Assembly: GCF_003918875.1 (NCBI RefSeq)
Contig: NW_025765324.1
Coordinates: forward strand, 1 to 64,000
DNA: 64,000 nt
Source: Haliotis rubra
Taxonomy: Eukaryota
Direction: 5' to 3'
Made by a program: the position numbers and the translations under genes. The notes below the pieces were generated by a model. The model was not told the DNA's origin. It made no database searches and saw only the letters and a program-made list of their open reading frames with translations. The stretch's first letter is position 1. Each line of letters starts with the position of its first letter. Shown here one piece after another: positions 1-64,000 of the stretch.

Positions 1-1500
1 TCGTGCCGCCGCAACGCAAGCAGCCCGCCCGGAATAAAATCGCTGCGCAAACGCCTGGCACCAAACAGAAAACGGGAAGGAAAGAACAAACGGAAATGGA
101 AGAAGACATGGAACACGAAAAACAAGGACCCGACAGTGGATGGAACACACACAAGACACGGACACCACACCCAGTGGACAACCAAAGAACCACACAGACA
201 CACATGACCGAACGGAAAATAAGGACACCCGGACAGACCCCAGCCCTGCACGAGACATGGAACCAAGAGATAGCCCAGGCTTCATATTCAACTGACATCT
301 CGGCATGAGGACCGACCAGCCACGGACACACAGCCAACACATATATCCAGGAATATGGAGACATAACCAACACTGACCCAGCACAACGGACGGAGTTGAA
401 CCATGGAGACACACAGCCCACACCGTGGTGAGCAGTAGCCGATCCCCTGAAACAGAAAAAAAAAATAAATATATATAAAACTGGAAAAATATGGAATGGA
501 ACTGACCACAGAAGGACAACTGGACAACAGGACAAAATAGCACACACAAGCATGGTACATGGACACAAAAGGAAATGGATAGAAGAAAGAATGACAGCAT
601 GGAACTGACCTTGTAGCCACATCCCTGTAGAGGACCACCCCAGCCCCAACCCCATCCACAGGACACAGACCACACAGCCCCAGGGACCAGGAATCGACCC
701 CAGGGCCCATCCCGGCCCATCCCAGACCCATACAGACCACAGCAACAGTGACGACGGACCACACACGGAGTATCTGTTCAGTAACATAAAATTACCCAAG
801 ACAGGAAAATAGAATATAAACACATACTGTCTGGAGAATGGACCGACCACAACCGACAAAGAACTTTACGACCAAGAATGGATCAACAGAACGGACCCAA
901 CACAGCACACGCCCAGCCCCAACACAAGAGATGATGAATACCCTATAAGTATATACAGGGACTATAAGGACTGGACACGGGCCGGCCACCGGTGGCAACA
1001 CAGACCCGACCGATCATTCCCATCTGGCCTCAGCCCGAGGCGACACCCCAAGGCTACATGTGTGGTGGCAGATGGAAACCACGGAAGCAGGAGGTGGTAT
1101 ATAATAAGGATGGCATGGAGCCGAATCCGGATGAAATGGAATAATCCAGCCGAATCACAGTATAAGTGAAATATAGATAGTAGCCGGGTGGATCCAGAAT
1201 CAACCAGACACAGGATACATGCCCGAGGACGAAATACGTGGCACTGGAAAAGAAGCACACGCAGCAGTGGCACACAGCAGCAGTGGCCATGGAACATTCC
1301 ACACACAGCCTGTCCACACGATGACCGACACCGACCCCACGAATCAATCCCCACCACACCGGAAACAAAATACTGGCAATAGCCCCAAATGTATGGACAG
1401 CCCAGTGGCCACAAAGTGGCCCAGCCACACACCAACACAGCACGTGATGAAGGAAATGCACCGGATGTCTCTGAAACAGTGGACAAGCCTATGGATATAC
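1..1500. other. Garbled, compressed copy of the 3.35-kb tandem unit (probable low-quality consensus)
   Basis: Exact words of the unit occur in the correct order (GAGACATGGAACCAAG ~252, CATATATCCAG ~339, CTGAAACAGAAAAAA ~447, GAGTATCTGTTCAGTAACATAAAA ~768, CAGCCTGTCCACACGATGAC ~1306). They are separated by T-poor filler. Clean unit sequence starts abruptly near 1501. Confidence 0.75.
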
Positions 1501-2721
1501 CATTCGGTCCTTCTTGTGCCAAATTAAATAGATGTTGTCTTTGGATAATGGCTCAACAATTGCTACAATTCAATGTATATTTAATCACTGTTGCAAGTGA
1601 TTCACTTCAACTTCAATGTTTTAGGCTTCCGGAGAATGTTTGATCATAAACACCAGTAGAAAGAAGAAATAGAAAACTCGCCTCTACCCTTTACATATGG
1701 CCTTTACATCATGAAAACAGTCTTCTGTGTGTTCATAGATAATGTTACTGTTGCGTTAAAATCAATCGTGTCCGATTTGATAAATCTGTACTTTTTTATA
1801 GTGCATCCAGATAGAAATACTTCTCCTGTTAATTGCATCAGCGGTATGCAAACGGTTAGATTACATCATGAAATCAAGAAGTAAACTTCCCATGGAGTGT
1901 ACAAAATGATTGGTATTGCCATCAACTGTTATCGACTATTCATAGCATGTTCAATAGTAACTTATGATTGTAGACCTTTTCATTTTGTTTGTGTGATACA
2001 TAAACCGATAGCATATGCTAATGTAATGAAATTCCAACTGCTACGCAATCCCTTCTAGTATAGGCAGTAAGAATACTACAGCATGTGTTTGTTATTTATT
2101 CTTCAAGACCATGGTATCAATATTTGTTATCACAGAAACTTAGATATTCATCATCCAAAGGACAATGCGTGTTCCGTAAAGAACACTCGCTCAATTTCTA
2201 GGACAGGTTACATACTTGCATTCGAATCGAATACTGTGCACACTAGCTACTATTAGATGACTTACTGCACCCTAACACGGAAATATGACTCAACTCCGGA
2301 TATTTTCGGATTTCACTATGACATCATCAAGACCCTTCGTGGCAGCACAAATGGTATATTCGCATGAGACATGGAACCAAGTAAGAGATAGCCTGTATGA
2401 AATATGTCAAGCCTAAAATCCCTCCTCTCATATTCAATCTGATTTCGTCAGGACATTCTAAGCATATTTCATTAGTTGACACCACTGCTGGAAGCAAAAC
2501 TGATTACCAGTTAAGTGTTTGGATATCGTTGAATAACACATATATCCAGAGTTAATAATATGGAGACATATAGTAACTCGTCCATTTTGTAAACATTGAA
2601 TTCAGCTTTAAGATTCTCAAACAAAGCACAAATCGTTTGTATTTCAAGTTTTATTGAACCAATTGTATTGTCATGAGTATACAAAATAAATAGTCTTCTT
2701 CACACTGCAGGTGACAGTAAC

Positions 2722-3320
2722 TCAGTAGTAGCCGATTCCTGAAACAGAAAAAATAGTTACATATAAAATTGGGATTTATGGAAAAGTAACATGGAAATGT
2801 TGAAACTGCTTGCACCATAAACTATACCAAGCATTTCAAACAGCTGACAACAGTTTTACAGATGTTTATCAACTGACAACAGCTTATTTGCATAAAATAG
2901 TACTAATAAATACATGGGTACATGATATCATTTTATAAAAGTGAAGTTTAAAATGGGATAACAGAAGAAAGAATGACAGCATGTGTTGTGAAATACCTTT
3001 TCCTAGTCCGATTCCGTAGCCTGCCATTCCGTAGAGACCACCAATGGTCCTCCAAGTCCTCCAAGTCCTCCAAGTCCTCCATACAGACCTCCCATGCCGT
3101 ATCCGTATTTGCCTCCGTACAGACCGCCCATTCCTCCGTACAGACCGCCATAGCCTCCGTAAAGACCTCCCTGCATTCCACCTATTCCGTAGCCTATTCC
3201 GCCCATTCCGCCCATTCCTCCATACAACCCAGCCATTCCATATGCTCCATACAGACCGGTTGGCTCAGCAAAGGCGGTAACAGCCAGGCAGGCAACAAGG
3301 ACGACGACTATTTTCATCAT
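2722..3320 (-). pseudogene. Gly/Tyr-rich secreted protein, copy 1; +2 frameshift near 3043-3048 (possibly assembly error)
   Basis: Same structure as the other copies. CCACCAATGGTCCTCC replaces CCACCATGGCCTCC or CCACCAAGTCCTCC, giving a premature stop (...QATESD*). Confidence 0.75.
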
Positions 3321-6068
3321 TTTGAGTATCTGTTCAGTAACATAAAAATCATCTTCAAGACAGGAAAACAACATGTTATCATTACTCGTCTGGAGAATTG
3401 ACTTCACGCCACTCCTAATGAATAATGTTATCATTTTTCATTTCATATGCATCCACATACTGGAAAATTTACAAGAACGGTAAATATTCCTTACTTATTC
3501 GTACTTTGATGAATTGGATCAATGTAAAAGTTGAAAAGGAGAGGTGTGCAGCAGAAGAACGAAAACTTCAAAGTATACATGTTTACCACAGGCAAACCTT
3601 GACCTGGTACTTACAGTTTGGTGTTAACACGTATCTGTGTCTTAACAGCAGGTGAAAATAAGAGATGATAGAATACTTTCCCTCTCCTATATATATACAA
3701 TTGTAGGACTATATGTGATTGATTTACCTTGGGCTGGCCACTTCCAGGTAAGCAACACACCTTAACGTTAATGATGTAAACTGATCATTCTATTCGCCTC
3801 AAAGGTTCTGCCTGAGGTTATCACCCTAAGGCTATACATGTGTGTTGGTATAGATGAACGTTCATTTAGGAAGTAGAGGGCGGTATATAATAGGGCGAAG
3901 GTGTCTCTTCCTATCTTCTTCTCTCTACGGCATGGTTTAACTGCATTTAAACAACTTCCAGTTACCCAACGTTTAACCAGTATTAAGCAAATATTAGATA
4001 GTAGTTTGGGAGCTGTGTATCCATTACACATGTAATGGAGCAATGTAAAATCAGACATTATGATATATGTGCCTGAGACGAAATTACAAAATACGGGGCA
4101 ATTGAAGCAACGCGCTAGTACAGCGTCGCCACACTACAGCAGTATCACTGTGCTACAAGGGGTCACTATGCAAACATCTACGTGTAATACTGCAGCCTGT
4201 CCACACGATGACTGCATGCTTACTATACTGCAGAAATCCCAATACCCTAATATTCTCCCCGAATGTTAACAATCTCACCACACTGAAACAAAATACTACA
4301 ATAGCTTTATTTCCCAAATGTTATATACATATACTAGTGTCTTTTCACCAAGGGCCTGTCACTATCAATTGTCACAGCACGCATTTAGCTGTAAAAACAA
4401 AGCACCGATGTCTTCTGAAAACAGGATTAGGTTTCCCCTATGACATACAGCATGTTCCCTGGTATTTGTCGACTTTTCTTTGCATGTGTTTCTCACTGGT
4501 GTAGCAGAGGGTTAGGATACACTCACCTCCTTCGCGAACACTTTGTGTCATCACTATTTGATAGAAAGTCATGCACACTTTCCTAGGATATAGTCACAAT
4601 CGTACAGTGGACTCTGCCTTTAGTGGATATTCCTGACAATTACATAAAGGGTTGTGTCGCTTTATTTTACACCTATTTTCTTTGAAGTAACTGTGGATTT
4701 CTTTAATGATATCGATCTTCTGATGAAACAGAATTCGCTAATCATAAAGGGAACAATTGTACTGAAACATATACTGCTTATTAGCCAAGACACCAGGTGC
4801 TAGCCAACAGTTTGTGGCTGTAAATTCGTTTTTAATGTTTCATGACCTTTCCATTCGGTCCTTCTTGTGCCAAATTAAATAGATGTTGTCTTTGGATAAT
4901 GGCTCAACAATTGCTACAATTCAATGTATATTTAATCACTGTTGCAAGTGATTCACTTCAACTTGTTTTAGGCTTCCGGAGAATGTTTGATCATAAACAC
5001 CAGTAGAAAGAAGAAATAGAAAACTCGCCTCTACCCTTTACATATGGCCTTTTACATCATGAAAACAGTCTTCTGTGTGTTCATAGATAATGTTACTGTT
5101 GCGTTAAAATCAATCGTGTCCGATTTGATAAATCTGTACTTTTGATAGTGCATCCAGATAGAAATACTTCTCCTGTTAATTGCATCAGCGGTATGCAAAC
5201 GGTTAGATTACATCATGAAATCAAGAAGTAAACTTCCCATGGAGTGTACAAAATGATTGGTATTGCCATCAACTGTTATCGACTATTCATAGCATGTTCA
5301 ATAGTAACTTATGATTGTAGACCTTTTCATTTTGTTTGTGTGATACATAAACCGATAGCATATGCTAATGTAATGAAATTCCAACTGCTACGCAATCCCT
5401 TCTAGTATAGGCAGTAAGAATACTACAGCATGTGTTTGTTATTTATTCTTCAAGACCATGGTATCAATATTTGTTATCACAGAAACTTAGATATTCATCA
5501 TCCAAAGGACAATGCGTGTTCCGTAAAGAACACTCGCTCAATTTCTAGGACAGGTTACATACTTGCATTCGAATCGAATACTGTGCACACTAGCTACTAT
5601 TAGATGACTTACTGCACCCCAACACGGAAATATGACTCAACTCCGGATATTTTCGGATTTCACTATGACATCATCAAGACCCTTCGTGGCAGCACAAATG
5701 GTATATTCGCATGAGACATGGAACCAAGTAAGAGATAGCCTGTATGAAATATGTCAAGCCTAAAATCCCTCCTCTCATATTCAATCTGATTTCGTCAGGA
5801 CATTCTAAGCATATTTCATTAGTTGACACCACTGCTGGAAGCAAAACTGATTACCAGTTAAGTGTTTGGATATCGTTGAATAACACATATATCCAGAGTT
5901 AATAATATGGAGACATATAGTAACTCGTCCATTTTGTAAACATTGAATTCAGCTTTAAGATTCTCAAACAAAGCACAAATCGTTTGTATTTCAAGTTTTA
6001 TTGAACCAATTGTATTGTCATGAGTATACAAAATAAATAGTCTTCTTCACACTGCAGGTGACAGTAAC

Positions 6069-6665
6069 TCAGTAGTAGCCGATTCCTGAAACAGAAAAAA
6101 TAGTTACATATAAAATTGGGATTTATGGAAAAGTAACATGGAAATGTTGAAACTGCTTGCACCATAAACTATACCAAGCATTTCAAACAGCTGACAACAG
6201 TTTTACAGATGTTTATCAACTGACAACAGCTTATTTGCATAAAATAGTACTAATAAATACATGGGTACATGATATCATTTTATAAAAGTGAAGTTTAAAA
6301 TGGGATAACAGAAGAAAGAATGACAGCATGTGTTGTGAAATACCTTTTCCTAGTCCGATTCCGTAGCCTGCCATTCCGTAGAGACCACCATGGCCTCCAA
6401 GTCCTCCAAGTCCTCCAAGTCCTCCATACAGACCTCCCATGCCGTATCCGTATTTGCCTCCGTACAGACCGCCCATTCCTCCGTACAGACCGCCATAGCC
6501 TCCGTAAAGACCTCCCTGCATTCCACCTATTCCGTAGCCTATTCCGCCCATTCCGCCCATTCCTCCATACAACCCAGCCATTCCATATGCTCCATACAGA
6601 CCGGTTGGCTCAGCAAAGGCGGTAACAGCCAGGCAGGCAACAAGGACGACGACTATTTTCATCAT
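6069..6665 (-). CDS. Secreted Gly/Tyr/Met-rich repetitive protein, copy 2 (112 aa; coding exons 6344-6665 and 6069-6085)
   Basis: Acceptor TTACTGAACAG lies 9 nt upstream of CAAAATG. N-terminus MMKIVVVLVACLAVTAFA-EP is a hydrophobic signal peptide with an AxA site. Donor AAAG/GTATTT, 258-bp intron and acceptor TTTTTTCTGTTTCAG give ...GKGIGYY*. AATAAA lies ~70 nt downstream. Confidence 0.9.
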
Positions 6666-7034
6666 TTTGAGTATCTGTTCAGTAACATAAAAATCATCTT
6701 CAAGACAGGAAAACAACATGTTATCATTACTCGTCTGGAGAATTGACTTCACGCCACTCCTAATGAATAATGTTATCATTTTTCATTTCATATGCATCCA
6801 CATACTGGAAAATTTACAAGAACGGTAAATATTCCTTACTTATTCGTACTTTGATGAATTGGATCAATGTAAAAGTTGAAAAAGGAGAGGTGTGCAGCAG
6901 AAGAACGAAAACTTCAAAGTATACATGTTTACCACAGGCAAACCTTGACCTGGTACTTACAGTTTGGTGTTAACACGTATCTGTGTCTTAACAGCAGGTG
7001 AAAATAAGAGATGATAGAATACTTTCCCCTCTCC

Positions 7035-7044
7035 TATATATATA
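7035..7044 (-). promoter_or_regulatory. TATA-like box of array copy 2 (present in every unit), upstream of a non-coding exon 1
   Basis: TATATATATA lies ~75 nt upstream of the strong donor ACT/GTAAGT (intron 1 = 6675-6960). The equivalent position in the plus-strand copy reads TATATAAA. Confidence 0.6.
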
Positions 7045-9420
7045 CAATTGGTGGACTATATGTGATTGATTTACCTTGGGCTGGCCACTTCCAGGTAAGC
7101 AACACACCTTAACGTTAATGATGTAAACTGATCATTCTATTCGCCTCAAAGGTTCTGCCTGAGGTTATCACCCTAAGGCTATACATGTGTGTTGGTATAG
7201 ATGAACGTTCATTTAGGAAGTAGAGGGCGGTATATAATAGGGCGAAGGTGTCTCTTCCTATCTTTCTCTTCTCTCTACGGCATGGTTTAACTGCATTTAA
7301 ACAACTTCCAGTTACCCAACGTTTAACCAGTATTAAGCAAATATTAGATAGTAGTTTGGGAGCTGTGTATCCATTACACATGTAATGGAGCAATGTAAAA
7401 TCAGACATTATGATATATGTGCCTGAGACGAAATTACAAAATACGGGGCAATTGAAGCAACGCGCTAGTACAGCGTCGCCACACTACAGCAGTATCACTG
7501 TGCTACAAGGGGTCACTATGCAAACATCTACGTGTAATACTGCAGCCTGTCCACACGATGACTGCATGCTTACTATACTGCAGAAATCCCAATACCCTAA
7601 TATTCTCCCCGAATGTTAACAATCTCACCACACTGAAACAAAATACTACAATAGCTTTATTTCCCAAATGTTATATACATATACTAGTGTCTTTTCACCA
7701 AGGGCCTGTCACTATCAATTGTCACAGCACGCATTTAGCTGTAAAAAAACAAAGCACCGATGTCTTCTGAAAACAGGATTAGGTTTCCCCTATGACATAC
7801 AGCATGTTCCCTGGTATTTGTCGACTTTTCTTTGCATGTGTTTCTCACTGGTGTAGCAGAGGGGTTAGGATACACTCACCTCCTTCGCGAACACTTTGTG
7901 TCATCACTATTTGATAGAAAGTCATGCACACTTTCCTAGGATATAGTCACAATCGTACAGTGGACTCTGCCTTTAGTGGATATTCCTGACAATTACATAA
8001 AGGGTTGTGTCGCTTTATTTTACACCTATTTTCTTTGAAGTAACTGTGGATTTCTTAATGATATCGATCTTCTGATGAAACAGAATTCGCTAATCATAAA
8101 GGGAACAATTGTACTGAAACATATACTGCTTATTAGCCAAGACACCAGGTGCTAGCCAACAGTTTGTGGCTGTAAATTCGTTTTTTAATGTTTCATGACC
8201 TTTCCATTCGGTCCTTCTTGTGCCAAATTAAATAGATGTTGTCTTTGGATAATGGCTCAACAATTGCTACAATTCAATGTATATTTAATCACTGTTGCAA
8301 GTGATTCACTTCAACTTGTTTTAGGCTTCCGGAGAATGTTTGATCATAAACACCAGTAGAAAGAAGAAATAGAAAACTCGCCTCTACCCTTTACATATGG
8401 CCTTTACATCATGAAAACAGTCTTCTGTGTGTTCATAGATAATGTTACTGTTGCGTTAAAATCAATCGTGTCCGATTTGATAAATCTGTACTTTTGATAG
8501 TGCATCCAGATAGAAATACTTCTCCTGTTAATTGCATCAGCGGTATGCAAACGGTTAGATTACATCATGAAATCAAGAAGTAAACTTCCCATGGAGTGTA
8601 CAAAATGATTGGTATTGCCATCAACTGTTATCGACTATTCATAGCATGTTCAATAGTAACTTATGATTGTAGACCTTTTCATTTTGTTTGTGTGATACAT
8701 AAACCGATAGCATATGCTAATGTAATGAAATTCCAACTGCTACGCAATCCCTTCTAGTATAGGCAGTAAGAATACTACAGCATGTGTTTGTTATTTATTC
8801 TTCAAGACCATGGTATCAATATTTGTTATCACAGAAACTTAGATATTCATCATCCAAAGGACAATGCGTGTTCCGTAAAGAACACTCGCTCAATTTCTAG
8901 GACAGGTTACATACTTGCATTCGAATCGAATACTGTGCACACTAGCTACTATTAGATGACTTACTGCACCCCAACACGGAAATATGACTCAACTCCGGAT
9001 ATTTTCGGATTTCACTATGACATCATCAAGACCCTTCGTGGCAGCACAAATGGTATATTCGCATGAGACATGGAACCAAGTAAGAGATAGCCTGTATGAA
9101 ATATGTCAAGCCTAAAATCCCTCCTCTCATATTCAATCTGATTTCGTCAGGACATTCTAAGCATATTTCATTAGTTGACACCACTGCTGGAAGCAAAACT
9201 GATTACCAGTTAAGTGTTTGGATATCGTTGAATAACACATATATCCAGAGTTAATAATATGGAGACATATAGTAACTCGTCCATTTTGTAAACATTGAAT
9301 TCAGCTTTAAGATTCTCAAACAAAGCACAAATCGTTTGTATTTCAAGTTTTATTGAACCAATTGTATTGTCATGAGTATACAAAATAAATAGTCTTCTTC
9401 ACACTGCAGGTGACAGTAAC

Positions 9421-10019
9421 TCAGTAGTAGCCGATTCCTGAAACAGAAAAAATAGTTACATATAAAATTGGGATTTATGGAAAAGTAACATGGAAATGTT
9501 GAAACTGCTTGCACCATAAACTATACCAAGCATTTCAAACAGCTGACAACAGTTTTACAGATGTTTATCAACTGACAACAGCTTATTTGCATAAAATAGT
9601 ACTAATAAATACATGGGTACATGATATCATTTTATAAAAGTGAAGTTTAAAATGGGATAACAGAAGAAAGAATGACAGCATGTGTTGTGAAATACCTTTT
9701 CCTAGTCCGATTCCGTAGCCTGCCATTCCGTAGAGACCACCAAGTCCTCCAAGTCCTCCAAGTCCTCCAAGTCCTCCATACAGACCTCCCATGCCGTATC
9801 CGTATTTGCCTCCGTACAGACCGCCCATTCCTCCGTACAGACCGCCATAGCCTCCGTAAAGACCTCCCTGCATTCCACCTATTCCGTAGCCCCTATTCCG
9901 CCCATTCCGCCCATTCCTCCATACAACCCAGCCATTCCATATGCTCCATACAGACCGGTTGGCTCAGCAAAGGCGGTAACAGCCAGGCAGGCAACAAGGA
10001 CGACGACTATTTTCATCAT
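9421..10019 (-). pseudogene. Gly/Tyr-rich secreted protein, copy 3; +2 C frameshift at ~9890 (possibly homopolymer error)
   Basis: GTAGCCCCTATT versus GTAGCCTATT in the other copies. The ORF track shows the frame split (9879-10133 and 9583-9873). Confidence 0.75.
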
Positions 10020-12772
10020 TTTGAGTATCTGTTCAGTAACATAAAAATCATCTTCAAGACAGGAAAACAACATGTTATCATTACTCGTCTGGAGAATTGA
10101 CTTCACGCCACTCCTAATGAATAATGTTATCATTTTTCATTTCATATGCATCCACATACTGGAAAATTTACAAGAACGGTAAATATTCCTTACTTATTCG
10201 TACTTTGATGAATTGGATCAATGTAAAAGTTGAAAAAGGAGAGGTGTGCAGCAGAAGAACGAAAACTTCAAAGTATACATGTTTACCACAGGCAAACCTT
10301 GACCTGGTACTTACAGTTTGGTGTTAACACGTATCTGTGTCTTAACAGCAGGTGAAAATAAGAGATGATAGAATACTTTCCCCGTCTCCTATATATATAC
10401 AATTGGTGGACTATATGTGTTTGATTTACCTTGGGCTGGCCACTTCCAGGTAAGCAACACACCTTAACGTTAATGATGTAAACTGATCATTCTATTCGCC
10501 TCAAAGGTTCTGCCTGAGGTTATCACCCTAAGGCTATACATGTGTGTTGGTATAGATGAACGTTCATTTAGGAAGTAGAGGGCGGTATATAATAGGGCGA
10601 AGGTGTCTCTTCCTATCTTTCTCTTCTCTCTACGGCATGGTTTAACTGCATCTAAACAACTTCCAGTTACCCAACGTTTAACCAGTATTAAGCAAATATT
10701 AGATAGTAGTTTGGGAGCTGTGTATCCATTACACATGTAATGGAGCAATGTAAAATCAGACATTATGATATATGTGCCTGAGACGAAATTACAAAATACG
10801 GGGCAATTGAAGCAACGCGCTAGTACAGCGTCGCCACACTACAGCAGTATCACTGTGCTACAAGGGGTCACTATGCAAACATCTACGTGTAATACTGCAG
10901 CCTGTCCACACGATGACTGCATGCTTACTATACTGCAGAAATCCCAATACCCTAATATTCTCCCCGAATGTTAACAATCTCACCACACTGAAACAAAATA
11001 CTACAATAGCTTTATTTCCCAAATGTTATATACATATACTAGTGTCTTTTCACCAAGGGCCTGTCACTATCAATTGTCACAGCACGCATTTAGCTGTAAA
11101 AAACAAAGCACCGATGTCTTCTGAAAACAGGATTAGGTTTCCCCTATGACATACAGCATGTTCCCTGGTATTTGTCGACTTTTCTTTGCATGTGTTTCTC
11201 ACTGGTGTAGCAGAGGGGTTAGGATACACTCACCTCCTTCGCGAACACTTTGTGTCATCACTATTTGATAGAAAGTCATGCACACTTTCCTAGGATATAG
11301 TCACAATCGTACAGTGGACTCTGCCTTTAGTGGATATTCCTGACAATTACATAAAGGGTTGTGTCGCTTTATTTTACACCTATTTTCTTTGAAGTAACTG
11401 TGGATTTCTTAATGATATCGATCTTCTGATGAAACAGAATTCGCTAATCATAAAGGGAACAATTGTACTGAAACATATACTGCTTATTAGCCAAGACACC
11501 AGGTGCTAGCCAACAGTTTGTGGCTGTAAATTCGTTTTAATGTTTCATGACCTTTCCATTCGGTCCTTCTTGTGCCAAATTAAATAGATGTTGTCTTTGG
11601 ATAATGGCTCAACAATTGCTACAATTCAATGTATATTTAATCACTGTTGCAAGTGATTCACTTCAACTTGTTTTAGGCTTCCGGAGAATGTTTGATCATA
11701 AACACCAGTAGAAAGAAGAAATAGAAAACTCGCCTCTACCCTTTACATATGGCCTTTACATCATGAAAACAGTCTTCTGTGTGTTCATAGATAATGTTAC
11801 TGTTGCGTTAAAATCAATCGTGTCCGATTTGATAAATCTGTACTTTTGATAGTGCATCCAGATAGAAATACTTCTCCTGTTAATTGCATCAGCGGTATGC
11901 AAACGGTTAGATTACATCATGAAATCAAGAAGTAAACTTCCCATGGAGTGTACAAAATGATTGGTATTGCCATCAACTGTTATCGACTATTCATAGCATG
12001 TTCAATAGTAACTTATGATTGTAGACCTTTTCATTTTGTTTGTGTGATACATAAACCGATAGCATATGCTAATGTAATGAAATTCCAACTGCTACGCAAT
12101 CCCTTCTAGTATAGGCAGTAAGAATACTACAGCATGTGTTTGTTATTTATTCTTCAAGACCATGGTATCAATATTTGTTATCACAGAAACTTAGATATTC
12201 ATCATCCAAAGGACAATGCGTGTTCCGTAAAGAACACTCGCTCAATTTCTAGGACAGGTTACATACTTGCATTCGAATCGAATACTGTGCACACTAGCTA
12301 CTATTAGATGACTTACTGCACCCCAACACGGAAATATGACTCAACTCCGGATATTTTCGGATTTCACTATGACATCATCAAGACCCTTCGTGGCAGCACA
12401 AATGGTATATTCGCATGAGACATGGAACCAAGTAAGAGATAGCCTGTATGAAATATGTCAAGCCTAAAATCCCTCCTCTCATATTCAATCTGATTTCGTC
12501 AGGACATTCTAAGCATATTTCATTAGTTGACACCACTGCTGGAAGCAAAACTGATTACCAGTTAAGTGTTTGGATATCGTTGAATAACACATATATCCAG
12601 AGTTAATAATATGGAGACATATAGTAACTCGTCCATTTTGTAAACATTGAATTCAGCTTTAAGATTCTCAAACAAAGCACAAATCGTTTGTATTTCAAGT
12701 TTTATTGAACCAATTGTATTGTCATGAGTATACAAAATAAATAGTCTTCTTCACACTGCAGGTGACAGTAAC

Positions 12773-13378
12773 TCAGTAGTAGCCGATTCCTGAAACAGAA
12801 AAAATAGTTACATATAAAATTGGGATTTATGGAAAAGTAACATGGAAATGTTGAAACTGCTTGCACCATAAACTATACCAAGCATTTCAAACAGCTGACA
12901 ACAGTTTTACAGATGTTTATCAACTGACAACAGCTTATTTGCATAAAATAGTACTAATAAATACATGGGTACATGATATCATTTTATAAAAGTGAAGTTT
13001 AAAATGGGATAACAGAAGAAAGAATGACAGCATGTGTTGTGAAATACCTTTTCCTAGTCCGATTCCGTAGCCTGCCATTCCGTAGAGACCACCATGGCCT
13101 CCAAGTCCTCCAAGTCCTCCAAGTCCTCCAAGTCCTCCATACAGACCTCCCATGCCGTATCCGTATTTGCCTCCGTACAGACCGCCCATTCCTCCGTACA
13201 GACCGCCATAGCCTCCGTAAAGACCTCCCTGCATTCCACCTATTCCGTAGCCTATTCCGCCCATTCCGCCCATTCCTCCATACAACCCAGCCATTCCATA
13301 TGCTCCATACAGACCGGTTGGCTCAGCAAAGGCGGTAACAGCCAGGCAGGCAACAAGGACGACGACTATTTTCATCAT
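12773..13378 (-). CDS. Secreted Gly/Tyr/Met-rich protein, copy 4 (115 aa; GGLx4+GGH)
   Basis: Intact frame and the same splice signals as copy 2; one extra 9-bp GGL repeat. Confidence 0.9.
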
Positions 13379-16132
13379 TTTGAGTATCTGTTCAGTAACA
13401 TAAAAATCATCTTCAAGACAGGAAAACAACATGTTATCATTACTCGTCTGGAGAATTGACTTCACGCCACTCCTAATGAATAATGTTATCATTTGTCATT
13501 TCATATGCATCCACATACTGGAAAATTTACAAGAACGGTAAATATTCCTTACTTATTCGTACTTTGATGAATTGGATCAATGTAAAAGTTGAAAAAGGAG
13601 AGGTGTGCAGCAGAAGAACGAAAACTTCAAAGTATACATGTTTACCACAGGCAAACCTTGACCTGGTACTTACAGTTTGGTGTTAACACGTATCTGTGTC
13701 TTAACAGCAGGTGAAAATAAGAGATGATAGAATACTTTCCCCCTCTCCTATATATATACAATTGTAGGACTATATGTGATTGATTTACCTTGGGCTGGCC
13801 ACTTCCAGGTAAGCAACACACCTTAACGTTAATGATGTAAACTGATCATTCTATTCGCCTCAAAGGTTCTGCCTGAGGTTATCACCCTAAGGCTATACAT
13901 GTGTGTTGGTATAGATGAACGTTCATTTAGGAAGTAGAGGGCGGTATATAATAGGGCGAAGGTGTCTCTTCCTATCTTTCTCTTCTCTCTACGGCATGGT
14001 TTAACTGCATTTAAACAACTTCCAGTTACCCAACGTTTAACCAGTATTAAGCAAATATTAGATAGTAGTTTGGGAGCTGTGTATCCATTACACATGTAAT
14101 GGAGCAATGTAAAATCAGACATTATGATATATGTGCCTGAGACGAAATTACAAAATACGGGGCAATTGAAGCAACGCGCTAGTACAGCGTCGCCACACTA
14201 CAGCAGTATCACTGTGCTACAAGGGGTCACTATGCAAACATCTACGTGTAATACTGCAGCCTGTCCACACGATGACTGCATGCTTACTATACTGCAGAAA
14301 TCCCAATACCCTAATATTCTCCCCGAATGTTAACAATCTCACCACACTGAAACAAAATACTACAATAGCTTTATTTCCCAAATGTTATATACATATACTA
14401 GTGTCTTTTCACCAAGGGCCTGTCACTATCAATTGTCACAGCACGCATTTAGCTGTAAAAAACAAAGCACCGATGTCTTCTGAAAACAGGATTAGGTTTC
14501 CCCTATGACATACAGCATGTTCCCTGGTATTTGTCGACTTTTCTTTGCATGTGTTTCTCACTGGTGTAGCAGAGGGGTTAGGATACACTCACCTCCTTCG
14601 CGAACACTTTGTGTCATCACTATTTGATAGAAAGTCATGCACACTTTCCTAGGATATAGTCACAATCGTACAGTGGACTCTGCCTTTAGTGGATATTCCT
14701 GACAATTACATAAAGGGTTGTGTCGCTTTATTTTACACCTATTTTCTTTGAAGTAACTGTGGATTTCTTAATGATATCGATCTTCTGATGAAACAGAATT
14801 CGCTAATCATAAAGGGAACAATTGTACTGAAACATATACTGCTTATTAGCCAAGACACCAGGTGCTAGCCAACAGTTTGTGGCTGTAAATTCGTTTTTAA
14901 TGTTTCATGACCTTTCCATTCGGTCCTTCTTGTGCCAAATTAAATAGATGTTGTCTTTGGATAATGGCTCAACAATTGCTACAATTCAATGTATATTTAA
15001 TCACTGTTGCAAGTGATTCACTTCAACTTGTTTTAGGCTTCCGGAGAATGTTTGATCATAAACACCAGTAGAAAGAAGAAATAGAAAACTCGCCTCTACC
15101 CTTTACATATGGCCTTTACATCATGAAAACAGTCTTCTGTGTGTTCATAGATAATGTTACTGTTGCGTTAAAATCAATCGTGTCCGATTTGATAAATCTG
15201 TACTTTTGATAGTGCATCCAGATAGAAATACTTCTCCTGTTAATTGCATCAGCGGTATGCAAACGGTTAGATTACATCATGAAATCAAGAAGTAAACTTC
15301 CCATGGAGTGTACAAAATGATTGGTATTGCCATCAACTGTTATCGACTATTCATAGCATGTTCAATAGTAACTTATGATTGTAGACCTTTTCATTTTGTT
15401 TGTGTGATACATAAACCGATAGCATATGCTAATGTAATGAAATTCCAACTGCTACGCAATCCCTTCTAGTATAGGCAGTAAGAATACTACAGCATGTGTT
15501 TGTTATTTATTCTTCAAGACCATGGTATCAATATTTGTTATCACAGAAACTTAGATATTCATCATCCAAAGGACAATGCGTGTTCCGTAAAGAACACTCG
15601 CTCAATTTCTAGGACAGGTTACATACTTGCATTCGAATCGAATACTGTGCACACTAGCTACTATTAGATGACTTACTGCACCCCAACACGGAAATATGAC
15701 TCAACTCCGGATATTTTCGGATTTCACTATGACATCATCAAGACCCTTCGTGGCAGCACAAATGGTATATTCGCATGAGACATGGAACCAAGTAAGAGAT
15801 AGCCTGTATGAAATATGTCAAGCCTAAAATCCCTCCTCTCATATTCAATCTGATTTCGTCAGGACATTCTAAGCATATTTCATTAGTTGACACCACTGCT
15901 GGAAGCAAAACTGATTACCAGTTAAGTGTTTGGATATCGTTGAATAACACATATATCCAGAGTTAATAATATGGAGACATATAGTAACTCGTCCATTTTG
16001 TAAACATTGAATTCAGCTTTAAGATTCTCAAACAAAGCACAAATCGTTTGTATTTCAAGTTTTATTGAACCAATTGTATTGTCATGAGTATACAAAATAA
16101 ATAGTCTTCTTCACACTGCAGGTGACAGTAAC

Positions 16133-16730
16133 TCAGTAGTAGCCGATTCCTGAAACAGAAAAAATAGTTACATATAAAATTGGGATTTATGGAAAAGTAA
16201 CATGGAAATGTTGAAACTGCTTGCACCATAAACTATACCAAGCATTTCAAACAGCTGACAACAGTTTTACAGATGTTTATCAACTGACAACAGCTTATTT
16301 GCATAAAATAGTACTAATAAATACATGGGTACATGATATCATTTTATAAAAGTGAAGTTTAAAATGGGATAACAGAAGAAAGAATGACAGCATGTGTTGT
16401 GAAATACCTTTTCCTAGTCCGATTCCGTAGCCTGCCATTCCGTAGAGACCACCAAGTCCTCCAAGTCCTCCAAGTCCTCCAAGTCCTCCATACAGACCTC
16501 CCATGCCGTATCCGTATTTGCCTCCGTACAGACCGCCCATTCCTCCGTACAGACCGCCATAGCCTCCGTAAAGACCTCCCCTGCATTCCACCTATTCCGT
16601 AGCCTATTCCGCCCATTCCGCCCATTCCTCCATACAACCCAGCCATTCCATATGCTCCATACAGACCGGTTGGCTCAGCAAAGGCGGTAACAGCCAGGCA
16701 GGCAACAAGGACGACGACTATTTTCATCAT
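16133..16730 (-). pseudogene. Gly/Tyr-rich secreted protein, copy 5; +1 C frameshift at ~16580 (possibly homopolymer error)
   Basis: GACCTCCCCTGC versus GACCTCCCTGC; the frame shifts after MQG. Confidence 0.75.
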
Positions 16731-19484
16731 TTTGAGTATCTGTTCAGTAACATAAAAATCATCTTCAAGACAGGAAAACAACATGTTATCATTACTCGTC
16801 TGGAGAATTGACTTCACGCCACTCCTAATGAATAATGTTATCATTTGTCATTTCATATGCATCCACATACTGGAAAATTTACAAGAACGGTAAATATTCC
16901 TTACTTATTCGTACTTTGATGAATTGGATCAATGTAAAAGTTGAAAAAGGAGAGGTGTGCAGCAGAAGAACGAAAACTTCAAAGTATACATGTTTACCAC
17001 AGGCAAACCTTGACCTGGTACTTACAGTTTGGTGTTAACACGTATCTGTGTCTTAACAGCAGGTGAAAATAAGAGATGATAGAATACTTTCCCCCTCTCC
17101 TATATATATACAATTGGTGGACTATATGTGATTGATTTACCTTGGGCTGGCCACTTCCAGGTAAGCAACACACCTTAACGTTAATGATGTAAACTGATCA
17201 TTCTATTCGCCTCAAAGGTTCTGCCTGAGGTTATCACCCTAAGGCTATACATGTGTGTTGGTATAGATGAACGTTCATTTAGGAAGTAGAGGGCGGTATA
17301 TAATAGGGCGAAGGTGTCTCTTCCTATCTTTCTCTTCTCTCTACGGCATGGTTTAACTGCATTTAAACAACTTCCAGTTACCCAACGTTTAACCAGTATT
17401 AAGCAAATATTAGATAGTAGTTTGGGAGCTGTGTATCCATTACACATGTAATGGAGCAATGTAAAATCAGACATTATGATATATGTGCCTGAGACGAAAT
17501 TACAAAATACGGGGCAATTGAAGCAACGCGCTAGTACAGCGTCGCCACACTACAGCAGTATCACTGTGCTACAAGGGGTCACTATGCAAACATCTACGTG
17601 TAATACTGCAGCCTGTCCACACGATGACTGCATGCTTACTATACTGCAGAAATCCCAATACCCTAATATTCTCCCCGAATGTTAACAATCTCACCACACT
17701 GAAACAAAATACTACAATAGCTTTATTTCCCAAATGTTATATACATATACTAGTGTCTTTTCACCAAGGGCCTGTCACTATCAATTGTCACAGCACGCAT
17801 TTAGCTGTAAAAAACAAAGCACCGATGTCTTCTGAAAACAGGATTAGGTTTCCCCCTATGACATACAGCATGTTCCCTGGTATTTGTCGACTTTTCTTTG
17901 CATGTGTTTCTCACTGGTGTAGCAGAGGGGTTAGGATACACTCACCTCCTTCGCGAACACTTTGTGTCATCACTATTTGATAGAAAGTCATGCACACTTT
18001 CCTAGGATATAGTCACAATCGTACAGTGGACTCTGCCTTTAGTGGATATTCCTGACAATTACATAAAGGGTTGTGTCGCTTTATTTTACACCTATTTTCT
18101 TTGAAGTAACTGTGGATTTCTTAATGATATCGATCTTCTGATGAAACAGAATTCGCTAATCATAAAGGGAACAATTGTACTGAAACATACTGCTTATTAG
18201 CCAAGACACCAGGTGCTAGCCAACAGTTTGTGGCTGTAAATTCGTTTTTAATGTTTCATGACCTTTCCATTCGGTCCTTCTTGTGCCAAATTAAATAGAT
18301 GTTGTCTTTGGATAATGGCTCAACAATTGCTACAATTCAATGTATATTTAATCACTGTTGCAAGTGATTCACTTCAACTTGTTTTAGGCTTCCGGAGAAT
18401 GTTTGATCATAAACACCAGTAGAAAGAAGAAATAGAAAACTCGCCTCTACCCTTTACATATGGCCTTTACATCATGAAAACAGTCTTCTGTGTGTTCATA
18501 GATAATGTTACTGTTGCGTTAAAATCAATCGTGTCCGATTTGATAAATCTGTACTTTTTGATAGTGCATCCAGATAGAAATACTTCTCCTGTTAATTGCA
18601 TCAGCGGTATGCAAACGGTTAGATTACATCATGAAATCAAGAAGTAAACTTCCCATGGAGTGTACAAAATGATTGGTATTGTCATCAACTGTTATCGACT
18701 ATTCATAGCATGTTCAATAGTAACTTATGATTGTAGACCTTTTCATTTTGTTTGTGTGATACATAAACCGATAGCATATGCTAATGTAATGAAATTCCAA
18801 CTGCTACGCAATCCCTTCTAGTATAGGCAGTAAGAATACTACAGCATGTGTTTGTTATTTATTCTTCAAGACCATGGTATCAATATTTGTTATCACAGAA
18901 ACTTAGATATTCATCATCCAAAGGACAATGCGTGTTCCGTAAAGAACACTCGCTCAATTTCTAGGACAGGTTACATACTTGCATTCGAATCGAATACTGT
19001 GCACACTAGCTACTATTAGATGACTTACTGCACCCCAACACGGAAATATGACTCAACTCCGGATATTTTCGGATTTCACTATGACATCATCAAGACCCTT
19101 CGTGGCAGCACAAATGGTATATTCGCATGAGACATGGAACCAAGTAAGAGATAGCCTGTATGAAATATGTCAAGCCTAAAATCCCTCCTCTCATATTCAA
19201 TCTGATTTCGTCAGGACATTCTAAGCATATTTCATTAGTTGACACCACTGCTGGAAGCAAAACTGATTACCAGTTAAGTGTTTGGATATCGTTGAATAAC
19301 ACATATATCCAGAGTTAATAATATGGAGACATATAGTAACTCGTCCATTTTGTAAACATTGAATTCAGCTTTAAGATTCTCAAACAAAGCACAAATCGTT
19401 TGTATTTCAAGTTTTATTGAACCAATTGTATTGTCATGAGTATACAAAATAAATAGTCTTCTTCACACTGCAGGTGACAGTAAC

Positions 19485-20081
19485 TCAGTAGTAGCCGATT
19501 CCTGAAACAGAAAAAATAGTTACATATAAAATTGGGATTTATGGAAAAGTAACATGGAAATGTTGAAACTGCTTGCACCATAAACTATACCAAGCATTTC
19601 AAACAGCTGACAACAGTTTTACAGATGTTTATCAACTGACAACAGCTTATTTGCATAAAATAGTACTAATAAATACATGGGTACATGATATCATTTTATA
19701 AAAGTGAAGTTTAAAATGGGATAACAGAAGAAAGAATGACAGCATGTGTTGTGAAATACCTTTTCCTAGTCCGATTCCGTAGCCTGCCATTCCGTAGAGA
19801 CCACCATGGCCTCCAAGTCCTCCAAGTCCTCCAAGTCCTCCATACAGACCTCCCATGCCGTATCCGTATTTGCCTCCGTACAGACCGCCCATTCCTCCGT
19901 ACAGACCGCCATAGCCTCCGTAAAGACCTCCCTGCATTCCACCTATTCCGTAGCCTATTCCGCCCATTCCGCCCATTCCTCCATACAACCCAGCCATTCC
20001 ATATGCTCCATACAGACCGGTTGGCTCAGCAAAGGCGGTAACAGCCAGGCAGGCAACAAGGACGACGACTATTTTCATCAT
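19485..20081 (-). CDS. Secreted Gly/Tyr/Met-rich protein, copy 6 (112 aa)
   Basis: Intact; translation same as copy 2. Confidence 0.9.
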
Positions 20082-22837
20082 TTTGAGTATCTGTTCAGTA
20101 ACATAAAAATCATCTTCAAGACAGGAAAACAACATGTTATCATTACTCGTCTGGAGAATTGACTTCACGCCACTCCTAATGAATAATGTTATCATTTGTC
20201 ATTTCATATGCATCCACATACTGGAAAATTTACAAGAACGGTAAATATTCCTTACTTATTCGTACTTTGATGAATTGGATCAATGTAAAAGTTGAAAAAG
20301 GAGAGGTGTGCAGCAGAAGAACGAAAACTTCAAAGTATACATGTTTACCACAGGCAAACCTTGACCTGGTACTTACAGTTTGGTGTTAACACGTATCTGT
20401 GTCTTAACAGCAGGTGAAAATAAGAGATGATAGAATACTTTCCCCCTCTCCTATATATATACAATTGGTGGACTATATGTGATTGATTTACCTTGGGCTG
20501 GCCACTTCCAGGTAAGCAACACACCTTAACGTTAATGATGTAAACTGATCATTCTATTCGCCTCAAAGGTTCTGCCTGAGGTTATCACCCTAAGGCTATA
20601 CATGTGTGTTGGTATAGATGAACGTTCATTTAGGAAGTAGAGGGCGGTATATAATAGGGCGAAGGTGTCTCTTCCTATCTTTCTCTTCTCTCTACGGCAT
20701 GGTTTAACTGCATTTAAACAACTTCCAGTTACCCAACGTTTAACCAGTATTAAGCAAATATTAGATAGTAGTTTGGGAGCTGTGTATCCATTACACATGT
20801 AATGGAGCAATGTAAAATCAGACATTATGATATATGTGCCTGAGACGAAATTACAAAATACGGGGCAATTGAAGCAACGCGCTAGTACAGCGTCGCCACA
20901 CTACAGCAGTATCACTGTGCTACAAGGGGTCACTATGCAAACATCTACGTGTAATACTGCAGCCTGTCCACACGATGACTGCATGCTTACTATACTGCAG
21001 AAATCCCAATACCCTAATATTCTCCCCGAATGTTAACAATCTCACCACACTGAAACAAAATACTACAATAGCTTTATTTCCCAAATGTTATATACATATA
21101 CTAGTGTCTTTTCACCAAGGGCCTGTCACTATCAATTGTCACAGCACGCATTTAGCTGTAAAAAAACAAAGCACCGATGTCTTCTGAAAACAGGATTAGG
21201 TTTCCCCTATGACATACAGCATGTTCCCTGGTATTTGTCGACTTTTCTTTGCATGTGTTTCTCACTGGTGTAGCAGAGGGGTTAGGATACACTCACCTCC
21301 TTCGCGAACACTTTGTGTCATCACTATTTGATAGAAAGTCATGCACACTTTCCTAGGATATAGTCACAATCGTACAGTGGACTCTGCCTTTAGTGGATAT
21401 TCCTGACAATTACATAAAGGGTTGTGTCGCTTTATTTTACACCTATTTTCTTTGAAGTAACTGTGGATTTCTTAATGATATCGATCTTCTGATGAAACAG
21501 AATTCGCTAATCATAAAGGGAACAATTGTACTGAAACATATACTGCTTATTAGCCAAGACACCAGGTGCTAGCCAACAGTTTGTGGCTGTAAATTCTTTT
21601 TTAATGTTTCATGACCTTTCCATTCGGTCCTTCTTGTGCCAAATTAAATAGATGTTGTCTTTGGATAATGGCTCAACAATTGCTACAATTCAATGTATAT
21701 TTAATCACTGTTGCAAGTGATTCACTTCAACTTGTTTTAGGCTTCCGGAGAATGTTTGATCATAAACACCAGTAGAAAGAAGAAATAGAAAACTCGCCTC
21801 TACCCTTTACATATGGCCTTTACATCATGAAAACAGTCTTCTGTGTGTTCATAGATAATGTTACTGTTGCGTTAAAATCAATCGTGTCCGATTTGATAAA
21901 TCTGTACTTTTTGATAGTGCATCCAGATAGAAATACTTCTCCTGTTAATTGCATCAGCGGTATGCAAACGGTTAGATTACATCATGAAATCAAGAAGTAA
22001 ACTTCCCATGGAGTGTACAAAATGATTGGTATTGCCATCAACTGTTATCGACTATTCATAGCATGTTCAATAGTAACTTATGATTGTAGACCTTTTCATT
22101 TTGTTTGTGTGATACATAAACCGATAGCATATGCTAATGTAATGAAATTCCAACTGCTACGCAATCCCTTCTAGTATAGGCAGTAAGAATACTACAGCAT
22201 GTGTTTGTTATTTATTCTTCAAGACCATGGTATCAATATTTGTTATCACAGAAACTTAGATATTCATCATCCAAAGGACAATGCGTGTTCCGTAAAGAAC
22301 ACTCGCTCAATTTCTAGGACAGGTTACATACTTGCATTCGAATCGAATACTGTGCACACTAGCTACTATTAGATGACTTACTGCACCCCAACACGGAAAT
22401 ATGACTCAACTCCGGATATTTTCGGATTTCACTATGACATCATCAAGACCCTTCGTGGCAGCACAAATGGTATATTCGCATGAGACATGGAACCAAGTAA
22501 GAGATAGCCTGTATGAAATATGTCAAGCCTAAAATCCCTCCTCTCATATTCAATCTGATTTCGTCAGGACATTCTAAGCATATTTCATTAGTTGACACCA
22601 CTGCTGGAAGCAAAACTGATTACCAGTTAAGTGTTTGGATATCGTTGAATAACACATATATCCAGAGTTAATAATATGGAGACATATAGTAACTCGTCCA
22701 TTTTGTAAACATTGAATTCAGCTTTAAGATTCTCAAACAAAGCACAAATCGTTTGTATTTCAAGTTTTATTGAACCAATTGTATTGTCATGAGTATACAA
22801 AATAAATAGTCTTCTTCACACTGCAGGTGACAGTAAC

Positions 22838-23443
22838 TCAGTAGTAGCCGATTCCTGAAACAGAAAAAATAGTTACATATAAAATTGGGATTTATGGAAA
22901 AGTAACATGGAAATGTTGAAACTGCTTGCACCATAAACTATACCAAGCATTTCAAACAGCTGACAACAGTTTTACAGATGTTTATCAACTGACAACAGCT
23001 TATTTGCATAAAATAGTACTAATAAATACATGGGTACATGATATCATTTTATAAAAGTGAAGTTTAAAATGGGATAACAGAAGAAAGAATGACAGCATGT
23101 GTTGTGAAATACCTTTTCCTAGTCCGATTCCGTAGCCTGCCATTCCGTAGAGACCACCATGGCCTCCAAGTCCTCCAAGTCCTCCAAGTCCTCCATACAG
23201 ACCTCCCATGCCGTATCCGTATTTGCCTCCGTACAGACCGCCCATTCCTCCGTACAGACCGCCATAGCCTCCGTAAAGACCTCCCTGCATTCCACCTATT
23301 CCGTAGCCTATTCCGCCCATTCCGCCCATTCCGCCCATTCCTCCATACAACCCAGCCATTCCATATGCTCCATACAGACCGGTTGGCTCAGCAAAGGCGG
23401 TAACAGCCAGGCAGGCAACAAGGACGACGACTATTTTCATCAT
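22838..23443 (-). CDS. Secreted Gly/Tyr/Met-rich protein, copy 7 (115 aa; GGMx3)
   Basis: Intact; one extra 9-bp GGM repeat. Confidence 0.9.
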
Positions 23444-26195
23444 TTTGAGTATCTGTTCAGTAACATAAAAATCATCTTCAAGACAGGAAAACAACATGTT
23501 ATCATTACTCGTCTGGAGAATTGACTTCACGCCACTCCTAATGAATAATGTTATCATTTGTCATTTCATATGCATCCACATACTGGAAAATTTACAAGAA
23601 CGGTAAATATTCCTTACTTATTCGTACTTTGATGAATTGGATCAATGTAAAAGTTGAAAAAGGAGAGGTGTGCAGCAGAAGAACGAAAACTTCAAAGTAT
23701 ACATGTTTACCACAGGCAAACCTTGACCTGGTACTTACAGTTTGGTGTTAACACGTATCTGTGTCTTAACAGCAGGTGAAAATAAGAGATGATAGAATAC
23801 TTTCCCCTCTCCTATATATATACAATTGGTGGACTATATGTGATTGATTTACCTTGGGCTGGCCACTTCCAGGTAAGCAACACACCTTAACGTTAATGAT
23901 GTAAACTGATCATTCTATTCGCCTCAAAGGTTCTGCCTGAGGTTATCACCCTAAGGCTATACATGTGTGTTGGTATAGATGAACGTTCATTTAGGAAGTA
24001 GAGGGCGGTATATAATAGGGCGAAGGTGTCTCTTCCTATCTTTCTCTTCTCTCTACGGCATGGTTTAACTGCATTTAAACAACTTCCAGTTACCCAACGT
24101 TTAACCAGTATTAAGCAAATATTAGATAGTAGTTTGGGAGCTGTGTATCCATTACACATGTAATGGAGCAATGTAAAATCAGACATTATGATATATGTGC
24201 CTGAGACGAAATTACAAAATACGGGGCAATTGAAGCAACGCGCTAGTACAGCGTCGCCACACTACAGCAGTATCACTGTGCTACAAGGGGTCACTATGCA
24301 AACATCTACGTGTAATACTGCAGCCTGTCCACACGATGACTGCATGCTTACTATACTGCAGAAATCCCAATACCCTAATATTCTCCCCGAATGTTAACAA
24401 TCTCACCACACTGAAACAAAATACTACAATAGCTTTATTTCCCAAATGTTATATACATATACTAGTGTCTTTTCACCAAGGGCCTGTCACTATCAATTGT
24501 CACAGCACGCATTTAGCTGTGTAAAACAAAGCACCGATGTCTTCTGAAAACAGGATTAGGTTTCCCCTATGACATACAGCATGTTCCCTGGTATTTGTCG
24601 ACTTTTCTTTGCATGTGTTTCTCACTGGTGTAGCAGAGGGGTTAGGATACACTCACCTCCTTCGCGAACACTTTGTGTCATCACTATTTGATAGAAAGTC
24701 ATGCACACTTTCCTAGGATATAGTCACAATCGTACAGTGGACTCTGCCTTTAGTGGATATTCCTGACAATTACATAAAGGGTTGTGTCGCTTTATTTTAC
24801 ACCTATTTTCTTTGAAGTAACTGTGGATTTCTTAATGATATCGATCTTCTGATGAAACAGAATTCGCTAATCATAAAGGGAACAATTGTACTGAAACATA
24901 TACTGCTTATTAGCCAAGACACCAGGTGCTAGCCAACAGTTTGTGGCTGTAAATTCGTTTTAATGTTTCATGACCTTTCCATTCGGTCCTTCTTGTGCCA
25001 AATTAAATAGATGTTGTCTTTGGATAATGGCTCAACAATTGCTACAATTCAATGTATATTTAATCACTGTTGCAAGTGATTCACTTCAACTTGTTTTAGG
25101 CTTCCGGAGAATGTTTGATCATAAACACCAGTAGAAAGAAGAAATAGAAAACTCGCCTCTACCCTTTACATATGGCCTTTACATCATGAAAACAGTCTTC
25201 TGTGTGTTCATAGATAATGTTACTGTTGCGTTAAAATCAATCGTGTCCGATTTGATAAATCTGTACTTTTGATAGTGCATCCAGATAGAAATACTTCTCC
25301 TGTTAATTGCATCAGCGGTATGCAAACGGTTAGATTACATCATGAAATCAAGAAGTAAACTTCCCATGGAGTGTACAAAATGATTGGTATTGCCATCAAC
25401 TGTTATCGACTATTCATAGCATGTTCAATAGTAACTTATGATTGTAGACCTTTTCATTTTGTTTGTGTGATACATAAACCGATAGCATATGCTAATGTAA
25501 TGAAATTCCAACTGCTACGCAATCCCTTCTAGTATAGGCAGTAAGAATACTACAGCATGTGTTTGTTATTTATTCTTCAAGACCATGGTATCAATATTTG
25601 TTATCACAGAAACTTAGATATTCATCATCCAAAGGACAATGCGTGTTCCGTAAAGAACACTCGCTCAATTTCTAGGACAGGTTACATACTTGCATTCGAA
25701 TCGAATACTGTGCACACTAGCTACTATTAGATGACTTACTGCACCCCAACACGGAAATATGACTCAACTCCGGATATTTTCGGATTTCACTATGACATCA
25801 TCAAGACCCTTCGTGGCAGCACAAATGGTATATTCGCATGAGACATGGAACCAAGTAAGAGATAGCCTGTATGAAATATGTCAAGCCTAAAATCCCTCCT
25901 CTCATATTCAATCTGATTTCGTCAGGACATTCTAAGCATATTTCATTAGTTGACACCACTGCTGGAAGCAAAACTGATTACCAGTTAAGTGTTTGGATAT
26001 CGTTGAATAACACATATATCCAGAGTTAATAATATGGAGACATATAGTAACTCGTCCATTTTGTAAACATTGAATTCAGCTTTAAGATTCTCAAACAAAG
26101 CACAAATCGTTTGTATTTCAAGTTTTATTGAACCAATTGTATTGTCATGAGTATACAAAATAAATAGTCTTCTTCACACTGCAGGTGACAGTAAC

Positions 26196-26801
26196 TCAGT
26201 AGTAGCCGATTCCTGAAACAGAAAAAATAGTTACATATAAAATTGGGATTTATGGAAAAGTAACATGGAAATGTTGAAACTGCTTGCACCATAAACTATA
26301 CCAAGCATTTCAAACAGCTGACAACAGTTTTACAGATGTTTATCAACTGACAACAGCTTATTTGCATAAAATAGTACTAATAAATACATGGGTACATGAT
26401 ATCATTTTATAAAAGTGAAGTTTAAAATGGGATAACAGAAGAAAGAATGACAGCATGTGTTGTGAAATACCTTTTCCTAGTCCGATTCCGTAGCCTGCCA
26501 TTCCGTAGAGACCACCATGGCCTCCAAGTCCTCCAAGTCCTCCAAGTCCTCCATACAGACCTCCCATGCCGTATCCGTATTTGCCTCCGTACAGACCGCC
26601 CATTCCTCCGTACAGACCGCCATAGCCTCCGTAAAGACCTCCCTGCATTCCACCTATTCCGTAGCCTATTCCGCCCATTCCGCCCATTCCGCCCATTCCT
26701 CCATACAACCCAGCCATTCCATATGCTCCATACAGACCGGTTGGCTCAGCAAAGGCGGTAACAGCCAGGCAGGCAACAAGGACGACGACTATTTTCATCA
26801 T
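26196..26801 (-). CDS. Secreted Gly/Tyr/Met-rich protein, copy 8 (115 aa; GGMx3)
   Basis: Intact; translation same as copy 7. Confidence 0.9.
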
Positions 26802-29555
26802 TTTGAGTATCTGTTCAGTAACATAAAAATCATCTTCAAGACAGGAAAACAACATGTTATCATTACTCGTCTGGAGAATTGACTTCACGCCACTCCTAAT
26901 GAATAATGTTATCATTTGTCATTTCATATGCATCCACATACTGGAAAATTTACAAGAACGGTAAATATTCCTTACTTATTCGTACTTTGATGAATTGGAT
27001 CAATGTAAAAGTTGAAAAAGGAGAGGTGTGCAGCAGAAGAACGAAAACTTCAAAGTATACATGTTTACCACAGGCAAACCTTGACCTGGTACTTACAGTT
27101 TGGTGTTAACACGTATCTGTGTCTTAACAGCAGGTGAAAATAAGAGATGATAGAATACTTTCCCCTCTCCTATATATATACAATTGGTGGACTATATGTG
27201 ATTGATTTACCTTGGGCTGGCCACTTCCAGGTAAGCAACACACCTTAACGTTAATGATGTAAACTGATCATTCTATTCGCCTCAAAGGTTCTGCCTGAGG
27301 TTATCACCCTAAGGCTATACATGTGTGTTGGTATAGATGAACGTTCATTTAGGAAGTAGAGGGCGGTATATAATAGGGCGAAGGTGTCTCTTCCTATCTT
27401 TCTCTCTCTCTACGGCATGGTTTAACTGCATTTAAACAACTTCCAGTTACCCAACGTTTAACCAGTATTAAGCAAATATTAGATAGTAGTTTGGGAGCTG
27501 TGTATCCATTACACATGTAATGGAGCAATGTAAAATCAGACATTATGATATATGTGCCTGAGACGAAATTACAAAATACGGGGCAATTGAAGCAACGCGC
27601 TAGTACAGCGTCGCCACACTACAGCAGTATCACTGTGCTACAAGGGGTCACTATGCAAACATCTACGTGTAATACTGCAGCCTGTCCACACGATGACTGC
27701 ATGCTTACTATACTGCAGAAATCCCAATACCCTAATATTCTCCCCGAATGTTAACAATCTCACCACACTGAAACAAAATACTACAATAGCTTTATTTCCC
27801 AAATGTTATATACATATACTAGTGTCTTTTCACCAAGGGCCTGTCACTATCAATTGTCACAGCACGCATTTAGCTGTAAAAAAACAAAGCACCGATGTCT
27901 TCTGAAAACAGGATTAGGTTTCCCCTATGACATACAGCATGTTCCCTGGTATTTGTCGACTTTTCTTTGCATGTGTTTCTCACTGGTGTAGCAGAGGGGT
28001 TAGGATACACTCACCTCCTTCGCGAACACTTTGTGTCATCACTATTTGATAGAAAGTCATGCACACTTTCCTAGGATATAGTCACAATCGTACAGTGGAC
28101 TCTGCCTTTAGTGGATATTCCTGACAATTACATAAAGGGTTGTGTCGCTTTATTTTACACCTATTTTCTTTGAAGTAACTGTGGATTTCTTAATGATATC
28201 GATCTTCTGATGAAACAGAATTCGCTAATCATAAAGGGAACAATTGTACTGAAACATATACTGCTTATTAGCCAAGACACCAGGTGCTAGCCAACAGTTT
28301 GTGGCTGTAAATTCTTTTTTAATGTTTCATGACCTTTCCATTCGGTCCTTCTTGTGCCAAATTAAATAGATGTTGTCTTTGGATAATGGCTCAACAATTG
28401 CTACAATTCAATGTATATTTAATCACTGTTGCAAGTGATTCACTTCAACTTGTTTTAGGCTTCCGGAGAATGTTTGATCATAAACACCAGTAGAAAGAAG
28501 AAATAGAAAACTCGCCTCTACCCTTTACATATGGCCTTTACATCATGAAAACAGTCTTCTGTGTGTTCATAGATAATGTTACTGTTGCGTTAAAATCAAT
28601 CGTGTCCGATTTGATAAATCTGTACTTTTTGATAGTGCATCCAGATAGAAATACTTCTCCTGTTAATTGCATCAGCGGTATGCAAACGGTTAGATTACAT
28701 CATGAAATCAAGAAGTAAACTTCCCATGGAGTGTACAAAATGATTGGTATTGCCATCAACTGTTATCGACTATTCATAGCATGTTCAATAGTAACTTATG
28801 ATTGTAGACCTTTTCATTTTGTTTGTGTGATACATAAACCGATAGCATATGCTAATGTAATGAAATTCCAACTGCTACGCAATCCCTTCTAGTATAGGCA
28901 GTAAGAATACTACAGCATGTGTTTGTTATTTATTCTTCAAGACCATGGTATCAATATTTGTTATCACAGAAACTTAGATATTCATCATCCAAAGGACAAT
29001 GCGTGTTCCGTAAAGAACACTCGCTCAATTTCTAGGACAGGTTACATACTTGCATTCGAATCGAATACTGTGCACACTAGCTACTATTAGATGACTTACT
29101 GCACCCCAACACGGAAATATGACTCAACTCCGGATATTTTCGGATTTCACTATGACATCATCAAGACCCTTCGTGGCAGCACAAATGGTATATTCGCATG
29201 AGACATGGAACCAAGTAAGAGATAGCCTGTATGAAATATGTCAAGCCTAAAATCCCTCCTCTCATATTCAATCTGATTTCGTCAGGACATTCTAAGCATA
29301 TTTCATTAGTTGACACCACTGCTGGAAGCAAAACTGATTACCAGTTAAGTGTTTGGATATCGTTGAATAACACATATATCCAGAGTTAATAATATGGAGA
29401 CATATAGTAACTCGTCCATTTTGTAAACATTGAATTCAGCTTTAAGATTCTCAAACAAAGCACAAATCGTTTGTATTTCAAGTTTTATTGAACCAATTGT
29501 ATTGTCATGAGTATACAAAATAAATAGTCTTCTTCACACTGCAGGTGACAGTAAC

Positions 29556-30143
29556 TCAGTAGTAGCCGATTCCTGAAACAGAAAAAATAGTTACATATAA
29601 AATTGGGATTTATGGAAAAGTAACATGGAAATGTTGAAACTGCTTGCACCATAAACTATACCAAGCATTTCAAACAGCTGACAACAGTTTTACAGATGTT
29701 TATCAACTGACAACAGCTTATTTGCATAAAATAGTACTAATAAATACATGGGTACATGATATCATTTTATAAAAGTGAAGTTTAAAATGGGATAACAGAA
29801 GAAAGAATGACAGCATGTGTTGTGAAATACCTTTTCCTAGTCCGATTCCGTAGCCTGCCATTCCGTAGAGACCACCATGGCCTCCAAGTCCTCCAAGTCC
29901 TCCATACAGACCTCCCATGCCGTATCCGTATTTGCCTCCGTACAGACCGCCCATTCCTCCGTACAGACCGCCATAGCCTCCGTAAAGACCTCCCTGCATT
30001 CCACCTATTCCGTAGCCTATTCCGCCCATTCCGCCCATTCCTCCATACAACCCAGCCATTCCATATGCTCCATACAGACCGGTTGGCTCAGCAAAGGCGG
30101 TAACAGCCAGGCAGGCAACAAGGACGACGACTATTTTCATCAT
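29556..30143 (-). CDS. Secreted Gly/Tyr/Met-rich protein, copy 9 (109 aa; GGLx2+GGH)
   Basis: Intact; one fewer GGL repeat. Confidence 0.9.
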
Positions 30144-32899
30144 TTTGAGTATCTGTTCAGTAACATAAAAATCATCTTCAAGACAGGAAAACAACATGTT
30201 ATCATTACTCGTCTGGAGAATTGACTTCACGCCACTCCTAATGAATAATGTTATCATTTGTCATTTCATATGCATCCACATACTGGAAAATTTACAAGAA
30301 CGGTAAATATTCCTTACTTATTCGTACTTTGATGAATTGGATCAATGTAAAAGTTGAAAAAGGAGAGGTGTGCAGCAGAAGAACGAAAACTTCAAAGTAT
30401 ACATGTTTACCACAGGCAAACCTTGACCTGGTACTTACAGTTTGGTGTTAACACGTATCTGTGTCTTAACAGCAGGTGAAAATAAGAGATGATAGAATAC
30501 TTTCCCCCCTCTCCTATATATATATACAATTGGTGGACTATATGTGATTGATATACCTTGGGCTGGCCACTTCCAGGTAAGCAACACACCTTAACGTTAA
30601 TGATGTAAACTGATCATTCTATTCGCCTCAAAGGTTCTGCCTGAGGTTATCACCCTAAGGCTATACATGTGTGTTGGTATAGATGAACGTTCATTTAGGA
30701 AGTAGAGGGCGGTATATAATAGGGCGAAGGTGTCTCTTCCTATCTTTCTCTTCTCTCTACGGCATGGTTTAACTGCATTTAAACAACTTCCAGTTACCCA
30801 ACGTTTAACCAGTATTAAGCAAATATTAGATAGTAGTTTGGGAGCTGTGTATCCATTACACATGTAATGGAGCAATGTAAAATCAGACATTATGATATAT
30901 GTGCCTGAGACGAAATTACAAAATACGGGGCAATTGAAGCAACGCGCTAGTACAGCGTCGCCACACTACAGCAGTATCACTGTGCTACAAGGGGTAACTA
31001 TGCAAACATCTACGTGTAATACTGCAGCCTGTCCACACGATGACTGCATGCTTACTATACTGCAGAAATCCCAATACCCTAATATTCTCCCCGAATGTTA
31101 ACAATCTCACCACACTGAAACAAAATACTACAATAGCTTTATTTCCCAAATGTTATATACATATACTAGTGTCTTTTCACCAAGGGCCTGTCACTATCAA
31201 TTGTCACAGCACGCATTTAGCTGTAAAAAACAAAGCACCGATGTCTTCTGAAAACAGGATTAGGTTTCCCCTATGACATACAGCATGTTCCCTGGTATTT
31301 GTCGACTTTTCTTTGCATGTGTTTCTCACTGGTGTAGCAGAGGGGTTAGGATACACTCACCTCCTTCGCGAACACTTTGTGTCATCACTATTTGATAGAA
31401 AGTCATGCACACTTTCCTAGGATATAGTCACAATCGTACAGTGGACTCTGCCTTTAGTGGATATTCCTGACAATTACATAAAGGGTTGTGTCGCTTTATT
31501 TTACACCTATTTTCTTTGAAGTAACTGTGGATTTCTTAATGATATCGATCTTCTGATGAAACAGAATTCGCTAATCATAAAGGGAACAATTGTACTGAAC
31601 ACATACTGCTTATTAGCCAAGACACCAGGTGCTAGCCAACAGTTTGTGGCTGTAAATTCGTTTTTAATGTTTCATGACCTTTCCATTCGGTCCTTCTTGT
31701 GCCAAATTAAATAGATGTTGTCTTTGGATAATGGCTCAACAATTGCTACAATTCAATGTATATTTAATCACTGTTGCAAGTGATTCACTTCAACTTGTTT
31801 TAGGCTTCCGGAGAATGTTTGATCATAAACACCAGTAGAAAGAAGAAATAGAAAACTCGCCTCTACCCTTTACATATGGCCTTTACATCATGAAAACAGT
31901 CTTCTGTGTGTTCATAGATAATGTTACTGTTGCGTTAAAATCAATCGTGTCCGATTTGATAAATCTGTACTTTTGATAGTGCATCCAGATAGAAATACTT
32001 CTCCTGTTAATTGCATCAGCGGTATGCAAACGGTTAGATTACATCATGAAATCAAGAAGTAAACTTCCCATGGAGTGTACAAAATGATTGGTATTGCCAT
32101 CAACTGTTATCGACTATTCATAGCATGTTCAATAGTAACTTATGATTGTAGACCTTTTCATTTTGTTTGTGTGATACATAAACCGATAGCATATGCTAAT
32201 GTAATGAAATTCCAACTGCTACGCAATCCCTTCTAGTATAGGCAGTAAGAATACTACAGCATGTGTTTGTTATTTATTCTTCAAGACCATGGTATCAATA
32301 TTTGTTATCACAGAAACTTAGATATTCATCATCCAAAGGACAATGCGTGTTCCGTAAAGAACACTCGCTCAATTTCTAGGACAGGTTACATACTTGCATT
32401 CGAATCGAATACTGTGCACACTAGCTACTATTAGATGACTTACTGCACCCCAACACGGAAATATGACTCAACTCCGGATATTTTCGGATTTCACTATGAC
32501 ATCATCAAGACCCTTCGTGGCAGCACAAATGGTATATTCGCATGAGACATGGAACCAAGTAAGAGATAGCCTGTATGAAATATGTCAAGCCTAAAATCCC
32601 TCCTCTCATATTCAATCTGATTTCGTCAGGACATTCTAAGCATATTTCATTAGTTGACACCACTGCTGGAAGCAAAACTGATTACCAGTTAAGTGTTTGG
32701 ATATCGTTGAATAACACATATATCCAGAGTTAATAATATGGAGACATATAGTAACTCGTCCATTTTGTAAACATTGAATTCAGCTTTAAGATTCTCAAAC
32801 AAAGCACAAATCGTTTGTATTTCAAGTTTTATTGAACCAATTGTATTGTCATGAGTATACAAAATAAATAGTCTTCTTCACACTGCAGGTGACAGTAAC

Positions 32900-33495
32900 T
32901 CAGTAGTAGCCGATTCCTGAAACAGAAAAATAGTTACATATAAAATTGGGATTTATGGAAAAGTAACATGGAAATGTTGAAACTGCTTGCACCATAAACT
33001 ATACCAAGCATTTCAAACAGCTGACAACAGTTTTACAGATGTTTATCAACTGACAACAGCTTATTTGCATAAAATAGTACTAATAAATACATGGGTACAT
33101 GATATCATTTTATAAAAGTGAAGTTTAAAATGGGATAACAGAAGAAAGAATGACAGCATGTGTTGTGAAATACCTTTTCCTAGTCCGATTCCGTAGCCTG
33201 CCATTCCGTAGAGACCACCAAGTCCTCCAAGTCCTCCAAGTCCTCCATACAGACCTCCCATGCCGTATCCGTATTTGCCTCCGTACAGACCGCCCATTCC
33301 TCCGTACAGACCGCCATAGCCTCCGTAAAGACCTCCCTGCATTCCACCTATTCCGTAGCCTATTCCGCCCATTCCGCCCATTCCGCCCATTCCTCCATAC
33401 AACCCAGCCATTCCATATGCTCCATACAGACCGGTTGGCTCAGCAAAGGCGGTAACAGCCAGGCAGGCAACAAGGACGACGACTATTTTCATCAT
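32900..33495 (-). CDS. Secreted Gly/Tyr/Met-rich protein, copy 10 (112 aa; GGMx3, no His)
   Basis: Intact; terminal copy of the array. Confidence 0.9.
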
Positions 33496-34578
33496 TTTGA
33501 GTATCTGTTCAGTAACATAAAAATCATCTTCAAGACAGGAAAACAACATGTTATCATTACTCGTCTGGAGAATTGACTTCACGCCACTCCTAATGAATAA
33601 TGTTATCATTTGTCATTTCATATGCATCCACATACTGGAAAATTTACAAGAACGGTAAATATTCCTTACTTATTCGTACTTTGATGAATTGGATCAATGT
33701 AAAAGTTGAAAAAGGAGAGGTGTGCAGCAGAAGAACGAAAACTTCAAAGTATACATGTTTACCACAGGCAATACCTTGACCTGGTACTTACAGTTTGGTG
33801 TTAACACGTATCTGTGTCTTAACAGCAGGTGAAAATAAGAGATGATAGAATACTTTCCCCCTCTCCTATATATATACAATTGGTGGACTATATGTGATTG
33901 ATTTACCTTGGGCTGGCCACTTCCAGGTAAGCAACACACCTTAACGTTAATGATGTAAACTGATCATTCTATTCGCCTCAAAGGTTCTGCCTGAGGTTAT
34001 CACCCTAAGGCTATACATGTGTGTTGGTATAGATGAACGTTCATTTAGGAAGTAGAGGGCGGTATATAATAGGGCGAAGGTGTCTCTTCCTATCTTTCTC
34101 CTCTCTCTACGGCATGGTTTAACTGCATTTAAACAACTTCCAGTTACCCAACGTTTAACCAGTATTAAGCAAATATTAGATAGTAGTTTGGGAGCTGTGT
34201 ATCCATTACACATGTAATGGAGCAATGTAAAATCAGACATTATGATATATGTGCCTGAGACGAAATTACAAAATACGGGGCAACTGAAGCAACGCGCTAG
34301 TACAGCGTCGCCACACTACAGCAGTATCACTGTGCTACAAGGGGTCACTATGCAAACATCTACGTGTAATACTGCAGCCTGTCCACACGATGACTGCATG
34401 CTTACTATACTGCAGAAATCCCAATACCCTAATATTCTCCCCGAATGTTAACAATCTCACCACACTGAAACAAAATACTACAATAGCTTTATTTCCCAAA
34501 TGTTATATATAAGGTTCTGCCTAGGGTTATTACCCTAAGGGCATACAAGAGTGTTGGTATACATGAACAGTCACTTAA

Positions 34579-35233
34579 GGTTGCTTCACACTTATTTCGA
34601 ATTTACAGCAATCGGGGAGAATCGGCCAGAAAAAAATAGTTCCAAAATTCGAACCGCATTCGTGAGACAATTTTTTCAAGCTTTGCTATCTGACGTTTCT
34701 GTGACAGATGGTGACGTTTTTATGCGATTCGGCGGTGTTCTGATGACGGCAGGGCTCATTTGAAGAGCATTCGGGACATTCTGAATGCATTCCAGGTGTA
34801 TTCGAGGTACATTGGAGCTGTATTTCAACTTCAATCGAAATGTTCCGATACATTTGAAGAATATTTGAACTCCAGCAGCAATCAAGATACATTCCGACTC
34901 ATTCGAGGCATTCTGACAGGATTTGAAGTGGCTTGTCTTTTCTATTCTCCCTCGAATATGTTCAGATTACTTAGAATGCAGTCAGAATGCAGTAAGAATA
35001 CTTAGAATGCAGTTCGAATGCACCTCAAAAGCCGGTCGATATTTTTCCACTTCGAATGTACCTCGAAAGTTTTGAACATGTTCAAAACATTCGGGCATAT
35101 TATATTACATGAATTGACCCGAATAGTTGGAATGCATTCGGAATGCAGTAAGAAGTTTTAGAATTCAGTTCGAATATCCAGGAATCTCCAGAAATTTTCA
35201 TTCCGACAGCATTCCGGCTCATTCCGCCGTAAT
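34579..35233. mobile_element. PIF/Harbinger-like MITE, left copy, missing its inner terminus
   Basis: Begins TAA|GGTTGCTTCACAC and is rich in CATTCGAATG-type palindromic words. Reverse complement of 37270-37920; lacks the last ~15 bp. Confidence 0.6.
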
Positions 35234-36330
35234 GTACTACGAGTGAGACTTTAATAAACCTGTGTGTCTGCCGTATGTACAGCCGGTTAATGAAGCAAAA
35301 ACAAGTACAATTACCTAATCCGTTATCGATAATTGATGTTCGGAGTCGGAGACTGAAGCATCGGATTAATGAATCAACAATTGATGTGTTTCTACAGTAA
35401 ATAAGATTGGTTACAGCTTGAGTCAGTTCAGATAGCGAGGGAATCGGATTATTGGGGACCGGACTAAGGCGGCCTGACTGTATTATTATTCCGGCGTTTT
35501 TACTTCCAATCATAACTCAAGAACCAATTAGATGCGTTTCCAAAACATCATCAAGGTGCCCCTGCAGTCCCGTAGCACGTAAGAGTAAGGAGAGAAAAGG
35601 AAAACATGATTCCTTGAAGCCAAGGAGCCATATTGATTAAGTCGTATCACCAGCGGGCTGTGCAAACACCGTTCGGTTCAGCTAAGGCCACTAAAGAGAA
35701 AGTGCCCTTGACAGTTGGAACAACGGGTTCTTGTTCCTTAAGAATATTTTTCCCGTGGTATCAAATTATATTCTATGATCCATTATTATGAGCTGTGAAA
35801 GAAATTGAATCCAAATCAAATCACATAACTTCTATTTGTAAATCTCTACACTGGAATCATGTTCCATCTCACAATAACTTTCATATCATCCGAATTCTCA
35901 AAGGGTAACCTGGTACTAAAGGACCAATTCACATATAGAACACGGAGCCTACATCGCTGCTCTCAGCTATATTTTGACCTGAAATTGAATTATTAAAATC
36001 AATTTTGAATTATCTGCCCTTTGTCCTTGAACCTTGAACCTTGAACCTAGAGATGTTTGTGGTAAGCTTCAGGAACAGGTACACCTTGTTGTTTTTGTGA
36101 TGAGATTCTGACCTCTGTTTTTTTAGTATGATTGGAACAAAAAACGGCGGAATAATGATACTAATAAATAATAAATCGAACGATTACAATAGGACTCCTG
36201 CCTTTCAGGCATGGAGCCCTAAAAAAATACAGAAAAGGACAAAAGACAACACATATGAAAACTATATTCCAACTATCTCTCCAACAAAGGTCGTATCTTC
36301 ACAAAACAATATAGCGGTATCAGTAACAAT

Positions 36331-36408
36331 TTCTGGTGTCTCCCGCCGTGATATTGCTGGAATATTGCTAAAAGCGGCGTAAAATCATACTCACTCACTC
36401 ACTCACTC
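36331..36408 (+). mobile_element. 5'-truncated SINE tail with ~30-bp target-site duplication
   Basis: Tail GCTGGAATATTGCTAAAAGCGGCGTAAAA(TCAC)n is shared with other SINE-like copies. Flanked by ACAAAACAAYATAGCGGTATCAGTAACRAT at 36301-36330 and 36409-36438. Confidence 0.75.
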
Positions 36409-36524
36409 ACAAAACAACATAGCGGTATCAGTAACGATGCACATGGTTATAATATCACATATGTAGATGAAAGTTTCTTCTACGTAAAAGAAGGGATCTT
36501 CTATGTAGATGAAAGTATCTTGTT

Positions 36525-36843
36525 TGTTTTAGTTCAACACCGCACTCAGCAATATTGTGCACAACCATGTGACTGCTGTCTCTAAATAATCGAGTATGGA
36601 CCAGATATTGTGTGGACCAGAGACTCACTTCATGGGCATCGATCTACGCATCTGTAATACGATGTCATGCATCAACCAAGGCGGCGAGCCTGTGACCACC
36701 CAATCTCGTGGTCACAGCATGTGTTGATGAAGTCCAATTCAGACCCGGGAAAGAGAGTGAGTTTAGTTTAACGCTGCACCCAGCAATATTCCAGCTATCT
36801 GTAAATAATCGACTCTGGAATTCATACCTGGATCTTCACGGGT
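36525..36843 (-). mobile_element. Two degraded fragments of the ACCCGTGAAG SINE-like family
   Basis: Similar to 47912-48160 (CGCACTCAGCAATATT, AAATAATCGAGT, GGATCTTCACGGGT). Confidence 0.65.
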
Positions 36844-37254
36844 AATCACTTACGTAGATAAAAGTGTCTTCAACGTAGATGAAAGTATCATCTACTTAGA
36901 CGAAAGTATCTTTAAAGAAGGTGACAAAAACAATGAAGACTATGACCTCAAAAACGGTTCCATAAAATAGTTTATGAAGCGGAGTAAAATGTCCGTCTTC
37001 GGTTCATTGAAATTAGCGAGGGGACAGAAAGTTGACTTCGACTGCCGCTGGTGTCGAGCCTGATAACAACGTGTCAACGGGGCCAAGTTCGAATCTAAGG
37101 CTTAAGGAACTGCCACTCCGAGAGAAAATTCTTGTACCAGGAGTGAATCCCACGAATAGGGTAGAGTCTAACATTGCCAGAAAACTACTCATCCGCTGGT
37201 GCCTCAGAAGCCCTGATCGAGATGCTCTATTACATACCGCCCTCTACTTCCTAA

Positions 37255-37920
37255 GACCCCCGTCACACAATTACGGCGGAATGAGCCGGAATGCTGTCGG
37301 AATGAAAATTTCTGGAGATTCATGGAAATTCGAACTGAATTCTAAAACTTCTTACTGCATTCCGAATGCATTCCAACTATTCGGGTCAATTCATGTAATA
37401 TGCCCGAATGTTTTGAACATGTTCAAAACTTTCGAGGTACATTCGAAGTGGAAAAATATCGACCGGCTTTTGAGGTGCATTCGAACTGCATTCTAAGTAT
37501 TCTTACTGCATTCTGACTGCATTCTAAGTAATCTGAACATATTCGAGGGAGAATAGAAAAGACAAGCCACTTCAAATCCTGTCAGAATGCCTCGAATGAG
37601 TCGGAATGTATCTTGATTGCTGCTGGAGTTCAAATATTCTTCAAATGTATCGGAACATTTCGATTGAAGTTGAAATACAGCTCCAATGTACCTCGAATAC
37701 ACCTGGAATGCATTCAGAATGTCCCGAATGCTCTTCAAATGAGCCCTGCCGTCATCAGAACACCGCCGAATCGCATAAAAACGTCACCATCTGTCACAGA
37801 AACGTCAGATAGCAAAGCTTGAAAAAATTGTCTCACGAATGCGGTTCGAATTTTTGGAACTATTTTTTTCTGGCCGATTCTCCTCGATTGCTGTAAATTC
37901 GAAATAAGTGTGAAGCAGCC
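37255..37920. mobile_element. PIF/Harbinger-like MITE (~666 bp), complete copy
   Basis: Imperfect TIRs GACCCCCGTCACAC / GTGTGAAGCAGCC flanked by TAA/TTA. It splits the upstream motif CTACTTCCTAA|ATGAATGTTCAT, which is intact at ~38448-38470. Superfamily inferred from the TWA target and ...TCACAC termini. Confidence 0.65.
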
Positions 37921-38672
37921 TTAGTGACTGTTCATGTATACCAACACTCTTGTATGCCCTTAGGGTAGGTAATAACCCCAGGCAGAGCCTTATATATAAC
38001 ATTTGGGAAATAAAGCTATTGTAGTATTTTGTTTCAGTGTGGTGAGATTGTTAACATTCGGGGAGAATATTAGGGTATTGGGATTTCTGCAGTATAGTAA
38101 GCATGCAGTCATCGTGTGGACAGGCTGCAGTATTACACGTAGATGTTTGCATATTGACCCCTTGTAGCACAGTGATACTGCTGTAGTGTGGCGACGCTGT
38201 ACTAGCGCGTTGCTTCAATTGTCCCGTATTTTGTAATTTCGTCTCAGGCAAATATGTCATAATGTCTGATTTTACATTGCTCCATTACATGTGTAATGGA
38301 TACACAGCTCCCAAACTACTATCTAATATTTGCTTAATACTGGTTAAACGTTGGGTAACTGGAAGTTGTTTAAATGCAGTTAAACCATGCCGTAGAGAGA
38401 GGAGAAAGATAGGAAGAGACACCTTTCGCCCTATTATATACCGCCCTCTACTTCCTAAATGAATGTTCATGTATAAATGCGAGTAGTGACTATTGTTAGT
38501 GACAGTCCATTTTGGTAAAATAGATACCTGTACATGTATGTAACATACAGCCAGTATAGTCGTGGGATTGTTGACATTCAGGGTGAATATCATGCTGTTG
38601 GGATTTCTGCAGAGTAGTAAGCAGGCGGTCATCGTGTGGATTGACTGCAGCATCAAACGTAGTGATACTGCT

Positions 38673-38766
38673 AGAGAGAGAGAGAGAGACAGAGAGAGAA
38701 GGAGAGAGAGAGGGAGAGAGAGAAAGAGAGAGAGAGAATGAGAGAGTGAGTGATAGAGAGAGAGAG
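38673..38766. repeat. Imperfect (GA)n microsatellite
   Basis: AGAGAG tract upstream of the plus-strand copy. Confidence 0.9.
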
Positions 38767-38970
38767 GAGCACTCTATTATATACCGCCCTCTACTCCCGA
38801 AATGAATGTTCATGTATACCAACACACATGTCCACCCTCAGGGTGATAACCTCAGGCAGACCCGTTGAGGCGAAAACAAATGATCAGCTTACATCATTAA
38901 CGTTAAGGTGTGTTGCTTACCTGGAAGTGGCCAGCCCAAGGTAAATCAATCACATATAGTCCACCAGTTG

Positions 38971-38978
38971 TATATAAA
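38971..38978 (+). promoter_or_regulatory. TATA box of the inverted gene copy; non-coding exon 1 ~39000-39051, intron 1 39052-39325
   Basis: TATATAAA, then donor ACT/GTAAGT at 39052 and acceptor GAACAG at 39325, 9 nt before the ATG. Confidence 0.65.
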
Positions 38979-39334
38979 GGAGAGGGAAAAGGTATTCTAT
39001 CATCTCTTAATCACCTGCTGTTAAGACACAGATACGCGTTAACACCAAACTGTAAGTACCGTTTCAAGGTTTGCTGTGGTAAATATGTATACCTTGAAGT
39101 TGTCGTTCTTCTGCTGCACAACTCTCCTTTATCAACTTTACATTGGTCCAATTCATCAAAGTGCGAATAAGTAAGGCATCTGTACATTTGGAAGTATGTG
39201 GATGCACATGAAATAAAAAAATGATAACATTATTCATTAGGAGTGGCGTGAAGTCAATTCTCCAGACGAGTAATGATAACATGTTGTTTTCCTGTCTTGA
39301 AGATGATTTTTATGTTACTGAACAGATACTCAAA

Positions 39335-39905
39335 ATGATGAAGATAGTCGCCGTCCTTGTTGCCTGCCTGGCTGTTACCGCCTTTGCTGAGCCAACCGGT
39401 CTGTATGGAGCATATGGAATGGCTGGGTTGTATGGAGGAATGGGCGGAATAGGCTACGGAATAGGTGGAATGCAGGGAGGTCTTTACGGAGGCTATGGCG
39501 GTCTGTACGGAGGAATGGGCGGTCTGTACGGAGGCAAATACGGATACGGCATGGGAGGTCTGTATGGAGGACTTGGAGGACTTGGAGGCCATGGTGGTCT
39601 CTACGGAATGGCAGGCTACGGAATCGGACTAGGAAAAGGTATTTCACAACACATGCTGTCATTCTTTCTTCTGTTATCCCATTTTAAACTTCACTTGTAT
39701 AAAATGATATCATGTATTTATTAGTACTATTTTATGCAAATAAGCTGTTGTCAGTTGATAAACATCTGTAAAACTGTTGTCAGCTGTTTGAAATGCTTGG
39801 TATAGTTTATGGTGCAAGCAGTTTCAACATTTCCATGTTACTTTTCCATAAATCCCAATTTTATATGTAACTATTTTTTCTGTTTCAGGAATCGGCTACT
39901 ACTGA
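39335..39905 (+). CDS. Secreted Gly/Tyr/Met-rich protein, inverted copy 11 (106 aa; coding exons 39335-39638 and 39889-39905)
   Basis: MMKIVAVLVACLAVTAFAEPTGLYG...GLGK|GIGYY*; 250-bp GT-AG intron with a polypyrimidine tract. Confidence 0.9.
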
Positions 39906-39971
39906 GTTACTGTCACCTGCAGTGTGAAGAAGACTATTTATTTTGTATACTCATGACAATACAATTGGTTC

Positions 39972-39977
39972 AATAAA
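39972..39977 (+). terminator. Polyadenylation signal of copy 11
   Basis: AATAAA 66 nt after the stop, followed by GT-rich TTTGTGCTTTGTTTG; conserved in all array copies. Confidence 0.7.
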
Positions 39978-41123
39978 ACTTGAAATACAAACGATTTGTG
40001 CTTTGTTTGGGAAATCTTAAAGCTGAACTGAAAATTCACAAAATGGCCAAGCCATCTAGGTTTCTTGATAGAGAAAGAGATTGGCAGTTGAGTGAATTAA
40101 TTTCATTTCATCAATAAATGGACCCACACTCGGGAATACCCCACCGCCCCTCATCAATGGATGGACCCATACTCGTCAAATACGACTGACTGCTACATAA
40201 AACAACATTTACTCACAATTGTGTCATAATGACATTGAAAATGACAAAGCCATGATCGCAAATTGGAACAATTTATTTACTTTATAATATTTCAGAAAGA
40301 CTGGACAAGTTCAACAGCAGTATTCTAAAGCATCGGAGATGGTTTATCATGATAACTAATGAAATGTTGTTTCTAAAATGTTTGACAAATGAGGAACCAA
40401 CATGCAGTAGTGTGGAGGCTAATATACTGATTATATATTTATCAAACAATTGTTGAAAAGAATAGGCCTGAGCAAGGTAAACAGTATAGGAGTTCTCTCC
40501 CTTGATCCACAACAGCCTCAGTCCTGCAAAATGAAGTAAACAGGCCAAAAGCAACTAAAAGATTTCTAACACATGACAGGAACAAGCACTGAAATTGCAT
40601 TGTGTAACACAATAATAATTAAAAGGCACTCCATGCACCATTTAAAAATGATATTAAATATTGATGTAAGATATGAAATAAATTAATACTTTTCGTCTAC
40701 CTATTTCTTCAGGCAGCAACTGACATGTTTACTGACTTAAACACTCTATTATTATTGAATTTAGTAATATGGAACAAAACATAGAACAAAAAGCTATCAG
40801 TTAATTTGTTTAAATAACTGTTCAAATCCAAAGTAAACCTGTAGTTTCAGTTCCAACACAACACTACCACTTAAAGCCTTTCTCTGAGATAACGAATATT
40901 TCTTCATAACACCCCCAGATATATCCAATGTTTGTCTTGTTAACCTGATCAACAAATACAATGTATACACACAAACAAAATATGGCCTACCCACTCTAAC
41001 CATCCAAGAAACATTTGGTAAGTCTAACATTTTTCGATATCGATTTCGATCTGCTGTTACCTTTTCTTAAAAACTTTGACTCTTCTTTAGCACTATAGTG
41101 TGTGCAAACCCTGAGACAACATC

Positions 41124-41531
41124 GACAACCCATCTGCAGACAACCCATCTGCAGACAACCCATCTACCCATCTACAGACAACCCATCTGCAGTCAACACA
41201 TCTGCAGACAACCCATCTGCAGACAACCCATCTACAGACAACCCATCTGCAGTCAACACATCTACAGACCATCTGCAGACAACCCATCTACAGACAACCA
41301 ACTGCAGATAACCCATCTGCAGTCAACGCATCTGCAGTCTACCCATCTGCAGTCAACGCATCTGCAGACAACCCATCTGCAGACAACCCATCTGCAGACA
41401 ACCCATCTGCAGTCAACCCATCTGCAGACAACCCATCTGCAGACAACCCATCTGCAGTTAACCCATCTGCAGACAACCCATCAGCAGTCAACCCATCTGC
41501 AGACAACCATCTGCAGACAACCCATCTACAG
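41124..41531. repeat. 15-bp minisatellite (ACAACCCATCTGCAG)n, ~27 units
   Basis: Direct inspection; lies ~190 bp past the PCED1 stop, probably in its 3' UTR. Confidence 0.92.
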
Positions 41532-41721
41532 AGAATTCACGAGTACAAGACACAACCAAGGCACTGGAAAGTCAGTCAGATGTTTCCCAGATTCAACAGC
41601 CAGACTGATTGGCATATCTTGTTATCACAATGTCTGGTCATGTTTCAAGATAATATCTGCTGGTGTTTGATAATGTCTATTGGCAACATCTGGTGTTTCT
41701 GTTTTGTGATAATGTCAGCAA

Positions 41722-42520
41722 TTATTGCCGCCTGATCCTGCGTCTCTGTCCACCATTGTAAGGCTGGTACCGACAACGGTTGAAGTCCACATGCCGAGCC
41801 ATCTGTTCAAAGTTGTTGTTGCTGTAGGGATGCCACTGGAAGTTGTCCCTGGATCCAAGGTCTGTCACAAAGCTGCTGTTATCCATGATTTGGCCATACC
41901 CACAATCATTTCTCAGCTTCCTGTTGGTGTCCATTGTCTGTCTGTTTAGAGTGCCACGGTTTATGTTCATGGGGTTGATGTCCTTCAACATTCGGTTCAC
42001 ATCAAGGTTTAGTGGGCGACGTTGGGGCCGAACAGGCTGTTCCTGTCTGTTCAAAACCTGAGGCAATGCTCGGGAAGGAATGGTGTTACATCCAAAACGA
42101 AATATCTCCGGGTTCTTTTCCTGGTTTTTCTGGACATTGCCAGGGAGATGGAAGCCCCAGGCATCCGAGATGTGAGTCAGCAGCAGGTTGGTAATGCGCC
42201 GATGAGCTGTCATGTCCCAGTGTATGCCGTCATCGGCACGGCGGTGAAGCTGATACCGCAGGAAGTAATGCAGGTCAAGAACATCAAAGTCATTTTCAAC
42301 CACAACCTTGGCTGCATAATAGTTGGCTTCCAGGATGTCCAAACGCAGAGTGGAGTTCATGAATTCAATCTCAGGGATTATGAAACCACCCCGAGCATTC
42401 TTTGAAATGGGAAGTGTAGTGTTCCAGATGACCAGAGAGTCAGCAGGCAGCACCTCCTTGAACCGCCTGAACAATGTCTTCAGGTTCTCTTTGTACTCAT
42501 CGATAGCTTTCACACCATAC
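41722..42520 (-). CDS. PCED1A: PCED1-like last coding exon
   Basis: Acceptor TGTTGCAG; YGVKAIDEYKENL...DGIHWDMTAHRRITNLLLTHISDAWG, then an N/R/Q-rich tail. Confidence 0.92.
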
Positions 42521-45500
42521 CTGCAACACAGAAACGTATGATCTAACCAAACACATACATTTGCACACAATCACTGAACAGGTCACTAAGTGTGGCAGCT
42601 CTTGGTCTGTACAGGTCCCAAGCAACCAAAGCTGGACAACGTAACAGATGAGGTAGTCGGGCAGGGTGACCTGGTTGCTTGCATGTCATCATACACCATT
42701 GGTAAAGATCTTTGCTCATGACATCAATAAATGGATTGTATGGTTTGGACTTAAAGGGACACAGACCTTTGTATTTCTCCAAGACTGGTTGTTGCCTTTG
42801 TTGTATTTTTAATGTTGACCAGCAAATCGACCAAGGGCAGCTAATGAGACCTCTCTGGCAGCTATAGACAGCCTGGGTAAAGCTTGGGATTAGTGCCCCT
42901 TTAATTATAATAATTACAGGCTTTATGATGTCACTGGAATACAGCCAAGTGTAGATGCTAACACTGTTATCAAGCAAGTGATAACGATGTTAGAATATAC
43001 ACTGAAACAGCACATCTATTGCAAAAAAGAAGTTGTCTATCCATGAAATTATACCAGCTTCTAAATGCCACTTAAAGAAGTTATACTGCAAAGTGTGGCA
43101 TTAGATCACACACAAACCCACAAACGAACAGCTTATCATTATCTGTGAAGGATGAGGTGGTTGAACACTTAACAAGAATATTTTAAGATTGTAGTATTCA
43201 TGTTAGGATAACAATCATTTCTGGATATGACCCGATGTATCAGTGAATTACTAGTATTTACTTGGTCAGACACTAAAAAGACCCTCACCAAATCACAGCC
43301 ATTTAGTTCGGTGTGGGTGGTAAAAAACTATGCTAGTTAAAGATGAATTATACAAGTTTGTTGGTTAGTTAATGTCACACTCAGCCGCATTCCAGATATA
43401 TGACAGCATTTTCTAAATAATCAGTGACAGACTTCATGAGCATCGATCTACACAGCTGACATAACAAATACATTTAATCAGCGAAGTCACCAAGTCCTGT
43501 TAACTGCCTCTTTGGACAAACAAGGGTTGATGAGAAATATTCTAACCAAGATTACCACTGACCGCCAAATTCAGTTGCCTCTTATGACCCTTTCAACCCA
43601 AGGCTCTTCAAGGCCTAGATTCATAAGCATTATCATTATCACACAATACTTTAAGATTGACAATCATCATCTAAGTTACACTTGGTTGAGGTGAGGTGAA
43701 ATTGGGTTTAACGTCGTGCTTGAGAATATTTCGCTCATATGACGACGTGCATGCATGTGTATGTGTATGTGTATGTGCGGCTGCTTGTAATAGCCCAGAC
43801 TTAAGCTGGTTTTATAGTGCTAGCCCACTGAGATACCATGCCGCAGTGAAGCATGAATACCCCACTCAGACACAGTATACTGACTCCGAGCCGACCAGTC
43901 CTTGCTGTACCAATTAATGCCGAACGCCAGGCAGGGACCAACAAGTACCATACTTTAACGTCTTGTGGTATGACGCGGTCGGGGATCGAACCCGCGACCT
44001 TCCGCTCTCTGGGCGGACGCTCTAACCACTACACCACGGAGGCGGTCTACACTTGGTTGAGACCGGTTACAAGAGTAGGCTACAGTGGTGACATAATTTA
44101 ATCACTATGAAAGCACAATGCCATTTAACAAGAGTCATCAGAAGATGGCATATCCCCCCGGCCTCCACATCTTTGAAAGAACAAATCATCTGACAGTTAC
44201 TTTAAGTCCAGCTTGATTTTAGACTAAGTGCAAATCGTTTCCATGGAAATCATGAAAAAAATAAATGACAAAAATCTGCGAATAGCAAAAGGCACCACTT
44301 TGGGATCTGCCTCACATATCTGCCAAGTTTTGCTGAAAGATATCGAGATGTTTTTGAGTTGTGCTCCGGAAACGAAGCCCACCCCTCACTTTTGGGACTA
44401 AGTCCGAATCGTTTCCATGGAAACCGAAAATAAAAATGCCAAAATCTGCAAATAGCAAAAGGCACAACTTTAGGATGTGTTTGATATATCTACCAAGTTT
44501 TGTTGAAATATATTATAACGGTTTTTGAGTTGTGCTCGAAACGAAAAGCAATCCTTACTTTTGAGACTAAGTCCAAAAATGTTTCCATGGAAACCAAGAA
44601 AAATAAAAATGCCAAAATCTGCAAATAGCAAAAGGCACAACTTTAGGATCTGTTTGATATATCTACCAAGTTTTGTTGAAATGTTTTGAATGGTTCTTGA
44701 GTTATGCTCCGGAAACAAAGCCCACCCCTCACTTTTGGGATAAAGTCCGAATCGTTTCCATGGAAACCGGGAAAAATAAAAATACCAAAAATCTGTGAAG
44801 AGCAAAAGGCACCACTTAAGGTTCTGTTTGATATATCTACCAAGTCTTGTTGAAAAATATTAAACGGTTCTTGAGTTATGCTCCGGAAACGAAACCCGGC
44901 CCTTCCTTTTGAGACTAAGTCTGAATCATTTCCATGGAAACCAAAAAAATAATAAATCACAAATATCTGCAAATAGCAAAAGGCACCACTTCAAGATCTG
45001 CCTCACATATCTGCCAAGTTTTGCTGAAAGATATTGAGAAGTTTTCGAGAAGTGCTCCGAAACGGCTTCCACCCTCACTTTTGGGACTAAGTCCGAATCG
45101 TTTCCATGGAAACCGGAAAAAATAAAATGCCAAAATCTGCAAATAGCAAAGGCACAACTTTAGGATGTGTTTGATATATCTACCAAGTTTTGTTGAAATA
45201 TATTAAACGGTTCTTGAGTTATGCTCCGAAACAAAGCAATCCTTACTTTTGAGACTAAGTCCAAAATGTTTCCATGGAAACCGGAAAAATAAAATGCCAA
45301 AAAATCTGCAAATAGCAAAAGGCACCACTGTAAGGTTCTGTTTCATACATCTACCAAGTTTTGTTGAAAAAATATTAAACGGTTCTTGAGTTATGTCTCG
45401 AAACGAAGCCCCACCCTCACTTTTGGGACTAAGTCCGAATCGCATTCCATGGAAACCGGAAAAACATAAATGCCAAAAAATCTGTGAATAGCAAAAGGCA

Positions 45501-48500
45501 CCACTTTAGGATCTGTTTGATATATCTACCAAGTTTTGTTGAAAAATACTGAACAGTTCTTGAGTTATGCTCCGGAAACGAAGCCCACCCTTCTTTAAGA
45601 CTAAGTCCAAAACGTTTCCATGGAAACCGAGAAAAATAAAAATGACAATAATCTGTAAATAGCAAAAGGCACCACCTTAGGTTATGTTTGACATATCTAC
45701 CAATTTGGGTTGAAAAATATCGAACGGTTTTTGAGTTATGCTCCGGAAACAAAATGATTACGGACGGACGGACAGACGGACGGACAGACGGACAGACGGA
45801 CAGACGGACGGACAGACGGACGAGGCGACGACTATATCCCACCGCATTACATGCCGGTGGGATAAAAAGTGGTAAAATGTAACACATTATATTTTGGATT
45901 ACACTTTCCCAGTAAAGTACATATTCTAGTGCTTTTGTTAGGTTGAGTCCCACCTAATCCCCAGCACACAAAGGCAGAGATCTATCAAACTCAACCACAT
46001 GGAAGCCGGACAACTGGTAGTCTAGATCACATACTTTGTTTCCTCTCTGACTTGTGTAAAAACTATGAATACACAATGCTAGAGGCACTACTCCCAGTAC
46101 TAAGCTGGTTCTCGGCTCCCTTTGCATGTGCCAACTTGCGATATGCGGGATGGGGACCAGCTTACTTCCTGTACAAGATTTCCAGTAACAAGCGTATATT
46201 CAAGAACCAGTTCTGGTTCCAAATTGCGAGACCGCCAAATACGACTTTACCAGACCGGACCAAGTGTACGTTGTTTGTCCCCAGGAGTACTAACGCTCGC
46301 AAAGTGCTATGACCTACTTACGGGCCCTATCTAGAAAGTGGTCAAATGTAACATAAGTAATATATATGGGATAGCTTTCAGACATGGGATCTGTGCCTAT
46401 TTACACTAGTCAGAAGGATACAAAGTAAAAATACAGTATATTTCTAAAACAGCATACTTATGGACAGACAACTTCTTTACTGCAATGGATGCAATAATCA
46501 AGACCAATCAAGATTAAGAGGCCCCAACTCTTTGTCCATCTCACTTCATACCATTATCTATTAGTAGCTATTAGTAATGTAATCACACTGTACATCAACC
46601 TTGTACCCATGTGGGGAATCAAACCCAGGTCTTTGGTGTGATGAGCAATCGTTTTAACCACTAGGCTACCCCCACAGGTTGTCAAAAGCATACCTGCTGA
46701 TATCCCACAGACAGGAGTTGAGGATCACAATATCAGGCCTTGGTTCATCACTCAGGTCAGCCAGAATGCTCTCCATGTAAGCGTTGTAGCAGCGGCATAC
46801 AAAGTAGAATCGGACGAGGTGGTAGTCCGACAGGTACTGTCGCACCTCACGGTAGTTGATGCCATTACTCATCTTGCCCTTCTTCCCTTCCTCGATCAGC
46901 TCATCCCTCTCAAAGGTCATCTCACCCTGCATACAGGTGAAAGTTCACAGGTAGAGAATACAAGAATTGTAAAGGAGTGAGTGAGTGAGTGAGTTTAGTT
47001 TTACACCGCATTCAGCAATATTCCAGCTATATGGTGGCAGTCTGTAAATAATCGAGTCTGGAATGGACAATCCAGTGATCAACAGCATGAGCATCGATTT
47101 GCGCAATTGGGAACCGATGACATGTGTTACCCGATCCTGTTAGTCACCTCTTACAACAAGCATGGGTTACTGAAGATCAATATTCTAACCCAAACCTTCA
47201 CCGGTCAGAACTGTAAAGGAAGAAGCAGATAATGGAGCATACAACATTATGGATGACAAACTACGGTTTGGTGTAGATTTTTACACCATTATCAAGCTAA
47301 AAGCTACACCAAAACGTCACACTATGCAATAAACAAGAAGTTGTCATCTATAAAGTTTCTGACAGATATCAATGTCTTAAAGTCAGCTGATATTTCAAGT
47401 CATATTTTCAAGTTGTTGTTGATGAGTTGGTTCAATATTGATGTTTTTGCTTGTCTTATTGTTGTCTGAAATTATCAGTTCTATCAACAACAAAAAAAAA
47501 CGGTTCTCTATGCTAAACAGTTCAAATGACAAACATTGACATGCTAGTCCAATTCATTTAGTTGCCTATTAAATCCAAAACATATGGGAAAGATTGTATC
47601 TCATTATCATCAAAGTGTCAATTACATCCAAAATCCATTTGACCATAACTTGGTCTGCAAAGAAAATCACCTGTTAGAACACAACACAAACTACCCAGAC
47701 ATTGTATTGCCCTTCATGTCTAAGTCATCTCAAGTTTCTTCAATGCTACACTCTCCATTATCCCAGTCCTATCACAACAGCTTTTAAATATATGAGTCTG
47801 GACCAGACAATCCAGTGATCCAATATTGTGAGGAATGATCCACACAATCGGGTTACAATGGCTTTCAACAATGTCAAGGAAGCTTACATATCTTACAAGC
47901 CTAGACCAGTAGTGAGTGAGTGAGTGAGTTTAGTTTTACGCTGTGCTCAGCAATATTCCAGCTATATAGCAGTGGTCTGTAAATAATAGAATCTGGACCA
48001 GACAATCCAGTGATCAACAGCATGAGCATCGATCTGCGCAATTGGTAACCGATGACATGTGTCAACCAAGTCAGCAAGCCTGACCACCCGATCCCGTTAG
48101 TCGCCTCTTACGACAAGCATGGGTTACTGAAGATCAATTCTAACCTGGATCTTCACGGGTTCCTCAACCAGTAAAGGTGCAAGGTAGAATTGCTCTCAGG
48201 AATCTATGCTTGTCACAAGAGGTGACTAACTGCATCTGGTGGTCAAGCCCTCTAACCTGATTTAAGCATGCCATCGTATGCCACCTGCGGACATCAATGC
48301 TCACTCTACTAATCACTTGATTGTGCGGTCAAGACTATATTATTTACAGACTGCTTTATTACATCCTGGAATACAGACAGTGATCAACAAACTACCAGCA
48401 ACAGTTGCTAGGCAGCTATTCAAAGCCAGCATCTTCTGTGGGCATGTCAGGTATGGTCAGGTATGGTCAGGCAATGGTTACCTTGTTGCGGAGGTTGCTA

Positions 48501-50353
48501 TCAGACAGGTATCGGTTCTTCTGGAGCAGCAGCACCATATCCTTGTACACAGCTCGCTGTACTGCAGGAAACAATAACATGGGTATTTGTATCATTTAAG
48601 CTACCACTTACAACCCTTGAGCAGCCTAGTCAACTTCTCACTTTATGTTCAAAGCACTACATTCTTCTACCACATACAGTTATAGATAAGGGGTGGCCTT
48701 CAGCCTCTCACCTGATGACTGTGGACGACTCTAAGGTCCAAATCAGGAGTGGAGTGAGTGAGTGAGTTTAGTTTTACGCCGCACTCAGCAATATTCCAGC
48801 TATATGGCGGTCTGTAAATATATCGAGTCTGGACCAGACAATCCAGTGATCAACAGCATGAGCATCGATCTGCGCAAGGCGGGGGAACCGATGACAGCGG
48901 AGTGTCAACCAAGTCATTTGTTCTTTAAACTGACCTATAGCAGGGTTTCGATCCCGTTAACTCTATAGCCTCTTACGACAAGATAGTCACCTTTATTTAT
49001 GGCAAGTCACTCTATTATGGGTTGCTGAAGACCTATTTGTCTCCAATTCTTTCAGGATAGCATTATAAAATCAATGACTTTCTTTTGGGAATAATAAATT
49101 CCTTCTGTATAGGAGTTTCTGATTATAGCTAACAGTATTTTGCTTTGGTCCTCACCATCTAAAGCAGGGTCTCAATGACTTTCTTTACAGTGAGTCACTC
49201 ATTAGGGTTTCAGATTTGTTCTATTACAGTGAGTCACTCTAACAGGTTTCAGATTTGTTGAAATTACAGTGAGTGACATAGCAGGGTTTCTGATTTGTAG
49301 CAATACAGTAGTCTTTGTCAGACAGAGTTTGTCTACAAACTCTATGACAGTTTCAGATTTGTTCTTTTACAGTGAGTCACTCTATAGCAGGGTTTCAGAT
49401 TTGTTCTTTTACAGAGAGTCACTCTATAGCAGGGTTTCAGATTTGTTCTTTTACAGAGAGTCACTCAACTTCAGTATTTCAGATTTGTTCTACTACAGAG
49501 AGTCACTCTATTGCAGGGTTTCAGATTTGTTCTTTTACAGAGAGTCACTCAACTTCAGTATTTCAGATTTGTTCTACTACAGAGAGCCACTCTATAGCAG
49601 GGTTTCAGATTTGTTCTTTTACAGTGAGTCACTCTATAGCAGGGTTTCAGATTTGTTCTTTTACAGAGAGTCACTCTATAGCAGGGTTTCAGATTTGTTC
49701 TTTTACAGTGAGTCACTCTATAGCAGGGTTTCAGATTTGTTCTTTTACAGAGAGTCACTCTATAGCAGGGTTTCAGATTTGTTCTTTTACAGTGAGTCAC
49801 TCTATAGCAGGGTTTCAGATTTGTTCTTTTACAGAGTCACTCACTCTACTTCAGTATTTCAGATTTGTTCTATTACAGAGAGTCACTCTATTGCAGTATT
49901 TCAGATTTGTTCTACTACAGAGAGTCACTCTATTGCAGTATTTCAGATTTGTTCTTCAACAGTGTCCCTATCTCTATAGAAGAGTTTCAGATTTGTTCTT
50001 TTTCTGTGAGTCACTCTTCAGCAGGGTTTCACTAACATATACAGAGACACTAACCAGAATTGCGTCCTACAACTGTCTTAGGTCTATGTTTAGGTATGGG
50101 AGTTACAATCACCTTGGTGCTGAGATCTCTTCGTAACAACAGCACTCTGTGCTGCTCTTCAGTTCAAGAAGGCCAAAAATGTTTTGAACTGTTTCTGTAA
50201 GCGTCATGTCAAGGACCCCCTGGCTTTCATGGTTTAGTTTGGACATTGATTGCAGTATATATGGTGGGAACACTTACTTGAGTCCCCAATAATGACCACA
50301 AACTTGTTGTAAAAGAGTTTCTCTGCATCCTGGCGAAAGAATATGTCCCCCAT
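41722..50353 (-). CDS. PCED1A: PC-esterase domain-containing protein 1A/1B-like (FAM113; SGNH/GDSL-like), 395 aa; coding exons 50278-50353, 48482-48561, 46694-46926, 41722-42520
   Basis: The spliced translation contains [70 protein letters not shown] and DGIHWD (GDS nucleophile, DxxH). These match vertebrate PCED1A as I recall it. All introns are GT-AG with compatible phases (1,0,2). Confidence 0.93.
43691..44047 (-). mobile_element. Full-length tRNA-derived SINE (V-SINE-like core) with perfect 14-bp TSD
   Basis: Minus-strand head has box A TGGTGTAGTGG and box B GGTTCGATCCC. Core is CCCTGCCTGGCGTTCGGCATTAA...GCTAGCACTATAAAA. TSD TACACTTGGTTGAG at 43677-43690 and 44048-44061. V-domain assignment is from memory. 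Confidence 0.88.
44127..45868 (-). mobile_element. Non-autonomous Helentron (HINE/DINE-1/Pearl-like) element carrying ~9 copies of a ~172-bp satellite
   Basis: Minus-strand order: TTTTTATCCCACCG subTIR, IR CGGTGGGATA, (GTCY)n microsatellite (45760-45821), tandem monomers marked by TTCCATGGAAA (~44238 to ~45615), subTIR CCGGGGGGATA, hairpin GCCATC-TTCT-GATGAC, end TCTTGTT. Confidence 0.85.
46600..46672 (-). mobile_element. Degenerate tRNA-like SINE head fragment
   Basis: Minus strand GGGGTAGCCTAGTGGTTAAA...GGGTTTGATTCCCC (box A/B-like); no full cloverleaf. Confidence 0.6.
46694..46926 (-). CDS. PCED1A: PCED1-like coding exon 3
   Basis: [14 protein letters not shown]...[8 protein letters not shown]; CAG acceptor, GTATG donor. 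Confidence 0.92.
46977..47205 (-). mobile_element. Headless SINE-like element (ACCCGTGAAG family)
   Basis: (TCAC)n tail; TSD AGAAYTGTAAAGGA at 46963-46976 and 47207-47220. Confidence 0.85.
47912..48160 (-). mobile_element. Headless SINE-like element (ACCCGTGAAG family), full length
   Basis: Closely matches the reverse complement of 54966-55207; contains GTCGTAAGAGGCGACTAA and a (TCAC)n tail. Confidence 0.88.
48482..48561 (-). CDS. PCED1A: PCED1-like coding exon 2
   Basis: (I)[36 protein letters not shown] acceptor, GTAACC donor. Confidence 0.9.
48752..49035 (-). mobile_element. SINE-like element of the same family, partly garbled
   Basis: Clean for ~130 bp, then interleaved with words of the adjacent 42-bp minisatellite. 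Confidence 0.75.
49185..50030. repeat. 42-bp minisatellite (TACAGWGAGTCACTCTATAGCAGGGTTTCAGATTTGTTCTTT)n in PCED1 intron
   Basis: 14-aa periodicity in the overlapping ORFs; cleanest from ~49350. Confidence 0.92.
50278..50353 (-). CDS. PCED1A: PCED1-like coding exon 1
   Basis: [25 protein letters not shown]. Acceptor TTTCAG lies 6 nt before GCCATGG, so an upstream exon exists. GTAAG donor. Confidence 0.9.
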
Positions 50354-52077
50354 GGCTACCTGAAACAAATATTACAAAGTATCTGATTCTGAAGTTGCAG
50401 GTTTCACTTTAATTAAAACACCTAAGGATTGTGTAGTTTCATACGTCCTTACAATGAGATCAACGTAATGAACCACAGGAAAATACATAATTCCGGAAAT
50501 ATTAGGATTCGTAATTTAAATAAATAAACACCATTTATGATTCTCCTAATTTTGATACAAAATCATAAAAAGACAAGGAATAACTATCTACCTTGCCCAA
50601 TATAAAACCAAAAATAAGTGTTTCCTTTGCAGAAAGTAGTTATCTGTACATGCCCTAAAGTATACACCAATGTGAAACTGCTACTGTCGCCTGTTCATAT
50701 TCAACTAAAACTAACCCGACAGATCAAATCGGTCAAGTATTCAGGCGGTTCCCGGTCAACTGATCGCCTGTCGCCTATGTGAAACAGTAGGATTTAAAAT
50801 CACTCGATTTTGAGAGAAAACATTACTAACATTTTGTTGTAAGTCAGTGACTGTGTAATCATGACAATTCCCAGTAATTCAAGGGAAAATGTAGGCTCCA
50901 AATTGTCAGCCATAAAGACGACGAGTGGCAGCATGCCAAGTGGTCGACAGTCTTTCTGATGACAGACGACTGGCTGGAAAACTAACTATCAAAAGCAACT
51001 TCTAAAACTATCGCGTAAGCTAAAAAACGTTCACAAGTCCTCTTCTCTTACCTGCAAAGTGGATTAACGTAAGAGACAATCGCAACCGACATTTGAATAT
51101 GTTCAAAAACACAAATTGTGTACTGTCAGTATGACACTGACAGGCCTTGGGTAGCCCATGGACGCACTTTGGCAACAAGGCTTCATTGGTGTTTAGCATT
51201 GTATACTTTGATCTCATTAAACTGGCGCTGGTAGCGCTGACAACAATTAGAACAGCATGCATATTTCAACAAGTGGAACAGCACACATACACGGATTTAC
51301 TTACCTATTGTATGTGATGTCACTCGTTTCTTTGGGATTTACGAACATCGAAAGAAGTTCGGATGATATAACCTTGGAAGAGTCCATTTTGACAGCAGGG
51401 AGCGAGGGATAGTGAGTGTCACCTGTCATTCATCTTGGACCGCTGTTCCATTACAAACATTGACATACGAACTTTACGTTACAAATTACTCAGGAATATA
51501 TTCAAGTTTTGTTTTACCAAACTTAGGTGACCTGTCTTGTCTTTTTTAGAAAAAGCAGAATATGGGAGATTTCAGTTTTGAATAGGAATAGCACAGTGGA
51601 CACAAGGTTCGGAACGGAGACTGTGCGTCAATCTTCAACGTAATGCATCTCAGTGAAGAACAATAACTCTCACAAATAAATTAATACATAATGGTCTTAC
51701 ATGCTGAAAATTGAAACAAACTAAATACTAGGATGTATTTAACGATGTTACCCAATTTCCGGGAAGTGTGTCAGAATACTTTAAAATCATCTCTTTTCTA
51801 TCGGTGTAGAACTTAAAAACTCGATCTTTTATGTTTTTTTCATGTGACTGATATGAGATATATGAGATATTGGCTCAGCACCAACTAACATATAAAATAT
51901 CCAAATCGGTTAGAAAGAAGACCGGTTCTCTGTGTGCCAACTGTGGGACCGAAATTTGAAAAGCAATAACTATAATTGCTGTTGATTGTTGAAAGAAAAC
52001 TATGCATACACTTGACCTTTCGCTTCAATTTCAAAGTTTTACAACTTTCACTGTTACAGTGCAATATCTGTAAATAT

Positions 52078-52229
52078 ACTCATAGAAATGAATGAGGGAA
52101 CACATGAAAGTACAAGTGTTCCTTTATTTAATTCCACTCACAGTGCAATACATACCTTGTGAGGAAAACTTGGAAAAGAATAAAGGAACACTTGTACTTT
52201 CATGTGTTCCCTTATTCGTGTCCATGAGT
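52078..52229. mobile_element. Short foldback element/MITE with 33-bp perfect inverted repeat
   Basis: GGGAACACATGAAAGTACAAGTGTTCCTTTATT (52096-52128) and its reverse complement (52179-52211), with imperfect outward extension. Confidence 0.7.
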
Positions 52230-53342
52230 TTATCAATGTAGACTCGTTAAGTGCCTGAATATTTATAGTTTTGCAAGTAACAATTAATCCCATTTGAATT
52301 AGGCACAAGTGAGATGTGTAATCTAGGTTTGCTTCATTAAATTATATATTTAAGTTTATGTTATTGTCTGATACTTTCTTATCAAAGTTAGGTTTAATGT
52401 GTTTTAAGATGTTTTATCGTCGCAAATGTTTAAAGCATATTTCAACTCGTTCAAACTAGTCATTATATATCATATTTAATTATTTTATGTGTCTATATTA
52501 ATGTACTGTTATCTTACCTTTCTGAAAATATGTATATTTTACAGTTTGACAACGTGTCTCCTCGGCCTATTGAGGCCCTGCATAATCAATGTTTATCTTT
52601 GTATATTTGCTATGTGTGTTAACCTTGTAATTTTATGCTGACACGTAAATAAACAATTCATTCATTCATTCATATCACCGCAGCTAGGGTTCAACAGATA
52701 AGCAATTGTTACATATTAGAACCCCACATCAACATCCCTCAAACTAGTCTAGAAAATCATGTTCTATCTGTAGTCACTAGCATAGACTGTTACTGTGTAT
52801 ACAGTGGAGCAAAAACAAATATATACCTTCGTGTGAGATGTTTAATCGGCGGTGATGAAAATTTGGAGATTGTACGTGCGCATTCTACCACGGTGCTTAT
52901 TTCACGCACAGGTACGCCAGGCTTAGTCTGTCTCAGTCCCTGAACCATATTATTTTCCCTACAGCCTAGCCCTTAGTCTGTCTCACAGTACCTGAACCAT
53001 ATTATTTTCCCCAATGCTTAGCACTCCCTGCAATGCTAAAGCCCTAAATAAAGCAAGTCTAGATTTCCTCAGGTTCAGGCTGAATCTCTGGTCTTCCTGG
53101 GGCTCCTTTTAATTTAAATGGGTTTGTTTGTTACTGATCAAAATGAAACATACAATTTATGGATGACAACCTAGTTATCGCTAGACGTCTCGATTTAGAT
53201 TCTTACAGCGTTATCAAGCTAAATTAACGACTTAATATCGGTGTATGAATTCAACATTGAAACGTCGCTCTAGATTTCCGATATCTGATCTGCCCCTTTA
53301 TATAACAACTGCTGCCTTTCAATTTAAATTTGTTTACACACT

Positions 53343-53345
<3 letters not shown>

Positions 53346-53393
<48 letters not shown>
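53346..53393. repeat. (CA)n microsatellite
   Basis: ~24 CA units. Confidence 0.95.
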
Positions 53394-53399
<6 letters not shown>

Positions 53400-54965
53400 C
53401 CAGCATGAACAGTTGAATTACTACTGCGTCTACATCGAGGACACTTGTTCTTTTCTCAAACCCCAATCCCGACCCCGCACTGACATCACCCTTTACCCAA
53501 TCCCGGCCACGTCAAACGCCCCCCACCCCAACCTTCCACGCACCCCCTCCTCCCCCGACTGTTTTGTAACGCAAGGTGTGACGTTTTGATGACAACGTTG
53601 ACCACAGCCAAGATTCCTGCTGTCCCGCACCCCGCTGCTTCTCACAACCGAGGGGAGATGGGAACAGATATGTGGTAACTAAACCCCATAAATTACAAGA
53701 TTGGACACAAACTGGACACATTGGAACAACTGTCGTAAACAGGCAGTCACGGGCAATTTGGCTGTATAAACATATTGTAGGTGTCATTCAAATTGGATTA
53801 TCAGGAGTTGGGATGAAGGATCTCCCGTTGTCAGTCTCTTACAGTTATACAAGCAAGACTTTAAACAAGCACATCCCATCTTTCAACATACTCTCACAAG
53901 GGAAGTCTCTGGTGTCAGATGTGTCATAAAACCGACCTACATTTTTTCCCCATGCACTATCTATCTATCTAATCTAGCTATCTAGCTAGCTATGCCGGTA
54001 TATAATACACGTATTGATACAACTTCGAACAGGAAGTATATGAACGTATCGCTGCATTTGTATAGCTATTCCATTTTGCATGGCAAGTTTTCCATACGGC
54101 CGATAATGTGATAATGCTAAAACGAGCCACCATGGTCTCCAGATTGACATCTGAAGATACACGTATATACACTGCATAAGAAACACAAGAAACTATTCCT
54201 TTCAGTTGATTTCATAATAGGGATCGTGTGGTTGCAAATACACTATAGCCCAGAGAGAGAGAGATTTGTGTGTGTATGTGTGTGTGTGTATTGGGGAGAG
54301 GAGATACGCTAGATGTATATTTGGGGTAGCGTGCCGTGGGGCAGGTGTAGGGATGGGACGCAAGGGAGGGAGGTTTATTGCGTTAGAGGGGACAATTTGA
54401 GAGAATGCAAGATTAATTTGTATTAAGGCTGACATCATCAGCTCCCACGGGGCACGTCCTCTACCTCGCGTGTGTCACCTCAGTGACGACACCCAGATAG
54501 CATTCGGACGTTGTCCCAACGTTGGCAATGTTGGCACAGTCGTTAAACGTAATATTCTTATTGACCCAAAATATTATACAGCGATCTTAAAGTTCAAAGT
54601 ATGTATAAATAATTCACTTGTTAAAACCGGCCATAGGAATATTGTAGCGAAACAACTTGATCGTCTATGGGAACATTACTACTCTTATTCAGTTGCACTT
54701 GAATATTCTTTTTATTTCCATCTTTGACAGAAAATCTTCATATTTACCAAATAATCTACCAAAATATACACTGAAAAGTAATTAGGCCGTCACACATTCG
54801 GAGCAGTGCTGAATGCGGTGTTAAATAACAAGCATTTGAGCGGTTAGAGAGATCTTACAAAAACATATCGAGATGTATTACTGAAATATCCAGTGATGAA
54901 GGATCAGATAATGATACAGACATAGTTACTATAATACATCCCTCATGACATGCTGTCATCGTATC

Positions 54966-55207
54966 ACCCGTGAAGGTCCGGGTTAGAATATTGGCCTTCA
55001 GTAACCCATGCTTGTCGTAAGAGGCGACTAACGGGATCGGGTGGTCAGCCTCGCTGACTTGGTTGACACATGTCATCGGTTCCCAATTGCGCAGATCGAT
55101 GCTCATGCTGTTGATCACTGGATTGTCTGGTCCAGACTCAATTATTTACAGTCCGCCGCCATATAGCTGGAATATTGCTGACTGCGGCGTAAAACCAAAC
55201 TCACTCA
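54966..55207 (+). mobile_element. Headless SINE-like element (ACCCGTGAAG family), full length, perfect TSD
   Basis: TSD CTGTCATCGTATC at 54953-54965 and 55208-55220; (TCAC)n tail. Confidence 0.9.
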
Positions 55208-55299
55208 CTGTCATCGTATCACATAATTAATGTAAATGTGTTACAACAAAGTTAATAAAATAATGAAAACTTTTGAAATAGTGAACACGACTAAATGTA

Positions 55300-55760
55300 A
55301 TTTATCTACCATGAATAAACTCCAGTCAAAATGTGAAGACATGTTCAAGCATTCATTAAGTGATTCTCCTACATCAAATAACAAATTAAGAACATACAGA
55401 TTGGTGAAGTCATCTATAAAACTCGAGAATTAAAGATTGCATTGTTAAAACAAAGCTCAAAAATAACATTTCTCAAAACTACGGTTGAGTAATCATAAAC
55501 TCAAAACTGAAACTGGAAAATATGCAAAACCTGCAACCCTGTTAGAACAACGTATCCGTGAAATGTGTAATGTCTTAGAAGATGAGCTACACCATGTAAT
55601 ATCAAAGAAGGAGAATCACTACTACAAACAATGCTTAATCATGATCAAGAATTTGCTACACTCTCTAAAAAAAGAACAATTCTTGACAATTTTCACAAAT
55701 AGAAGTCCTGAAACAATTTCCAAAATATGTCATCATATTTACAGTTTAAATGAATTCTGT
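55300..55760 (+). pseudogene. Degraded 3' end of a non-LTR retrotransposon ORF2
   Basis: KLRTYRLVK...ISKLRLSNHKLKTETGKY...LEQRI..MC..LEDELH resembles the post-RT C-terminal motif of invertebrate LINEs. Interrupted by stops; AATAAA at ~55966. Clade not assigned. Confidence 0.75.
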
Positions 55761-56266
55761 GTATTACCATAGTATTACCATTCTGTGCATTACCATAGCA
55801 CCCATATTGTTTCCATATCATTATACTACATATGATTTGTGAAATTGTTCTAATGAACATCATTTACATGTGAAATATATCTGTATTTCAATATCTTTGT
55901 TCCCTTCCGTGTTTATATTTATAGTTTATAGAATATTGCCACTGTTCCTTCGTGGAGTGCTATGCAATAAATATCTCAACTGTTTAGAGACTTGTGTAAG
56001 TCTACGTTTTCCCTTCCACGCAGCCCTTTCTGCAATGATAAAACCCTAAATGGAGTCTAGATCTCCCCAGGTTCTGAATCTCTCATCTCACTGAAGCTCC
56101 GTTTTAATCTAGAAGGTATTATTTGTTTCTATCAAAATTATGTATATTCATTTACGGAAGCGTTATGTTGTATAGTGTCCAGAGCGCCGCCTGTTGAAAG
56201 TCCGTCACGCACTGGTGCCCAGTACCATCAGATATCCCCGTGTCTCACGTGCAAGTCATGGGCATG

Positions 56267-56636
56267 GTGCTCCCGGTGCAATAAAACCACTGTTATACAA
56301 TTCCCGGCCGCCGTAATTGCCGGGTCTGTCGCAAAGAGCCAAGAGATATCAGACTGCATATCTGAGTTTTGTTTATTTGTCTGGGAGAGAATATACTCGA
56401 CTCTGACCATGTGTTTTGCCCTCAATATGCAAACTGGGTTCTATGTCCGCGTGCTCCCGGTGCCATAAAACCACTGTTATACAATTCCCGGCCGCCGAAA
56501 TTGCCGGGTCTGTCGCAAAGAACCAAGAGATATCAGACTGCATATCTGAGTTTAGTTTATGTGTCTGGGAGAGAATATACTCGACTCTGACCATGTGTTT
56601 TGCCCTCAATATGCAAACTGGGTTGTATGTCCGCGT
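56267..56636. repeat. Two-copy 184-bp tandem duplication
   Basis: ATAAAACCACTGTTATACAATTCCCGGCCGCCG at 56281 and 56465; few substitutions. Confidence 0.9.
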
Positions 56637-56820
56637 GGGGCGGTAAAAGTGAGTGAGTGAGTTTAACATGACTAACCGATCACATTGGGTCGTTGTATAT
56701 ATAAAAAGACACAGTTTCATTGCACAAACACCCTTGATGATGGGCGAAACAGAGTATTGTGTAACTTCTTTGAGAGGCATGTAGAAGATGGACCAGTAAA
56801 GAAGGATAACAATATATAAA

Positions 56821-56953
56821 TGAACAACTTCTGTATTACAGTGACGGAGCGACGTACCGGCGTTGGTTCCAACAGGGAGACTATATGTTGTAGAGTATCC
56901 CTGGTTCCAACCTCCACCGAACGTCGCTCTCACTGTAATACCGAAGTTGTTCA
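56821..56953. repeat. Long imperfect hairpin / foldback
   Basis: TGAACAACTTCTGTATTACAGTGA...TCACTGTAATACCGAAGTTGTTCA with inner pairings GAGCGACGT/ACGTCGCTC and CAGGGA/TCCCTG. Confidence 0.8.
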
Positions 56954-57183
56954 GCCCTGTGTTGTCATCCCTCCTTACAGTATTTTGTAGTAGAGCATTA
57001 TATTATAACAACTTCGACAGCACAGAAAGGCCTGTCCTCTGAGGATTTTGATATGTTCAGAGTCATATGGGTGGAAAAATGTGAAACTAGTGCATACATC
57101 ATCACCCATCATTTATAATCGATGGTTATCATGGCCCGACTCTCAATCCATATATCGACGTTAAATAAATGAAATGAAACTAA

Positions 57184-57215
57184 GTGACTGACTGACTGAC
57201 TGATTTTTCTCTCTT

Positions 57216-57264
<49 letters not shown>

Positions 57265-57295
57265 GCAACCTACTCACTCACTCACTCACTCACTC
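57184..57295. repeat. Compound microsatellite (TGAC)n-(CT)n-(TCAC)n
   Basis: Direct inspection. Confidence 0.9.
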
Positions 57296-57781
57296 GAAGA
57301 ATTACAGTTTAGATATGTGTCACTGTTACCCACAATCAATGACATAGGTCAGGACGTTGCCTCACATCTCTGTAGGAAGCGCAACATGCGGGGGCGGACT
57401 GCTTGACGGGGTGGTCGCATTGTCCAAGGTCACACAGCCCAGCACTCCTCCGCCTGCACGTACTCACCACCATCCTGTGTATGACTGGAATGCAGATGCT
57501 CGCTGATACAGTACAAGTTCAATTTAGATAAAAACTATCCCCGTTTCTACACGTTGTCATGGTATTAGTACAGGCGCTAACAACCCTGACCTCACGGATA
57601 CAATGCGGTCAGAGGTCGATACACCAGGAGTCTGAGATCCCGATCCTTCTGCTCCAAGTCGTCCTGCGAGAGCGGTGCTGTGACACATTCCACGACTCAA
57701 AGATTACCTTTGCCCTGCTCAAACTAATGACAAAGCAACACATACATATGGATGCGCCTTTAAACATGCTGCACACATCTA

Positions 57782-58345
57782 CACAAAGAACTTAATTAAG
57801 CAACCCCTGTGTTTTTGCAATGGTAGGTTTTCAACACGTACATAAAACTTCTCATGGTGACCACGATGGAAAAACATGGGGTTTTCTGACCCGTATGATC
57901 CCTTGACTCATAACAAAATCATTGGAATCCATGTTGATTTTATGATAATTGTTCATTTTAAAAACACACACTGATTTTGATACAAAACCATGTCAAGTAT
58001 GGCTCTGGAATGTCTGACGCTGAATTTATGAGTGAATGTGAACATTCAAAATGTCATTTTGCGTGTCTTAAACGATTCAAGGTCAATGCCGAGTGTAACC
58101 TCAATGTGACTGTATGGCAGCCAGCACTCTCCTCTTCATACCTCCTGTCAGCCTCCTGATCCTCAGAAGGGCCAGACTGCGCCATTCCTCGTGTAAATCA
58201 GCTTCCAACGGGCCAGGTTCTGTACACGAGGGTCCCATTGTTGCACACAACGACCAATCATATTCCAGATATGCTCAAACAGGTTAAGATCGGGATTCAT
58301 TCAATTGTGCGATATGTCAGGGGGTGCTTAACTAAGTTCTTTGTA
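57782..58345 (-). mobile_element. Internally deleted Tc1-like DNA transposon with transposase C-terminal remnant (58083-58295)
   Basis: 28-bp TIRs CACAAAGAACTTAATTAAGCAACCCCTG / CAGGGGGTGCTTAACTAAGTTCTTTGTA flanked by TA. Minus strand reads SPDLNLFEHIW...(frameshift)LHEEWR...GMKRRVLAAI...GYTRH*, matching the Tc1 SPDLNPIEHLW...SMPRR...GGxTKY region. Confidence 0.88.
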
Positions 58346-58477
58346 TATATTATTAATTTCTTTTTAAATTCACGAAAACCGTTTTTCCCGTGAAGGTTGT
58401 GAAAATGATTCACAGGTATATACGCGATGCTTTTATACAAGGAAACACTGATTTCACAAATTTCTCTTTGAGTAACG

Positions 58478-61068
58478 TGTACACTCTGACCCACACAGCA
58501 GTAGTTGGTGTACTGTCTGACTCACACAGCGGTAGTAGGTGTACAGTCTGACCCACACAGCGGTAGTAGGTGTACAGTCTGACCCATACAGCAGTAGTTG
58601 GTGCACAGTGAGACCCATACAGCAGTAGGTGTAGTCTGACCCACACAGCGGTAGTTGGTGTACAGTCTGACCAACACAGCGGTAGTAGGTGTACAGTCTG
58701 ACCCACACAGCGGTAGTTGGTGTACAGTCTGACCCACACAGCGGTAGTAGGTGTACAGTCTGACCCACACAGCAGTAGTTGGTGTACTGTCTGACCCACA
58801 CAGCGGTAGTAGGTGTACAGTCTGACCCACACAGCGGTAGTAGGTGTACAGTCTGACCTACACAGCGGTAGTAGCTGTACCGTCTGACCCACACAGCGGT
58901 AGTAGGTGTACCGTCTGACCCACACAGCGGTAGTAGGTGTACAGTCTGACCCACACAGCGGTAGTTGGTGTACAGTCTGACCCACACAGCGGTAGTAGGT
59001 GTACAGTCTGACCCACACAGCGGTAGTTAGTGTACAGTCTGACCCACACAGCGGTAGTAGGTGTACCGTCTGACCCACACAGCGGTAGTTGGTGTACAGT
59101 CTGACCAACACAGCGGTAGTTGGTGTACCGGCTGACCCACACAGCGGTAGTAGGTGTACAGTCTGACCTACACAGCGGTAGTAGGTGTACAGTCTGACCC
59201 ATAAGCGGTAGTTGGTGTACAGTCTGACCCATACAGCAGTAGTGGGTGTACAGTCTGACCCACACAGCGGCAGAAGGTGTACAGTATGACTCATACAGCA
59301 GTAGTTGGTGTACAGTCTGACCCATATAGCAGTGGTTGGTGTACAGTCTGACCCACACAGCGGATGTAGGTGTACAGTCTGACCCACACAGCGGTAGTAG
59401 GTGTACCGTCTGACCCACACAGTGGTAGTAGGTGTACAGTCTGAGCCACACAGCGGTAGTTGGTGTAGTCTGACCAACACAGCGGTAGTTGGTGTACAGT
59501 CTGACCCACACAGCGGTTGTTGGTGTACAGTCTGACCCACACAGCAGTAGTTGATGTACAGTCTGACCCACACAGCGGTAGTAGGTGTACAGTCTGACCC
59601 ACACAGCGGTAGTAGGTGTACAGTCTGACCCTTACAGCGGTAGTTGGTGAGGTGTACAGTCTGACCCACACAACATGCAGCAGTTGGTGTACAGTCTGAC
59701 CCACACTGCGGTAGTAGGTGTACAGTCTGACCCACACAGCGGTAGAAGCTGTACATTCTGACCCTCACAGCGGTAGTAGGTGAGGTGTACAGCCTGACCC
59801 ACACAGCAGTAGGTGTAGTCTGACCCACACAGCAGTAAGAGGTGTACAGTCTGACCCACACAGCAGTAGGCGTACAGTCTGACCAACACAGCAGTAAGAG
59901 GTGTACAGTCTGACCCACACAGCATGCAGCAGTAGGTGTACAGTCTGACCCACACAGCAGTAAGAGGTGTACAGTCTGACCCACACAGCAGTAGGTGTAC
60001 AGTCTGACCCACACAGCGGTAGGTGTACAGTCTGACCCACACAGTATGCAGCAGTAGGTGTACAGTCTGACCCACACAGCGGTAGTAGGTGTACAGTCTG
60101 ACCCACACAGCAGTAAGAGGTGTACAGTCTGACCCACACAGCGGTAGTAGGTGTAGTCTGACCCACACAGCGGTAGTTGGTGTACAGTCTGACCCACACA
60201 GCGGTAGTAGGTGTACAGTCTGACCCTCACAGCGGTAGTAGGTGTAGTCTGACCAACACAGCAGTAAGAGGTGTACAGTCTGACCCACACAGCGGTAGTA
60301 GGTGTACAGTCTGACCCATACAGTGGTAGTAGGTGTAGTCTGACCCACACAGCGGTAGTAGGTGTAGCCTGACCCACACTGCGGTAGTAGGTGTACAGTC
60401 TGACCCACACAGTGGTAGTAGGTGTACAGTCTGACCCACACTGCGGTAGTAGGTGTACAGTCTGACCCACACAGTGGTAGTTGGTGTACAGTCTGACTCA
60501 CACAGCGGTAGTAGGTGTACAGTCTGACCCACACAGTGGTAGTAGGTGTACAGTCTGACCCACACTGCGGTAGTAGGTGTAGTCTGACCCACACAGTGGT
60601 AGTAGGTGTAGTCTGACCTACACAGCGGTAGTTGGTGTACAGTCTGACCCACACAGCTGTAGTAGCTGTACATTATGACCCTCACAGCGGTAGTAAGTGT
60701 AGTCTGACCCACACTGCGGTAGTTGGTGTACAGTCTGACCCACACAGCGGTAGTAGCTGCACATTCTGACCCACACAGTGGTAGAAGGTGTAGTCTGACC
60801 TACACAGCAGTAGGTGTAGTCTGACCCACACAGCAGGAGGTGTACAGTCTGACCCACACAGCAGTAGGTGTACAGTCTGACCCACACAGCAGTAGGAGGT
60901 GTACAGTCTGACCCACACATCAGCAGTTGGAGGTGTACAGTCTGACAAACACAGCAGTAGTTTGTGTACAGTCTGACCCATACAGCAGTAGGAGGTGTAG
61001 TCTGACCCACACAGCGGTAGTAGGTGTACAGTCTGACCCACACAGCGGTAGTAGCTGCACATTCTGAC
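58478..61068. repeat. 31-bp minisatellite (GGTGTACAGTCTGACCCACACAGCGGTAGTA)n, block 1
   Basis: Roughly 80+ units with length variants. Confidence 0.96.
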
Positions 61069-61249
61069 CTAGTCTCTCGTACAGACCCTGAAGCAATTAT
61101 ATCCAAGAAAGCCCACGCAAGTCTAGAAAATGTGGCAAGTCTAGATTTCCTCAGCTTCAGGGCTCCTTTTCATTATATTATATTTTTCTTTACTATGAAC
61201 ATTTTTCAGTAAATTATGTTCATTTCAGAGACTAGTTGTTAGTCTAATT

Positions 61250-62446
61250 CTGACCCTCACAGCGGTAGTAGGTGTACAGTCTGACCCACACAGCATGCAG
61301 CAGTTGGTGTACAGTCTGACCCACACAGCGGTAGAAGGTGTACAGTCTGACCCACACAGCGGTAGTTGGTGTACAGTCTGACCCACACATCGGTAGTAGG
61401 TGTACAGTCTGACCCACACATCGGTAGTAGGTGTACAGTCTGACCCACACAGCGGTAGTAGGTGTACAGTCTGACCCACACAGCGGTAGCGGTGTACTGT
61501 CTAGTAGGTGTACAGTCTGACCCACACAGAGGTAGTAGGTGTAGTAGGTGTACCTGACCCACACAGCGGTAGTAGGTGTACAGTCTGACCCACACAGAGG
61601 TAGTAGGTGTACAGTCTGACCCACACAGAGGTAGTAGGTGTACAGTCTGACCACACACAGAGGTAGTAGGTGTACAGTCTGACCAACACAGAGGTAGTAG
61701 GTGTACAGTCTGACCAACACAGAGGTAGTAGGTGTACAGTCTGACCAACACAGAGGTAGTAGGTGTAGTAGTACAGTCTGACCCACACAGCGTATAGTCT
61801 GACCCACACAGCGGTAGTAGGTGTACAGTGAGACCCACATAGAGGTAGTTGGTGTACAGTCTGACCCACACAGAGGTAGTTGGTGTACAGTCTGACCTAC
61901 ACAGAGGTAGTAGGTGTACAGTCTGACCCACACAGAGGTAGTAGGTGTACAGTCTGACCCATACAGTGGTAGGTGTACAGTCTGACCCACACAGCGGTAG
62001 TTGGTGTACAGTCTGACCCACACAGCGGTAGTAGGTGTACAAGCTGACCCACACAGAGGTAGTAGGTGTACAATCTGACCCACACAGAGGTAGTAGGTGT
62101 ACAGTCTGACCAACACAGCGGTAGTAGGTGTACAGTCTGACCAACACAGTGGTAGTAGGTGTACAGTCTGACCCACACATCGGTAGTAGGTGTACAGTCT
62201 GACCAACACAGCGGTAGTAGGTGTACAGTCTGACCCACACAGCGGTAGTAGGTGTACAGTCTGACCCACACAGCGGTAGTAGGTGTACAGTCTGACCCAC
62301 ACAACAGTAGTTGGTGTACAGTCTGACCCACACAGCGGTAGTAGGTGTACAGTCTGACCACCACAGCGGTAGTAGGTGTACAGTCTGACCCACACAGTGG
62401 TAGTAGGTGTACAGTCTGACCCACACAGCAGTAGTAGGTGTACAGT
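61250..62446. repeat. 31-bp minisatellite, block 2
   Basis: Same unit; CAGAGG variant is frequent here. Confidence 0.96.
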
Positions 62447-63052
62447 TACCCATTTTGTTCTGGGGAATACACATGCAGTTGAGGGGGGTCGGCAATTTTG
62501 TACATAAAAATAATTTAAAATTATACTTACGAATTAAGGGAATGGGGGAGAGGGTGTCATTGATTTTCCACATGATATACAGGTGGGAGGGGAAGGAGTG
62601 TCACGTACTATTAGGTACATAAAATTTAGGTGGGAGTCATTCACATTGTACATAGTTCACCATAAGAATCATCACCCCCAACCTCCACCCCGCAGCCATA
62701 AATTATGCACGGTCCCTAAAATCTAGTCTCTGAAATTAACATATTTTGCAGAAAAAAGGTTTTTAAATTGCGTTAATATGATACAATAATAGCCCAGACG
62801 CATTCTTCATTTTCAGAAACTGGGCTGCATTGCCATTGGGTATATTAATTTTGTTTTCAGGGTCTGATTGACAGACTAGTACAACACCTGTTATCACTGA
62901 CATTGTTGTTGAGATTGTTTCATTGTTCGTAATTGATATCACTTTCACGTGACCGCACTTGGTACGTATCAGATGAGTCGAATGAGAAGGGAGTGATAGA
63001 TAATATTTAGTTGAACGAAATATTCGTCTGTCTCGGTGAGGAAAGTTGGGCC

Positions 63053-63304
63053 ATGTTTCTCCTGTGGGTCGCTGTGGTCACCGCCTGTACGTGTGTCCAG
63101 TTCGTGGTCTCGCAGCCTGTGTCAGGTTGTCCTTCTTACGGCTGCACACCCACAGGGTCCTTCTCCCTTCTGACGCCATCAGGAATTCCAAGGTCAGGGT
63201 TCAAGGTCGTCTGGACAACACAGCTGTCAAATTCATCTGGGACCGGAAGTCGTCTTCTCGGCTGCGTCAGTAACGACAGACATGTCGTCTGCCCGTCACA
63301 ATAG
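63053..63304 (+). CDS. Putative first coding exon (or short gene) of a secreted Cys-containing protein
   Basis: GCCATG start; hydrophobic N-terminus MFLLWVAVVTACTCVQFVVS; GC-rich coding-like composition; CPSYGC and GCVS..VVC motifs. In-frame TAG lies just before a possible GG/GTAAC donor. Confidence 0.5.
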   Translation: MFLLWVAVVTACTCVQFVVSQPVSGCPSYGCTPTGSFSLLTPSGIPRSGFKVVWTTQLSNSSGTGSRLLGCVSNDRHVVCPSQ

Positions 63305-63501
63305 TGGGTAACAAAAATTGTTTTGACTCATGTTTGAAGCATGCAAACCTATACATGTGCGATTGTATGCGTAGCTCCGTACTAGTCACCACGTTAATCC
63401 AGGTATGGCGCCAACGTGGGCCGATTCCAATATCTTTGAACACAGGTCTGTCCGTCTGTCCCAACTGGCCAGCAGTTCTGTTATATCACTAACACACTTG
63501 A

Positions 63502-64000
63502 ACCCGTGAAGATCCTGGTTAGAATTGATCTTCAGTAACCCATGCTTGTCGTAAGAGGCGACTAACGGGATCGGGTTGTCAGGCTCGCTGACTTCGTTGA
63601 CACATGTCATCTAGGGCTGGGACGGGTCCAAATTTTCTACCCGGGTACCCCGACCCCTTATTACCCTACCTACCCGGATACCCGTTATGTTAATTCCTGA
63701 CATCAAATTTGCAAGAAATGGCAAATTATTCTTAAGCTCGGGGGCTAAAATTTTGGGTTTTTCAATTATCTTAACCAAGTATTATATTCAAAAGAAGTGA
63801 CTGTAAATAATGTCTAAGTCGTCAAAGACAATGCAACCTTTTAATCATGAAAGAATAACATGATATTACATTGTTTAGTCTATTAGTCACATGATCATAA
63901 CGGGTCCGGGTATTGAGACGGGTACCCGGGTCCAACTCATTACCCACCCGTCCCGGGTATCCCGTCCCATCCTTAATGTCATCGTATCCTAATTGCGTAG
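63502..64000 (+). mobile_element. ACCCGTGAAG-family SINE-like element interrupted by a MITE and running off the window end
   Basis: 63502-63611 matches the family 5' part; the sequence resumes after 63983 (GTATCCTAATTGCGTAG). Confidence 0.85.
63612..63975. mobile_element. hAT-family MITE (364 bp)
   Basis: TIRs TAGGGCTGGGACGGG / CCCGTCCCATCCTTA; perfect 8-bp TSD ATGTCATC (63604-63611, 63976-63983); subterminal ACCCG/CGGGT repeats. Confidence 0.9.

What the first reader, a model, noticed from the sequence alone, without database searches (positions are those of the whole stretch)
1501..39977. Eleven-copy amplified cluster of a small secreted Gly/Tyr/Met-rich protein gene
Seen: ten tandem 3.35-kb units plus one inverted copy. 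Each has a TATA-like box, a non-coding exon 1, a coding exon 2 and a 17-nt coding exon 3, giving 106-115 aa proteins: an 18-aa signal peptide and a mature part made almost entirely of G, Y, L and M. Established: near-identical tandem arrays usually reflect dosage demand (histone, rDNA, structural-protein genes). Gly/Tyr-rich secreted proteins build molluscan extracellular materials (shematrins, suckerins), and some Gly-rich peptides are antimicrobial (acanthoscurrin). Inference: a recently amplified, high-output structural or defence protein locus that I cannot assign to a named gene.
Basis: partly seen in the sequence, partly recalled or inferred. Interest (0 to 1): 0.8.

Follow-up and report, generated by a model that had tools for sequence, protein, structure and literature searches.

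The report
Abalone Gly/Tyr-rich secreted protein gene array
An abalone genome carries a long head-to-tail array of near-identical small genes for a secreted, unstructured glycine/tyrosine-rich protein; the array is older and probably much larger than it looks, and its product is most likely a mass-produced building protein for the shell's organic coat, though its tissue is unproven.

Summary
There are ten direct 3.35-kb units (1500-34509) and one inverted copy (38429-39977), each with a 3-exon minus-strand gene for a 106-115 aa protein: an 18-aa signal peptide and a mature part of 51% Gly, 15% Tyr, 12% Leu and 8% Met.

Corrections:
- Copies 1, 3 and 5 are frameshifted in this assembly, probably by assembly error.
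- The window is the first 64 kb of its contig, and bases 1-1499 are a garbled further unit.
- Another contig ends in the same array, and short-read contig depth suggests roughly 40-90 units.
- The array is not recent. Haliotis asinina has arrays of the same unit (3.18-3.24 kb, collinear across the unit junction, about 80% identity). Copies cluster by species, which indicates concerted evolution.

RefSeq auto-names the relatives 'glycine-rich protein-like', 'neuropeptide-like protein 31' and 'shematrin-like protein 2'. The H. asinina model ends ...GLGKGIGYY, which confirms the second intron. An exhaustive HMMER search found the family only in Haliotis, and I found no paper describing it.

The closest described analogue, probably a distant paralogue, is Has-tsfgr1, which is expressed at the mantle edge.

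Function is inferred, not shown. A tyrosine-cross-linkable structural precursor (periostracin/shematrin-like) is most likely; a glycine-rich antimicrobial peptide is the main rival. No RNA data were available.

This scan noted another abalone-only Gly/Tyr array elsewhere in this genome (s1-320414).

The parts
1..1499 (-). Garbled, deletion-ridden further copy of the unit at the very start of the contig (an assembly artefact, not biology)
   Evidence: aligns to unit positions ~540-2950 with about 1020 unit bases missing, 451 of them T; composition A556 C426 G341 T176; the window is C434:1-64000.
1500..34509 (-). Direct tandem array: nine full units and a tenth truncated at unit position ~2827
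   Evidence: The unit junction (8203->4851) is also seen in short-read contigs of two species labels.
2650..3895 (-). Gene copy 1 (polyA signal to TATA). Exon 2 is 324 nt, so it is frameshifted near its 3' end (GGAGGACCATTGG instead of GGAGGCCATGG)
5997..7242 (-). Gene copy 2, intact, 112 aa. TATA 7239-7231; exon 1 about 7205-7075 (start inferred); intron 1 7074-6675; exon 2 6674-6344 (ATG 6665); intron 2 6343-6086; exon 3 from 6085 (stop 6071-6069); AATAAA 6002-5997
   Evidence: Splice sites and TATA are conserved in H. asinina.
9349..10597 (-). Gene copy 3. Frameshifted by an extra GG in a G-run (AGGC to AGGGGC)
12701..13956 (-). Gene copy 4, intact, 115 aa (one extra GGL)
16061..17308 (-). 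Gene copy 5. Frameshifted by one extra G in a G-run
19413..20659 (-). Gene copy 6, intact, 112 aa
22766..24020 (-). Gene copy 7, intact, 115 aa (one extra GGM)
26124..27378 (-). Gene copy 8, intact, 115 aa
29484..30724 (-). Gene copy 9, intact, 109 aa (one GGL fewer)
32828..34074 (-). Gene copy 10, intact, 112 aa (extra GGM, lacks GGH)
34077..35112 (.). Left arm of the head-to-head palindrome (upstream region of copy 10 plus non-unit sequence)
   Evidence: I1 and I2, 98% complementary to 37386-38425
37386..38425 (.). Right arm of the palindrome
38429..39977 (+). Inverted gene copy, intact, 106 aa: ATG 39335, exon 2 to 39638, exon 3 39889-39905, polyA signal ~39972
   Evidence: about 92% identical to the array units

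Best explanation
This is the right-hand end of a large, old, concertedly evolving tandem array of an abalone-specific 3-exon gene.

Each unit (~3.35 kb) has its own TATA promoter and yields a ~570-nt mRNA. The product is a ~9-kDa secreted, intrinsically disordered, weakly basic and hydrophobic protein of about 51% Gly, 15% Tyr, 12% Leu and 8% Met. It is built from GGLYGG/GGM/GGL repeats and ends in Tyr-Tyr.

Unequal crossing-over and gene conversion keep the units nearly identical within a species, while the whole unit drifts between species. Slippage of 9-nt repeats produces length isoforms.

The many copies (tens, not eleven) most likely serve bulk output. The protein is most likely a structural precursor that mantle-edge epithelium secretes into the organic shell coat (periostracum or organic framework). 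There its tyrosines would be oxidised and cross-linked by tyrosinase or peroxidase, as in periostracin and shematrins.

Shown: the array, the gene structure, conservation, restriction to Haliotis, and predicted disorder. Inferred: expression, tissue, cross-linking, and the copy number beyond the assembly.
For: Array and copy number:
- Unit coordinates and identities.
- A short-read contig bridging the junction has depth 5854, and other invariant contigs 5917-7372. A 254-nt contig that fits the single-copy pseudogene on C2515:498k has depth 79. That gives about 74-93 units, or about half if that contig represents one haplotype.
- The window is the contig start.
- Contig C2515 ends in seven or so more units in the same orientation, 96-99% identical. 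Those nearest its end share the window's MMKIVVV variant.

It is a real gene:
- All length variants are multiples of 9 nt.
- dN/dS against H. asinina is 0.35-0.57.
- RefSeq models in H. asinina and H. cracherodii have the same ..GKGIGYY end.
- TATA and splice sites are conserved.

Age and concerted evolution:
- H. asinina has arrays of at least 7 and at least 16 units plus an inverted copy.
- The unit is collinear across its junction.
- Copies form species clades in the tree.
- All units of the sister array on C2433 lack unit positions 2927-3124.

Protein:
- Pfam gives nothing.
- The AF2 model shows only the signal helix; the rest has pLDDT below 50.
- Composition and pI 8.2.

Structural reading:
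- Periostracin is basic, 55% Gly, 10% Tyr, and carries DOPA (PMC3821031).
- Has-tsfgr1 is a 114-aa Gly/Leu/Tyr protein with a signal peptide and a Tyr end, expressed at the shell field and outer mantle fold (PMC2034539).
- Its probable H. rubra counterpart (L022) has a similar signal peptide (..VLVACL..A|EP). It also has the same ..K|G phase-1 intron before a tiny Tyr-terminated last exon.
- Tyrosinase and peroxidase are abundant in abalone shell matrix (PMC6003135).
Against: - No RNA run holds the locus, so transcription, both introns and the tissue are unproven here.
- None of four motif strings of the protein occurs in the 28 supplementary files of the H. laevigata nacre/prismatic shell proteome. 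So it is not among the identified proteins of the cleaned adult calcified layers. It has only two Lys and no Arg, would give very long tryptic peptides, and periostracum is usually removed, so this is weak evidence.
- The link to Has-tsfgr1 rests on architecture and a short signal-peptide likeness. BLASTP finds no alignment, and I could not retrieve the H. asinina sequence itself.
- The depth-based copy number rests on one baseline contig.
- NCBI's best SwissProt likeness for one orthologue is a nematode antimicrobial peptide.
Confidence: 0.5

Rival explanations
1. Glycine-rich antimicrobial or defence peptide cluster. The small secreted Gly/Tyr/Met peptides act at epithelia or in haemolymph, like the nematode NLP-29/31 and caenacin clusters, acanthoscurrin or armadillidins. 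Tandem amplification would provide a fast, high-level inducible output.
For: RefSeq named one H. asinina orthologue 'neuropeptide-like protein 31'. By my own knowledge, C. elegans NLP-31 is a Gly/Tyr-rich antimicrobial peptide encoded in a tandem cluster. The protein is small, Cys-free and slightly cationic at pI 8.2. Armadillidins are about 50% Gly and one contains GGLYGG (PMC7017220). The protein is absent from the adult shell proteome files.
Against: Net charge is only about +1 (2 Lys, 1 His, 1 Glu), whereas armadillidins have pI 11-12. It has no amphipathic or Arg/His-rich motif and no dibasic processing sites. No nematode or arthropod AMP came up in the exhaustive HMMER search. The architecture resembles the mantle gene Has-tsfgr1.
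Confidence: 0.2
2. Structural or adhesive biomaterial of a tissue other than the shell-forming mantle. Candidates are the radula or jaw matrix, the larval operculum, pedal adhesive mucus, or a coacervate-forming glue. The Gly/Tyr/Leu repeats would act like the amorphous blocks of suckerins.
For: The GGLYGG repeat is the core of the suckerin amorphous module YGYGGLYGGLYGGLGYG (PMC11931252). The language-model neighbours are arthropod glycine-rich cuticle proteins, but scores are at most 0.78, so these are leads only. The model is disordered. The protein is absent from the adult shell proteome files.
Against: The Ala/His-rich beta-sheet module that defines suckerins is missing. There is no homology to any cephalopod or arthropod protein. 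There are no tissue data at all. The only described relative-like gene is mantle-specific (PMC2034539).
Confidence: 0.2
3. A transcriptionally silent, satellite-like repeat that merely contains a decaying gene, or an assembler-made over-expansion of one or two copies.
For: Three of eleven copies are frameshifted in the assembly. No RNA run was found. The contig start is garbled.
Against: Short-read contigs from independent runs show very high depth and the tandem junction. The ORF, signal peptide, splice sites and TATA are conserved over about 20% neutral divergence with dN/dS below 0.6. All natural length variants are in frame. The frameshifts sit in homopolymer runs, typical of long-read error. 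RefSeq gene models exist in two congeners.
Confidence: 0.05

Closest known systems
[quoted passage not shown] 2007, PMC2034539)
   Same: Abalone gene of similar size (114 aa) with a 17-18-aa signal peptide, a mature part made of Gly/Leu/Tyr repeats, and a C-terminus ending in Tyr. Its probable H. rubra counterpart (L022) shares the ..VLVACL..A|EP signal region. It also shares the phase-1 intron after ..K|G followed by a tiny last coding exon.
   Different: The repeat motif is GGYGLGL rather than GGLYGG/GGM, there is no Met, and the end is ..KGY rather than ..KGIGYY. It is a single locus in this genome, not an array. BLASTP gives no alignment. It is at most a distant paralogue.
RefSeq models 'glycine-rich protein-like' / 'neuropeptide-like protein 31' (H. 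asinina XP_067657837-849) and 'shematrin-like protein 2' (H. cracherodii XP_071095146)
   Same: True orthologues or paralogues: 72-82% identity, the same signal peptide, the same ..GLGKGIGYY end, and the same 3.2-kb tandem arrays.
   Different: These are automatic names only. Several models are fusions of many copies (346, 979 and 1967 aa). I found no publication or functional data.
Shematrins / KRMPs of pearl oysters
   Same: Secreted Gly/Tyr-rich repetitive proteins ending in Tyr, encoded by multigene families and expressed at the mantle edge (as described in PMC2034539 and PMC4944945).
   Different: No detectable sequence homology. Shematrins are larger and, by my own knowledge, end in a basic RKKKY-type motif that is absent here. 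The lineage is bivalve.
Periostracin of Mytilus edulis
   Same: Composition and charge: basic and water-insoluble, 55% Gly and 10% Tyr with DOPA (PMC3821031), against 51% Gly, 15% Tyr and pI 8.2 here.
   Different: Periostracin is 20 kDa and was never sequenced, so the comparison is by composition only. Its Leu/Met content is unknown to me.
Suckerins (squid sucker ring teeth)
   Same: The GGLYGG motif of the amorphous module (PMC11931252).
   Different: Lacks the Ala/Thr/His-rich beta-sheet module and the block-copolymer layout. No homology.
C. elegans nlp-29/nlp-31 and cnc clusters
   Same: Tandem clusters of genes for small secreted Gly/Tyr(/Met)-rich peptides (own knowledge). NCBI naming points there.
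   Different: No HMMER-detectable homology. The nematode clusters hold a handful of diverged genes, not tens of near-identical 3.35-kb units. Inducibility is untested here.

Membership tests
Haliotis 'GKGIGYY' Gly/Tyr-rich secreted protein family (RefSeq glycine-rich protein-like / shematrin-like protein 2) | Signal peptide MMK(I/V)..LVACLAV.AFA|EP followed by GGLYGG-type repeats | tested here: met
   19 of the first 20 columns are invariant across H. rubra and H. asinina members (position 6 is V or A)
Haliotis 'GKGIGYY' Gly/Tyr-rich secreted protein family (RefSeq glycine-rich protein-like / shematrin-like protein 2) | Exon 2 ends ..GK|G (phase 1), and a 17-nt coding last exon gives IGYY* | tested here: met
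   (all 11 copies). P0001 and P0007 end GKGIGYY
Haliotis 'GKGIGYY' Gly/Tyr-rich secreted protein family (RefSeq glycine-rich protein-like / shematrin-like protein 2) | Arranged in 3.2-3.4-kb tandem arrays | tested here: met
Shematrin | Detectable sequence homology to Pinctada shematrins | tested here: not met
   The exhaustive phmmer search of 1.84 billion representatives returned only Haliotis proteins and one spurious bacterial repeat protein
Shematrin | Signal peptide, Gly-rich repeats and a C-terminal motif ending in Tyr | tested here: inconclusive
   The signal peptide, the repeats and the terminal Tyr are present. The basic RKKKY-like tail, recalled from memory, is absent
Shematrin | Mantle-edge expression and presence in the prismatic layer | not testable with these tools
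   No RNA run. Not in the H. laevigata shell proteome files
Suckerin | Alternating Ala/Thr/His-rich beta-sheet modules and Gly/Tyr/Leu amorphous modules | tested here: not met
   Only the Gly/Tyr/Leu type is present. The mature protein has 3 Ala, 1 His and 1 Thr
Nematode NLP/CNC glycine-tyrosine antimicrobial peptides | Sequence homology | tested here: not met
   No nematode hit at E <= 0.001
Nematode NLP/CNC glycine-tyrosine antimicrobial peptides | Induction by infection or wounding, and antimicrobial activity | not testable with these tools
   Needs challenge RNA-seq and peptide assays
Has-tsfgr1-type mantle Gly/Leu/Tyr proteins | 17-aa signal, GGYGLGL repeats, C-terminal GYKGY | tested here: not met
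   The window protein has GGLYGG/GGM repeats and ends GIGYY. The gene that fits the description lies elsewhere, at G000:C6 (L022)
Has-tsfgr1-type mantle Gly/Leu/Tyr proteins | Shared gene architecture (ATG about 10 nt after the acceptor, ..K|G phase-1 intron, tiny Tyr-ending last exon) | tested here: met
Periostracin-class periostracum precursors | Basic, about 55% Gly, about 10% Tyr | tested here: met
   51% Gly, 15% Tyr, pI 8.2, against PMC3821031
Periostracin-class periostracum precursors | DOPA content and presence in periostracum | not testable with these tools
   Needs protein chemistry

The most novel reading that the evidence does not exclude
The array encodes the gastropod counterpart of the never-sequenced periostracin class of tyrosine-tanned periostracum precursors. 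At roughly 40-90 near-identical units it would be one of the largest protein-coding tandem arrays in a mollusc, evolving in concert like histone or rDNA arrays. It would then be a case where a structural shell-coat protein is supplied by gene dosage rather than by a strong single gene.
Probability: 0.25. Interest if true: 0.6.

Novelty: new member of a known kind. Interest (0 to 1): 0.45.

Why it matters
Small repetitive low-complexity secreted proteins are a main ingredient of mollusc hard parts. They are poorly catalogued because they evade trypsin-based proteomics, BLAST and short-read assembly.

This locus gives a clean, genus-wide example with a defined gene model. It shows clear concerted evolution of a protein-coding array, and several sister arrays lie at contig ends, which shows that such arrays break abalone assemblies.

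If the mantle-edge or periostracum reading is right, the locus supplies a sequence for a protein class known for decades only by composition. It would also supply a simple Gly/Tyr/Leu/Met polymer of interest for cross-linkable biomaterials. If the defence reading is right, it would be a new mollusc antimicrobial peptide family.

For genome users the practical point is this: the copy number, the three 'pseudogenes' and the first 1.5 kb of the contig should not be taken at face value.

Tried and rejected
- Pfam scan of three exon-2 translations at E <= 10: no family.
- Word-index protein search: only two H. asinina clusters.
- Exhaustive phmmer: four hits. Three are Haliotis; the fourth is a bacterial repeat protein I regard as spurious.
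- ESM Atlas feature search: arthropod glycine-rich cuticle proteins at scores of 0.78 or less, below the level that means anything.
- RNA evidence: the one run search found only DNA-like holders. All four runs laid cover intergenic parts too and show no splice joints. The run labelled 'RNA?' looks like a low-coverage DNA skim.
- Bacterial promoter/terminator scan: irrelevant for a eukaryote and at chance level.
- BLASTP of the window protein against the tsfgr1-like ORF: nothing, probably because of low-complexity masking.
- Word search with that ORF: only compositional hits in unrelated animals, and no H. asinina orthologue retrieved.
- Flank synteny between the window and the H. asinina 5.7-Mb array: nothing beyond the gene parts and dispersed repeats.
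- Literature: no paper in the library holds 'shematrin-like' with a Haliotis member of this family. None holds the motifs GIGYY, LYGGMGG or GGLYGGYG in a mollusc context. One search was wasted by a loose term setting.
- The spliced (joined) protein was not sent to any search or folding tool. Exon 2 was searched by reference, and the 17-nt exon 3 is too short to search. The join was made only inside a script, to check the reading frame.

Full report
**1. The observation**

The window is the first 64 kb of contig C434 of a 1.378-Gb, 2855-contig assembly.

- An exact anchor at the unit start occurs ten times, at 1500, 4851, 8204, 11556, 14916, 18267, 21620, 24979, 28338 and 31683. Periods are 3345-3360 nt.
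- Units 1-9 differ from one another by at most 15 substitutions and a few indels.
- Unit 10 follows the canonical unit only to 34509.
- One further copy of the gene-bearing part lies inverted at about 37.4-40.0 kb. It is head to head with unit 10 and flanked by 98%-complementary arms, 34077-35112 and 37386-38425.

So 'ten tandem units plus one inverted copy' is correct.

**2. The gene model**

Each unit carries a minus-strand gene. For copy 2 the parts are:

| Part | Coordinates |
|---|---|
| TATTATATA box | 7239-7231 |
| Non-coding exon 1 | to 7075, donor CCAAG\|GTAAAT |
| Intron 1 | 400 nt |
| Exon 2 | 6674-6344, ATG at 6665 |
| Intron 2 | 258 nt, AAAAG\|GTATTT ... TTTCAG\| |
| Exon 3 | from 6085; 17 coding nt give ..K-G-I-G-Y-Y-stop |
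| AATAAA | 6002-5997 |

- The predicted proteins are 106 aa (inverted copy), 109, 112 and 115 aa. This holds for 8 of the 11 copies only.
- Copies 1, 3 and 5 have exon 2 lengths of 324, 324 and 323 nt and are out of frame.
- The alignment shows an extra GG and an extra G inside G-runs in copies 3 and 5. In copy 1 the site reads like a mash of the two natural variants GGAGGCCATGG and GGAGGACTTGG. These look like long-read or polishing errors, but I could not prove that.
- All other differences between copies are +/-9-nt steps (GGM or GGL repeats) or a His/Leu variant, and all are in frame.

**3. The contig start and the true size of the array**

- Bases 1-1499 are not foreign sequence. They align to the unit with about 1020 of roughly 2400 unit bases missing, 451 of them T. 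The composition is very T-poor. This is what an uncorrected read at a contig end looks like. The array therefore runs off the contig.
- A six-frame search of the whole assembly finds the same gene on the last 25 kb of contig C2515, up to its last base. It lies in the same orientation and at 96-99% unit identity. The units nearest that end carry the window's MMKIVVV variant.
- In the tree the C434 and C2515 copies form one clade. The two contigs most likely flank one array that the assembler could not cross.
- Independent short-read contigs (run X1, same species label) include a 379-nt contig that bridges the unit junction 8203->4851 at word depth 5854. Other invariant pieces have depths of 5917-7372.
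- A 254-nt contig with 15 differences and 7 gaps has depth 79. It fits the single assembled pseudogene copy at C2515:498k, which shows 16 mismatches and 6 gaps over the same stretch.
- Taking 79 as the single-copy depth gives about 74-93 units. If that contig represents only one haplotype, the figure halves. This is a rough estimate from one baseline, but it excludes '1-2 copies' and makes '11' a lower bound.
- A 5-Mb low-coverage data set of another species label still assembled seven pieces of the unit. That fits high copy number there too.

**4. Relatives**

- Pfam finds nothing.
- The word-index search and the exhaustive HMMER search of 1.84 billion representatives return only Haliotis proteins, plus one bacterial repeat protein that I regard as spurious.
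- The H. asinina proteins are named 'glycine-rich protein-like' and 'neuropeptide-like protein 31'. They are 101 aa, 72-82% identical, and end GLGKGIGYY.
- H. cracherodii has 'shematrin-like protein 2' and 'spidroin-1-like'. These are fused models of several copies of a second subtype that ends the same way.
- In H. asinina the genes sit in arrays on one chromosome. One has at least 7 genes at 3183-nt spacing. The other has 16 at 3238-nt spacing plus one inverted copy, covered by a single 1967-aa fused model.
- The whole H. rubra-type unit aligns with the H. asinina unit at about 80% identity, collinearly across the unit junction. The tandem arrangement therefore predates the split of these species.
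- The tandem joint is also seen in contigs of a second species label, and in modified form in a third.
- Nevertheless all type-A copies of this genome (C434, C2515, C2433, C1001, C2289) group apart from all H. asinina copies. All five units of the C2433 array lack unit positions 2927-3124, which every C434/C2515 unit has. This is the signature of concerted evolution, not of recent amplification.
- The genome holds at least two more diverged subtypes with the same signal peptide, again in arrays and twice at contig ends (C80, C2775, C14, C1001).

**5. Is it a functional gene?**

- Between species dN/dS is 0.35-0.57 over 95 alignable codons, with dS about 0.2.
- The signal-peptide part of exon 2 is the best conserved 100 nt of the unit, at 92%.
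- The TATA box, both donors and both acceptors are conserved.
- Natural length variation is in frame.

Direct transcript evidence is missing.

**6. The protein**

- After an 18-aa signal peptide (MMKIVVVLVACLAVTAFA|EP) the mature chain is about 51% Gly, 15% Tyr, 12% Leu and 8% Met. It has two Lys, one Glu, one His, and no Cys, Asp, Ser or Arg.
- Its pI is 8.2, GRAVY is +0.2, and its mass is about 8-9 kDa.
- AlphaFold models only the signal helix. Everything else has pLDDT below 50.
- There are no dibasic processing sites.

**7. What it most likely does**

The composition matches periostracin, the soluble precursor of tanned mussel periostracum. Periostracin is basic, 55% Gly and 10% Tyr, carries DOPA, and was never sequenced (PMC3821031).

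The closest described gene is Has-tsfgr1 of H. asinina. It is 114 aa with a 17-aa signal, GGYGLGL repeats and a C-terminal GYKGY. [quoted passage not shown]

A degenerate pattern for that motif hits one place in this genome, C6 at about 33.8 kb. The gene there fits the published description:

- a 17-aa signal MNSVIVLVACLVAAAVA|EP, then 15 residues, then GGYGLG(L) repeats;
- an ATG 12 nt after an acceptor;
- an exon ending ..GRK|G in phase 1;
- a tiny last exon giving ..KGY-stop.

That is the same architecture as the window family (..GK|G + IGYY-stop), with a similar signal region. I therefore read the window family as a distant, amplified paralogue of a known mantle-edge gene. This is an inference. 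BLASTP gives no alignment, and I could not obtain the H. asinina sequence.

Tyrosinase and peroxidase are abundant in abalone shell matrix (PMC6003135). That makes Tyr cross-linking plausible.

Against a role in the adult calcified layers: none of four motif strings occurs in the 28 supplementary files of the H. laevigata shell proteome. That fits a periostracal, juvenile or non-shell role, or simply poor detectability with trypsin.

**8. Rivals**

- **Glycine-rich antimicrobial peptide.** This reading is suggested by NCBI's 'neuropeptide-like protein 31' name, the small size, and the clustered genes. It is weakened by the near-neutral charge: armadillidins have pI 11-12. It is also weakened by the absence of homology.
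- **Non-shell biomaterial or adhesive.** This is suggested by the suckerin-type GGLYGG motif (PMC11931252). However, the defining beta-sheet module of suckerins is absent.
- **Silent satellite or assembly artefact.** This is very unlikely given depth, conservation and the RefSeq models.

**9. Novelty**

The kind is known: lineage-restricted, repetitive Gly/Tyr-rich secreted proteins from mollusc secretory epithelia, often in multigene clusters. The family itself has been auto-annotated in two congeners, but I found no description of it in the searchable literature.

What is new:

- the defined gene model;
- the scale and age of the array;
- the clear concerted evolution;
- the link to Has-tsfgr1;
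- the periostracin-like composition.

Another note of this scan (s1-320414) reports a different abalone-only array of secreted Gly/Tyr/His proteins in the same genome and calls the genome blacklip abalone. I confirmed only the genus, through the protein hits.

**10. Procedure notes**

- The joined (spliced) protein was never sent to a search or folding tool. Exon 2 was used by reference, and the join was made only inside a script to check the frame.
- No N stretches occur in the window.

Noticed in passing
window 1-1499: The contig starts with a T-poor copy of the array unit with roughly 40% of its bases deleted (A556 C426 G341 T176). It looks like an unpolished long-read end. The last ~900 bases of contig C2515 are similarly degraded, at 83% identity to the unit.
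   Followed up: yes
L022 (G000:C6:32354-35388), gene at L022 1369-2520 +: Single-copy gene fitting the published description of Has-tsfgr1: 17-aa signal, GGYGLG(L) repeats and a ..KGY end. It has the same exon/intron architecture as the window family.
   Followed up: partly
G000:C2775:373-385 kb (contig end), C80:4-11 kb (contig start), C14:844-864 kb, C1001:686-772 kb: Further arrays of two more diverged subtypes with the same signal peptide, e.g. MMKIIALVACLAVAAFAEPLSYG...GGLYGGYG... . Several sit at contig ends, so these arrays repeatedly break the assembly.
   Followed up: partly
G000:C2433:562-578 kb (L018, L019): Sister array of at least 5 units, ~3.15 kb each and 94% identical. Every unit lacks the window unit's positions 2927-3124. 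Part of that segment (about 2970-3180) matches a repeat dispersed over many contigs.
   Followed up: partly
window 41124-41532, 44217-45750, 49350-50031, 58477-62446: Four minisatellites downstream of the array: 15-mer x28, 174/343-mer x9/4.5, 42-mer x16, and 31-mer x129 (4 kb). The last gives long spurious ORFs.
   Followed up: no
window 41722-42570 (-): 282-aa ORF that is not low-complexity (MCANVCVWLDHTFLCCRYGVKAIDEYKENLK...). It may be an exon or single-exon gene next to the array. I did not search it.
   Followed up: no
L015 (H. asinina CM074540.1:5.69-5.78 Mb): RefSeq models one 66.6-kb, 1967-aa 'PE-PGRS54-like' gene across about 16-20 tandem copies, a fused mis-annotation. This array also has a single inverted copy ahead of it, as in the window.
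   Followed up: partly
runs X11, X13: Two seawater metagenome runs hold a small share (5-6%) of the unit's words. This could be abalone environmental DNA or larvae, made visible by the high copy number.
   Followed up: no
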